Positions 1-32,000 of a stretch of 32,000 bases of DNA are shown one piece after another. Position numbers and translations under genes: made by a program. Position 1 is the stretch's first letter. Each line of letters begins with the position of its first letter. The DNA is from Candidatus Scalindua sp. (GTDB taxonomy: Bacteria; Planctomycetota; Brocadiia; Brocadiales; Scalinduaceae). The notes under the pieces were generated by a model. That model made no database searches and was not told where the DNA came from. It was given only the letters and a program-made list of their open reading frames with translations. The stretch lies in assembly GCA_031316235.1 (NCBI GenBank), contig JALDRA010000001.1:990001-1022000 (forward strand), read 5' to 3'.

Positions 1-918
1 GAAAAAGCTTTTGTCGGCAAAGATATTATTCATGCTCAAGTATGGAAGAAAAATGATGACCGCATGGTCTATCACATGATTTACCGGGACGGCAGAGATG
101 GTGACAGCTTTGTCAAACGTTTTGCGGTCACCTCCGTCACCTACGACAAATCCTATGATCTTACCATGGGCACAAAGGGATCAAAGGTCATCTATTTCAG
201 TACTCATCCAAACAGTGAATCGGAAGTGGTCGCTGTATCACTGAGTGCGGGATGTTCCGCCCGCAAAACACTATTTGATTTCGATTTTTCCGATCTTGCC
301 GTCAAAGGACGTTCTTCAAAAGGCAACAGGCTTACAAAATACCCAATACGAAAAGTAGTACATAAAAAATCAGGAATTTCCACGTTAGGCGGGCTCGACA
401 TCTGGTACGACGAGACAGTCGGCCGACTTAACAGCGATAAGCGGGGTAGATATCTGGGGAAATTTGAAGGCGAAGACCGGATCCTGGTTGCGTATAAAGA
501 TGGCACGTTAGAGCTGACGGGCTTTGAACTCACCAACCGGTATGATACAGAAAAAACTCTCTTTATCGAGAAATATACTCCAGAAGCCACCATTACTGTT
601 GTACACTTTGATGGAGAATCAAAAAAATTTTATGTGAAACGTTTTACCGTACAGGCCAATTCAATTGGCACTTCCTTGCAATTTATTGGTTCCGAAAAGG
701 GCAATTCACCTCTCTTTGTCACCACTGCCACAGATCCAAAAGCCCGAATTCACTACCTGTTTGGCCGAAAAAAAGAGAAACGCAGCGAGGTTGTTCAGCT
801 GAACACTCTTGTCGACATTAAAGGCTATAAGGCTCGAGGCAACCTCATCAGCAATTACGAAGTATTTGACGTCATACCGGTTGAAAGTGAGAAACCGGAA
901 ACCATACTCATCTCATAA
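1..918 (+). CDS. DNA topoisomerase IV / gyrase subunit A family, C-terminal domain (5' end cut by window edge)
   Basis: The frame is open from nt 1 (EKAFVGKDIIHAQVWKKNDDR precedes the first Met at 64). Segments such as FVKRFAVTSVTYDKSYDLTMG and VKGRSSKGNRLTKYPIRKV resemble ParC/GyrA C-terminal domains as I remember them. The assignment is by recollection, not by search. The last codons and the TAA stop lie inside repeat copy A. Confidence 0.5.
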   Translation, partial: EKAFVGKDIIHAQVWKKNDDRMVYHMIYRDGRDGDSFVKRFAVTSVTYDKSYDLTMGTKGSKVIYFSTHPNSESEVVAVSLSAGCSARKTLFDFDFSDLAVKGRSSKGNRLTKYPIRKVVHKKSGISTLGGLDIWYDETVGRLNSDKRGRYLGKFEGEDRILVAYKDGTLELTGFELTNRYDTEKTLFIEKYTPEATITVVHFDGESKKFYVKRFTVQANSIGTSLQFIGSEKGNSPLFVTTATDPKARIHYLFGRKKEKRSEVVQLNTLVDIKGYKARGNLISNYEVFDVIPVESEKPETILIS

Positions 919-1043
919 TGGTTTTCGGATAAAATCCGAGAGAAAATTGAGCGAGTACAAGTCCTCGGCGCTTTTTGTCCGGGGATACCTTCACCAGGAT
1001 CTGGTTTCCGGTAAAACCGAAAACCAGATCGGTTTTAGTATAT
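904..1043 (+). repeat. Dispersed structured intergenic repeat, copy A (full length)
   Basis: Matches the family consensus TATACTCATCTCATACTGGATTTCGGATAAAATCCGrGAtAAATTGAGCGAGTAAAGTCCTCGGCGCTTTTTGTCCGGGGATACCTTCACCAGGATCTGGTTTCCGGTAAAACCGAAAACCAGATCGGTTTTAGTATAT. The 3' hairpin is at 998-1030 (GATCTGGTTT...AAACCAGATC). Confidence 0.85.
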
Positions 1044-1108
1044 CATTACTGGGCAGGAAGATCCTGAACAGCTTCAGCTGTTTGACAAAGAAGAGCAAAA
1101 ATAGACGT

Positions 1109-2026
1109 ATGAAACAACTTTTCGATAAATACGCATATATATTTACAGAATTTGCAGTTCTGGAAAGGCTGAGAAGGTCAGAGAATGTCTGCCTGCATCC
1201 GAGTCTTGAACACTCACTGCTCATTTACGATGAAATGGGGAGAAAAGAGATATCGTTGATTTATGATGAATACTTCGCATTACAGAGGAATACAAAAGTT
1301 CCCTTTATAATTTTCACCCCGACATGGCGGGCAAATAAGGAGAGAGTTGAATCCTTACCAATCCACAGAAATATAAATGCCGATGCCGTAACGTTTATGA
1401 AAGAGATAAGAGAGAAACATGCCTGTGAGTCCGAAAAAATCGTGATCGGTGGTTTGATCGGCTGCAAAAATGACTGTTATAAACCTGACGAAGCATTATC
1501 TATCAAGGAATCTGTCCTGTTTCACACATGGCAGATAGACAAACTCATACAGGGAGGAGTGGATTTTATTTTCGCTGCTTCACTTCCTGCCGTATCTGAG
1601 GCAGAGGGTATTGCGCAAATCATGTCGACCGTAACCATGCCATATATACTGAGTTTTGTAATTGACAGAAAAGGTCACCTGATGGATGGAACACCACTGC
1701 ATGAAGCTTTTAAGACCATTGACACATCCTGTATAAAGCCTCCCCTTGGGTTTATGATAAATTGTTCACACCCTGCTTTTTTCAAACCAGAAAGAGAGAC
1801 AAATTATGTCCTCTCAAGATTAATCGGTTACCAGGCAAACGCCTCGGACAGAGACCATGCAACCCTCGATGGTTCAGCAGACACTCAAGTAAGTGACATA
1901 TCAGATTGGGGTGAGAAGATGATAGCCCTTAACAGAGACTATAGCATAACCATACTTGGCGGCTGTTGCGGAACCAATGGAGAGCACCTCAGGTATCTGG
2001 CAGAAAACATTGACCGACTTCCGTAG
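1109..2026 (+). CDS. Homocysteine S-methyltransferase family protein
   Basis: The C-terminal ILGGCCGTNGEH motif (GGCCG zinc-ligand signature of the S-methyl_trans family) plus the upstream Cys in GLIGCKNDCY. The start is moved to ATG 1109 (MKQLFDKY...) because the 809-1108 part of the tracked ORF reads through repeat copy A. Confidence 0.8.
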   Translation: MKQLFDKYAYIFTEFAVLERLRRSENVCLHPSLEHSLLIYDEMGRKEISLIYDEYFALQRNTKVPFIIFTPTWRANKERVESLPIHRNINADAVTFMKEIREKHACESEKIVIGGLIGCKNDCYKPDEALSIKESVLFHTWQIDKLIQGGVDFIFAASLPAVSEAEGIAQIMSTVTMPYILSFVIDRKGHLMDGTPLHEAFKTIDTSCIKPPLGFMINCSHPAFFKPERETNYVLSRLIGYQANASDRDHATLDGSADTQVSDISDWGEKMIALNRDYSITILGGCCGTNGEHLRYLAENIDRLP

Positions 2027-2052
2027 GGGCAGATACATGGGTCTGCCCCTAC
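2023..2052. repeat. Palindromic GTAGGGGC hairpin (REP-like)
   Basis: GTAGGGGCAGA-tacatggg-TCTGCCCCTAC is a perfect 11-bp stem that includes the TAG stop codon of the upstream gene. No T-run follows, so it is not a classical intrinsic terminator. Confidence 0.7.
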
Positions 2053-2206
2053 AGAGGGCCATACAATGGTCTTCAGTATGTTGTACCGACATACCCGTCA
2101 AACAAATTTTTGCCAACAGGAATGACTATGCTATCAGTTCAATGTTTCCAACAAATATTTTGAAAGGAGACATAATTGGCAAACTTAAAAGTCTCAATCC
2201 CTTTTT

Positions 2207-2240
2207 GTAGGGGCAAACCTTTGGGTTTGCCGCCTTCCCT
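2207..2240. repeat. Degenerate second GTAGGGGC hairpin
   Basis: In GTAGGGGCAAACC-tttg-GGTTTGCCGCCTTCCC the 8-bp stem GGCAAACC/GGTTTGCC is intact. The outer GTAGGGG/CCCCTAC arms have decayed. Confidence 0.55.
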
Positions 2241-2253
2241 GTGTACGCCCGCA

Positions 2254-2403
2254 TTAGAATAATATATCTTTCTGAAGGACATCAGAGAGTATTTCATAAT
2301 TCAGCTTTTCATAATCGTGTGCGATCACATTACGGCATCCTGTCATTTTTATCATTTGTTCAGCCATATCTGATGCTATAATCTCCTCTTCATGAAGGAT
2401 ATA
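2254..2403 (-). pseudogene. HepT / DUF86 (HEPN) toxin remnant, C-terminal third only
   Basis: The minus-strand frame reads YILHEEEIIASDMAEQMIKMTGCRNVIAHDYEKLNYEILSDVLQKDILF*. It contains the HEPN R-x4-H-x-Y motif (RNVIAHDY) in the position typical of HepT C-termini. The frame is closed upstream by a TAG that belongs to the adjacent repeat fragment. No N-terminal half and no MntA partner are recognisable. Confidence 0.55.
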
Positions 2404-2428
2404 CTAAAACCGATTTGGTTTCCGGTAA
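2398..2428 (-). repeat. Dispersed repeat, 3'-terminal fragment only
   Basis: The reverse complement, CGGAAACCAAATCGGTTTTAGTATATCC, matches the last ~30 nt of the family consensus. It abuts the truncated HepT remnant. Confidence 0.6.
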
Positions 2429-2606
2429 TCTGAACGTAAAACGTGTTATTGCCGGAGAAAAAGCGGTTACCGATACTGTTGAAGCCCTTAAAAAAGCAGT
2501 TACTTCTGAAGGTACGGCATCAGAAGCCATACTTTTTTTCTCGTACTGTTTGAATAGTTCCCATCATCAACATACCATATTTTTAATCTGTCTCCCGGTA
2601 GTTGTA

Positions 2607-3158
2607 TCATTGAGTGGCAGGAGGCGAATAAATCTTCTCCGGAGTTTGCGGGGCATGCAGAAAAAACCTGCTTCCGTCCCTGCTGTCCGGATGCAGATCA
2701 AGTTCACCTTTATATTCGTATGAAAGCCTGCGTATCCGGTTTGACAATTTTGCCTTGCCAGCCAGGCGATAACTCACTTTCTCAATACCTCCTGAGATCA
2801 ATTCCTGGAACTGGCTGAGGATCCCCGTCAGATCGCTGGTGGCTTCTATTTCAACAACTTCCTCTCCGAATTCCGGGATTATGACCGATTTGCTGCTTAC
2901 ACCGTTTGCAAATTCTTTCCCGTTTACAAAAATAGAGTAGCTCATGCCTTTAATGGGAATAGAAACGTCGTTGGGATTCTTAATACGCAACAGAATACGA
3001 TAACGCTGCTCAAACACCCCCATAGTTACCAGCTCAATGTTTGAAAGACTTATGTACGGAGACTCAGAAATCCTCCCTGTCGAAGCACAGCCAGCAAACA
3101 CTGATACAACCAGAACAGCTAAAGACCATTTTTTTATCTTCTCTGTATAAGGAATCAT
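2607..3158 (-). CDS. LEA_2 (Lea14/WHy-like) lipoprotein
   Basis: Signal peptide with lipobox (LAVLVVSVFAGCAS). The body (ISLSNIELVTMGVFEQRYRILLRIKNPNDVSIPIKGMSYSIFVNGKEFANG) looks like the late-embryogenesis-abundant type 2 / water-stress fold. Confidence 0.6.
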   Translation of the reverse strand: MIPYTEKIKKWSLAVLVVSVFAGCASTGRISESPYISLSNIELVTMGVFEQRYRILLRIKNPNDVSIPIKGMSYSIFVNGKEFANGVSSKSVIIPEFGEEVVEIEATSDLTGILSQFQELISGGIEKVSYRLAGKAKLSNRIRRLSYEYKGELDLHPDSRDGSRFFLHAPQTPEKIYSPPATQ

Positions 3159-3190
3159 GATATTTTATACTATTTTGATACGGTGTTTCT

Positions 3191-4720
3191 TTAAGTAAAT
3201 TGCTTTATGGCAATTTCTTTTAACTGTTTATAGTCTAATTTCCCTGTTGGAAGGAGAGGAATAGCATCAATGGATACATAATGGTCCGGTTGGGAGAGGT
3301 TCGGCATTCCAAGCTTATCGAGCCTTTTGTTGATTGTCAGTTTGTCCGGGTCTGTTTCCGTGACAAATGCAACAAGTTGTTCGCCCTTCTGGGGGTGGGG
3401 AATATTTATGATTGCACATCTTCTCTTTTCATCATTACTGTTTTCACCGAGGACCATGGATAATTTGTCTTCGACTGGAGAGAGAGGAATCATCTCTCCG
3501 CCAATTTTGGCAAACCGCTTCAGACGATCAGTAATAAAGAGAAATCCGTTTACAAGTCTGCCGATATCACCCGTTATATAAAAACCATCATGAAAGGCTT
3601 TCCCGGTTAATTCAGGCGATTTGTAGTATCCCTTCATAACGTTTGGTCCCTTAATGAGAATCAAGCCCTCTTCATTTTGAGGTAGTTCCCGGTAGGTTTC
3701 CGTGTCGACGATTTTGCATGCAATACCGGGTAATAGTTTTCCGACACTTCCGTGACAAAAATCTTTTGGTTTGTTTGCAGTTATACATGAGGTGCTTTCG
3801 GTCACTCCGTAACCTTCAAGGATAGTTATATCCAGTTTTTCGTAGAAACTCTTTCTCACCGTTTCGTGTAGTTTTTCTGCGCCGGCAAATGCCAGACGGA
3901 CACTGGAAATCTGGTCCCTCTTCCATTTTTTCATGAAACCACGGTACAGCGTACTGGTTCCTATGAGTATTGTCACCCGGTACTTCTGAACAATCTTGCC
4001 CAGTCTTTCATAATCAGTTGGATTCGGGTGAAAAACAACGCCAATTCCAATGAGTAACGGCATCCACAGGCAAACAGCAAAACCAAAGACATGAAAGAAT
4101 GGTAATGTACCAAGGATCTTTTCTCCTGGAACAGGCTCAAAGACCGTCTTATAATTTTGAATGCATGTGTAAATATTACGATTTGTCAGAAGCACTCCCT
4201 TCGGGTAAGATTCGGATCCCGATGTAAAGAGGATTACGGCTGTTTTGTCAGGGGTATCATGTTCTTCATATTTTTGAATGATCGAGCCGGCAGACGTAAG
4301 CTTACAGGAAAAATAGGTGAACATTTTTTCTATCTTTGATGTCCTGTCCTTAATGTCTTCAATAAAAACCATTCTTGGATCTTCAGGAATTTCTGCCCTT
4401 TGAATAAATATTCTGGAGGTAAAGATAGTATTTATTTCACAGGTCTCCAGGACCCAATCCTGCTCATTTTTCCCTGCAAGAAAATTGAGCCCAACGGGTA
4501 TCTTACCGGCAAAGGTTGTAGCAGCAAAGGCCAACGCACCTCCAACAGACGCCGGAAACAAGAGGGCAATATTCTCACCCTGAAATTTACGGATTTGTTT
4601 TGAGAGAAGAATGCAGGCAGTAAGCGTCTGCCCAAAGGTCAGCGACATCCCTGTTGAGTCTTCAAACACTACTTTATTGAAATTCTTTTTTGCTGTGGTG
4701 ATAAATTCTTTTAGTATCAT
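3191..4720 (-). CDS. AMP-dependent acyl-(ACP/CoA) synthetase (adenylate-forming enzyme, Aas/FadD-like)
   Basis: Adenylate-forming core motifs are present: ILFTSGSESYPKGV (A3), EGYGVTES (A5) and FYITGDIG (A7). Confidence 0.85.
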   Translation of the reverse strand: MILKEFITTAKKNFNKVVFEDSTGMSLTFGQTLTACILLSKQIRKFQGENIALLFPASVGGALAFAATTFAGKIPVGLNFLAGKNEQDWVLETCEINTIFTSRIFIQRAEIPEDPRMVFIEDIKDRTSKIEKMFTYFSCKLTSAGSIIQKYEEHDTPDKTAVILFTSGSESYPKGVLLTNRNIYTCIQNYKTVFEPVPGEKILGTLPFFHVFGFAVCLWMPLLIGIGVVFHPNPTDYERLGKIVQKYRVTILIGTSTLYRGFMKKWKRDQISSVRLAFAGAEKLHETVRKSFYEKLDITILEGYGVTESTSCITANKPKDFCHGSVGKLLPGIACKIVDTETYRELPQNEEGLILIKGPNVMKGYYKSPELTGKAFHDGFYITGDIGRLVNGFLFITDRLKRFAKIGGEMIPLSPVEDKLSMVLGENSNDEKRRCAIINIPHPQKGEQLVAFVTETDPDKLTINKRLDKLGMPNLSQPDHYVSIDAIPLLPTGKLDYKQLKEIAIKQFT

Positions 4721-4843
4721 ACGCTCTCCCCGGTTGAGTCAGCAGACGATTTGTAACCGTTAAATCAGCCGACTACAACAATCCCTGAATGTAGCTTCCC
4801 AATTTATACTCATCTCATTCATGGTGAGGTCCCGACCTTACCA

Positions 4844-5965
4844 TCAGTCTCTTCGTGGCAGAGGAGGAAGGCCGGACCTGGTTTTTTCTACTTCCTTACT
4901 GATCACCTTCTTTTTCACCTTTGCAGGAGATGTTTTTCTCTTTTGCTGATAGCCGGTTTTTTTCCCCTTTGCCCTATCAAGAAGTTCTCGTTTTTTTTCT
5001 CTATAGTCCCTGTCGTTTATTAAAGCGTCATGTCGCATTTCGTTCAATTCATTGAGTTTTTTTGCAACATCTATCTTCTCTTTCTTTCCCTCGAAATAAT
5101 CCTTATCCAGCAGGTAAGTATTATGTGTCTCGATTCCCAACCTGACAAGACACTCCTCTGAGACTATGTCTACAACCTTTTCAAGCTCTTTTTTAAGAAC
5201 GGTAACATCCCCATAAACCGTATCAACAAAATCTGATGTATTCATTTCTATCTTACTCTTTGCTTCAATAAAATCTTCCCATAAGACCGTTCCATCTGCA
5301 ACTTTCGTCATCTTCGCTCCTATCTTAAGGATAGCGTGTGGGTCTGAAAAAATTCCCGGATCTTTTATCCCGTAGGATAACACGTCTATTTCAAGTACGG
5401 TGTCTGTTCCCAATTCTGATCCTATCGTTCGATAGTCAGCCAATTCCTTAATCTCTTTTTCCAGTAACTTCCACACCACTTTGTTTTTTGTAATGCCCTC
5501 TTGCGGTACAACATCAAAATTGGAACACAGCTGAATCTTGGTATTAAGTTTTTTACAAAAAACCTGTCCAATGTTCACATCAAAGATCATTTCATTAAAA
5601 ATCATGCGATCTTCATGTTTCTCAGATAAAAAAGCCAGGCGCAGCATAAGCTGGGGGATAATCGCGGGGCCGGTCAGGAGTGTAGTAAGAAACTGTTCAT
5701 CAGCTCTTATATTTACGGTCATCTCCGGCAAATGAGCAGGATACAGGATAGCAAGATCATGTATATTTTTAGAATTTTCTTTTCTGTATGATTTCTGGTG
5801 AGTACCGGTTGTCTCGCATCCCGAAGCTATGAGTAAAGATACCGTCACCATGAAAAACAGCGATTCCAAGCGACCAAATTTTCTCTTCCCCGCATCCGGA
5901 CATCGGCCTGCAGAGCTATCTCTGTTTTCAAAAAAAAAATCATCTCCTGCTTCTCTGTTTCTCAT
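4844..5965 (-). CDS. Hypothetical lipoprotein with a C-terminal SHOCT-like motif and a basic tail
   Basis: Lipobox LLIASGCETT. The C-terminal KLNELNEMRHDALINDRDYREKKRELLD fits the SHOCT pattern (L..L...G.I...EY..KK..LL). The central domain is unrecognised. There is a 14-nt gap to the upstream PDZ gene. The exact start is uncertain. Confidence 0.5.
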   Translation of the reverse strand: MRNREAGDDFFFENRDSSAGRCPDAGKRKFGRLESLFFMVTVSLLIASGCETTGTHQKSYRKENSKNIHDLAILYPAHLPEMTVNIRADEQFLTTLLTGPAIIPQLMLRLAFLSEKHEDRMIFNEMIFDVNIGQVFCKKLNTKIQLCSNFDVVPQEGITKNKVVWKLLEKEIKELADYRTIGSELGTDTVLEIDVLSYGIKDPGIFSDPHAILKIGAKMTKVADGTVLWEDFIEAKSKIEMNTSDFVDTVYGDVTVLKKELEKVVDIVSEECLVRLGIETHNTYLLDKDYFEGKKEKIDVAKKLNELNEMRHDALINDRDYREKKRELLDRAKGKKTGYQQKRKTSPAKVKKKVISKEVEKTRSGLPPLPRRD

Positions 5966-5979
5966 CGTAAAATTACTCC

Positions 5980-6750
5980 CTACGAGGAAGTGGCTGCTTC
6001 AGGATTTATTCTCGCAAGTTCTTTCTCTATCTCCTGAAGATTAGACAGAATGAGTTTCAGATGCTCCTCTTTCTGAGTTTTCTTGAATAAACCTGTATAA
6101 AGCCTAAGAGAATTTTTATATTTTTTTATACTATCTTCCTTCATATTCCTATTCAGGTAGAGGTTACCAAGCTTATGACAAGCTTCCGCAATCAGGAGAA
6201 CCGTATCAATTGAGTCTGGTTGGTAATGAAGTCCATAGTAAAGATAGGTAATGGCTTCGTTGTAATGTCTCTCCTTTAAATTAAAAGTTGCTCCACTTTC
6301 AGAGGCAATTAAAGATCTCTTTCCCTTGCTGAACCAATAGTCATATGGTTTTCCCTTTGCGTCACGCGGAGCACCTGCGGGTTTTGCCACCTTCTCTTTC
6401 CAAGATTGATAGACAGGAATACTATAGACCTTGATCACGGCTTCATACTTAATTCCCTCCCTTAAAATGGTCAAATACGCCTCAACCTTTTCCTTTTTTA
6501 TCTTTCGGGAAATCTCCACGTAATCTTCAAGTTTGGTAATATTTTTCCCCTCTACTTCAAGTACTACATCACCCACCCTCAGACCTGCGTTGTAAACAGG
6601 ACTCTCATTCTGCACACCTACAACCATCAAGCCATTGCTTCTCTCAGACAGGATAAGACCTGAAAAGAGCGACTGCGCAAAGAGAGTTGAAGCACCGGTC
6701 CCGATGGATAGTATTACTATGATAATAACAAAGAGCAGCCGTTCTTTCAT
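5980..6750 (-). CDS. Secreted PDZ-domain protein with a helical (TPR-like) C-terminus
   Basis: N-terminal signal peptide (LLFVIIIVILSIGTGASTLFAQS) and a PDZ core (GLRVGDVVLEVEGKNITKLEDY). Confidence 0.65.
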   Translation of the reverse strand: MKERLLFVIIIVILSIGTGASTLFAQSLFSGLILSERSNGLMVVGVQNESPVYNAGLRVGDVVLEVEGKNITKLEDYVEISRKIKKEKVEAYLTILREGIKYEAVIKVYSIPVYQSWKEKVAKPAGAPRDAKGKPYDYWFSKGKRSLIASESGATFNLKERHYNEAITYLYYGLHYQPDSIDTVLLIAEACHKLGNLYLNRNMKEDSIKKYKNSLRLYTGLFKKTQKEEHLKLILSNLQEIEKELARINPEAATSS

Positions 6751-6827
6751 GATTTCTATGAGATCTCCTTAAGTTGTAAAGGACGCAAAATGAGAGAAGA
6801 ATAAAAAAGTCTTTTGATCATTACCTA

Positions 6828-9443
6828 TCATGCTAATTTTCGATTATACTTTCTGGCAGCTATGTCGAAGATAAACAGGATCATTGCCAAAGGTATGAGA
6901 TAATGTGCCAGGTCTCTAATCCTGATTATCTCTTTCTCCTCTACCACAAGCTCATCCTTTCCTGGATTGTGGATACCACCTGTGACCTCCGCGATGCTCT
7001 TGAGAACAGGTATATTGTTACCGGTATCAGAAAATTCCCGTGGTCTGCTCACCACTTTCTCTGGTACAATGAACCCCTTGATCTTCAAGTCTGTAACTTT
7101 CTTGTCTTTTATTTTTGCTATCTTGAGCATGTACGTTCCCGGAACAACATCGTGCAATTCTGTTGTAAATCTCTGAGGTGCTATTTGCTTCAGATTGAGC
7201 TCCTTGCCATCATCTTCGGGAGTTAATATGCTGACATGCATCTTTGTATCCTCTTCAAGACCCCTGGATGACTCAATAAGCAAAGAAGTTGAGTCATCTT
7301 TTGCTTCGACCTTAAGATTATAATCAGTTTTTGAAATATCTCTCATTGCCCAATGCACGATTTGAGACCAGAACTTGTCAAACTTTGACCAATTAATCCA
7401 CTTTGAAGACCACCTCGCCTCTGCATCAGAGGCATACATTACCGTCTTGCCGAGCCCATATCTCCAATTTGCCAGTATAGGGTCTGTTTTCCCCGTGATA
7501 TCTGTCGTCAACGGCACTTCGGCTTTGTCCTTTGCCTCAGTTACCGTATACCCTTTGAGAGGAGGAAGTTGCTCCTTGTAAATACCTTGTAAAATCTGGC
7601 TTTTCTGGTTCATGATAGGATAAAAATGTACTTCATGAAAATCTGATTGTGATATAAATTTTTCTGAATCCTGTATGATCAATCTGGGAAGTTTAATTAC
7701 ATCTGATATTTGATAAAATCTCCCTTTTGTCTTTTCAGCAATATCTCTTAATAATTTCGTATTCACAAGCCATTGTCCCAAGGCAATTGTTGAAACTGTT
7801 ATGTTTGCCTGTTGCAACTTGCTAATAAGGGCACCATACTGGTAGTAGATAGATCGAGTGTTTCCATCTGAAAGTAAAATAACATGGTTTGCTTCTGCAT
7901 TTGTCTGGACAATTTGTTTATGTGCAATATCGAGAGCGGGAAAGATGTCTGTTCCACCATCCGCCCGCAGTACACTCAACTTTCTGATAAGTTCTTTTTT
8001 TCCCTCTTCGATGGGTTGAAGCGGCAGTACAACGTATGGTGAGGTGTCAAACGCAACAATACCAAATTGATCATTTTTTGTTAACTGCTTAATAAGCTCA
8101 ATAGATGCCTTTTTAGCAAAGAGCATCTTCTTTCCCAGCATGCTGCCGGATTTATCAATGATTAATATGATTGAAAGCCTTGTCCGCTTTTCCTCTTTCG
8201 GTGGTGCTCCGCCAACTATCCTGACAGGTAAGATTTCTTCAACCGGCGTATCTGTGTAGCCATTTTTGGCAAAAACATTGTCTCCGCTCGTCATAACAAA
8301 GCCACCACCAAAATCCTCTACATATTTTTTAATCAGGTCCATTTGCTGGTTGTCCAATGAGTTTCTCGATACGTTCGAAAAAATCAAACAATCGTATTCC
8401 AAATACTCCTCAAGAGTCCTCGGGATTTTGGCGGGACTTACAATATCAACGGCAATTGTTTTATCTTTCAGCGCATCTGGTATAAACGTTTTTTTTGTTT
8501 TTGATCCCCTTATGTATAGCATCCGTGCCTTGCCCGTTATATTCACGAATGTGATTTTATTATTATTTCCCAAATCACTGTCAGTATCACGGTCTTCAAC
8601 ATTTATATTGGCAACAAATTTAGCAAACCCTTTTCTCTCACCTTTGTACGGAATCTCAAAAATATTGGTACCGCTTTTAAACTCGGTTTTCCACTCTTTC
8701 AAGAGATTCGCTTCTTTATGGACTGTTACACTTCCCTTAACAGCCATTTCATTTTTATTTTCAACTACAACCTGGACATCAAATGTTTCACCTTCAGTAA
8801 CATCTTTGGGCACGTTGATTACTTTTATGAATATCTCACTCTTTTTTTGCTCAGGGGGTGCAACGGTGAAGACCTTGATATCATTGTTTGCCGCCAGCCT
8901 TGCTGCTCTCAAGGCATCTCCCAGATTTTCATTCCCATCTGAAAGAAGAACAACAATTCTTGAAGAGCCTTCGGGCATCATACCAAGGGTAGCCATTATA
9001 CCACTTGATATATCTGTCCTATCGGTAGGTACGGTAAGTTCTTTATTCTCTTCCCGTACCTTTTCCAGGTGTAGAGCCTCTTTGAATTCCGGTGTGATTA
9101 TTTTAGACTCACTTCCGAAAAACACCAAACTTTTTTTTATTTTTCTATCCATATTTTTTTCTGTGTCTTTTACATAATTCCACATCCACTCTTTACTCTC
9201 CGGAGAAATACTGTCTGACATATCCATAAGAAATACAGCACTGATTTCACGTTTAGATTTCTCCTCCCACCCGAATCCGGCTAATACGAGGATAATGAGA
9301 AGGAATACAGATGTACGTAAAAGAATGGCAAGTATAGTCCTCGTTATGGATACCCGCCGATAGCCCATCATTGCCGATACCCAGAAAACAGGTAACAGAT
9401 ACAGAAGCTTTAAAAATTCCGGATTCGTAAACTGGTATTCCAT
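6828..9443 (-). CDS. Membrane-anchored double vWA-domain protein (Bat-like)
   Basis: N-terminal TM helices and two MIDAS DxSxS motifs (FLMDMSDSIS; LIIDKSGSM), each followed by LLSDGN. The central segment (YDCLIFSNVS...VEDFGGGFVMTSGDN) resembles GATase1-like inserts seen in such proteins. There is a C-terminal TM helix. Confidence 0.8.
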   Translation of the reverse strand: MEYQFTNPEFLKLLYLLPVFWVSAMMGYRRVSITRTILAILLRTSVFLLIILVLAGFGWEEKSKREISAVFLMDMSDSISPESKEWMWNYVKDTEKNMDRKIKKSLVFFGSESKIITPEFKEALHLEKVREENKELTVPTDRTDISSGIMATLGMMPEGSSRIVVLLSDGNENLGDALRAARLAANNDIKVFTVAPPEQKKSEIFIKVINVPKDVTEGETFDVQVVVENKNEMAVKGSVTVHKEANLLKEWKTEFKSGTNIFEIPYKGERKGFAKFVANINVEDRDTDSDLGNNNKITFVNITGKARMLYIRGSKTKKTFIPDALKDKTIAVDIVSPAKIPRTLEEYLEYDCLIFSNVSRNSLDNQQMDLIKKYVEDFGGGFVMTSGDNVFAKNGYTDTPVEEILPVRIVGGAPPKEEKRTRLSIILIIDKSGSMLGKKMLFAKKASIELIKQLTKNDQFGIVAFDTSPYVVLPLQPIEEGKKELIRKLSVLRADGGTDIFPALDIAHKQIVQTNAEANHVILLSDGNTRSIYYQYGALISKLQQANITVSTIALGQWLVNTKLLRDIAEKTKGRFYQISDVIKLPRLIIQDSEKFISQSDFHEVHFYPIMNQKSQILQGIYKEQLPPLKGYTVTEAKDKAEVPLTTDITGKTDPILANWRYGLGKTVMYASDAEARWSSKWINWSKFDKFWSQIVHWAMRDISKTDYNLKVEAKDDSTSLLIESSRGLEEDTKMHVSILTPEDDGKELNLKQIAPQRFTTELHDVVPGTYMLKIAKIKDKKVTDLKIKGFIVPEKVVSRPREFSDTGNNIPVLKSIAEVTGGIHNPGKDELVVEEKEIIRIRDLAHYLIPLAMILFIFDIAARKYNRKLA

Positions 9444-9557
9444 TTTTATTCTTCAAAAACCCCTCAGGAAATTGCTACATTATAAAACTGGTTGCCCTGG
9501 GTTCAACATTGTCATTATTGATAATAAAATCTCTTATCATCCACAGGTTTTTTTGAT

Positions 9558-9670
9558 TATACTCATCTCATACTGGATTTCGGATAAAATCCGAGATAAA
9601 TTTGAGCGAGTATCCCTTCACCAGGATCTGGTTTCCGGTAAAACCGAAAACCAGATCGGTTTTAGTATAT
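9558..9670 (+). repeat. Dispersed structured intergenic repeat, copy B (internal ~27-nt deletion)
   Basis: The 5' and 3' modules are nearly identical to copy A, with the hairpin at 9625-9657. It lacks the AAGTCCTCGGCGCTTTTTGTCCGGGGA segment. It sits in the 284-nt gap between two minus-strand operon genes, in the opposite orientation to them. Confidence 0.85.
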
Positions 9671-9727
9671 CCGGCCTTGATGTGGAAAATTTTACTTACC
9701 ACACCGAAAGATTTGTCAGTACAGTCT

Positions 9728-11665
9728 CTACGCTGTCCCTGTCCTTACTTTTTTATAGTACATTAACCACTCAAGCAGAAGAATAAAAGGTGTAAGCATG
9801 AGGAGATATCTGCCAAATTCATTCTTTGTGTCTTCAATGGTTGTTGAGATTTCACTCTCTTCAAAACTGAGTTCCAGATTGTCTGTTGTTTCGGACATAA
9901 GGTCAGACTCATTATCATCGAAAAGATTTGCCACAAATTTTCTCTGGATGTTCGATCCAGAAATTGTATACTCACCTACATATTCTACCTTATTAAGAAC
10001 CACATGTTCTTTTACATCATTTTTCAAACGATAAATCTCTGTTTCTCCTTTAGGGTTCAGCAATTTAATCTCACCCTGCTTTATATAGTTCACAAGATAT
10101 TGCCCACCGGTTAATATCCTGAGACTCTCTTCTTTTTCATATGGATTCAGCCATTCAATGATATTTAGGATCATGATGAGAATCTTCAGATTTTTCGACT
10201 CAGAAAAGTCAAAGCTACTCAAGTCAAAACCAAACACCATTGTTCTTTTCCCCTCATTCTCACCGGCAAAAGCTACCGTAGCATCCTTCGGTGTTCCTGC
10301 TATTTTTATAACGGGAGTTGACCAGGCAGGAGGCTTCATCTCAACAACATCCTGAATGCTTAGATTATCAAGATGGTCCAGGTGCCGCATTGTAGGATGT
10401 GTGCTGTCCCAGTCAATTATCCGGGCATTCTTACTTGACCTCATGATGGTGAAGAGAGAGCGAAGGAAAAGATTGTCTTTCCCCTTAATTTCTGATTCAG
10501 GATATGATGCAGCTGCCGGGGGTGACACATAGAGAGAGTTTACGTCCGGATTCATATTCGGCAGATATCTATGAAAGATTGCAACATCATAGTTACCGGT
10601 AACACCATGCACATAATCGGTTGTCTTAATTCTCTTCAACCTTATACGGTGTGTACTATTCTGTATTTTCTCTAATTCATTTTCAAGCCTGCTGTCATCT
10701 GAAACCAATAGAATTTTGATTGGTTTTATTTCATTTACTATCGCGTAAGCAGTATTATCAACTGAAAGAAAATCATCTGTCTCAATTTCAGCCTTTAAAA
10801 TTCCGGATGCAAACAGATTGTCAATTCTTAACGTTTTATGCTCACCGCTGAGTAATTCTATTTCTATTTTTTTAATCAATTCGTTGTTCAATAACACGTT
10901 AACAGTGACATCTTTATTCCCCTGTGAATAGTTTTTTACCGTAACATACGCCTCACGTTCTGTGTAATCCTTGAACATATCCTGGTATATATCAAAGGAA
11001 GTGATGGCAACGTTTTCGGTATTTTTCCCATAGCTCGTGAATTGTATATTGTACCCCTCCTGTCGAGAATAATCTATTGAGGACGGAGACCGGTCTGTTA
11101 ATACATAAATCTCACCTCTCTCAACATTTTTAAGAAAAGAAATACCAAGGCTGACACCTTCTTCGAGATTTGTCCCCGTATCTGTCGGTCTCAGATTCTC
11201 TAATACTTTGTTCAACTTCTGCCTGTCTTTTGTAAATTCAGTCAGAATCCTGGAAGAAGAGTCTGTAGACACAACCATCATCATATCCCCTTGGCCCAAT
11301 TTACCGACCATCTTGAGGGCATCAGCCTTTGCCTGGTCAAAACGGGAACCGTTGCTTTCCAATGTCTGCATGCTGGCGGATGAATCAATAATAAGGATGA
11401 CATTTTTCCCGGAAATATTGATAATGCTGGATTTCAGGTATGGACGAGCAAGAAAAAATACAAGAAGGAGTATCAAAAGCAGCTGTAGCAGAAAGAGAAT
11501 ATCGATTCTGAACAGCCTGCTCCGTACCACATCCTCTTTTAATACCAACCATGGCATCATGCTTGGTACTTCTACCACATTCTTTTTTTTACTGAAAAAA
11601 TAGAGGAGTACAACAAACCCAAATAATGATAGATAACCAAAGGCTATCAGATTAATAAATCCCAT
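9728..11665 (-). CDS. BatA-N (double-TM aerotolerance-regulator N-terminal) + vWA domain protein
   Basis: The N-terminus MGFINLIAFGYLSLFGFVVLLYFF...VEVPSMMPW is typical of the BatA_N double-TM domain. MIDAS motif LIIDSSASM. There is a C-terminal TM helix. Confidence 0.8.
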   Translation of the reverse strand: MGFINLIAFGYLSLFGFVVLLYFFSKKKNVVEVPSMMPWLVLKEDVVRSRLFRIDILFLLQLLLILLLVFFLARPYLKSSIINISGKNVILIIDSSASMQTLESNGSRFDQAKADALKMVGKLGQGDMMMVVSTDSSSRILTEFTKDRQKLNKVLENLRPTDTGTNLEEGVSLGISFLKNVERGEIYVLTDRSPSSIDYSRQEGYNIQFTSYGKNTENVAITSFDIYQDMFKDYTEREAYVTVKNYSQGNKDVTVNVLLNNELIKKIEIELLSGEHKTLRIDNLFASGILKAEIETDDFLSVDNTAYAIVNEIKPIKILLVSDDSRLENELEKIQNSTHRIRLKRIKTTDYVHGVTGNYDVAIFHRYLPNMNPDVNSLYVSPPAAASYPESEIKGKDNLFLRSLFTIMRSSKNARIIDWDSTHPTMRHLDHLDNLSIQDVVEMKPPAWSTPVIKIAGTPKDATVAFAGENEGKRTMVFGFDLSSFDFSESKNLKILIMILNIIEWLNPYEKEESLRILTGGQYLVNYIKQGEIKLLNPKGETEIYRLKNDVKEHVVLNKVEYVGEYTISGSNIQRKFVANLFDDNESDLMSETTDNLELSFEESEISTTIEDTKNEFGRYLLMLTPFILLLEWLMYYKKVRTGTA

Positions 11666-11719
11666 ACATTTTCATTGTTTCGTAACGTTATCCCGGGAGT
11701 GAAGCGATCCGAGGTAACG

Positions 11720-12625
11720 TTACCTTACAAACCCGATTCTCGGTAACTCCCGTAAAATAAAATCTTCAAACTTGATATGTGTCTTCGCTAACGAGTATAT
11801 TATCTTATTAACCCTGCAAAAGCGCTGGAGCTGACTATTATGCTCTTCTAACGAGTTTTTGTATCGCCTTCGATTAGCTTCGGAAAAAACGACAGACCTC
11901 TTTTCACTTGTCTCCACGTCAACGATATGGCCTTTCTTGATCTTTGAAAATGGGTCTAACTCCGTCTCACCTAAAATTTGGATCACCTTGATATCGTAAT
12001 TCTTATATCGTAAAAAGTTTAAACCTTTCCTGTAGACTTCCGGCTCCAGCATGAAATCAGATATCATCACAACAGTTCCCCTCGTCCGCTTTACGTCGTA
12101 TACGTATTTAACGATAGAATTAAAAAAGTCCAGTTTTCCTTCCGGGACAATGTTGTCTAAAAAGTCTGAGATCTTGAAGATATTTTCCTTCTTCTGGAAA
12201 AATGGTGTCCGGGTATTGAGAACAGAGTCTCCATCCGCCAGTTTCGCTACCCTGACACTATTTTTGCTTGATAATGCTATATAACTTAATGCAATCGCAA
12301 GATTCTTTGCATAATCAAATTTATTATCTTCTTTCGGGAACAGCATTGACCTGCTGGAATCCATAAGGATATGAACAGAAAGCTCTACCTCTTCTTTAAA
12401 CGTTTTTATCAGCAGCTTGTCAAGTCGTCCATAAATATTCCAATCGATATATCGAAAATCGTCTCCGGGAACATATTCCTGGTAATCGGCAAATTCGATA
12501 CTGGATCCTCTCTTGTTCACCATTTCATAATTCCCTTTTCGGCTACCAAGGTAAGTTTTCCTGCATCCAATACAGAGCGATTCAAGCTTTCGCAGAAAAG
12601 TAGCATCAAAAATATCCGCAAGCAT
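11720..12625 (-). CDS. DUF58 domain protein
   Basis: Hallmark FADYQEYVPGDDFRYIDWN motif, and the position immediately downstream of a MoxR ATPase. Confidence 0.85.
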   Translation of the reverse strand: MLADIFDATFLRKLESLCIGCRKTYLGSRKGNYEMVNKRGSSIEFADYQEYVPGDDFRYIDWNIYGRLDKLLIKTFKEEVELSVHILMDSSRSMLFPKEDNKFDYAKNLAIALSYIALSSKNSVRVAKLADGDSVLNTRTPFFQKKENIFKISDFLDNIVPEGKLDFFNSIVKYVYDVKRTRGTVVMISDFMLEPEVYRKGLNFLRYKNYDIKVIQILGETELDPFSKIKKGHIVDVETSEKRSVVFSEANRRRYKNSLEEHNSQLQRFCRVNKIIYSLAKTHIKFEDFILRELPRIGFVR

Positions 12626-12714
12626 ACGATTTTCCCCCTCAGTTACCCATTTAACATTTTATGAAAACTTCGAACAGTAAACGCTGTATCCTGAAATCTG
12701 ATACAGGATACCCA

Positions 12715-13764
12715 CTATCTACTTTCCTTCGCCTTCTCCAGTATACTCTCTATAATGTCTTTTGATTTAATACTATCAGCATCTGCTTCAAAATTTAAGA
12801 GTAATCTGTGATTAAGGGAATCCACCGCAACCTTATCAACGTCATCATAGCTTATGTTTGCCCTGTTGTCTAAAAGGGCCCTCACCTTTGCTGCCAAGAC
12901 AACAGACTGTGCACCACGCGGGCTTGATCCATAGGTTACATACCGTTTAATAAGATCTATCGTATCATCTCTCCCTGATGTCTGACTGCTGATCTCTGGA
13001 CTATCTGGATGTGTCATCGATATTATTTTTACAACATAATCCTCTACTTTCGATGAGACCAAGACATTTCTCACCAATTTTTTCATTTCTGCAACCTTTG
13101 TTGCAGCGTTTTTTTGATCAAAAAGTGGTTGAATAGCATATTTTTCGTTGACAGTTGTCTGCCTTAATATCTGCTTCAGTTCATTACTATCTGGAAAAGA
13201 GAGATTGACTTTAAAGAAAAATCTATCCAGCTGGGCCTCCGGTAAAGTGTACGTACCTTCCATCTCAATTGGATTCTGGGTTGCCAAAACAAAAAAAGGG
13301 TTTACTAATATATGGGTTTTGCCGGAGACCGTGACCTGTCCTTCTTCCATAGCCTCTAACATGGCAGATTGTGTTTTTGGCGTTGCACGATTGATTTCGT
13401 CCGCAAGAATAATGTTAGAGAATATGGGGCCTGCGGAAAATTCAAACTCCTTTCTCCCCTCACTCCTTTCCACAACTATCTGAGTACCAATAATATCGGC
13501 TGGCATCAGATCAGGAGTAAATTGTATCCTGTTGAAATTGAAGCCGAGCGCCTTGCTTAAAGACTTTACAAGTAAAGTTTTACCCAGACCGGGAACCCCT
13601 TCAAGAAGAACATGTCCTCCAGCAAAAAAAGCTGTCAGGACAGCCTTTATGATTTCTCTATTTCCTACTATCTCTTTGCCAATCTCATCACACAGACCAT
13701 TGAATACTTTCTGAAAAATCGCTATCTCTTCCTTTATGCCGATCTCATCTTCATTTTTATGCAT
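12715..13764 (-). CDS. MoxR-family AAA+ ATPase
   Basis: Walker A LLEGVPGLGKT, Walker B/sensor ILADEINRATPKTQSAMLEAMEE, and the C-terminal YGSSPRGAQ lid motif. Confidence 0.9.
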   Translation of the reverse strand: MHKNEDEIGIKEEIAIFQKVFNGLCDEIGKEIVGNREIIKAVLTAFFAGGHVLLEGVPGLGKTLLVKSLSKALGFNFNRIQFTPDLMPADIIGTQIVVERSEGRKEFEFSAGPIFSNIILADEINRATPKTQSAMLEAMEEGQVTVSGKTHILVNPFFVLATQNPIEMEGTYTLPEAQLDRFFFKVNLSFPDSNELKQILRQTTVNEKYAIQPLFDQKNAATKVAEMKKLVRNVLVSSKVEDYVVKIISMTHPDSPEISSQTSGRDDTIDLIKRYVTYGSSPRGAQSVVLAAKVRALLDNRANISYDDVDKVAVDSLNHRLLLNFEADADSIKSKDIIESILEKAKESR

Positions 13765-13858
13765 AATTACCTGTTTCTCCTCTGCTCAAAAACCCCCGCT
13801 GTAGTATGAAATATAATAAAAAATGGAATCACGCATTCAACTGAAATTGTTGAAACAC

Positions 13859-16800
13859 CTACTCCTTCTCAATATAAATCTTCTTGATTATTTCTTCATA
13901 TTCCAGTGGTATCGAAGTATTTTCTATTGCATCATCTTCTGCCTGCCGGGTACTGAGTTCTGCCGTATCATCGTAACCAACAGTTGGTAACCTCCTTTTC
14001 ACAGAGGCCTCTCCCTTCCCAGAAGATATTGATTCCCTTTTTGTTCCACTTTCGTCCCTGGTTCCCCTTACATTTAATCCAAACTTTTCAGCATCTTCAG
14101 AAGATTCAATTTTTTCAGGTTCTGAAGAGTAGAGTTCACCCCCCGGTTGACTTCCACCTGGTCCGGAGGTTTCTTTGATGTTTCCCTGCAACTCCCTGAC
14201 CCCTTTTTGTTCCTCTGATTCGATACTTCTCTGTTTCTGCCGGGCTAAATCCTTCATATCATCTTTTATGGACGCATCTCCTCCTTCAGAACTACTCTCA
14301 CCAGATGTATCAACCCCCATTTGCTTCTCAAGGTCTGATATTTGAGTAGAGAGCTCTTTCATTTGATTAGAGATTTCTCTCTTTAAATCAGCAACATCCA
14401 TCTTTTTGCCTTGAGAACCAGATTTCTGTCCGGTTTCCAGGCCCGATGTCTGACCCGCCTCTGCTCCCGCCTTCTGACCTGCTTCACTCCCAGCTTCCTG
14501 CCCGGCTTGTTGGCCCGCCTCTGCACCTGCTTGCTGACCGGACTCTGATCCGGCTTGTTGGCCTGCTTCACTCCCAGCCTTCTGACCCGCTTCTGAACCC
14601 GCCTGCTGGCCTGCTTCCGTTCCGGCTTGTTGACCTGACTCTGCCCCTGCTTGTTGACCAGCTTCTGTTCCCGCCTGCTGGCCTGCTTCACTCCCAACCT
14701 CCTGACCCGCTTCGCTTCCGGCTTGTTGGCCTGCCTCAGTTCCTGCCTTCTGGCCTGCTTCTGAACCCGCCTGCTGGTCCGCTTCACTTCCGGCCTGTTG
14801 GCCCGCATCTGCACCTGCCTGCTGACCGGACTCTGATCCGGCTTGTTGACCCACCTCAGTTCCTGCCTGCTGGCCTGCTTCACTCCCAGCTTCTGTTCCT
14901 GCTTGTTGGCCTGGCTCTACTCCAGCCTCCTGGCCTGCCTCTGTTCCTGATTTCTGTCCTGTCTCTGCCCCTGCTTGTTGCCCGGACTCGGATCCGGTTT
15001 GTTGACCCGCTTCTGAACCCGCCTGCTGGCCTGCTTCACTCCCAGCTTCCTGACCCGCTTCCGTTCCGGCTTGTTGGTCCGCCTCTGCACCTGCTAGCTG
15101 ACCGGACTCGGATCCGGCTTGTTGACCCACCTCAGTTCCTGCCTCCTGCTCTGCTCCACTCCCAGCTTCCTGCCCGGCTTCTGAACCTGCTTGTTGGCCT
15201 GATTCTGCTCCCGCCTCCTGACCTGCTTCCATTCCGGCTTGTTGGCCTGCCTCAGTTCCTGCCTTCTGCTCTGCTCCACTCCCAGCTTCCTGCCCGGCTT
15301 CTGTTCCCGCTTGTTGGCCTGATTCTGCTCCCGCCTTCTGCCCGGCTTCTGTTCCGGCTTGTTGGCCAGCCTCTGCACCTGCTTGCTGACCGGACTCAGA
15401 TCCGGTTTGTTGACCCGCTTCTGTTCCTGCCTTCTGGCTCGCTCCGCTTCCGGCTTGTTGGCCCGCCTCACCTCCAGCTTCCTGGCCTGCCTCTGTTCCT
15501 GATTTCTGTCCTGCCCCTGCCCCTGCTTGTTGCCCGGACTCGGATCCGGTTTGTTGACCCGCTTCTGAACCCGCCTGCTGGCCTGCTTCACTCCCAGCTT
15601 CCTGACCCGCTTCCGTTCCGGCTTGTTGACCCGCCTCTGCACCTGCTTCTCTTCCGGCTTGTTGACCCGCTGCACTTCCCGCCTGCTGACCCGCTCCGCT
15701 TCCGGCTTGTTGGCCCGCATCTGCCCCTGCTTGCTGACCGGACTCGGATCCGGCTTGTTGGCCTGCCTCAGTTCCTGCCTTCTGCTCTGCTGCACTCCCC
15801 GCCTGCTGGCCCGCTTCACTTCCGGCTTGTTGGCCCGCATCTGCTCCCGCCTTCTGGCCTGTTTTACTTCCAGGTTCCTGACTGTCATCTGATCCTGCCT
15901 TCTGTCCTGCCTCTGCCCCTGCTTGTTGACCAGCTTCTGTTCCCGCCTGCTGGCCTGACTCTGCACCAGCTTGTTGTCCAGCGTCTGAACCAGCCTTTTG
16001 TCCGGCGTCTGTCCCCTCCTGTTGTTCGTCCTCTGAACCGGATTGTTGTCTGCTTTCACTACCTGGCTTTTGATCGGTTTCTGAACCCTCCTGTTGTTCA
16101 GTATCTGTACCTTCCTGTTCTCCAGACTCTGAGCTCTCCTGCTGTTCCGCTTCCATACCCGATTTTTCTCGCGTTGTTTCACTTTGTGGAGAACCGGAAG
16201 TATCCTTTGATGGGGATGATTTACTCTCCTCTTCTTGCCCCGACTTATCCTGTTGACCACCAGCCTGGTCTTTGTTGACATCTTCTATAGGAATATCAAT
16301 TGGAGGAGGCGAACTCTCTTTGTCTTTGTTTGACATGAACAGTTGTGCAAGTTTTTGCAACAATTTCGATTTCGGCGCCCTGGGTATCTTTTCCTCCTCT
16401 TGACTTTCAGGCGGTTTTTGATCAGGAGTCTCTTTCTCTTGAGCCAGAGCATTCTCCGTCTTTGGCTGCTCCTGCTCTTTTTTTTGACTTTCAGACGGTT
16501 TTGCTTCAGACTTTTCTCTCTCCTTTTGAGAAACCTCCGCTCTCTTTTCCTCCTCACTCTCTTTTCTCTCCGCTGGTTCCGTGTCTCTTTCTGCCGTCTG
16601 GTTTGGTTGTTCCTCTCTCTGCTGGTTTTCTTGTTTATCCACGTCAGAAATCTCTGCACCCTTACTCTTGTCTTCACTGCCAGGTTTCGTTGTATTATCC
16701 AGATTATTCAGAGTATTGTTAAGGTTACTCAGCAGCTCAGAAACCTCTTCTTCTAACGTCTTTGTTTCATCCGGCCGTTCGCCCATTTTTGACAGAGCCT

Positions 16801-17599
16801 CTTCCTCAGCTTTATCCTTTTGCTCCCCTAACCGGCTTTTATCTACTCCCCCCTGCCCTTGTTTCGATTTCTCGTTCTTGGCATCCGCTGGTTCACTCTC
16901 TTCCCGTTCACGCTGAGACTCCTCAGAACGCTCTTCCTGTGCAGCTATCTGCTCTTTGTCTCCAGGTTGAACCGTCTCCTTTTCACTCTCTTTTGAGCCC
17001 GGTATCTCAGTGACTGAATCTTTTATCTCTTTGACAATTTTCTCTGTTTCTTCTGGATACATGAAGGGAAGCAGGAGTAGTATTACGAGTAATATAGCAA
17101 CAGGAACTAAAAGTTTTGTTACCGCGGGAAACTTGTGTGGAATGGCCGCCTTTATACCTTTATCATCAAGTTGAGTTGTAATGTCGGAAACAAGCAGATC
17201 TAAAAACCTGTTTGACTCTCCCTGATCAGCATACTCCAGACCGGTAACAAGCCGCTCCTTAAAATGCATTTCTCCGTCTAACAGGCCCGCCGCCTCCAAT
17301 TTCCCGATCCAATTGATAATAATTAATGTAAGTGAGACAAAAAAATAGATCGTGAATCCTGATATCAGGATAATGTACACATAATGGGGTACTTCGATAA
17401 ATTTGCAGGCAATAAGTGTGGCCAGAGCCATCGTCAAACCGATTGCCATGACCGTAAAAAATGCCTTCTCACACCTGAAAATATTATACCTGAAGCGAGC
17501 CTTCTCTAATCTCTCTTCAATCTGCTTTTTAGAAGAATACGCATCTCGGCTTTTATCTTTATTTTCACCTATCACCATAGTTTTTTCCTTATTATTCAC
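13859..17599 (-). CDS. 1246-aa membrane protein with a giant disordered E/K-rich and GQQAGxEA-repeat spacer (first gene of the MoxR operon)
   Basis: Three predicted TM helices within the first ~180 aa. These are followed by ~330 aa of E/K/S/Q-rich sequence, ~580 aa of 8-aa G/Q/A/E repeats and a ~190-aa C-terminal region ending IPLEYEEIIKKIYIEKE. This is the only frame with a plausible start, TM anchor and non-repetitive termini. Confidence 0.75.
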   Translation of the reverse strand: MNNKEKTMVIGENKDKSRDAYSSKKQIEERLEKARFRYNIFRCEKAFFTVMAIGLTMALATLIACKFIEVPHYVYIILISGFTIYFFVSLTLIIINWIGKLEAAGLLDGEMHFKERLVTGLEYADQGESNRFLDLLVSDITTQLDDKGIKAAIPHKFPAVTKLLVPVAILLVILLLLPFMYPEETEKIVKEIKDSVTEIPGSKESEKETVQPGDKEQIAAQEERSEESQREREESEPADAKNEKSKQGQGGVDKSRLGEQKDKAEEEALSKMGERPDETKTLEEEVSELLSNLNNTLNNLDNTTKPGSEDKSKGAEISDVDKQENQQREEQPNQTAERDTEPAERKESEEEKRAEVSQKEREKSEAKPSESQKKEQEQPKTENALAQEKETPDQKPPESQEEEKIPRAPKSKLLQKLAQLFMSNKDKESSPPPIDIPIEDVNKDQAGGQQDKSGQEEESKSSPSKDTSGSPQSETTREKSGMEAEQQESSESGEQEGTDTEQQEGSETDQKPGSESRQQSGSEDEQQEGTDAGQKAGSDAGQQAGAESGQQAGTEAGQQAGAEAGQKAGSDDSQEPGSKTGQKAGADAGQQAGSEAGQQAGSAAEQKAGTEAGQQAGSESGQQAGADAGQQAGSGAGQQAGSAAGQQAGREAGAEAGQQAGTEAGQEAGSEAGQQAGSEAGQQTGSESGQQAGAGAGQKSGTEAGQEAGGEAGQQAGSGASQKAGTEAGQQTGSESGQQAGAEAGQQAGTEAGQKAGAESGQQAGTEAGQEAGSGAEQKAGTEAGQQAGMEAGQEAGAESGQQAGSEAGQEAGSGAEQEAGTEVGQQAGSESGQLAGAEADQQAGTEAGQEAGSEAGQQAGSEAGQQTGSESGQQAGAETGQKSGTEAGQEAGVEPGQQAGTEAGSEAGQQAGTEVGQQAGSESGQQAGADAGQQAGSEADQQAGSEAGQKAGTEAGQQAGSEAGQEVGSEAGQQAGTEAGQQAGAESGQQAGTEAGQQAGSEAGQKAGSEAGQQAGSESGQQAGAEAGQQAGQEAGSEAGQKAGAEAGQTSGLETGQKSGSQGKKMDVADLKREISNQMKELSTQISDLEKQMGVDTSGESSSEGGDASIKDDMKDLARQKQRSIESEEQKGVRELQGNIKETSGPGGSQPGGELYSSEPEKIESSEDAEKFGLNVRGTRDESGTKRESISSGKGEASVKRRLPTVGYDDTAELSTRQAEDDAIENTSIPLEYEEIIKKIYIEKE
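14411..16160 (-). repeat. In-frame 24-nt tandem repeat array (about 70 units by length/period) inside the 1246-aa gene
   Basis: Plus-strand units look like CCGGCTTGTTGGCCCGCCTCTGCA and encode AGQQAG(S/T/A)E variants. The region is markedly more GC-rich than the flanks. All six frames lack stop codons for long stretches. Confidence 0.9.
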
Positions 17600-17826
17600 A
17601 TTTTTTCATAAAAAGAGAGACATTGCCAGCTAAAAAAGCGGTAGAGTATCAGGTATCCGAGAAAAGTTCTACAAGGGGTAGCACGTAGGATAAAAGGCTG
17701 AATTCTTCATTTCAGCAATAATTTTATCCGTAAACCCTTTTGGCAGGAGAACATTTACGGTGCAGTGTTCACAAATCTGACTTTACCCGTAAACGAAATA
17801 GAGTTATTTTTTTGGCAGTTATGAGA

Positions 17827-17962
17827 TATACTCATCTCATACTGGATTTCGGACAAAATCCGGGACAAATTGGAGCGAGTAAAGTCCTCGGCCCTTTTTT
17901 GTCCGGGGATACCTTCACCAGGATTTGGTTTCCCGTAAAACCGAATCGGTTTTAATATATAT
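17827..17962 (+). repeat. Dispersed structured intergenic repeat, copy C
   Basis: Full 5' and central modules. The 3' hairpin (17922-17947) is shortened: GATTTGGTTT-cccgta-AAACCGAATC, with one compensated pair and one T.G wobble relative to copies A and B. Confidence 0.85.
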
Positions 17963-18381
17963 CCGTAATCTGTTTTGGTTGAAAGGAGACGTTAAGCGTA
18001 TCCAGCCGGTACGTAAAATACCTGTCTGCGTGCATTGTGACAGGCATGAGCAGGCAGGCAGCAACTTTTTGCAGATTGCAGCCTCATTCCATACAAAATG
18101 GCTCCAATCCATCGGTAACCTGCGCAGCTATCCTCAACCGGATATTACCGGGTTACTGGTTTCATGCAATCGAAAATCAGATTTCACGCATGCCCAGAGA
18201 TTCTGAAAATAGCTTTGCAATAAGGATATTGTTGCGGACTATTACCGGATTTCCTTCGAAATCAGCATATTTCCCTCAACTCACCTTTGTCCCTGTTAGT
18301 TTTTTTCAGACACGCCCCTCTCTAACTCTTTTGCGATGCAAAAGTGGTTGTGGGATTTACTTCTTCTGCATTGTCCAGTTG

Positions 18382-18879
18382 TTATTCATAGTGAGCCGGA
18401 ATCCATGTCTTCTCTTCATATTCATTCCAATGTCCTGAAGGTACAAGTCTATCTTCATAGTGTCCCTCGATCCTTCTGTCACCGTCAACACGCTCTTCGA
18501 CCCATACTCTCTCTTTTTTTGAAGTATCGACCCACTCTCTTTTTTTTACATATTCATAGTGGCCTTCAATATAATTTTTCCCCTGGCCGGAACTGGATTG
18601 TTTTTCAAGTTCAAGCTGTCTTTGCAAATCAGCTTTTTCTCTCTTTTCCCTTGTGTTATCCCTATGGTCTCCAATCATAGCCCCTCCCAAGGCACCCGCA
18701 CCGGCACCTATTGCGGCACCCAATGCTGGATCGCCTACAATTGCACCTATACCTGCTCCGAGTGCTGCCCCCACACCGGTTCCCACACCTGCACTTTTCT
18801 GTGTAGTTGTCAAGCAACCTGCGGTAAAAATCGCTACCAGAGCAATACCTGTTAATGAAAGAAATATTTTGCGATTCAT
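18382..18879 (-). CDS. Glycine-zipper lipoprotein with C-terminal (G/A)H(Y/W)E...W repeats
   Basis: Lipobox FTAGCLTT and a glycine zipper GVGTGVGAALGAGIGAIVGDPALGAAIGAGAGALGGAMIG. The C-terminus has repeated EGHYE...W(V/I) motifs. Confidence 0.7.
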   Translation of the reverse strand: MNRKIFLSLTGIALVAIFTAGCLTTTQKSAGVGTGVGAALGAGIGAIVGDPALGAAIGAGAGALGGAMIGDHRDNTREKREKADLQRQLELEKQSSSGQGKNYIEGHYEYVKKREWVDTSKKERVWVEERVDGDRRIEGHYEDRLVPSGHWNEYEEKTWIPAHYE

Positions 18880-19352
18880 CTGTTTTCTCCAACAAAGATA
18901 AAAGATTATACTATCTAGCTATGCGAAAAAAAGGTTCAGGATAAAATGTACCGTTAAAACCATTTATAACCCCTGGAATGAAGAGAGTTTGCGTAGAAAC
19001 TTCTTTAATGGCTGAAGCTGTAAGTCGTTGTGGTTTTTCTGCTCAGAAATAACATTGCTTGCCCGCACCCTGCCCGGTCGAGCCAGATTTTTTCATACTG
19101 GTGCCCTGATACAGATAAAAAGCGGCTTTAAAGTCACACCTGTCTACAGAGAGCTATCTTCACTTTCTTAGTCATAGCGAACTCGTTTGAACTGTTAAGC
19201 TTATAAACACTCCCCCTGGTGATTTTGTTCCGCCGTGATGCTATCAAAAGAGTAGTTTTTTGTCAATATTATTTGTAACGATTGTTATTACAAAATCTCA
19301 GCATTCAGCACCATACCTGCACAATAAGGATAAGGGAAAGGATAGCAGTTTA

Positions 19353-19475
19353 CGATTTGGAATTTTTGTATATACCAAATCCCGGTGAAGGTATCCCCGG
19401 ACAAAAAGCGCCGAGGACTTTACCCGCTCAATTTATCCCGGATTTTATCCGAAATCCAGTATGAGATGAGTATAT
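19353..19475 (-). repeat. Dispersed structured intergenic repeat, copy D (reverse orientation)
   Basis: The reverse complement matches the consensus 5' and central modules. The 3' hairpin is retained as GATTTGG-(14-nt unrelated loop)-CCAAATC at 19354-19381. Confidence 0.8.
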
Positions 19476-19580
19476 TGTCGATGTTGTGAAACGTAAATAT
19501 AACTCCAAGCTTATCTGTAGTCACTACTATTCTTGTTTTTGAGTTGAATTAAAGGGTACTTTACCTCCTCTGCAAGACTA

Positions 19581-20339
19581 TCACACCTCAACCGTCAAGC
19601 CATCATAAGCCAGTTTAATGTCACTGGGTAATGTACCATTTATCAGATCGTAGTCTACTTCGTGGGCGATATGCGTAAACAGTGTCTTCTTTGGTTTCAG
19701 CTCTCTTGCGATATCAAGTGCCTGTTCAATATTGAAGTGCTTTTCATGGGGGCGTATCCTCAATGCATCAAGGATTAACAGATCAAGTCCTCTTAATTTA
19801 TCCATAGAATCAGAAGGAATATGGCTTACATCTGTTACATAGGCTACATTATCAATTCTGTATCCAGTAACCATTTCCAGACCATGCATTACGTCAATGG
19901 GAATAATTTCCAAGTCGGAGATAGTAATTGATCCCTCTATGAATTCCAGGGTAAATTTCGGTTTACTCCCATTGGAAATTGTCTCTTCAAATGCATAAGA
20001 AAACATCTTCTCTATTTGATTTAATGTTTCTTGAGATCCATACACGGGAATCATTTTCTTCTGCCTGATGTTAAAGTGCCTCAAATCATCCAGCCCTAAA
20101 ACATGGTCAGCGTGAGCGTGCGTCAATAACACGGCGTCTACTCTCTTTACCTTATTAATCAGACACTGAATACGTAATTCTGTCGCTGCATCTATCAGGA
20201 TATTATGCTCTCTCCTTGATACCAGGATTGAAGAACGTGTCCTTGAATTTTTCGGATTGTCAGAAATGCAGACACTGCATTCACAACCAATCATAGGGAC
20301 ACCATATGATGTCCCTGTACCCAGAAAAGTAATTTTCAT
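19581..20339 (-). CDS. MBL-fold metallo-hydrolase (PhnP-like)
   Basis: HAHADH zinc motif and the N-terminal MKITFLGTGTSYGVP. The start is set at ATG 20339, which forms an ATGA overlap with the MATE stop codon. The tracked ORF extends 6 codons further. Confidence 0.8.
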   Translation of the reverse strand: MKITFLGTGTSYGVPMIGCECSVCISDNPKNSRTRSSILVSRREHNILIDAATELRIQCLINKVKRVDAVLLTHAHADHVLGLDDLRHFNIRQKKMIPVYGSQETLNQIEKMFSYAFEETISNGSKPKFTLEFIEGSITISDLEIIPIDVMHGLEMVTGYRIDNVAYVTDVSHIPSDSMDKLRGLDLLILDALRIRPHEKHFNIEQALDIARELKPKKTLFTHIAHEVDYDLINGTLPSDIKLAYDGLTVEV

Positions 20340-21676
20340 ACCTTTACCTTCTCCCATCTCCCCGATCTAAATATGACGTATACGGCAATTGAACGAAAGA
20401 TCCAGTCAAGCGCCACCCCAAACCATATCCCAGCAAGTCCCCATTGTAACACGATCCCAAAAACATAGGCAACCGGTAAATGAAAACATAGTGTACCCAC
20501 TATCGTAATAATCATGAGGCTCAGGGTGTCGCCTGCTCCCCGCAAACCTCCGGCATAGACCATGTATATTGCCAAAGCAGGCTGCTCTAAGGCTGCAATC
20601 ATTACACAAAGTGCGCTCAGAGCCAGAACCTCCTGCTCGGGATGGAAGAGTTTCGACATCGGTTTCGCAAGGGTCAGGAAAATTATAGCAAAAAACCCCA
20701 TAACGGTAAGGGCGATCAAACAGTTCCTCTTCACACTTGATCTTGCAAGGTCAATTTTCCCCGCCCCGAGGCTTTGCCCCACAAGGGTGGCAGTTGCCAC
20801 AGCAAAGGCATAACCCGGCATGAATGATATGGCCTCAATTCTGAGGGCAATCTGGTGTGCGGCAAGAGCGACTGTTCCAAGAACTGCAATTATCTTCATG
20901 AAGAAGAGGTAACCTATCTGGGTGAGAAAGGCATCTAACATTGCAGGCAGGGAAATCCTCAGCATTCTCAGTATACGGTCTTTATTGACGTCAACCACGT
21001 ATTTCAGTCTTATTGTCAGGATACCTTTTCCGTTTAAAAGCTTATAAGTAATAAATGACCCTCCGGCGATGTACGCGATTGATGTGCCCCATGCAGCACC
21101 TGCAACCTCCAGACGGGGGAAGAATCCTATACCAAAAACAAGAAGCCAGCTAAAAACTATATTTACACAATTCATAATGAGTGTCATCACCATTGGGGTG
21201 CGTGTATCGCCTGCACCTCTGAATATTGAGCTTCCTGTTAAAATAATCAAACGCAGAATAAAGAAACACGAAATTATCCGTAGATAAGGAGTACCCAACT
21301 CTACAACATCAAGCTCTGCACTCATTACTACCAAGAACTTTTCGGCAAAGAAAAAAATCGATGGACTGATTATGAGGCCGAGGATTACTGATAAAAATAT
21401 GGACTGGCCAGCAACTCTTTCAGCCTCAATCTTCTCTTCAGCACCAATACTCCTTGACACAAGTGCAGTGGTGCCAACATTCAGTGCAGAGAATATCATT
21501 GAAATAATGAAACTCAAGGCGCCTGCCAATCCAACTGCAGCAACAGGAGCTGTTCCCAGCCTGCCAACTATGAGGATGTCCACGATAAAGACGGCCATAT
21601 GTAAGATGTTTTCCATGGCCGCAGGAAGAGCGAGTTTAATGATGTTTTTATTTAAATTTTCCTTTGTTAATTCCAT
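20336..21676 (-). CDS. MATE-family efflux transporter
   Basis: 446 aa, about 12 hydrophobic segments, and the N-terminal IIKLALPAAMENILHM motif typical of the MATE/NorM family. Confidence 0.85.
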   Translation of the reverse strand: MELTKENLNKNIIKLALPAAMENILHMAVFIVDILIVGRLGTAPVAAVGLAGALSFIISMIFSALNVGTTALVSRSIGAEEKIEAERVAGQSIFLSVILGLIISPSIFFFAEKFLVVMSAELDVVELGTPYLRIISCFFILRLIILTGSSIFRGAGDTRTPMVMTLIMNCVNIVFSWLLVFGIGFFPRLEVAGAAWGTSIAYIAGGSFITYKLLNGKGILTIRLKYVVDVNKDRILRMLRISLPAMLDAFLTQIGYLFFMKIIAVLGTVALAAHQIALRIEAISFMPGYAFAVATATLVGQSLGAGKIDLARSSVKRNCLIALTVMGFFAIIFLTLAKPMSKLFHPEQEVLALSALCVMIAALEQPALAIYMVYAGGLRGAGDTLSLMIITIVGTLCFHLPVAYVFGIVLQWGLAGIWFGVALDWIFRSIAVYVIFRSGRWEKVKV

Positions 21677-21709
21677 TTTCCTATCCGCTTTGCATGAAAG
21701 AATTTATGG

Positions 21710-21738
21710 TTGACAATTATTACAACAACCGATAAAAT
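21710..21738 (+). promoter_or_regulatory. Candidate sigma70-type promoter facing acpS and the lipid cluster
   Basis: TTGACA-N17-TAAAAT (21710-21715 / 21733-21738) in the divergent MATE/acpS intergenic region. This is a sequence match only, and it would imply a ~200-nt leader. Confidence 0.3.
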
Positions 21739-21944
21739 TCCCGTGATCCAGTGATCTGCAGAATGATAGAAGATTGCCGATTCTTATGCAAAGTAAATTT
21801 GTAAGAAATCCCTTCCCAGTTCTTTTTTCAAGACAGCCCCCTTGATTACAATATAGATTACAGATCTGACACAAGAGCACCTGAAGGGAAATCCTTTGGT
21901 TGAGCCACTATTTTGGTAACTTTTCGAAAGTGACAAATTGTATA

Positions 21945-22325
21945 ATGTATACAGGCATCGATATTATTGAGGTTAAGAGGATTGAACGGGTCTTTATTTC
22001 CCATATGGGATTTCTCAGAAGAGTTTTCACGGAAGATGAGGTGAAATATTGCCAATCGAAGAAAAACTGTTTCCAGCATTATGCAGCACGTTTTGCATCA
22101 AAAGAGGCCGTTCTCAAGGCGTTTGGAACTGGTTTAAGAGAAAAAATGAAGTGGACCGACGTAGAAACTCTCAACGAAGAGTCTGGAAAGCCTTATATAA
22201 ATCTCTATGGCAGGGTAAAAGAGTTGGCGATTGAAAAAAATATATGTGAGATTTCAATCTCACTGTCACACTGCAAAGAATACGCAGTTGCACACGCATT
22301 ATTGGTTACACGCAACAAGGAATAA
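21945..22325 (+). CDS. acpS: Holo-[acyl-carrier-protein] synthase (4'-phosphopantetheinyl transferase, AcpS type)
   Basis: 126 aa with MYTGIDIIEVKRIERV and FASKEAVLKAFGTG, both typical AcpS motifs. An alternative TTG start at 21900 has a better SD-like AAGGGA, but it adds a non-conserved extension. Confidence 0.85.
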   Translation: MYTGIDIIEVKRIERVFISHMGFLRRVFTEDEVKYCQSKKNCFQHYAARFASKEAVLKAFGTGLREKMKWTDVETLNEESGKPYINLYGRVKELAIEKNICEISISLSHCKEYAVAHALLVTRNKE

Positions 22326-22503
22326 TCAACAGATTCAGCGTAATAAGCACATACGTTAAAAAAAGATTAAAACATGAACTTGATAATGGGTGAAAATAGT
22401 GTAAAATACCATCCGGTTATTATCCGTTATCTGTAACTTACACTATTTGTCAGGTATATTGTTTCCTTAAATAGGTTTGCCGGACTTTGCGATTGGTCAA
22501 AAA

Positions 22504-23973
22504 ATGAGAAAGTTAATCCTCATAAATCCGCACCCCGTTGGTAATGTCGGGGAGGAGAATGTTTCTGTATTAAATCAGATGCCCGTAAACCTTGGCTATC
22601 TGAAGAAACTGACACCGGAACATTGGGATGTTGATATTATCGACGAAACTCAAGAACTGGCAGTGGATGAAAAAGGAGAGAATCTGCGTTTTGAAAAACC
22701 TGATCTGGTCGGAATTACCTCTGTCAGCTATCAGGCTCACAGGGCATATCAGATAGCTGCAGCATGCAGAAAAAACGGAATTCCTGTTATCATGGGAGGT
22801 GTACATGCGACAAGTTACCCAGAAGAAGCTGCACAATATGTTGATTCTGTCATAATAAGAGAAGCTGTCACGATTTGGGCAGAGATAATTGCTGATTTTG
22901 AGAACAATGCCCTGAAAGAATCATATGATGGCGGCCTCACCCCTATGGAGATGTACAGAGATCTCTACTCAGATCGGGAATTTTTAAAGAATAAGTATAA
23001 GTATCGGTATTCGGGTATCATCACAACTGCCGGATGTCCCTTTAGTTGTGAATTTTGTTCAGTTCCTCAGTTTCAAGGGAAAAAATATCGAGAAAGACCA
23101 ATCGATGATGTATTAAATGAGCTGGAGAAAATTAAAGGAGAGTACAGGGGACTTATCCTGACCGATGAAAATTTCTATGGGCACAGTAAAAAATCAAACG
23201 AAAGAGTACGCAGTCTCTTTAAGAAGATGGTAGAGAGAGGTATATACCAGAATTGGTTTGGTTTTACTTCGTTGAACATTTATCAAGATGATGAGACATT
23301 AGAATATATGGTGAAGAGTGGTTGTGTCGGAGTTCTCATCGGTATTGAATCTATTAATGAAGAGGCGTTAAAGTCAATGAATAAGGGCGTCAATTTGCGT
23401 ATAACCGTGGAAAAATATAAAGAAGCGGTGAAAAATATCCGAAAGCATGGCCTTGCAGTATGGGGTACCATGGTTTTCGGTAATGATAGTGATACTACGG
23501 AAGGTTTTAAAGAAGTGGTTGATTTCATTGTAGATGCAAAGATCGACATTATGACATGCGGTATTTTATGCCCTTTTATTAATACCCCCCTGTACAATAG
23601 ACTTAACGGAGAGAATAGACTCTTCAGGACAAATTTCCCTGAAGATTGGATCTACTATACTTCACATCATCTTACCTATGTACTATCAAGACTCTCTCTT
23701 CAGGAGTTTATTGACGGTCTGGAGTATGTCTTTGAGAAAATATATTCAACTGATGTGATCAGGGAAAAATTCCGAAATGCGAAAACAGAGTTAAATAATC
23801 TTAACGCTGCCATGTTTGCCTTCAGGGTGAATCTGGACTGGCAATATGTCTTTCATCATTTATTGGAAAACTTAAAGCAACTGCAGGCTTCAGGGGCGTA
23901 CGAGGAGGCACGTGAACGCTACAAAAAGATGAAAAGCAGTAAAGATATCGGTTTAGCAAGTGTTAAGTCTTGA
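22504..23973 (+). CDS. B12-binding-domain radical SAM protein (class B rSAM)
   Basis: N-terminal cobalamin-binding-like Rossmann segment (LVGITSVSYQAHRAYQIAAACRKNGIPVIMGGVHATSYPEEA), followed by the radical SAM cluster motif TTAGCPFSCEFCSV (CxxxCxxC). The start is chosen at ATG 22504 (MRKLILINP). Confidence 0.85.
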   Translation: MRKLILINPHPVGNVGEENVSVLNQMPVNLGYLKKLTPEHWDVDIIDETQELAVDEKGENLRFEKPDLVGITSVSYQAHRAYQIAAACRKNGIPVIMGGVHATSYPEEAAQYVDSVIIREAVTIWAEIIADFENNALKESYDGGLTPMEMYRDLYSDREFLKNKYKYRYSGIITTAGCPFSCEFCSVPQFQGKKYRERPIDDVLNELEKIKGEYRGLILTDENFYGHSKKSNERVRSLFKKMVERGIYQNWFGFTSLNIYQDDETLEYMVKSGCVGVLIGIESINEEALKSMNKGVNLRITVEKYKEAVKNIRKHGLAVWGTMVFGNDSDTTEGFKEVVDFIVDAKIDIMTCGILCPFINTPLYNRLNGENRLFRTNFPEDWIYYTSHHLTYVLSRLSLQEFIDGLEYVFEKIYSTDVIREKFRNAKTELNNLNAAMFAFRVNLDWQYVFHHLLENLKQLQASGAYEEARERYKKMKSSKDIGLASVKS

Positions 23974-24026
23974 GCAGATACTATTTTTCTTCCTCTCCAC
24001 TATCCGGTTACAAGGTTTCTCAAAGA

Positions 24027-24146
24027 GTGGCTGAACGAAAACTACCCATCTACCGCGTTGCTGTAATAATTCCGTAATCCTCAAGTACATGGGTAGATTG
24101 CGGTTACGAAATCAGCACACCTTGTATCGGGGCAGTTTCCGTTCAA
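24027..24146 (+). promoter_or_regulatory. Conserved intergenic element, copy 1 (upstream of the KS gene)
   Basis: About 120 nt aligning by eye at roughly three quarters identity with 29614-29727. It contains an identical 18-mer ATAATTCCGTAATCCTCA (24066-24083). It ends 134 nt before the KS ATG. The function is unknown. Confidence 0.45.
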
Positions 24147-24280
24147 GTATGAAGTGGTGAGGAACAAATCCGCAGAATATTTTCTCGGAATCAGGCAGGG
24201 ACGAGCATATGGTAATTTTTTTACTACCTGAGTCTTGAGATGTCTCTCATATCGGTTATATTATTTCTGAAGGATGAATC

Positions 24281-25489
24281 ATGTCAAAAGTCGTTGTTAC
24301 GGGTCTGGGATTAGTATTAGCCAATGGTATTGGGGTGAAAAATGCATGGGAAGCGCTTATTCACGGCAAAGATGGCTCAGGGGATGTCACATCATTTGAC
24401 ACCTCACAGTATAAGATTCATCGTGCATGTGAAGTTAAGGATTTCAAGACAGATGTAATATTTGAAAATGAAACTCCTGCCAATACGATCCACAAATATA
24501 CCTATTCAGCAGCCAGGGAAGCATTAAGAGATAGCGGTTTACATGACATCGCCAACTATAATTGCGAAAGGTTTGGTATTGCAATTGGAACGCTTGCAGG
24601 TGAACTCCCCCCATTTGAATATCTGTTACGCAATTCCCCTGAAGACAAAGCTAATGGTTTTGACATGAATATCGCTCTAACATACCCACCATCCTCAATA
24701 ACTTCCCTGCTCTCTGAAGATTTTGGTTTTGAAGGCCCCACTATGGTTTCATTAAATGCATGTTCTTCCGGCAACCACGCTATCGCATGGGCACATGATC
24801 TCCTGTTAAACGGGAAGGTTGATGTGATGCTCGTCGGCGGCGGTGAGTTGATACCGCAAACAGAATTTACCCATTTTCACAATTTAAAGGCTCTCGCTCC
24901 TGAAAAATGTCAGCCTTTTGACAGAGAGAGAAAGGGACTCATTATTGGAGAAGGTGCAGGAATTATGGTAATAGAAACCCTCGATTTTGCAAAAAAAAGA
25001 GGTGCGGGTATTTATGCGGAACTAAGGAGCTCTGGAATGAGTTGTGACGGCCACCACATGACGGCTCCACATCCTGAAGGCGCCGGTGCGATCAGGGCGA
25101 TGCTGGAAGCACTATCAGGTGCCCGGCTCTCATATAAGGATATTGATTATATTAGCGCACATGGCACAGGAACTCCCTTGAATGATCGAATGGAAACGAT
25201 GGCAATTAAATCCGTCTTTAAGGAAAGAGCAAAGAAGATTCCCGCTAGTTCAATAAAATCCATGATCGGCCATACAATGGGTGCAGCGAGCGCAATAGAA
25301 TCGGTCGTAAGCTGTCTCTCGATCAGGAATAACATAATCCCCCCTACGATAAACTATGAAACACCTGATCCTGAATGTGATTTAGATTATGTGCCGAACG
25401 AAGGAAGAGAACTCAAGGTAAATTGCGTATTGAATAATTCCTTCGCATTCGGCGGAAACAATGTCACGAATATTTTCAGCAGATTTTAG
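24281..25489 (+). CDS. Beta-ketoacyl synthase (FabF/KS-alpha type, catalytically competent)
   Basis: Active-site Cys in SLNACSSGNHAI and both His in ISAHGTGTPLND and KSMIGHTMGAASA. Good SD (GAAGGA) upstream of the ATG. Confidence 0.9.
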   Translation: MSKVVVTGLGLVLANGIGVKNAWEALIHGKDGSGDVTSFDTSQYKIHRACEVKDFKTDVIFENETPANTIHKYTYSAAREALRDSGLHDIANYNCERFGIAIGTLAGELPPFEYLLRNSPEDKANGFDMNIALTYPPSSITSLLSEDFGFEGPTMVSLNACSSGNHAIAWAHDLLLNGKVDVMLVGGGELIPQTEFTHFHNLKALAPEKCQPFDRERKGLIIGEGAGIMVIETLDFAKKRGAGIYAELRSSGMSCDGHHMTAPHPEGAGAIRAMLEALSGARLSYKDIDYISAHGTGTPLNDRMETMAIKSVFKERAKKIPASSIKSMIGHTMGAASAIESVVSCLSIRNNIIPPTINYETPDPECDLDYVPNEGRELKVNCVLNNSFAFGGNNVTNIFSRF

Positions 25490-25532
25490 TACACATTCTC
25501 AAACGCATCATTTTTTATGCGTTAGAAAATAA

Positions 25533-26765
25533 ATGAATAAAAAAACTGTAATTACTGGTATTGGTATTGTATCTCCAATTGGTATCGGCCATCGAGAGTT
25601 CTGGAAGAATCTTGTTTCGGGTAATTCCGGCATCACCCCAATGGAATCACTGGATCTTTCAAAATATGAATGCAGAAATGGGGCAGAAGTAAAGACGTTA
25701 AATCCGGCAGATTTTCTCGGGCACAAAGGGCTGAGATACCTGAACAAGGGAACTAAATTTCTTGCTTCCAGTATAAAATTGGCATTAGATGATGCAGACT
25801 TGAACATAGATGATGAGATATCATACCAGACGGGAATTTTAATAGGAACATCCCTGGGTAATTTTTCTCAAACCACAGATTATTTTCATGATATTGTCCG
25901 GGAGAACCCTTCCGGACTCTCACCGATGCAGAGCTATGATGTTGCACTGAATTCTTCAATTAACTACGCCTCCGTCTTTTTCAAGATAAAAGGTTTTGCC
26001 AGGACGATCTCTTCCGGCTTTACTTCGGGAATTGACGCAATCGGCAATGCACATAAATTAATTCAGAATGGGAAAGCAGACATAATCATAGCTGGTGGTG
26101 TTGAACAGATATCGCTGGACCTCTACATGATCTTTTTAATGAGAAAGATGTTGTCTGGTTCAAATGGCGGGGGCAAAGAGATCAGCATGCCGTTTGATAA
26201 AAGACGAAACGGCTTCATCATGAGTGAAGGCAGTTATGTATTCGTAATGGAAAATCTTGATTTTGCCTTGAGTCGCGGCGCAAAGGTGTATGGCGAAGTA
26301 TCGGGGTTTGGGACAATTTTTGCCGGAAACAAAAATTATGATACGAGAAAAAGATTCGAAAAAGCCACGTCCGCAATGCGGGCATGTACGGATGATGCAA
26401 AAGTATCGCTTCAGGATATCGACCTTATTAATGCCAGCGGGAATTCAGACCAATCATCAGACTTTATTGAGGCACAGGCTATTTGCAAACTGTTTGAAAC
26501 AAGAGGTAATGAAATACCGGTATGCGCAGTTAAATCTATTGTGGGAGAGTGCTATGGTGCCTCCGGAGCAATGCAAACGGCAGCATCAGTACTCTCGATT
26601 CAAAACAGTCTCATACCCCCGACAATCAACTGTGAAGAAAAAGACCCCGAGTGCAGCATAAACATAATTCATCAGAAACAAGCAGGAAACATAAGCACGG
26701 CGCTTGTTAATTCGTTTGATTACACTGGAAACAACTCCTGTTTGATTTTAAAGAAATATGAGTAA
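25533..26765 (+). CDS. KS paralogue lacking the catalytic triad (chain-length-factor / KS-beta-like)
   Basis: It aligns colinearly with the upstream KS, but ACSSG -> GFTSG (Cys->Phe), SAHGTGT -> NASGNSD (His->Ser) and IGHTMGA -> VGECYGA (His->Glu). The start lies 43 nt after the KS stop. Confidence 0.8.
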   Translation: MNKKTVITGIGIVSPIGIGHREFWKNLVSGNSGITPMESLDLSKYECRNGAEVKTLNPADFLGHKGLRYLNKGTKFLASSIKLALDDADLNIDDEISYQTGILIGTSLGNFSQTTDYFHDIVRENPSGLSPMQSYDVALNSSINYASVFFKIKGFARTISSGFTSGIDAIGNAHKLIQNGKADIIIAGGVEQISLDLYMIFLMRKMLSGSNGGGKEISMPFDKRRNGFIMSEGSYVFVMENLDFALSRGAKVYGEVSGFGTIFAGNKNYDTRKRFEKATSAMRACTDDAKVSLQDIDLINASGNSDQSSDFIEAQAICKLFETRGNEIPVCAVKSIVGECYGASGAMQTAASVLSIQNSLIPPTINCEEKDPECSINIIHQKQAGNISTALVNSFDYTGNNSCLILKKYE

Positions 26766-28803
26766 GTTATTTGACCCCATTAAAATAGGCAGTATTGAAA
26801 TTAAAAATAGACTTGCCATGTCTGCAATGGATCTAGGATTCACCTCGGATGGTTCGGTAAACGAGCGGTTTATTGATTTTTATGTCGAAAGAGCCCGGGG
26901 AGGAGTAGGTTTAATCGTAATAGGAGGATGTTATCCTGAGATGAATGGGAAGGTATGGAAGAGTATCATCGGCCTTGACAAAGACAGCTTTATACCGGGA
27001 TTAAAAAAGTTTGCAGATACGATGCACGAGAATGACGTTAAAGTTGCCGCCCAGCTCCTTCATGGAGGAAGAAGCGCCTCCTCTTTCTTTACAAAGATGC
27101 GCCCTGTTTCAGCATCAAGCCTGGCCCACGTCAACATAAAACAGGCACCACACGCTCTCACCATACCAGAGATCAAGAAGGTGATCAGGGGCTTTGCCGA
27201 TGCAACTGTACGATTAAAGAAGGCGGGCTTTGATGCGGTTGAGATCCATGGAGGTATGGGCTACCTGATTAATCAATTTCTTACCAGGGCAACGAATGAG
27301 AGGAATGACAGATATGGAGGGAGCCTTCAAAAGAGGATAAATTTTGCCAGGGAAATTGTGATTGCAATAAAAGAAAAAACCGGTAAACGTTTTCCCATTA
27401 TATTCCGCTTATCCGGTGACGATTTCATTGATAACGGGCTCAAGATTGATGAGAGTATTGAGATTGCGAAGGAACTGGAAAAGGCGGGTGTAGATGCATT
27501 CAATATATCTCCCGGTTGGCATGAGAGCCGAATTCCCATAATGCTTATGTCCATCCCGAGAATGTCCTACATCTTCTTGTCTGAGAAGATGAAAAACCAG
27601 GTAAATGTACCCGTCATTGGATCGGTAAGAGTAAACGATCTGGCATTAGCTGAAGAGATTCTGGATAATGGACAGTCAGACTTGATATCGATAGGAAGGC
27701 CCCTCATCGCCGACCCGGAATTACCCAAAAAGTACAGGAAGAAACAGTTCAATGATATCAGAAGGTGTATCGCCTGCAACCAGGGCTGTTTTGATTCACT
27801 GCTAAACTTCAAATCGGTAAGCTGCCTCTATAATGTCAGGGCCGGAAGAGAGCGGGAATTAAAGATCAGGAAGGCCGCGAAAAAGAAAAAGGTAATGATA
27901 ATCGGAGGTGGTCCTGGTGGTCTCGAAGCTGCAAGGGTTGCCGCCCTGCGAGGACATGATGTTTATTTATATGAGAAGAACAGCGTTCTTGGCGGACAAC
28001 TGAGATATGCCTCTATGCCCCCTGGAAGGGAAGAGATAGAAAACGTCATTACGTTTCTCGAGACACAGATAAAAAAATTAAACGTAAAAATTCAATTACA
28101 TGAAAAGGCTGATATTACGGCGATTAAGAAGTTAAAACCAGATGCCGTAATTGCCGCTATTGGAGGCAGCCCCATCATACCTCCTATTCCGGGCATAAAA
28201 GAGAAGAATGTTGTTGTTGCTGAGGAAATATTTGATAAAAAGGTAAAAGTCGGAAAAGAGGTGGTCATTATCGGCGGAGGGACAATTGGATGTGAGGTTG
28301 CCTTGCATATTGCAAAAATGGGAGCAATGAATCCTGAAGTAGCGTGTTATCTTCTGAGAAACAGGGTCATTAATGGTCAGGAGGCTGCAGAATATACCTC
28401 GCGGGGAAGAAGGAATATTACGATCCTGGAAATGAAGAACAAGATCGGTGGCTCTTTTGGCATCTCAACCCGATGGGTCATCATAAAGCAGGTGAAGGAT
28501 GCGGGGATTGAGTGTGTGACCGGTTTGAATATTAGAGAGATTATGACGAAAAAAAATGGAACAAGATCGACAGGAGTAGATTCACAAGATGCAAAAATCT
28601 GCGTAACCTTTGAAAAGGAGAAAAAAATACACTCGATTTTTGCCGATACCGTCGTCATAGCAGCTGGATACAAACCTAATCAAGACCTTATCAGTAAACT
28701 GGATGGAAAAATAGAAGAATTTTATAAAATAGGAGATTGCGTAAAGGTTCGGACTGCCCTTGAAGCCATTCATGAGGGATTTGAAGTCAGTTTAAAATTA
28801 TGA
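26758..28803 (+). CDS. FadH / 2-enoate reductase family flavoprotein (OYE-like TIM barrel + 4Fe-4S + FAD/NAD(P)H domains)
   Basis: N-terminal FDPIKIGSIEIKNRLAMSAM and HGGMGYLINQFL (old-yellow-enzyme fold), CIACNQGC (Fe-S), and the dinucleotide folds IIGGGPGGLEAA and VVIIGGGTIGCEVA. The start overlaps the CLF-like stop by 8 nt. Confidence 0.85.
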   Translation: MSKLFDPIKIGSIEIKNRLAMSAMDLGFTSDGSVNERFIDFYVERARGGVGLIVIGGCYPEMNGKVWKSIIGLDKDSFIPGLKKFADTMHENDVKVAAQLLHGGRSASSFFTKMRPVSASSLAHVNIKQAPHALTIPEIKKVIRGFADATVRLKKAGFDAVEIHGGMGYLINQFLTRATNERNDRYGGSLQKRINFAREIVIAIKEKTGKRFPIIFRLSGDDFIDNGLKIDESIEIAKELEKAGVDAFNISPGWHESRIPIMLMSIPRMSYIFLSEKMKNQVNVPVIGSVRVNDLALAEEILDNGQSDLISIGRPLIADPELPKKYRKKQFNDIRRCIACNQGCFDSLLNFKSVSCLYNVRAGRERELKIRKAAKKKKVMIIGGGPGGLEAARVAALRGHDVYLYEKNSVLGGQLRYASMPPGREEIENVITFLETQIKKLNVKIQLHEKADITAIKKLKPDAVIAAIGGSPIIPPIPGIKEKNVVVAEEIFDKKVKVGKEVVIIGGGTIGCEVALHIAKMGAMNPEVACYLLRNRVINGQEAAEYTSRGRRNITILEMKNKIGGSFGISTRWVIIKQVKDAGIECVTGLNIREIMTKKNGTRSTGVDSQDAKICVTFEKEKKIHSIFADTVVIAAGYKPNQDLISKLDGKIEEFYKIGDCVKVRTALEAIHEGFEVSLKL

Positions 28804-29600
28804 AAGACATACGAATGAACAGGGGTGACAATTCCGGATATCAGCACCTTGAGTATGAAGAGGTAGAGCTTAAGAACAACAGGTATGCCGGAGTCATCAA
28901 GATAAGGAAACCTCCCAGGAACTCTATTGGTTCATGGCTGTTAGATGCACTCTATGACAGGATCGATGCATATGAAAGTGATGATAAGATAGCAGCCATT
29001 ATTATCACAAGCAGCATACGGGGAGTCTTTTGTGATGGTGCGGACAGAAACGAACTGTTCGGCCCATGGATCTCGGGTTTGGTGGCCGAAAAAAACTACG
29101 ATAGATTTATGAGGGCACATGAGATGTATCTGGAGATAGAGAATTGCCAAAAACCTCTTATTGCCGCCCTCAACGGTGTTACCATAGGGGCAGGTCTTGA
29201 GCTCGCCCTTTTATGCGATTTCCGTATTGCTTCTGAAACCGCGTTTTTTAGTCTACCTGAGGCAAAACCTGAATTGAGCATAATACCGGGACTTGGAGGA
29301 ACTATCAGGCTGCCAAAGGTGATAGGTACCGCCCGGGCCAAGGAGATGTTGTATTCAGGTAAGATGATTCGTGCGAAAACAGCGCTTCAATGGGGTTTGG
29401 TGAATAAACTCGCACCTGTGAAGGGTGTCCTTAAAGAGGCGCTCGATTACGCCGAGGTACTGGCACAAAACAGCAGCAAGGCAATAAAGACAATGAAAAA
29501 GTGTATTAACTTTGCAATGGACCACGATACAAGGGAGGGGATAAAATATGAAGTTGGCCTCTTTGCAGAAATTATGCGGCAGAAGCTTGTAAAGACCTAG
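28800..29600 (+). CDS. Enoyl-CoA hydratase/isomerase (crotonase) family protein
   Basis: LIAALNGVTIGAGLELALLCDFRIA and FSLPEAKPELSIIPGLGGTIRLPK. Both canonical catalytic Glu positions appear to be present. ATGA overlap with the upstream reductase stop codon. Confidence 0.85.
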   Translation: MKDIRMNRGDNSGYQHLEYEEVELKNNRYAGVIKIRKPPRNSIGSWLLDALYDRIDAYESDDKIAAIIITSSIRGVFCDGADRNELFGPWISGLVAEKNYDRFMRAHEMYLEIENCQKPLIAALNGVTIGAGLELALLCDFRIASETAFFSLPEAKPELSIIPGLGGTIRLPKVIGTARAKEMLYSGKMIRAKTALQWGLVNKLAPVKGVLKEALDYAEVLAQNSSKAIKTMKKCINFAMDHDTREGIKYEVGLFAEIMRQKLVKT

Positions 29601-29613
29601 CCACGCAGGGTAC

Positions 29614-29727
29614 GTGGTTGAACGAGAACTATCCATCTTACTGCGTTGACGTCATAATTCCGTAATCCTCAGGTATATTCCGGTCACGAATTTATTATGC
29701 AGGTTGTACCCGGGAAGTTCCCGTTCA
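29614..29727 (+). promoter_or_regulatory. Conserved intergenic element, copy 2 (upstream of fabG)
   Basis: Same orientation and order of blocks as 24027-24146, with the identical 18-mer at 29654-29671. It ends 98 nt before the fabG ATG. Confidence 0.45.
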
Positions 29728-29825
29728 GCCACATTGTTTTGTTCAAACACCGGGTTTTCGTTCATGCACTCGTTAAGTTTTTTTGGTAATTTTTTATCAC
29801 TATATTTTCTCCTGGAGGCAAAGAG

Positions 29826-30563
29826 ATGAAAGATAAAGCAGCAATAGTAACAGGCGGCACTAGAGGTATCGGTCGGGCTATAGTCCTGGAGTTAGCAAGA
29901 AATGGGTGTAATGTTGCCTTTAATTATGCAAAGAGCGGGGATCTGGCAAAAGCCCTTGTAACAGAAGTCGAGTCACTCGGTGTCAAGGCCCTGGCAAAAC
30001 AGGCAGACGTGGCAGATTTTGAAGCAGCAAAGAATATGGTGACTGAAGTTAAGGAAGAATTCGGGCAGATTGATTTTTTGATCAACAATGCCGGTGTGAC
30101 CAGGGACAAGCTCCTGGCATTAATGAAAGAGAGCGACTGGGATGATGTGATCAACACCAACCTGAAAAGTGTCTACAACTTTTCCAAGGCAGTAATTATG
30201 ACCATGGTCAAACAGAAGAGCGGGAGCATACTCAACATTACGTCAGTAAGTGGAATTGCCGGAGTGGCGGGACAGACTAACTACTCCGCATCAAAGGCTG
30301 GCGTCATCGGCTTTACTAAGGCCCTGGCCAAGGAAGTTGGAAAGGCAAAAATAAATGTAAATGCTATTGCGTGTGGATTCATTGAGACCGATATGACAGC
30401 TTCACTCCCGGAAGAGTATAAGAATAAGATGATAGATATGACGTCTCTCAAACGATTTGGGAACCCTGAAGAGATAGCCAGGATTGCTTCATTCATGCTC
30501 TCAGAAGACGCAAAATATATTACCGGACATGTTCTCACCGTTGATGGTGGATTGGCATTATAA
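29826..30563 (+). CDS. fabG: 3-oxoacyl-[ACP] reductase (SDR)
   Basis: TGGTRGIGRAI cofactor motif, NNAG, catalytic Ser (ITSVSG) and YSASKAG. 245 aa. Strong SD (GGAGG). Confidence 0.9.
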   Translation: MKDKAAIVTGGTRGIGRAIVLELARNGCNVAFNYAKSGDLAKALVTEVESLGVKALAKQADVADFEAAKNMVTEVKEEFGQIDFLINNAGVTRDKLLALMKESDWDDVINTNLKSVYNFSKAVIMTMVKQKSGSILNITSVSGIAGVAGQTNYSASKAGVIGFTKALAKEVGKAKINVNAIACGFIETDMTASLPEEYKNKMIDMTSLKRFGNPEEIARIASFMLSEDAKYITGHVLTVDGGLAL

Positions 30564-30600
30564 ATCTGTTCCTTTAACCCGCAGTAATGAAACAGTCTGG

Positions 30601-30696
30601 CTGGTTGCTGGTATCACCGGACAAAAAAACGCCGAGGACTTTACCTGCTCCGTTTTTTGCCGGATTTTACCCGAAATCCAGTATGAGATGAGTATA
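30601..30696 (-). repeat. Dispersed structured intergenic repeat, copy E (reverse orientation, 5' and central modules only)
   Basis: The reverse complement reads TATACTCATCTCATACTGGATTTCGGGTAAAATCCGGCAAAAAACGGAGCAGGTAAAGTCCTCGGCGTTTTTTTGTCCGGTGATACC... The canonical 3' hairpin is absent. Confidence 0.75.
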
Positions 30697-30802
30697 ATTA
30701 GAGAAAATTGTTCATGGTTCAGATGTACCGGTCTCTGTAATACGTGACTTCCAATCTCATCAGCCTGGTACATCTGGTAAAAATAAAAGGAGCGAATCTA
30801 GA

Positions 30803-31114
30803 ATGATTTTTTTATTAAAGGTACAAATAAAAAAAATACCAGATGTCCCCGTTAAAGATTTTCTGGGCATCGTGGTCAAGGAGTGGGAATATTTCTTGAG
30901 GATGAAGAGAAGGGGCAAGATCCTTGCCGGTGGTAAATTGGCCGGTGGAAGAGGGGCCGCCGCCATTATTGAGGCTGACTCTAATGAGGAGCTGGACCAG
31001 ATCGTTGCAAACCTGCCGCTTTTTCCTTTTTTTACCGATATTGAAATCACCCCCCTGGTTTCTACGGAAAAAGCCCTGACCGACGTTAAACGGGTTCATT
31101 CGCTCATGAAGTGA
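30803..31114 (+). CDS. Muconolactone delta-isomerase-like (dimeric alpha+beta barrel) small protein
   Basis: 103 aa. LPLFPFFTDIEITPL matches the conserved LPLFPYMDIEV region of muconolactone isomerases as I recall it, and the N-terminal MIFLLKVQIK matches their MLF.V.M start. Strong SD (AAGGAG). Confidence 0.55.
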   Translation: MIFLLKVQIKKIPDVPVKDFLGIVVKEWEYFLRMKRRGKILAGGKLAGGRGAAAIIEADSNEELDQIVANLPLFPFFTDIEITPLVSTEKALTDVKRVHSLMK

Positions 31115-31529
31115 ATATTATACTGAAGCTGATTATCAACAGAGAGAACACAGAGAGATGCGAAAAAACAGGCATGATGGTTCGAGCCATTTATCCATAG
31201 ATCAAGTTTGATCCAGATAACAATAATTTATATTATTAGTGACGCACTTGTCCTTTGTTGGTATACTGGTAAACAGTAATTGATGTGATGTGATCTTTTC
31301 CCATGGGTTACTCCGCAAGGGAATCTTTATGAGTCGGTTTATCAGTATGATTGTAAGATATCATGAACTTGCTCTGAGTGGGGAATCGGGCACTAGCACA
31401 CGTGACCTGCACATGGTGTGGCACGTGAAATAAAGAATAAGCCGACAGTCGGCTTTCGCTATCTAAAAATTTGTGTGCTTGGTTTTCTATAGCGTAATCT
31501 CAATCAACACTCATAAAAAAGGAAGATGA

Positions 31530-31802
31530 ATGAATATTTATGTGGGAAACCTGCCATACAGCGTAACTGAAGCCGATTTGAAAGAGACGTTTTCAGCGTT
31601 TGGTGAAGTAGCGAGTGCGTCTCTTGTCAGTGACAAGTTTTCAGGGCAATCCAAAGGTTTTGGGTTTGTTGAAATGCCAAACAACTCGGAAGCAGACGCT
31701 GCGATCAAGGCTCTGAATGAAAGCGACTTGCAAGGAAGAAATATCAAGGTAAATCAGGCTAAACCAAAAGGTGATAGCCCCCAGCGCAGGCCAAGATATT
31801 AA
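31530..31802 (+). CDS. RRM-type RNA-binding protein
   Basis: RNP2 IYVGNL and RNP1 KGFGFVEM. 90 aa, with a short basic tail. Confidence 0.9.
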   Translation: MNIYVGNLPYSVTEADLKETFSAFGEVASASLVSDKFSGQSKGFGFVEMPNNSEADAAIKALNESDLQGRNIKVNQAKPKGDSPQRRPRY

Positions 31803-32000
31803 AAGCTTATAATACAATGCACCGGAAGCCAATGATCACTGTTCGCTTTAGCCACAATTTTTTTATCCTCCGATGGGCTGCTAACACCGGTAGAAAGTGA
31901 AGAGACGTTGAATGTGGGGTGCAAGAGCTGGTTACACAGACTCGCAACATAGAAAATTGAATGACGTGAGAAACCCCTCATGAGAGGCTCCAGCTTTCAG

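Follow-up and report, generated by a model that had tools for sequence, protein, structure and literature searches.

What is the structured repeat that recurs along a 32-kb stretch of DNA (the window) from Candidatus Scalindua, and how did it come to be there? The original prediction listed six pieces of it and proposed either a MITE-like selfish element or a family of small structured RNAs. All six pieces were recovered, with coordinates that differ by 1–3 nt from those first given, and a solo 5' end had been overlooked. In the window, the repeat is thus represented by five copies, a 3' fragment and this 14-nt 5' fragment, and it measures 112–140 nt between its sharp ends, TATACTCATCTCATA ... 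ATCGGTTTTAGTATA (Table 1). The 5' 15-mer occurs six times in the window with at most one mismatch and the 3' 15-mer four times, while neither was found in 100 dinucleotide-preserving shuffles. As argued below, the repeats are most probably copies of a MITE, a non-autonomous transposon of the IS630/Tc1-mariner type, which has become widespread in the genomes of Candidatus Scalindua.

Table 1. Pieces of the repeat family in the 32-kb window.
Piece	Position	Strand	Description
Copy A	903-1042	+	140 nt, full length, with middle module; profile E 6.6e-44
Fragment F	2400-2468	-	3' part only; profile E 2e-6
Solo 5' end	4805-4818	+	14 nt, TATACTCATCTCAT; remnant of a truncated copy
Copy B	9558-9669	+	112 nt, short form, both ends intact
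Copy C	17827-17959	+	133 nt, with middle module
Copy D	19353-19474	-	5' end and middle module intact; model positions 1-128
Copy E	30599-30696	-	5' end and middle module; model positions 1-97

We then compared the individual pieces. Copy A represents the subtype 'ATAATGGTTTTCGG', which is frequent in other Scalindua genomes, and the flanking 5' T of its TA is mutated (CATACT). The predicted overlap of copy A with the 3' end of the upstream gene was confirmed: the gene that ends at 918 takes its final four codons and its stop codon from the 15 nt shared with the copy, indicating that these repeats can change gene ends. Fragment F has the exact 3' end ATCGGTTTTAGTATA at 2400-2414; it resembles the family clearly over 2400-2428 and more weakly from there to 2468, to which the profile extends the match. 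Copy B lacks the 27-nt middle module and sits, in antisense orientation, between two genes belonging to a MoxR/DUF58/BatA/VWA cluster. Copy C has lost 7 nt from its 3' hairpin and ends in AATATA. In copy D, other sequence takes the place of the apex of the 3' hairpin and the 3' terminal repeat is missing, changes that probably leave this copy immobile. Copy E breaks off after about 97 nt, and neither D nor E retains an intact 3' end. The modular build, with the middle module missing in B, and the inversion of TATACT and AGTATA at the termini are real, as had been proposed. The ORF map likewise agrees with the intergenic placement of the copies and with their orientation relative to neighbouring genes (two with, three against), and the ORFs overlapping the copies are spurious TTG-start frames.

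The family is not confined to the window, which shares about 85% identity with a MAG of Candidatus Scalindua. A wider census found the repeat to be abundant in at least four Scalindua MAGs and in marine metagenomes: at least 118 eight-kb blocks of four MAGs contain the 5' motif, and nhmmer gave 185 hits in 946 kb of Scalindua DNA and 41 further hits in 36 metagenome loci. Pairwise identity among copies has a median of 0.89 and reaches 0.99. Most copies are intergenic (125 of 139, about 90%, against a crude coding fraction of 73%), their orientation classes relative to genes (38/30/24/18) show no bias, and many are truncated at arbitrary points. The species of the window itself is sampled by the 32-kb window, and the only other contig identical to it is a 5-kb Logan contig. 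The window subtype 'CTGGATTTCGG' had 0 matches in an exact-match scan of the metagenome collection, and copy A had none in blastn searches of PLSDB plasmids and INPHARED phages. A literature search for Scalindua or anammox MITEs returned no description of the family, which seems to be undescribed so far.

The boundaries of the element were defined in four Scalindua MAGs, which supplied 171 5' ends and 134 3' ends. The copies are alike precisely as far as TATACT... on one side and ...AGTATA on the other, beyond which their flanks are unrelated to one another. Both ends carry imperfect terminal inverted repeats of 26 nt with the form TATACT-N10-TGGTTTTCGG; the 3' repeat is identical to the 5' repeat at 16 of 26 positions, only the outer 6 and inner 10 nt being shared. 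Filled and empty insertion sites, some of them from different MAGs, could be set side by side in eight comparisons, in all of which the insertion equals the element plus 2 bp. In seven of the eight, TA is single at the empty site and double at the filled one; since these seven empty sites read TA, it is the TA that is duplicated. Several comparisons involve a second repeat family, which reads cccaggTAcaagg when uninterrupted and cccagg[TATACTC...AGTATA]caagg when occupied; they cover the copies in L004 and L008, which are possibly one ancestral insertion, and those in L091 and L048. The MITE inserts repeatedly at this one TA of the second family. A single TA at the empty site was also found in the pairs L078/L106, L042/L055+L049, L032/L010 and L090/L026, the last being an orthologous RBC_AMX3/SCAELEC01 pair, while the L111/L100 pair has a 2-bp CG at the empty site. 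The pairs L090/L026 and L111/L100 demonstrate presence/absence polymorphism at orthologous sites of different MAGs. For copy E, a syntenic comparison with SCAELEC01 met intergenic DNA too diverged for alignment. The site logo shows a weak A-TA-T in AT-rich context with a variable 5' flank, and no duplication longer than the 2-bp TA was found in it.

These results bear out the MITE-like selfish element: the repeat is shorter than 500 bp and non-coding, has inverted repeats and a target duplication, and exists in many dispersed, polymorphic copies. TA duplication is a hallmark of the IS630/Tc1-mariner group, although the IS427/ISL2 groups of IS5 are also able to make 2-bp duplications. The IS630 family has been grouped with Tc1/mariner (PMC7386202).

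A metagenome scan with a degenerate terminal repeat identified an insertion sequence (IS) of 1124 bp with TA at both ends, TA-TACCCATTCCAAAATGGTTTTAGG ... GTGACCAGTA-TA; in L176, the other IS end reads TATACTCATCACAAAATG (reverse complement). Its 343-aa ORF, which lies at 1538-2566 in L148, matches NF033545, IS630 family transposase, with 221.7 bits (cut-off 100), as well as Pfam DDE_3, HTH_33 and HTH_29. The IS occurs in marine metagenome contigs, some of them Scalindua-like: genes about 70-73% identical to Scalindua loci are found on one contig that carries it (L156) and on another that terminates within the IS end, after its first 55 nt (L123). Two contigs of the MAG SCAELEC01 (SHMT01000004 and SHMT01000091) start within the 3' end of an IS of this kind, and each shows the end ...CCTAAAACCATTTCGTAATGAGTATA; 126 nt of the Scalindua copy are available. 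This end agrees with the MITE 5' repeat at 21 of 26 positions and with the repeat of a sister MITE family at 24 of 26. The TA target, and terminal repeats akin to the ends of an IS630-family IS from the same lineage, place the MITE in the IS630/Tc1-mariner type. The contig starts inside the IS, together with the Logan contig that ends in copy B, illustrate that these repeats break short-read assemblies.

The original prediction saw no transposase, which is true of the window, and an IS with matching ends and a transposase exists elsewhere in Scalindua-type DNA. Neither the window nor the DNA between paired MITE ends in the 946 kb of Scalindua sequence contains a transposase of the MITE, and when 717 ORFs were compared all against all to find multi-copy transposases, only IS110 and a group II intron RT-like protein emerged. 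Paired MITE ends were also inspected for an autonomous parent. Those 1838 and 1862 nt apart are an IS110-family IS inserted into the MITE, while the pairs with spacings of 2161, 4029 and 1230 nt surround genes without relation to the MITE or, between two sister MITEs, an integrase pseudogene. Descent of the MITE from the 1124-bp IS by internal deletion is not demonstrable beyond the repeats, and a by-eye comparison of the IS ends revealed no subterminal IS-like sequence in the MITE beyond the 26-nt repeats. Many MITEs share only terminal repeats with their mobiliser.

We propose the following mechanism. The element proper extends from TACTCATCTC... to ...GGTTTTAGTA and is non-coding; it integrates into TA dinucleotides of AT-rich, mostly intergenic DNA, with duplication of the TA. 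An IS630-family DDE transposase from the 1124-bp IS, supplied in trans, would bind the repeats and move the MITE by cut and paste. The similarity of the ends suggests that this transposase mobilises the MITE family, and the conserved inner block TGGTTTTNGG is its putative binding site. Alternatively, another TA-duplicating transposase, from a different IS630 lineage or of the IS5-family IS427/ISL2 type, might move the MITE. The agreement of the IS end with the 5' end of the MITE at only 21 of 26 positions, the divergence of the central 10 nt of the MITE 3' repeat, the much better fit of the sister family to the IS, and the 126 nt from which the Scalindua IS copy is known would all be compatible with this. 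We consider it unlikely, however, as the outer TATAC and the inner TGGTTTT-GG are common to the IS, the sister family and both MITE ends, and no further candidate was found near any end.

The architecture of the repeat is consistent with a mobile element whose hairpins are probably by-products of this build. The so-called hairpin 1 (P1) is an inverted internal copy of the left terminal repeat, so that the MITE contains a third copy of this repeat, and the long 3' hairpin includes the right terminal repeat. Copies range in size from 57 to 226 nt as modular variants. The 27-nt middle module is present 0, 1 or 2 times, and is in tandem in five loci (L018, L125, L127, L167 and L200). Length variation probably arose by recombination between the two similar hairpins, by presence, absence or duplication of the middle module, and by nesting of GC-rich hairpin modules in hairpin loops. 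It was also observed that the hairpin loops of the MITE accept such nested GC-rich modules.

Could the copies instead be genes for small structured RNAs, or cis-regulatory leaders, terminators or sRNAs, conserved for an RNA function? Copies A and B fold strongly (z ~ -5.5), but both strands of the element fold equally well, and the orientation of the copies is indifferent to that of the genes. In copies C and F, the 3' hairpin with the GGTTTT behind it receives a terminator-like score, and TATACT at the terminus is usable as a -10-like hexamer, yet promoter and terminator counts are not above those of shuffles. A compensatory change in the P1 stem of one lineage (L004/L008) and a subfamily switch from CCGGT/ACCG to TTAGA/ATCTA that preserves the 3' hairpin speak for the RNA view; overall, however, the covariation term is only -0.39 kcal/mol and both sides changed in 2 of 30 pairs, the copies being too similar to one another to be informative in this respect. 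Rfam, consulted on whether this is a known RNA family, gave 0 matches in the window at the gathering score and, at the E-value threshold, only tRNA and chance hairpin hits in four multi-variant loci. From the duplicated targets and the empty sites it is evident that transposition brought the copies to their places, and the arbitrary truncations also speak against a conserved RNA. We therefore regard the RNA half of the original prediction as highly improbable. Its other suggestion, an origin from IS200/IS605, was prompted by the subterminal hairpins at both ends. On this view the copies would be miniature elements (PATEs) or REP/BIME sequences moved single-stranded by a Y1 (HUH) transposase or RAYT. 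IS200/IS605 elements make no target duplication, have no terminal inverted repeats and insert with just one of their sides next to a fixed motif of four or five nucleotides. The 2-bp TA duplication, the terminal inverted repeats, the variable 5' flank and the match of the ends to an IS630-family IS contradict this origin, which we regard as very improbable.

The IS630/Tc1-mariner-type MITE of Scalindua can be compared with several known systems. Correia elements (CREE) of Neisseria are MITEs of about 100-155 bp with ~26-bp inverted repeats and TA duplication, present in hundreds of mostly intergenic copies, with long hairpins and with a long form that has an internal segment missing from the short one. 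They resemble the Scalindua MITE in size, repeat length, TA, copy number, long and short forms and hairpins. The host phyla differ (the Scalindua MITE is found in anammox Planctomycetota) and we know of no sequence relationship between the two. Correia elements are not known to have a cognate transposase, whereas for the Scalindua MITE there is an IS630-family IS whose ends are related. BOX elements of Streptococcus pneumoniae are similarly built from a 5' module, 0, 1 or 2 middle modules and a 3' module with a stable fold. BOX elements have, as far as we know, neither a defined TA duplication nor an IS partner; for the Scalindua MITE, in contrast, TA duplication and IS630-like ends indicate the mobility mechanism. 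The PATEs of IS200/IS605 and REP/RAYT sequences are likewise small, hairpin-rich, intergenic and multi-copy, but lack the terminal inverted repeats and target duplication that the Scalindua MITE has. Stowaway MITEs of plants are non-coding, with TA duplication, short inverted repeats and high copy number (PMC1925063). Stowaway and the IS630-derived MITEs of cyanobacteria and other bacteria share with the Scalindua MITE the TA duplication, short IS630/Tc1-mariner-like inverted repeats, the lack of coding sequence and a high copy number. The Scalindua MITE differs from them as a separate family with its own ends (TACTCATCTCATAATGGTTTTCGG), a third internal repeat copy and an unusually modular size ladder.

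The family is an ordinary kind of selfish DNA and opens no new mechanism. It is nevertheless a clear case, in bacteria, of an IS630/TA-type MITE for which a partner IS can plausibly be named, and its sizes are unusually modular. Together with its sister family and the second, 130-nt family, it fills much of the intergenic space of Scalindua genomes, and these repeats could be used to tell apart strains of an uncultured lineage of biogeochemical importance. The family would go beyond a standard MITE if the GC-rich modules were mobile and loop-specific, or if some copies served as terminators or mRNA-stabilising hairpins. It is doubtful that the MITE family is more than passive junk and forms the centre of a layered system of repeats within repeats in the genomes of anammox bacteria. 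The IS110-family (RNA-guided) IS mentioned above used the same insertion point in two different MITE copies. This IS appears to target the loop of the 27-nt middle module specifically, and possible IS110 footprints were seen in other MITE copies.

We matched five copies of the repeat family (A–E) and a 3′ fragment (F) in the window to a search profile built from 44 copies outside it, with E-values from 6.6e-44 to 2e-6, and independent repeat detection in the window recovered the same family. When the six places were re-read, they showed the modules described in the original prediction, and the middle module was indeed missing from copy B. In the window, the 5′ 15-mer TATACTCATCTCATA has six matches with at most one mismatch and the 3′ 15-mer ATCGGTTTTAGTATA has four, while neither occurred in 100 dinucleotide-preserving shuffles. 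The sixth of the 5′ matches, a solo remnant, had been overlooked. Copies B–E have in common a CTGGATTTCGG variant that was not observed in the other genomes, whereas copy A has the common variant, a pattern that fits a lineage-specific burst. At window 901-918, copy A forms the final four codons plus stop codon (ATA CTC ATC TCA TAA) of a gene that enters at the window start and ends at 918, and its insertion has remodelled the C-terminus of the encoded protein.

Members of the repeat family in the window
Feature	Position	Strand	Basis and remarks
Copy A	904-1042	+	profile match (start otherwise placed at 903)
Copy B	9558-9669	+	profile match; without 27-nt middle module
Copy C	17827-17959	+	profile match
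Copy D	19474-19353	-	profile match; 3′ end lost
Copy E	30696-30599	-	profile match; 3′ end lost
Fragment F (3′ part)	2468-2400	-	profile match
Solo 14-nt 5′ remnant	4805-4818	+	sixth 5′ 15-mer match

The genes of the window are ordinary chromosomal ones, among them a MoxR-DUF58-BatA-VWA cluster and genes for ketoacyl synthases, a radical SAM enzyme and a MATE pump. Window 21935-31802 is collinear, at ~85% identity, with SHMT01000008 of the MAG ‘Candidatus Scalindua sp. SCAELEC01’, indicating that the window belongs to another species of Scalindua, a marine anammox planctomycete. At the genus level, the possibility that the motif is missing elsewhere in the genome does not hold: a scan for ACTCATCTCATANTGGNTTTCGG in one genome per species found it in at least 118 eight-kb blocks, all from four Scalindua/Scalinduaceae MAGs among the matches listed, and nhmmer with copy A gave 185 hits in 946 kb of those blocks. 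For the window's own species the evidence is indirect and comes from a contig that breaks inside copy B (L119, below). Among 31 ‘pure’ 139-nt copies, pairwise identity has a median of 0.89 and a maximum of 0.99, the latter between different loci in one genome, which suggests that the activity of the family is not ancient.

Similarity between copies begins exactly at TATACTCATCTC and ends exactly at GGTTTTAGTATA (171 5′ ends and 134 3′ ends), and the flanks are unrelated. The 5′ end reads TATACT-CATCTCATAA-TGGTTTTCGG and the reverse complement of the 3′ end TATACT-AAAACCGATT-TGGTTTTCGG; the two thus have the outer 6 nt and inner 10 nt in common and constitute imperfect 26-nt inverted repeats. 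When the ends are paired, element lengths form a ladder of 57, 85-91, 111-113 (the copy B type, n=42), 130-143 (the copy A/C type), ~165, ~194 and ~222 nt. The 57-nt form consists of the two repeats only, joined via similar hairpins TGGTTTYCGG-TAAAA-CCGAAAACCA. The 112-nt form has in addition an internal segment with the terminal sequence TGAGCGAGTA, which in metagenome variants perfectly repeats the left repeat in inverted orientation (TACTCATCTCAAAATGGTTTTTGG...CCGAAAACCATTTTGAGATGAGTA in L144, one of the loci outside the window), so the originally described hairpin 1 and its enclosing stem represent pairing of the left repeat with a third, internal one. In the 139-nt form the middle module AAGTCCTCGGCGCCTTTTGTCCGGGGA is also present; it is tandemly doubled in L018, L125, L127, L167 and L200. 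In longer forms, the loops of both TGGTTT hairpins hold nested GC-rich hairpins that are largely restricted to this family, and many copies are truncated at arbitrary points. In L063 (rc 3893), L092 (rc 5284) and L105 (rc 3329-7357), the 3′-hairpin loop holds another small inverted-repeat element with ends AGTGTCCGGTTAGGTTTTTGC and GCAAAAACCTAACCGGAC and CGGGAA-type hairpins. The nesting of several repeat families in one another appears common across these genomes.

Several copies sit within repeats of a second family, unrelated to the first, whose uninterrupted members served as empty sites. The empty site reads cccaggTAcaagg and the occupied one cccagg[TATACTC...TTTTAGTATA]caagg (L004, L008, L091 and L048). 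L004 and L008 have a rare TACACT variant in common and may descend from one insertion. The same result was obtained from L078/L106, L042/L055 with L049, and L032/L010, as well as from the orthologous pair L090 (MAG RBC_AMX3) and L026 (SCAELEC01), which read aaacgaga[TA...TA]tcagag and aaacgagaTAtcagag, respectively. In L111 versus L100, the empty site has CG, not TA, which is still compatible with a 2-bp footprint. These comparisons show that TA is duplicated on insertion and that the element proper extends from TACTCATC to TTTTAGTA. In the flanks there is a weak preference for A-TA-T in AT-rich DNA and no duplication longer than 2 bp. The second family itself has 133 nhmmer hits in the Scalindua loci, where the element hits one same TA (cccaggTAcaagg) repeatedly; its two copies in the window (24008-24154 and 29614-29772, ~130-150 nt) are missing at the syntenic positions of SCAELEC01. 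SCAELEC01 (L048 388-2929) has an extra 2.5 kb relative to window 22318-22499, containing a 385-aa ORF with a P-loop (GPRGTGKS) as well as copies of the element and of the second family.

At the Scalindua loci, none of the paired ends encloses a transposase. A sister family of ~183 nt has better repeats (TATACCCATCACAAATTGGTTTTCGG and TATACCCATTGCAAAATGGTTTTAGG), and a decayed 3′ half of a member is found at window 18130-18229 (+). A degenerate consensus derived from the sister repeats, scanned against the metagenome collection, gave 104 loci: ~36 contain copies of the first family, and in ~30 the match is to the end of a 1124-bp IS, full or nearly full in 7 of the latter. This IS is bounded by TA-TACCCATTCCAAAATGGTTTTAGG and GTGACCAGTA-TA (the second end in L176, reverse complemented, is TATACTCATCACAAAATG), and carries a 343-aa ORF that scores 221.7 bits (cut-off 100) against NCBIfam NF033545 ‘IS630 family transposase’ and matches Pfam DDE_3, HTH_33 and HTH_29. 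Two SCAELEC01 contigs start inside the 3′ end of the transposase gene and exit via CCTAAAACCATTTCGTAATGAGTATA to unique DNA; the IS end there, TATACTCATTACGAAATGGTTTTAGG, matches the 5′ repeat of our element at 21/26 positions and one sister-family repeat at 24/26. Genes in L156 (with a partial IS) and L123 (which stops 55 nt into the IS end) are 70-73% identical to Scalindua loci. The 3′ repeat of the element is divergent, and comparison by eye showed no subterminal similarity between the element and the IS. TA duplication is the hallmark of the IS630/Tc1-mariner group; from this and the related ends we infer, on good grounds if short of proof, that the lineage of the 1124-bp IS would mobilise the family. 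IS630 is grouped with Tc1-mariner (PMC7386202), and IS630-family ISs were reported in other anammox genomes (PMC7814187).

The original prediction also considered a family of small structured RNAs. Folding is indeed stronger than in shuffles (z ~ -5.8 for A and ~ -5.4 for B), and the 3′ hairpin plus GGTTTT of copies C and F was flagged as terminator-like, but opposite strands fold equally strongly, covariation is negligible and there is no Rfam match. On a crude gene map, in which 73% is coding, 125 of the 139 full copies fall between genes, and their orientations to neighbouring genes are 38 (+,+), 30 (-,-), 24 divergent and 18 convergent. This placement reflects purifying selection against gene disruption without orientation preference, and is expected for a selfish element, not for a cis-acting RNA. 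Since transposition is also demonstrable from the filled and empty sites, it is unlikely that the copies form a family of RNA genes or riboswitch-like elements. Individual copies may act as weak terminators and others may provide a TATACT resembling a -10 hexamer; the numbers of both classes are no higher than in shuffles. As for the resemblance to IS200/IS605 seen in the hairpins near both ends, such an ancestry, like a REP/RAYT one, is contradicted by the inverted repeats and TA duplication.

What stands from that prediction is a MITE-like selfish element: the family has the characters of a MITE, and of an IS630-type MITE, save derivation by internal deletion, of which none was seen; mobilisation by the transposase is predicted. 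In function it is of one kind with the Correia elements of Neisseria and with MITEs derived from IS630/Tc1-mariner, for example Stowaway (PMC1925063), and the A-B(n)-C modularity is reminiscent of BOX elements in pneumococci. The family belongs to a known kind of element and seems itself undescribed: full-text searches turned up no account of MITEs from Scalindua or from anammox bacteria.

In RBC_AMX3, two copies of a 1.7-kb IS110-family IS (NF033542, 96 bits, split ORF; L054 4440-6277 and L086 3148-5009), 99.5% identical, occupy the same middle-module loop point, GGCGCC^TTTTGTCC, in two different MITE copies. At that point L019 and L003 read GGCGCCTGGTTTATCC and GGCGCCTGGTCC, resembling the first bases of the IS110. 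The middle module may be the programmed target of an RNA-guided IS110 recombinase.

Within ORF 13859-17599 (-), a 24-nt tandem array of ~60 registers runs from window 14406 to ~16200, with a G+C of 0.58 versus ~0.41 elsewhere. No Pfam family matches the 1246-aa product, presumably a repetitive surface protein or one of low complexity. The sole other contig found to encode a protein identical to one of the window (L119, Logan contig SRR28338161_55533) ends, by gene coordinates, inside copy B (~window 9642) and inside this array (~window 14612); both repeats break short-read assemblies.

Follow-up and report, generated by a model that had tools for sequence, protein, structure and literature searches.

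The closest described relatives of the locus analysed here are two gene clusters of the anammox bacterium Kuenenia. One of them, kuste2802–2805, comprises acpS, a gene for a radical SAM enzyme (rSAM) with a B12 domain, a fabF gene and a gene for a noncanonical ketosynthase (KS), and has already been proposed for ladderane synthesis (Rattray 2009, PMC2649909; Javidpour 2016, PMC4790861). It encodes the only AcpS listed for Kuenenia (Rattray Table 1, PMC2649909); when it was expressed in E. coli, no new fatty acids appeared, and the proteins were largely insoluble (PMC4790861). The other, Cluster I (kuste3603–3608), is the field's favourite ladderane cluster. Cluster I encodes amxACP, amxFabZ, the KS pair amxFabF2/amxFabFmut (PDB 9s5h/9s5i), a phytoene-desaturase-like protein (PDH) and a B12-rSAM (PMC10139942), and the KS pair forms a heterodimer resembling a KS with its chain-length factor (CLF), as judged from a crystal structure and assays (PDB 9s5h; bioRxiv 10.64898/2026.05.19.726425). 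The gain of kuste2805, together with that of kuste3603, kuste3605 and kuste3606 of Cluster I, has been placed by inference at the origin of the anammox bacteria (PMC9387917).

The window (the whole stretch of 32,000 nucleotides that was analysed) comes from a genome of Candidatus Scalindua, a marine anammox planctomycete, and its triad-less KS is 100% identical to one Candidatus Scalindua sp. protein. An ORF check of the window located eight plus-strand ORFs at 21945–31114, in the order acpS, B12-type rSAM, active KS, triad-less KS, FadH-like, crotonase, FabG and MIase-family; the first four are arranged as in kuste2802–2805, likewise from an anammox organism. The preliminary description, made from the sequence alone, had reported eight co-directional genes of these families, and ORF coordinates, Pfam and NCBIfam domain calls and active-site residues bear it out. 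It had also reported the absence of ACP, dehydratase, enoyl reductase and FabD genes from the window, and this too holds: there is no ACP signature in any of the six frames across the window, and a Pfam scan of the remaining ORFs of at least 100 aa revealed no FabZ/FabA, FabI/K/L or FabD. From the measured spacing (151, 307, 43, −8, −4, 225 and 239 nt in order from acpS to the MIase gene), its 'short gaps or overlaps' are true of the middle genes only and not of the gaps of 151 (178 if the rSAM starts at ATG 22504), 307, 225 and 239 nt. Two of the long gaps each contain one copy of an inverted-repeat element of about 125 nt. A promoter-like site (TTGACA-17-TAAAAT, 21710..21738, + strand; a consensus match only, at 11 of 12 positions) lies in the gap between acpS and a divergent MATE gene. 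The latter belongs to a pair of genes for an MBL-fold hydrolase and a MATE efflux protein (19581..21676, − strand), which is kept beside acpS in Scalindua-type loci (the MATE gene also in Subterrananammoxibius) and is not at this position in Jettenia and Brocadia; the pair is possibly associated with the pathway.

The product of acpS (21945..22325, + strand; PF01648), a holo-ACP synthase (phosphopantetheinyl transferase) orthologous to kuste2802 (58% identity over 122 aa), scores 93.6 bits against TIGR00516 (cutoff 59.8); acpS is directly 5' of the rSAM gene in every anammox locus examined. The rSAM, of class-B architecture and here called W-type (22504..23973, + strand; PF02310 B12-binding and PF04055 domains; orthologue of kuste2803), has the motif CPFSCEFC. 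Its ORF opens at TTG 22477, and since the N-terminal 128 aa of kuste2803 align from residue 10 of that ORF (75% identity), ATG 22504 is the probable start. The W-type orthologues form a clade with 100% bootstrap support, and the whole family, including the Cluster I rSAM, one with 99%. An AF2 model (pLDDT 89) has AprD4, MgmA, TsrM, OxsB, TokK and CysS as its nearest solved folds, at 12–17% identity. AprD4, the nearest, is not known to use cobalamin, so the B12 dependence of the W-type enzyme is only predicted. No NCBIfam family cutoff was reached, the best partial match being to the PhpK methyltransferase family, and membership of the NCBIfam family 'rSAM_ladder_B12' was rejected (75 bits against a cutoff of 360).

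Next come two KS genes, both with PF00109 and PF02801 domains. The first (24281..25489, + strand), which is FabF-like, has the catalytic residues C161/H294/H331; it is orthologous to kuste2804 (60% identity in the N-terminal 126 aa) and paralogous to amxFabF2, with a full-length identity of 48% to 9s5h_B versus 66–69% to the Brocadia and Subterrananammoxibius orthologues. The second (25533..26765, + strand), an orthologue of kuste2805 (59% identity over the N-terminal 127 aa; 38% to amxFabFmut, 9s5h_C, at full length), has F/S/E in place of Cys/His/His with the Lys kept, which is the pattern of Kuste2805 (Phe163, Lys328, Glu333; PMC2649909 Table 2), and is a predicted CLF-like partner. The block thus shares a make-up with Cluster I: one KS is active, the other lacks the triad and has Glu in place of the second His, and the accompanying rSAM belongs to the same family. 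The two clusters differ in the residue that replaces the catalytic Cys: Phe in the block, Val in Cluster I as far as examined (Thr is reported for S. brodae; bioRxiv 10.64898/2026.05.19.726425). The earlier reading of the two genes as a KS/CLF pair gains from the structure and assays of the paralogous amxFabF2/amxFabFmut (PDB 9s5h), and the block's pair, too, probably acts as such a heterodimer on ACP-bound chains. There is also a likeness to Iga11/Iga12 of the highly reducing type II PKS for ishigamide (PDB 6kxd), in which an active KS again accompanies an inactive homologue and ketoreduction, dehydration and reduction fall to discrete enzymes. However, the inactive KS of the block has Phe where the CLF has Gln, its active KS is nearer to FabF (295 bits) than to Iga11 (258) or the Act KS (212), its putative dehydratase is a crotonase and not a hot-dog-fold protein, its reductase is FadH-like and its conserved core includes an rSAM.

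Of the downstream four genes, the FadH-like one (26758..28803, + strand; PF00724 and Pyr_redox_2) overlaps the triad-less KS gene by 8 nt, following it in Scalindua, Jettenia, Subterrananammoxibius and one lineage with GC about 0.5, and is predicted to encode an FMN/4Fe-4S/FAD-NAD(P)H 2,4-dienoyl-thioester reductase. In E. coli FadH we take Tyr166 and His252 to be the proton donors. The block's protein aligns with E. coli FadH (1ps9) over its full length (374 bits), shares its FMN, 4Fe-4S and FAD/NADPH domains, and retains a Tyr and a His aligned with the two proton donors as well as the four cysteines of the 4Fe-4S centre; it reached no NCBIfam equivalog cutoff and, unlike the E. coli gene, sits in a biosynthetic context. 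Overlapping it by 4 nt is the gene for a predicted crotonase-family enoyl-thioester hydratase/dehydratase (ECH; 28800..29600, + strand; PF00378) with both catalytic Glu residues kept. The usual substrates of the crotonase and FadH families are CoA, not ACP, thioesters; we infer ACP rather than CoA substrates for both enzymes here. FabG (29826..30563, + strand) is a 3-oxoacyl-ACP reductase (TIGR01830, 313.1 bits against 297.75), and in metagenome loci in which the upstream flank is present fabG and the MIase gene are always paired. The latter (30803..31114, + strand; PF02426, 51.5 bits against 26.7) encodes a small dimeric alpha+beta barrel protein that retains Glu27 and has ClcF and MIase as its best fold matches. 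As a true muconolactone isomerase it was rejected (TIGR03221 equivalog, 36 bits against a cutoff of 130.6), and it is predicted to be a double-bond isomerase acting by an allylic proton shift.

How far is this arrangement conserved? Over the N-terminal 128 aa, for which the Kuenenia sequences were taken from S2 Table of PMC4790861, the first four products show 58, 75, 60 and 59% identity to kuste2802–2805, and 36–58% to their Cluster I paralogues; by these alignments, the four genes are direct orthologues of kuste2802–2805. The resemblance to Rattray's ladderane candidates (fab genes with rSAM genes) that had been suggested for the locus is thereby made specific, and the finding is in part a rediscovery: what had been treated as an unrecognised pathway has a core known in the literature since 2009. 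That literature describes a complete four-gene cluster, to which Scalindua and Jettenia add the FadH-like, crotonase, FabG and MIase-like genes. Scalindua japonica, S. sediminis and Jettenia share the eight-gene order but not the flanking genes, indicating more than a chance arrangement, and on about ten metagenome contigs the block is present in the same order, in whole or for the most part. The eight genes are thus a conserved block in Scalindua and Jettenia, which we did not find described in the literature searched. The block is rearranged in some lineages: in Kuenenia and Brocadia the downstream four are not adjacent to the core, Brocadia-type loci ending after the triad-less KS and kuste2807 being given as a TPR protein; on other contigs, FadH-ECH-FabG-MIase or just FabG-MIase stands apart from the core; and ECH was not detected in two loci (L167, L169) of the lineage with GC about 0.5. 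Kuenenia transcripts are even across kuste2802–2805 (FPKM 24–35).

The relation to Cluster I can be taken further. The KS, triad-less KS and rSAM show 48, 38 and 50–52% identity to their Cluster I counterparts, compared with 62–73% among Cluster I orthologues. Judged by sequence, the triad is a paralogue of the Cluster I triad, a relationship absent from the literature searched. The block differs from Cluster I in lacking ACP, FabZ and PDH and in having AcpS, FadH, crotonase, FabG and MIase. Outside the anammox bacteria, homologues of both clusters are physically fused (again not found in the literature searched), in a Myxococcota MAG and two high-GC bacteria, and partially in a Blastocatellia MAG. 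Locus L091 runs ACP-FabZ-KS-KS'-PDH-rSAM of Cluster I type (its FabZ scoring 187 bits as amxFabZ type versus 98 as canonical FabZ) and continues directly with rSAM3 and the W-type rSAM, KS and KS', then ECH. L090 has this array without PDH, then MIase-ECH-FabG-ACP-FabH-AcpS; L092, from Myxococcota, is similar, and L081, from Blastocatellia, reads KS-KS'-rSAM (all W-type)-DUF374-rSAM (Cluster I type). Uniform GC content across the fused loci indicates that they are not chimeras, and the L090 cluster was seen in three independent assemblies. FadH is absent from all the non-anammox fused clusters, which also hold genes for MacB/MMPL transporters, AMP-binding proteins and aminotransferases. The W-type KS pair is followed by crotonase homologues in L090 and L091 and by a MIase homologue (47% identity) in L090, and FabG homologues (44–53% identity) occur in L090 and L092; that ECH, FabG and MIase come after this KS pair in distant phyla as well strengthens the proposed link of the downstream four to the core. 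In L172, a distance of 1.7 kb separates FabG-MIase from a complete Cluster I. From the fusions, it seems probable that the block and Cluster I are halves of one ACP-dependent lipid pathway.

In this Scalindua counterpart of kuste2802–2805, fuller in its eight-gene form, we therefore see, with a probability of about 0.6, the second module of a two-module, ACP-dependent pathway resembling fatty-acid or polyketide synthesis, Cluster I being the first and a ladderane-type lipid or its precursor the joint product. AcpS would load a carrier protein, amxACP or another ACP, that must be encoded elsewhere since the window has none. The active and triad-less KSs, paired like their Cluster I paralogues, would add malonyl units to an ACP-bound chain of restricted length; FabG would reduce the 3-keto group; the crotonase may dehydrate the 3-hydroxy intermediate, or hydrate or isomerise an enoyl intermediate; the MIase-like protein could reposition a double bond through an allylic proton shift; and the FadH-like flavoenzyme would reduce an enoyl or 2,4-dienoyl intermediate. 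The W-type rSAM may carry out radical C–H functionalisation (methyl transfer, or C–C bond formation or cyclisation), either while the chain is growing or once it is finished. Jawsamycin synthesis pairs Jaw4, an iterative type I PKS, with Jaw5, a HemN-like and not a B12-domain radical SAM enzyme. As a working analogy only, Jaw4/Jaw5 (PMC13459092) combine a chain-extending synthase with an rSAM by which enoyl intermediates are modified as the chain grows, the same logic as in the 'type c' ladderane proposals of Dietl and Speth. The polyene origin suggested earlier is not supported, polyunsaturated and cyclopropyl fatty acids both being undetected in anammox bacteria (PMC10139942).

Might the genes, alone or with Cluster I, serve instead to make some other modified lipid, for instance a fatty acid with a mid-chain methyl branch such as 10-methylhexadecanoic acid? 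The KS/CLF pairs would then set chain length and the rSAMs, as C-methyltransferases, would methylate unactivated carbons. Anammox bacteria, of which 10-methylhexadecanoic acid is typical, and Acidobacteria contain methyl-branched fatty acids; characterised class-B radical SAM enzymes are mostly methyltransferases, and MgmA, TsrM, TokK and CysS among the structural neighbours, together with the PhpK partial match, point the same way, as does the presence of close homologues of the whole module set in Blastocatellia, Myxococcota and other high-GC bacteria, none of which is known to make ladderanes. Yet the top structural neighbour, AprD4, and OxsB are non-methylases; two KS/CLF pairs, PDH, a special ACP and FabZ and two to three rSAMs would be excess machinery for such a product; and the genes are kept in every anammox genus examined or cited, the gain of kuste2805 and of kuste3603, kuste3605 and kuste3606 of Cluster I having been traced by inference to the group's origin (PMC9387917). 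We consider this alternative unlikely, though it deserves to be taken seriously.

Rather less probable is a chance juxtaposition of a biosynthetic unit (acpS-rSAM-KS-dead KS) with a degradative or auxiliary one (FadH-crotonase-FabG-MIase) acting on unsaturated CoA esters in the manner of beta-oxidation, of which FadH and crotonase are classical auxiliary enzymes. The units are indeed apart in Brocadia-type genomes and several metagenome contigs, and kuste2802–2805 has been called 'a complete cluster' (PMC4790861); but the gene overlaps (8 nt for dead KS/FadH, 4 nt for FadH/ECH), the junction kept between Scalindua, Jettenia and two further lineages, the ECH, FabG and MIase homologues directly after the W-type KS pair in distant fused clusters, FabG-MIase adjoining Cluster I in L172 and a FabG above the equivalog cutoff for 3-oxoacyl-ACP reductases all argue against it. 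Improbable, finally, is a specialised metabolite (a polyene or aryl-polyene-like pigment, or an exported lipid) made by a highly reducing type II PKS in place of a bulk membrane lipid. The KS/CLF architecture, the MATE exporter and MBL-fold hydrolase genes adjoining the Scalindua cluster, the transporter, AMP-binding and aminotransferase genes of the fused clusters and the frequency of antiSMASH-type 'ladderane' calls in non-anammox phyla (PMC9902471) would all fit it; the KS scores favouring FabF over Iga11 and the Act KS, the location here of the sole listed Kuenenia AcpS, the lack of aromatic starter, cyclase or tailoring genes and a core present in all anammox lineages sampled, as fits a core cellular function, would not.

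The preliminary description would have been contradicted by the same syntenic cluster occurring widely in organisms with ordinary lipids and an assigned product; syntenic homologues do occur in Myxococcota, Blastocatellia and high-GC bacteria, which goes part of the way, although no product has been assigned to them. These fused arrays weaken the published claim that the genes are exclusive to ladderane producers, and since their carriers are not known as ladderane makers, the product of the pathway may be something other than ladderanes. Within the anammox group, the two modules together most likely yield a ladderane-type lipid or a required precursor.

The eight co-directional genes of the preliminary description were confirmed by ORF calls, Pfam and NCBIfam domains and active-site alignments. 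They occupy 21945-31114 of the plus strand and encode, in order, an AcpS (21945-22325; TIGR00516, 93.6 bits, cutoff 59.8), a radical SAM enzyme (rSAM; 22504-23973) with an N-terminal B12-binding domain and a CPFSCEFC motif, two FabF-like ketosynthases (KS; 24281-25489 and 25533-26765), a FadH-like protein that combines OYE and FAD domains with an Fe-S site (26758-28803), a crotonase (ECH; 28800-29600; PF00378, 164 bits), the 3-oxoacyl-ACP reductase FabG (29826-30563; TIGR01830 equivalog, 313.1 bits against 297.75) and a 103-aa protein resembling muconolactone isomerase (MIase-like; 30803-31114; PF02426, 51.5 bits against 26.7). The intergenic distances are uneven (151 or 178, 307, 43, -8, -4, 225 and 239 nt, in order). 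Two of the long gaps are accounted for by same-orientation copies of an element of about 125 nt (24024-24150, between the rSAM and KS genes, and 29612-29740, between those for ECH and FabG), with a core about 85% identical over 65 nt, terminal inverted repeats of about 21 nt and a long imperfect hairpin (z about -2.5). Rfam gave no match anywhere in the window, so the element is not a known RNA, and because its exact 16-mer core was absent from the 92 comparison loci we rejected it as a conserved regulator and take it to be a genome-specific repeat; it looks like a small MITE/REP-type repeat.

The first ketosynthase has the active-site residues Cys161, His294 and His331, and its gene adjoins that of a homologue without the triad (the dead KS, or KS'), in which Phe, Ser and Glu replace Cys, His and His while the Lys is retained; this is the arrangement of a KS and its chain-length factor (CLF). 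The FadH-like protein aligns end to end with Escherichia coli FadH (PDB 1ps9; 374 bits), retaining the OYE/FMN domain, the four-Cys 4Fe-4S site, the FAD/NAD(P)H domain and the aligned Tyr and His. Both catalytic Glu residues and the oxyanion-hole motifs (...GAGLELAL... and ...LPEAKPE...) are present in the crotonase, which passes no NCBIfam equivalog cutoff. The MIase-like protein reaches the Pfam gathering score, has a ferredoxin-like beta-alpha-beta fold and keeps Glu27, but falls below the equivalog cutoff for muconolactone isomerase proper (TIGR03221; 36.1 bits against 130.6). An AF2 model made from the single sequence (pLDDT 70, a moderate value that serves for family-level fold confirmation only) best matches ClcF and MIase. 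Glu27 is the position mutated in the ClcF E27A structures, and its role in the family is presumed here partly from those entries.

Might these be ordinary housekeeping fatty acid synthesis genes? That identity was rejected, since the window KS scores 402 bits, below the FabF equivalog cutoff of 494, and canonical FabF, ACP, FabD and FabH are found elsewhere in Kuenenia (kustd1386-1391; Rattray et al., 2009, PMC2649909). The window was also described at the outset as lacking ACP and FabZ genes, and this held: no ACP signature occurs in any of the six frames over the whole window, long intergenic gaps included, there is no FabZ, and none of the other ORFs of at least 100 aa is related by Pfam scan: they make up a Bat/MoxR operon and genes for an AMP-binding enzyme, an MBL-fold hydrolase, a MATE efflux pump and a long protein of repeats.

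A Candidatus Scalindua sp. MAG encodes a protein with 100% identity to the dead KS, more than 100 of whose close relatives come from Scalindua-type sources. The order acpS, B12-domain rSAM, FabF-like KS, triad-less KS is that of kuste2802-2805 in Kuenenia, and recurs in Brocadia, Jettenia, Subterrananammoxibius and other Scalindua species. Across the N-terminal 128 residues (the Kuenenia proteins were translated from the partial genes in S2 Table of PMC4790861, so that only N-terminal parts are compared) the window proteins are 58, 75, 60 and 59% identical to those of kuste2802-2805, against 36-58% for the paralogues of Cluster I (kuste3603-3608), which makes the orthology direct. The dead KS also has the F/K/E pattern tabulated for Kuste2805 (Phe163, Lys328 and Glu333; Table 2 of Rattray et al., 2009); at the His298 position it has Ser, and the anammox orthologues examined, that of Kuenenia among them, have Asn. 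Rattray et al. (2009; PMC2649909) had identified Kuste2802 as AcpS and Kuste2805 as a non-canonical KS with these residues, and had singled out Kuste2803, the B12-domain radical SAM protein, as a candidate cyclase. Later, kuste2802-2805 was synthesised as 'a complete cluster', and its expression in E. coli did not lead to any new fatty acid; the proteins were largely insoluble (Javidpour et al., 2016; PMC4790861). The preliminary reading of the block as a candidate pathway for an unusual, possibly ladderane-type lipid was therefore right in direction, but its core four genes are an already published ladderane candidate, and as such a rediscovery. In Kuenenia, transcripts of kuste2802-2805 are even (FPKM 24-35), lower than those of Cluster I (28-122) and higher than those of the kuste3335-3352 cluster (3-26).

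Current work favours Cluster I, comprising amxACP, amxFabZ, amxFabF2, amxFabFmut, PDH and a B12-rSAM (PMC10139942). In the PDB the window KS and dead KS best match chains B and C, respectively, of 9s5h, which, from residue patterns and a preprint (bioRxiv 10.64898/2026.05.19.726425), we take to be the amxFabF2/amxFabFmut heterodimer. With identities of 48 and 38% to these chains, against 62-73% among true Cluster I orthologues, the window pair was rejected as orthologous to amxFabF2/amxFabFmut, and no ACP, FabZ or PDH gene lies beside the pair and the rSAM within the 32,000-nt window. Within the window-type group (the window, Brocadia locus L001 and Subterrananammoxibius locus L002) identities are 73-76% for rSAM, 66-69% for KS and 50-53% for dead KS; within the Cluster I group (L003, L004 and 9s5h) they are 62-73%, and between the groups only 33-53%. 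These two separate orthologue groups, together with the rSAM tree, indicate that the window's rSAM/KS/dead-KS triad and that of Cluster I are ancient paralogues. All the dead KSs of both types have Glu at the second His position. The CLFs of aromatic type II PKSs have Gln at the catalytic Cys position, where the window dead KS has Phe; among the dead KSs Gln was seen there only in L091, a non-anammox locus.

The rSAM has a Rossmann-type B12-binding domain at its N-terminus and a CxxxCxxC core, which is class-B architecture; its use of cobalamin is putative. The AF2 model (pLDDT 89) superposes on AprD4, MgmA, TsrM, OxsB, TokK and CysS at 12-17% identity, and AprD4, the closest solved fold, carries a B12 domain yet is not known to depend on cobalamin. 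These neighbours include both methylases and non-methylases, which the fold search does not separate, so that the enzyme may catalyse either methyl transfer or other radical chemistry, the fold match favouring neither. In a neighbour-joining tree the window-type rSAMs form a clade with 100% support, inside a larger family (99%) made up of the window type, the Cluster I type and a third type, with other B12-rSAMs outside it. The third paralogue, which forms its own 100% clade, lies between the Cluster I-type and window-type rSAM genes in L090 (8502-10004) and L091 (7105-8643). Membership of the NCBIfam family rSAM_ladder_B12 (TIGR04072) was rejected for the window enzyme (75.1 bits against the 360 required); the Cluster I type (85 bits) and third type (75.5 bits) also fail it, and none of the three passes any curated NCBIfam cutoff.

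The conserved unit extends beyond the published four genes. The same eight genes in the same order are found in Scalindua japonica, S. sediminis and Jettenia, with different flanks in each; in Subterrananammoxibius the block runs through FadH, and in two Brocadia-type genomes it ends after the dead KS (in Kuenenia, kuste2807 is listed as a TPR protein). Since the order is common to Scalindua- and Jettenia-type lineages, the eight-gene arrangement is probably ancestral and has been rearranged in some. S. sediminis has an IS200/IS605-type Y1 transposase gene between KS and dead KS (L085, 9274-9765), which may disturb their coupling if the pair must be made together, and Jettenia has an extra 217-aa gene with a weak DUF8196 match between rSAM and KS (L086, 8034-8687) that the other lineages lack. 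At about 3 kb beyond its dead KS gene, and adjoining an ISL3 transposase, a Brocadiaceae locus (L087) has downstream a run of eight nearly evenly spaced ORFs of 44-48 aa on one strand (14311-16380), which probably form an array of tandem repeats. When the MIase-like protein was used to seed a metagenome scan, 80 loci were obtained, all with a GC content of 0.33-0.55, among them full eight-gene blocks, FabG-MIase pairs alone, and FadH-ECH-FabG-MIase sets with more than 5 kb of unrelated DNA upstream; one lineage with a GC content of about 0.5 has acpS-rSAM-KS-KS'-FadH-FabG-MIase, with no ECH detected. One metagenome contig (L172, 1-8861; GC 0.48) has the FabG-MIase pair in convergent orientation to a complete Cluster I (ACP-FabZ-KS-KS'-PDH-rSAM), at a distance of 1.7 kb, which again connects the downstream genes of the window physically with Cluster I. 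A search of genome contigs with the rSAM alignment listed matches without Scalindua, Kuenenia or Jettenia, and is not to be read as a phylogenetic profile.

The preliminary description had looked to a synteny search against ladderane producers; outside anammox bacteria that search found clear syntenic homologues in other phyla. A Blastocatellia MAG (L081; assembled from a JGI soil metagenome too, as L082) encodes a KS, a dead KS and an rSAM with 52, 38 and 57% identity to their window counterparts, together with a DUF374 (acyltransferase-like) protein and an rSAM of the Cluster I type. In a bacterium of 65% GC (L090, present in three independent assemblies) a single array comprises ACP, FabZ-like, Cluster I-type KS, dead KS and rSAM, the third-type rSAM, window-type rSAM, KS and dead KS, MIase-like (47%), ECH (38%) and FabG (53%), ending with ACP, FabH, AcpS (36%) and a KS. 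A contig of 57% GC (L091) encodes ACP, FabZ (187 bits to the amxFabZ crystal structures against 98 to canonical FabZ), a KS 61% identical to amxFabF2, a dead KS 48% identical to amxFabFmut and a PDH 49-50% identical to anammox PDH, followed by three rSAMs, window-type KS (54%) and dead KS (42%) and ECH, and finally an MDR-type dehydrogenase, an aminotransferase and an AMP-binding enzyme; a Myxococcota MAG of 70% GC (L092) has a similar array. GC is uniform across the fused loci, so they are not chimeras with anammox DNA.

Such operon-level fusion in several phyla is strong evidence that the window block and Cluster I serve one pathway. On the same grounds, and at least for clear syntenic homologues, the arrays contradict the statement that Cluster I occurs exclusively in ladderane producers (PMC10139942); earlier antiSMASH-type 'ladderane' calls in other phyla, made without gene-level analysis (PMC9902471), are too coarse to bear on the cluster. 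We tentatively suggest, with a probability of roughly 0.3, that the fused arrays of Myxococcota, Acidobacteriota-type and other high-GC bacteria define the complete gene set of one pathway (ACP, an amxFabZ-type dehydratase, two KS/CLF pairs, PDH, two or three paralogous B12-domain rSAMs, crotonase, FabG, MIase-like and AcpS), and that this pathway has become divided, in anammox bacteria, between Cluster I and the window block.

Some neighbouring genes deserve mention here. The MBL-fold hydrolase and MATE efflux genes (19581-21676, minus strand) overlap by 22 nt and diverge from acpS; in Scalindua-type loci the pair keeps this position, as the MATE gene does in Subterrananammoxibius, and the pair could be a candidate for product release and export. 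The Myxococcota cluster also contains an MBL-fold gene (L092, 14431-15330), with no similarity to the window's detectable by blastp. At 17 kb upstream of the block (3191-4720, minus strand) is a gene for an AMP-binding enzyme (acyl-CoA/acyl-ACP ligase-like), and L091 and L092 end with an AMP-binding gene; given the distance, that of the window is probably unrelated to the block. Downstream, a 90-aa single-RRM protein (31530-31802; NCBIfam NF058537 'RNA-binding regulator', 115 bits against 100) has a gene that is not conserved beside the cluster in other genomes. Adjoining the Bat/MoxR operon (MoxR-DUF58-BatA-VWA) is a 1246-aa ORF without a Pfam match (13859-17599, minus strand), in which about 550 central residues are tandem octapeptide repeats of the 'GQQAGxEA' type, and these account for a local rise in GC to 54-62% and a strong AT skew.

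How might the block work? By homology to their paralogues in Cluster I, the window KS and dead KS would form a KS/CLF-like heterodimer; a physical heterodimer of this kind, controlling chain length, has been shown only for those paralogues (bioRxiv 10.64898/2026.05.19.726425; PDB 9s5h), which decarboxylate malonyl-amxACP and favour C6-C8 over C16 probes (same preprint). From family chemistry, AcpS would activate the carrier, FabG would reduce the 3-keto group, the crotonase would dehydrate or isomerise, the FadH-like enzyme would reduce an enoyl or dienoyl thioester, and the MIase-like protein would shift a double bond by proton transfer. In L091 the MDR-type dehydrogenase occupies the corresponding position after ECH, and may perhaps be a non-orthologous enoyl reductase. 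Each KS/CLF pair adjoins its own rSAM paralogue, which suggests a module-by-module coupling of chain extension to radical modification; speculatively, this fits 'ring-by-ring' or 'two-part' proposals better than the modification of a finished long chain.

In the literature searched we found no account of the eight-gene extent of the conserved block, of the paralogy between its triad and that of Cluster I, or of fused super-clusters in other phyla, and within that scope these points appear to be new. They make the pathway question more testable, but weaken the link to ladderanes specifically, which stand as a candidate product on the sequence evidence. The data caution against treating these genes as markers of ladderane producers, and against calling amxFabZ and amxFabF 'anammox-specific'. 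To our knowledge, how ladderanes are made is still unknown more than twenty years after their discovery (reportedly by Sinninghe Damste et al. in 2002), there is no genetic system for anammox bacteria, and current biochemical work has concentrated on Cluster I alone. Should the block and Cluster I be the halves of a single pathway, reconstitution would need both, and with them four overlooked genes, those for the FadH-like reductase, crotonase, FabG and MIase-like protein; the compact non-anammox fused clusters offer a ready-made minimal gene set and an alternative source of proteins. If that pathway is ladderane synthesis, the window would encode the second half that has been missing, the failure of Cluster I alone to give anything in E. 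coli would be explained, and ladderane-like lipids (polycyclobutane or otherwise radical-cyclised) or their precursors would be made outside anammox bacteria, by organisms from which the genes may be easier to express.

Follow-up and report, generated by a model that had tools for sequence, protein, structure and literature searches.

In type II polyketide synthases (PKS), the chain-length factor (CLF) is an inactive ketosynthase (KS) paralogue that is encoded straight after the active subunit, KS-alpha, and the tunnel at the heterodimer interface sets the length of the product. Classical CLFs have Gln at the position of the catalytic Cys (the 'KSQ' type), and actinorhodin ActI-ORF2 (PDB 1TQY, chain B) is an example. 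Iga11/Iga12 (ishigamide, PDB 6KXD) and ApeO/ApeC (aryl polyene) are highly reducing type II PKS pairs. To our knowledge, the biosynthesis of ladderane lipids is unsolved, and anammox bacteria are not yet genetically manipulable.

Kuste2805 of Kuenenia stuttgartiensis was described as a 'non-canonical FabB' in the cluster kuste2802-2805 (Rattray et al. 2009, PMC2649909; Javidpour et al. 2016, PMC4790861). Its active-site residues were tabulated as Phe163/Asn298/Asn300/Lys328/Glu333/Gln342, and it was suggested that a moiety of non-FAS origin enters the pathway through the deviant FabF paralogues (Rattray et al. 2009, PMC2649909). Kuste2804/2805-type proteins were insoluble when they were expressed separately (Javidpour et al. 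2016, PMC4790861). A 2026 preprint, which deals with the Cluster I pair only, describes amxFabF2/amxFabFmut (PDB 9S5H) as a KS/CLF-like heterodimer and the first chain-length factor in a fatty-acid pathway (bioRxiv 10.64898/2026.05.19.726425). Neither of these subunits is active by itself, but they co-purify and have activity in combination. Phe135, Thr138, and Val139 of the dead subunit, amxFabFmut, are part of the wall of the heterodimer's substrate tunnel, and Phe135 and Val139 tune the chain-length preference. amxFabFmut alone crystallised as a homodimer, so a KS-beta can occur on its own; in that crystal a helix-loop-helix is disordered, and in the heterodimer it is ordered. amxFabF2 is structurally closest to Iga11 (all from bioRxiv 10.64898/2026.05.19.726425).

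Results

The window analysed here is a stretch of 32,000 nucleotides from Candidatus Scalindua sp.; all genes and codons given below lie on its + strand. The KS2 reading frame (25533..26765) has an ATG start and encodes 410 aa, and its start is 43 nt from the stop of the KS1 gene (24281..25489). BLASTP aligns KS1 and KS2 across their full length with 33% identity (E = 2e-60). The aligned blocks NACSSG/SGFTSG, SAHGTG/NASGNS, and IGHTMG/VGECYG place KS2 Phe163 (26019..26021), Ser302 (26436..26438), and Glu339 (26547..26549) opposite KS1 Cys161, His294, and His331. From this alignment, its Pfam domains, and its PDB match, KS1 is an active ketosynthase (Cys161/His294/Lys326/His331) and the counterpart of kuste2804. 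When KS2 is aligned independently to B. subtilis FabF (4ls5) with HMMER, the same three KS2 residues fall on the catalytic Cys and the two His residues. Thus, the by-eye alignment behind the original prediction, in which Cys/His/His had become Phe/Ser/Glu, was not shifted, and the loss was borne out further by 120 homologues. The Lys is retained (Lys334, 26532-26534), and Gln348 (26574-26576) is found where an active KS has Glu. KS2 contains both Pfam KS domains at full length, and we confirmed that it retains the IPPTIN and DPEC blocks.

The replacements are fixed. The 120 Scalindua homologues of KS2 (identity at least 70%) all have Phe at the Cys position, Lys at the Lys position, and Glu at the second His position, while the first His position, Ser302 in KS2, is Asn in 117 and Ser in 3. 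The Phe is also present in all 38 homologues from other Brocadiales. Lys334, Glu339, Gln348, Asp310, and Glu313 do not vary within or between the two clades of KS-beta that are described below. The prediction had called a Phe at the Cys position atypical. This is true with respect to classical CLFs, but the residue was already reported for Kuste2805 in 2009, and it is the commonest one at this position in the KS-beta family.

More than 150 homologues, from Scalindua and from other Brocadiales, have an uninterrupted, full-length KS2 frame. Comparison of KS2 with that of a second Scalindua locus gave dN = 0.185 and dS of about 1.9, with dN/dS of about 0.1; dS is saturated for KS1 and the radical SAM gene, and the ratio is given for KS2 only. 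With this ratio, KS2 is under purifying selection and is not a pseudogene, and the expectation of a maintained rather than a decaying paralogue agrees with both the ratio and the invariant replacements. KS2 evolves faster than KS1, as the respective identities to the related locus L001 are 71% and 84%. No NCBIfam model was reached by either type of KS-beta. The loss of the triad in KS2 is real, fixed, and maintained, and is due neither to chance nor to decay. The database name 'beta-ketoacyl-ACP synthase family protein' is wrong for KS2, which cannot be a synthase.

The pair is embedded in an operon with the order AcpS, B12 radical SAM enzyme, KS-alpha, KS-beta, OYE/FadH reductase, enoyl-CoA hydratase, FabG, and MIase-like protein. 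The holo-ACP synthase AcpS (21900..22325; Pfam ACPS, E = 5.8e-18; NCBIfam acpS, 94.6 bits with a cut-off of 59.8) is the kuste2802 counterpart, its true start is probably near 21945 (MYTGIDII), and its synteny is kept in the related loci L001, L002, and L084. The B12-binding radical SAM enzyme (22477..23973; Pfam B12-binding plus Radical_SAM), with a true start probably near 22504, is the kuste2803 counterpart and is 81% identical in L001 and 71% in L002. It falls under the cut-off of all NCBIfam models, including TIGR04072 ('rSAM_ladder_B12'), which the radical SAM enzymes of both this cluster and Cluster I miss by far. A gene-free spacer of 307 nt (23974..24280; no + strand ORF of at least 40 aa) precedes KS-alpha and contains a promoter-like site at 24235-24264 (TTGAGA-16-TATATT, 10/12, a consensus match only). 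Rfam gave zero matches in the window, this spacer included.

Downstream, the start of the gene for an OYE/FadH-type flavin and Fe-S oxidoreductase, similar to 2,4-dienoyl-CoA reductase (26758..28803; Pfam Oxidored_FMN, E = 3.9e-69, plus Pyr_redox_2), overlaps with the last 8 nt of the KS2 gene; the gene is syntenic in L001, L002, and L084. The enoyl-CoA hydratase/isomerase (crotonase) gene (28800..29600; Pfam ECH_1, E = 5.1e-48) in turn overlaps the OYE/FadH stop (ATGA); it is present in L001, L081, and L083 and absent in L002. These are followed by the syntenic FabG gene for 3-oxoacyl-ACP reductase (29826..30563; NCBIfam TIGR01830, 313 bits with a cut-off of 297.75). The cluster ends with a small MIase-like protein of the muconolactone-isomerase fold (30803..31114; Pfam MIase, E = 1.1e-13), which is conserved in this place in L001, L002, and L083. 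The window contains no ACP, FabZ, or PDH gene.

The first four genes have the same order as the Kuste2805 cluster (acpS, B12 radical SAM, fabF, deviant KS), and this order is also found in L001, L002, and L084. The clade of KS2 has the signature F-N-N-x-K-E-Q, and KS2 itself reads F-S-N-D-K-E-Q, so it carries the Kuste2805 signature with one deviation, Ser for Asn at 298, which it shares with 3 of its 120 relatives. KS2 further differs from Kuste2805 in having Tyr, not Phe, at position 392. The Kuenenia cluster was published as four genes, whereas that of the window runs on into the OYE/FadH, hydratase, FabG, and MIase-like genes. Judged by the tabulated residues and the order of genes in the literature, rather than by a direct alignment, KS2 appears to be orthologous to Kuste2805. 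No named Kuenenia, Brocadia, or Jettenia orthologue of KS2 was found via cluster membership among the matches listed.

How does the pair of the window relate to the Cluster I pair? The same genomes hold both types, and in L081 both clusters are contiguous on one contig. In a neighbour-joining tree, the two types form separate clades, with bootstrap values for KS-beta of 92.5% (window type) and 100% (Cluster I), and for KS-alpha of 100% for both. The KS-alpha plus KS-beta family splits as a group from the canonical FabFs that were sampled (96.5% bootstrap), in a tree that included no CLF sequence. The true Cluster I loci L053, L005, and L082 differ from the window locus and comprise ACP, FabZ, FabF2, FabFmut, a phytoene-desaturase-like protein, and rSAM. 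KS2 is about 37% identical to amxFabFmut (KustE3606/Broful02170/Scabro02228). We therefore rejected membership of KS2 in the Cluster I orthogroup, for want of ACP, FabZ, and PDH in the locus, and in the Cluster I KS-beta clade, from the separate clades and the presence of both types in one genome. It is not of the amxFabFmut type either, as it has Ser134/Val137/Ala138 and Phe163 instead of Phe135/Thr138/Val139 and Val/Thr/Ile. KS1/KS2 is a second, paralogous pair of the kuste2804/2805 type, distinct from the ladderane 'Cluster I'.

The predicted structure of KS2 is a confident KS fold (pLDDT 87, pTM 0.89), and its best structural match is B. subtilis FabF (TM 0.89). As judged from this model, KS2 is FabF-derived. 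Its 60 best sequence matches and 50 best structural matches included no CLF; all were FabF-type or KS-alpha, and Iga11 is found in both sets. The pLDDT falls below 50 only in residues 109-140. This segment corresponds to the helix-loop-helix that lacks order in the amxFabFmut homodimer, although the low confidence of the model could have other causes. In the alignment, KS2 Ser134, Val137, and Ala138 (25932..25946) of this motif are equivalent to the tunnel residues Phe135, Thr138, and Val139 of amxFabFmut. Positions 134 and 138 are Ser and Ala in 120/120 Scalindua sequences and 38/38 from other Brocadiales, and the equivalent positions are Phe and Val in 111/111 Cluster I proteins; these larger surveys counted the two positions only, and Val137 was read in a smaller set. 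By contrast, the KS1 tunnel residues A106/A160/F199/M333/F390 are identical to those of amxFabF2. Thus, the alpha tunnel residues are common to both types of pair, and the beta residues are Ser/Val/Ala in one and Phe/Thr/Val in the other. The effect of these clade-specific residues on substrate length would be an extrapolation from the mutants of the paralogue amxFabFmut.

Several observations bear on whether KS1 and KS2 form a pair. The best PDB sequence matches both lie in a single entry, as chain 9s5h_C for KS2 (E = 5.5e-88) and chain 9s5h_B for KS1 (E = 3.9e-122). A text search for the code 9S5H gave no relevant paper; the preprint was found by topic, and matching residue numbering ties the chains to its amxFabFmut/amxFabF2 heterodimer. 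KS-alpha and KS-beta adjoin in every locus examined and are syntenic across Brocadiales, and in L084 the two genes overlap by 4 nt. The trees of KS-alpha and KS-beta mirror each other. Furthermore, 33 of the 35 relatives of about 800 aa are fusions of an active and an inactive KS in the same order. A net charge count of the helix-loop-helix and the partner helix, made with the preprint's explanation by electrostatic asymmetry in mind, showed no clear complementarity, and this was also the case for the solved pair, so the count is uninformative. KS2 has a KS fold without the catalytic Cys and is encoded beside an intact KS, as in KS/CLF-type pairs. Taking together the solved paralogue, the conserved gene order, the agreement of the trees, and the natural fusions of KS-alpha with KS-beta, we strongly infer a KS1:KS2 heterodimer. 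The 9s5h matches, synteny, mirrored trees, and fusions also favour the original proposal of an inactive, CLF-like partner of the upstream KS, by analogy with Cluster I.

Discussion

We consider it likely that KS2 is a dead, FabF-derived KS-beta that forms a 1:1 heterodimer with KS1 and shapes the KS1 tunnel. In the proposed mechanism, KS1 would perform the chemistry, with acyl transfer to Cys161 and then decarboxylation of malonyl-ACP and condensation via His294 and His331, and KS2 would be the other half of the dimer. The helix-loop-helix of KS2 (residues ~109-140) would close over the acyl-binding tunnel of KS1, the wall of which would gain Ser134, Val137, and Ala138 of KS2. Phe163 would fill the former nucleophile pocket. 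Glu339 and Gln348, in place of His and Glu beside Lys334, may form a buried charge network that serves stability and not catalysis.

The invariance of Lys334, Glu339, Gln348, Asp310, and Glu313 is more than a pure spacer might need, and it could be taken to mean that KS2 acts alone, as a homodimer or monomer that does not condense but binds, sequesters, or scaffolds acyl-ACP, or is an enzyme through other residues. The homodimer crystal of amxFabFmut, its own PEG-occupied tunnel in the heterodimer, and the published hypothesis of a non-FAS moiety (Rattray 2009) are in keeping with such a role. However, Cys-His-His chemistry cannot be replaced by Phe, Asn/Ser, and Glu, the paralogue amxFabFmut has no activity alone, the helix-loop-helix is disordered without a partner, and a paired role is indicated by the fusions and by the constant position next to an active KS. 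We regard a solitary function of KS2 as unlikely.

If KS2 is a dead partner, must the partner be KS1? Both types of pair occur in the same genome, with identical alpha tunnel residues and, in L081, contiguous clusters, so KS2 might associate with another ketosynthase, either amxFabF2 of Cluster I or the housekeeping FabF, with mixing of subunits between the systems. On the other hand, KS1 and KS2 adjoin in all loci, and the alpha and beta trees split alike, as would follow from co-evolution of each beta with its own alpha. Such mixing seems slightly less probable still than a solitary KS2. That KS2 is a decaying, functionless duplicate of KS1, as the loss of all three catalytic residues and its faster divergence (71% vs 84% identity to L001) might suggest, was rejected on conservation and has practically no likelihood, given the intact frame in the homologues, the invariant replacements, dN/dS of about 0.1, the confident predicted fold, and translational coupling of KS2 to the next gene.

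For KS2 as the tunnel-shaping partner of KS1, we infer a heterodimer, a role in forming the tunnel, and a substrate range unlike that of Cluster I; the substrates of KS1/KS2 are probably longer or bulkier. A division of labour between the two KS-alpha/KS-beta heterodimers is conceivable, and we propose it tentatively, as a minority possibility. Cluster I would handle short chains of about C6-C8, and KS1/KS2, with a putatively wider tunnel, would extend longer or bulkier, possibly cyclobutane-bearing ones, assisted by a B12 radical SAM enzyme, an OYE/FadH reductase, a hydratase, and an MIase-like isomerase of its own. In a limited sample, Cluster I-like KS-alpha/KS-beta/FabZ/PDH sets were also found in Omnitrophota, a delta-proteobacterial MAG, and other non-anammox lineages, and the window-type set only in Brocadiales or unassigned contigs. 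Therefore, the KS1/KS2 pair might be more ladderane-specific than the Cluster I pair. According to our results, Scalindua and other Brocadiales keep a second, paralogous pair of live and dead ketosynthases. The same alpha residues combined with different invariant beta tunnel residues provide a testable handle on how the two modules divide chain length or shape, and the Kuste2804/2805-type proteins are candidates for co-expression.

In relation to known systems, KS2 resembles the type II PKS CLFs in the principle of a dead KS paralogue encoded after KS-alpha. It differs in having Phe163 rather than Gln at the Cys position, and unlike that of the aromatic CLFs, its context is fatty-acid-like (FabG, hydratase, reductase) and has no cyclase or aromatase. 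For these reasons, and since its matches are FabF-type, we rejected an assignment of KS2 to the aromatic type II PKS CLF family. The KS/CLF heterodimers Iga11/Iga12 and ApeO/ApeC produce reduced or polyene chains, but the window does not contain polyene or amide tailoring genes. The Cluster I heterodimer is likely to be the mechanistic model for KS1/KS2, by analogy. The Cys position is Val/Thr/Ile/Glu in the amxFabFmut type and Phe in KS2. However, both KS2 and amxFabFmut are FabF-derived, full-length, dead KS proteins that adjoin a live KS, both keep the Lys and have Glu and Gln at 333 and 342, and both have a helix-loop-helix that depends on the partner, that of KS2 being a prediction.

Results

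Loss of the catalytic triad in KS2

KS2 (25533-26765, + strand) is a 410-aa ORF located 43 nt downstream of KS1 (24281-25489, + strand), a 402-aa ketosynthase, and both proteins have full-length Pfam ketoacyl-synt N- and C-terminal domains. They align end to end by BLASTP with 33% identity (E 2e-60), with Phe163, Ser302, and Glu339 of KS2 opposite Cys161, His294, and His331 of KS1. This confirms the original prediction, made by eye, that the Cys/His/His triad is replaced by Phe/Ser/Glu in KS2, and the aligned blocks are exactly those that were read. Furthermore, Phe163, Ser302, and Glu339 also fall at the catalytic Cys, His, and His positions, respectively, when KS2 is independently aligned to Bacillus subtilis FabF (4ls5) with HMMER, so the by-eye alignment is not shifted. 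The active-site Lys is kept as Lys334. The replacement of His333 and Glu342 by Glu and Gln beside this Lys looks like a charge-preserving swap, which would maintain a buried network.

A protein of a Candidatus Scalindua MAG shows 100% identity to KS2, and the nearest relatives of KS2 are all from Scalindua, a marine anammox genus. In 120 homologues with at least 70% identity, the corresponding residues are Phe (120/120), Asn (117) or Ser (3), Lys (120/120), and Glu (120/120). Comparison with a second Scalindua locus gives dN = 0.185 and dS of about 1.9, for a dN/dS of about 0.1. The AlphaFold model of the KS2 monomer is confident (mean pLDDT 87, pTM 0.89), and its top structural match is B. 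subtilis FabF (TM 0.89). Thus, the triad has genuinely been lost, and the replacement is fixed and maintained by purifying selection; together with the confident fold, this rules out a pseudogene, and KS2 is a maintained paralogue, as had been proposed. KS2 is named beta-ketoacyl-ACP synthase in public records, but this name is wrong, as it cannot be such an enzyme. No NCBIfam model covers KS2.

Operon and synteny

On the same strand, KS1 is preceded by AcpS (21900-22325) and a B12-binding radical SAM enzyme (22477-23973). KS2 is followed by an OYE/FadH-type flavin/Fe-S reductase (26758-28803), with an 8-nt overlap between its start and the KS2 stop, an enoyl-CoA hydratase (28800-29600), which overlaps the reductase gene at ATGA, FabG (29826-30563), and a small muconolactone-isomerase-fold protein of about 100 aa (30803-31114). 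The window contains no ACP gene. The muconolactone-isomerase-fold protein is kept at the end of the cluster in the window and in loci L001, L002, and L083; a role as a double-bond isomerase would be speculative. The gene order of the window, including an upstream, divergently transcribed MATE transporter, recurs in L001 from another Scalindua, in L002 from a groundwater Brocadiales MAG, which lacks the hydratase but is otherwise the same, and in L084, a Brocadiales contig of the GWA2_50_13-like kind.

The gene-free spacer between the radical SAM and KS1 genes (23974-24280, 307 nt) contains no ORF of at least 40 aa on the coding strand and has no Rfam match. A promoter-like TTGAGA-16-TATATT is present at 24235-24262, and the spacer is shorter, about 15-115 nt, in L001 and L002. 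In the 43 nt that separate KS1 from KS2 (25490-25532), there is a 7-bp inverted repeat, AACGCAT ... ATGCGTT, but no obvious Shine-Dalgarno sequence. No such gap is seen in L001 or L084, where the genes abut or overlap, with a 4-nt overlap in L084.

Elsewhere in the window, a 1246-aa ORF (13859-17599, - strand) heads a MoxR ATPase/DUF58/VWA (BatA-like)/TPR operon (4844-13764). It has N-terminal membrane helices and a charged Glu/Lys/Ser-rich stretch, followed by about 85 tandem copies of the 8-residue repeat GQQAGSEA with a 24-nt period, and no Pfam match was found. The unusual base composition of the 14-17 kb region (GC up to 0.63, AT skew -0.6) is explained by this repeat-bearing ORF.

Relation to Kuste2805 and to Cluster I

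The gene order of the window agrees with that of kuste2802-2805 of Kuenenia, which are acpS, a B12 radical SAM, fabF, and a 'non-canonical FabB' (PMC2649909; PMC4790861). Kuste2805 was tabulated as Phe163/Asn298/Asn300/Lys328/Glu333/Gln342 (Rattray et al. 2009, PMC2649909). The active-site signature of the window-type clade, the proteins resembling KS2, is F-N-N-x-K-E-Q, and that of KS2 is F-S-N-D-K-E-Q. Synteny and signature thus point to KS2 as the probable Scalindua counterpart of Kuste2805. The original prediction had considered Phe at the Cys position to be atypical relative to the Gln of classical CLFs. It is instead normal for this family, being the commonest residue there across the whole KS-beta family, and was already reported in 2009.

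The top PDB sequence matches of KS2 and KS1 are two chains of one entry, 9s5h_C (E 5.5e-88) and 9s5h_B (E 3.9e-122), respectively, with residue numbering that agrees with the structure of the amxFabF2/amxFabFmut heterodimer from ladderane 'Cluster I' of Brocadia fulgida (bioRxiv 10.64898/2026.05.19.726425). The signature of 9s5h_C, V-N-Y-G-K-E-Q-R, is that of the published Kuste3606 row. The Cluster I order is amxACP, amxFabZ, FabF2, FabFmut, a phytoene-desaturase-like protein, and a radical SAM enzyme; we located this arrangement intact in L053 (Scalindua rubra-like), L005, and L082.

KS2 is a paralogue of amxFabFmut and not a member of its orthogroup, since the two are distinct in locus, in clade, and in tunnel residues. 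In a neighbour-joining tree, the KS-beta proteins form separate window-type (92.5% bootstrap) and Cluster I (100%) clades, and the KS-alpha partners divide likewise (100% each). The dead subunits all tend to cluster together (75.5%), and the whole alpha and beta family is set apart from canonical FabF (96.5%). Both types occur in one genome: KS2 (P0001) and a Cluster I protein (P0438) are recorded on one 4,149,782-bp contig, and P0444 and P0004 are together on one of 2,284,559 bp. The genomes of S. japonica and S. rubra also each encode a single Cluster I protein and a single window-type protein.

At the Cys position, 111 Cluster I-type proteins (P0353-P0472) have Thr (55), Val (46), Glu (7), or Ile (3). 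For this position of amxFabFmut, Thr is reported from Scalindua brodae and Val from the other species (bioRxiv 10.64898/2026.05.19.726425). The Cluster I copy in the window's own genome (P0438) has Val, and Thr therefore does not hold for Scalindua as a whole.

Linked clusters and distribution

In a metagenomic contig (L081 1-10202, Logan SRR13254584, 56% GC), the Cluster I tail, consisting of KS-beta, the phytoene-desaturase-like protein, and a B12 radical SAM, runs directly into a further two B12 radical SAM genes. Next come a KS-alpha and a KS-beta of the window type and an enoyl-CoA hydratase, so that a single supercluster holds both ketosynthase pairs and three consecutive radical SAM genes. 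This contiguity speaks for one pathway served by both systems. TIGR04072, the NCBIfam model whose name refers to ladderane-type lipid clusters, gives the window B12 radical SAM only 75 bits (cut-off 360), and the B12 radical SAMs at L053 12706-14169 and L081 2193-6712 have no match to it at E 1e-40. As no B12 radical SAM of either anammox cluster reaches the cut-off, TIGR04072 must describe another family.

Among the matches listed, a limited sample, all window-type sets come from Brocadiales or from contigs whose origin is not known. Cluster I-like sets are found outside anammox bacteria, in Omnitrophota, Desantisbacteria, a delta-proteobacterial MAG, and 'Bacterium BMS3Abin15' (L003, L004, L007, L009, L019, L038), as a dead and an active KS, variably with FabG, ACP or FabZ, and a desaturase-like gene. 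Phe usually replaces the catalytic Cys of the dead KS, whose gene is upstream of that of the active KS. None of these hosts is a known ladderane producer.

Discussion

The preprint (bioRxiv 10.64898/2026.05.19.726425) describes amxFabF2 and amxFabFmut as inactive alone, but they co-purify and together decarboxylate malonyl-ACP. By analogy with this solved paralogue, KS1 and KS2 most likely form a heterodimer in which KS1 alone would be catalytic. Natural gene fusions provide independent support. In the fusion set (P0123-P0237, about 750-930 aa, from the representative search), 33 of the 35 relatives of about 800 aa have an N-terminal Cys-His-Lys-His KS and a C-terminal KS without the triad, always in the active-inactive order of the KS1 and KS2 genes. 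Furthermore, the only low-confidence region of the KS2 monomer model, residues 109-140, corresponds to the helix-loop-helix motif (residues 110-140) that is disordered in the amxFabFmut homodimer and ordered in the heterodimer (same preprint).

In that structure, the tunnel is lined by Phe135 and Val139 of the dead subunit, which both affect chain-length preference, and the Phe135Gly/Val139Gly mutant lost discrimination among C6, C8, and C16 probes (same preprint). The alpha tunnel-wall residues in the preprint's list, Ala110, Ala164, Phe203, Met337, and the gate Phe394, are identical in KS1 and amxFabF2. On the beta side, KS2 has Ser134/Val137/Ala138 versus Phe135/Thr138/Val139 in Cluster I. 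In wider surveys, which compared positions 134 and 138 only, the Cluster I proteins have Phe/Val in 111 of 111 cases, and the window-type proteins have Ser/Ala in 120 of 120 from Scalindua and 38 of 38 from other Brocadiales. Because of the behavior of the paralogue mutant, we infer from these residues that the KS1/KS2 tunnel would be roomier than that of Cluster I, with different, probably longer or bulkier, substrates.

Anammox bacteria thus keep two distinct live/dead ketosynthase pairs, differing specifically in the tunnel residues of the dead subunit. This difference is directly testable with the assays established for Cluster I.

KS1/KS2 would functionally be a KS/CLF-type arrangement. 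The CLF-like reading of KS2 is supported, with the corrections that the pair is a second, paralogous one distinct from Cluster I, and that it is FabF-derived. KS2 does not belong to the aromatic type II PKS CLF family, whose members have Gln at the Cys position where KS2 has Phe; its nearest neighbours in sequence and structure are FabF enzymes, and its genomic context is fatty-acid-like. ApeC is only half a KS, whereas KS2 is full length. The closest solved structure is that of amxFabFmut of Cluster I, a cluster whose proteins have Thr, Val, Ile, or Glu in place of the Phe of KS2.
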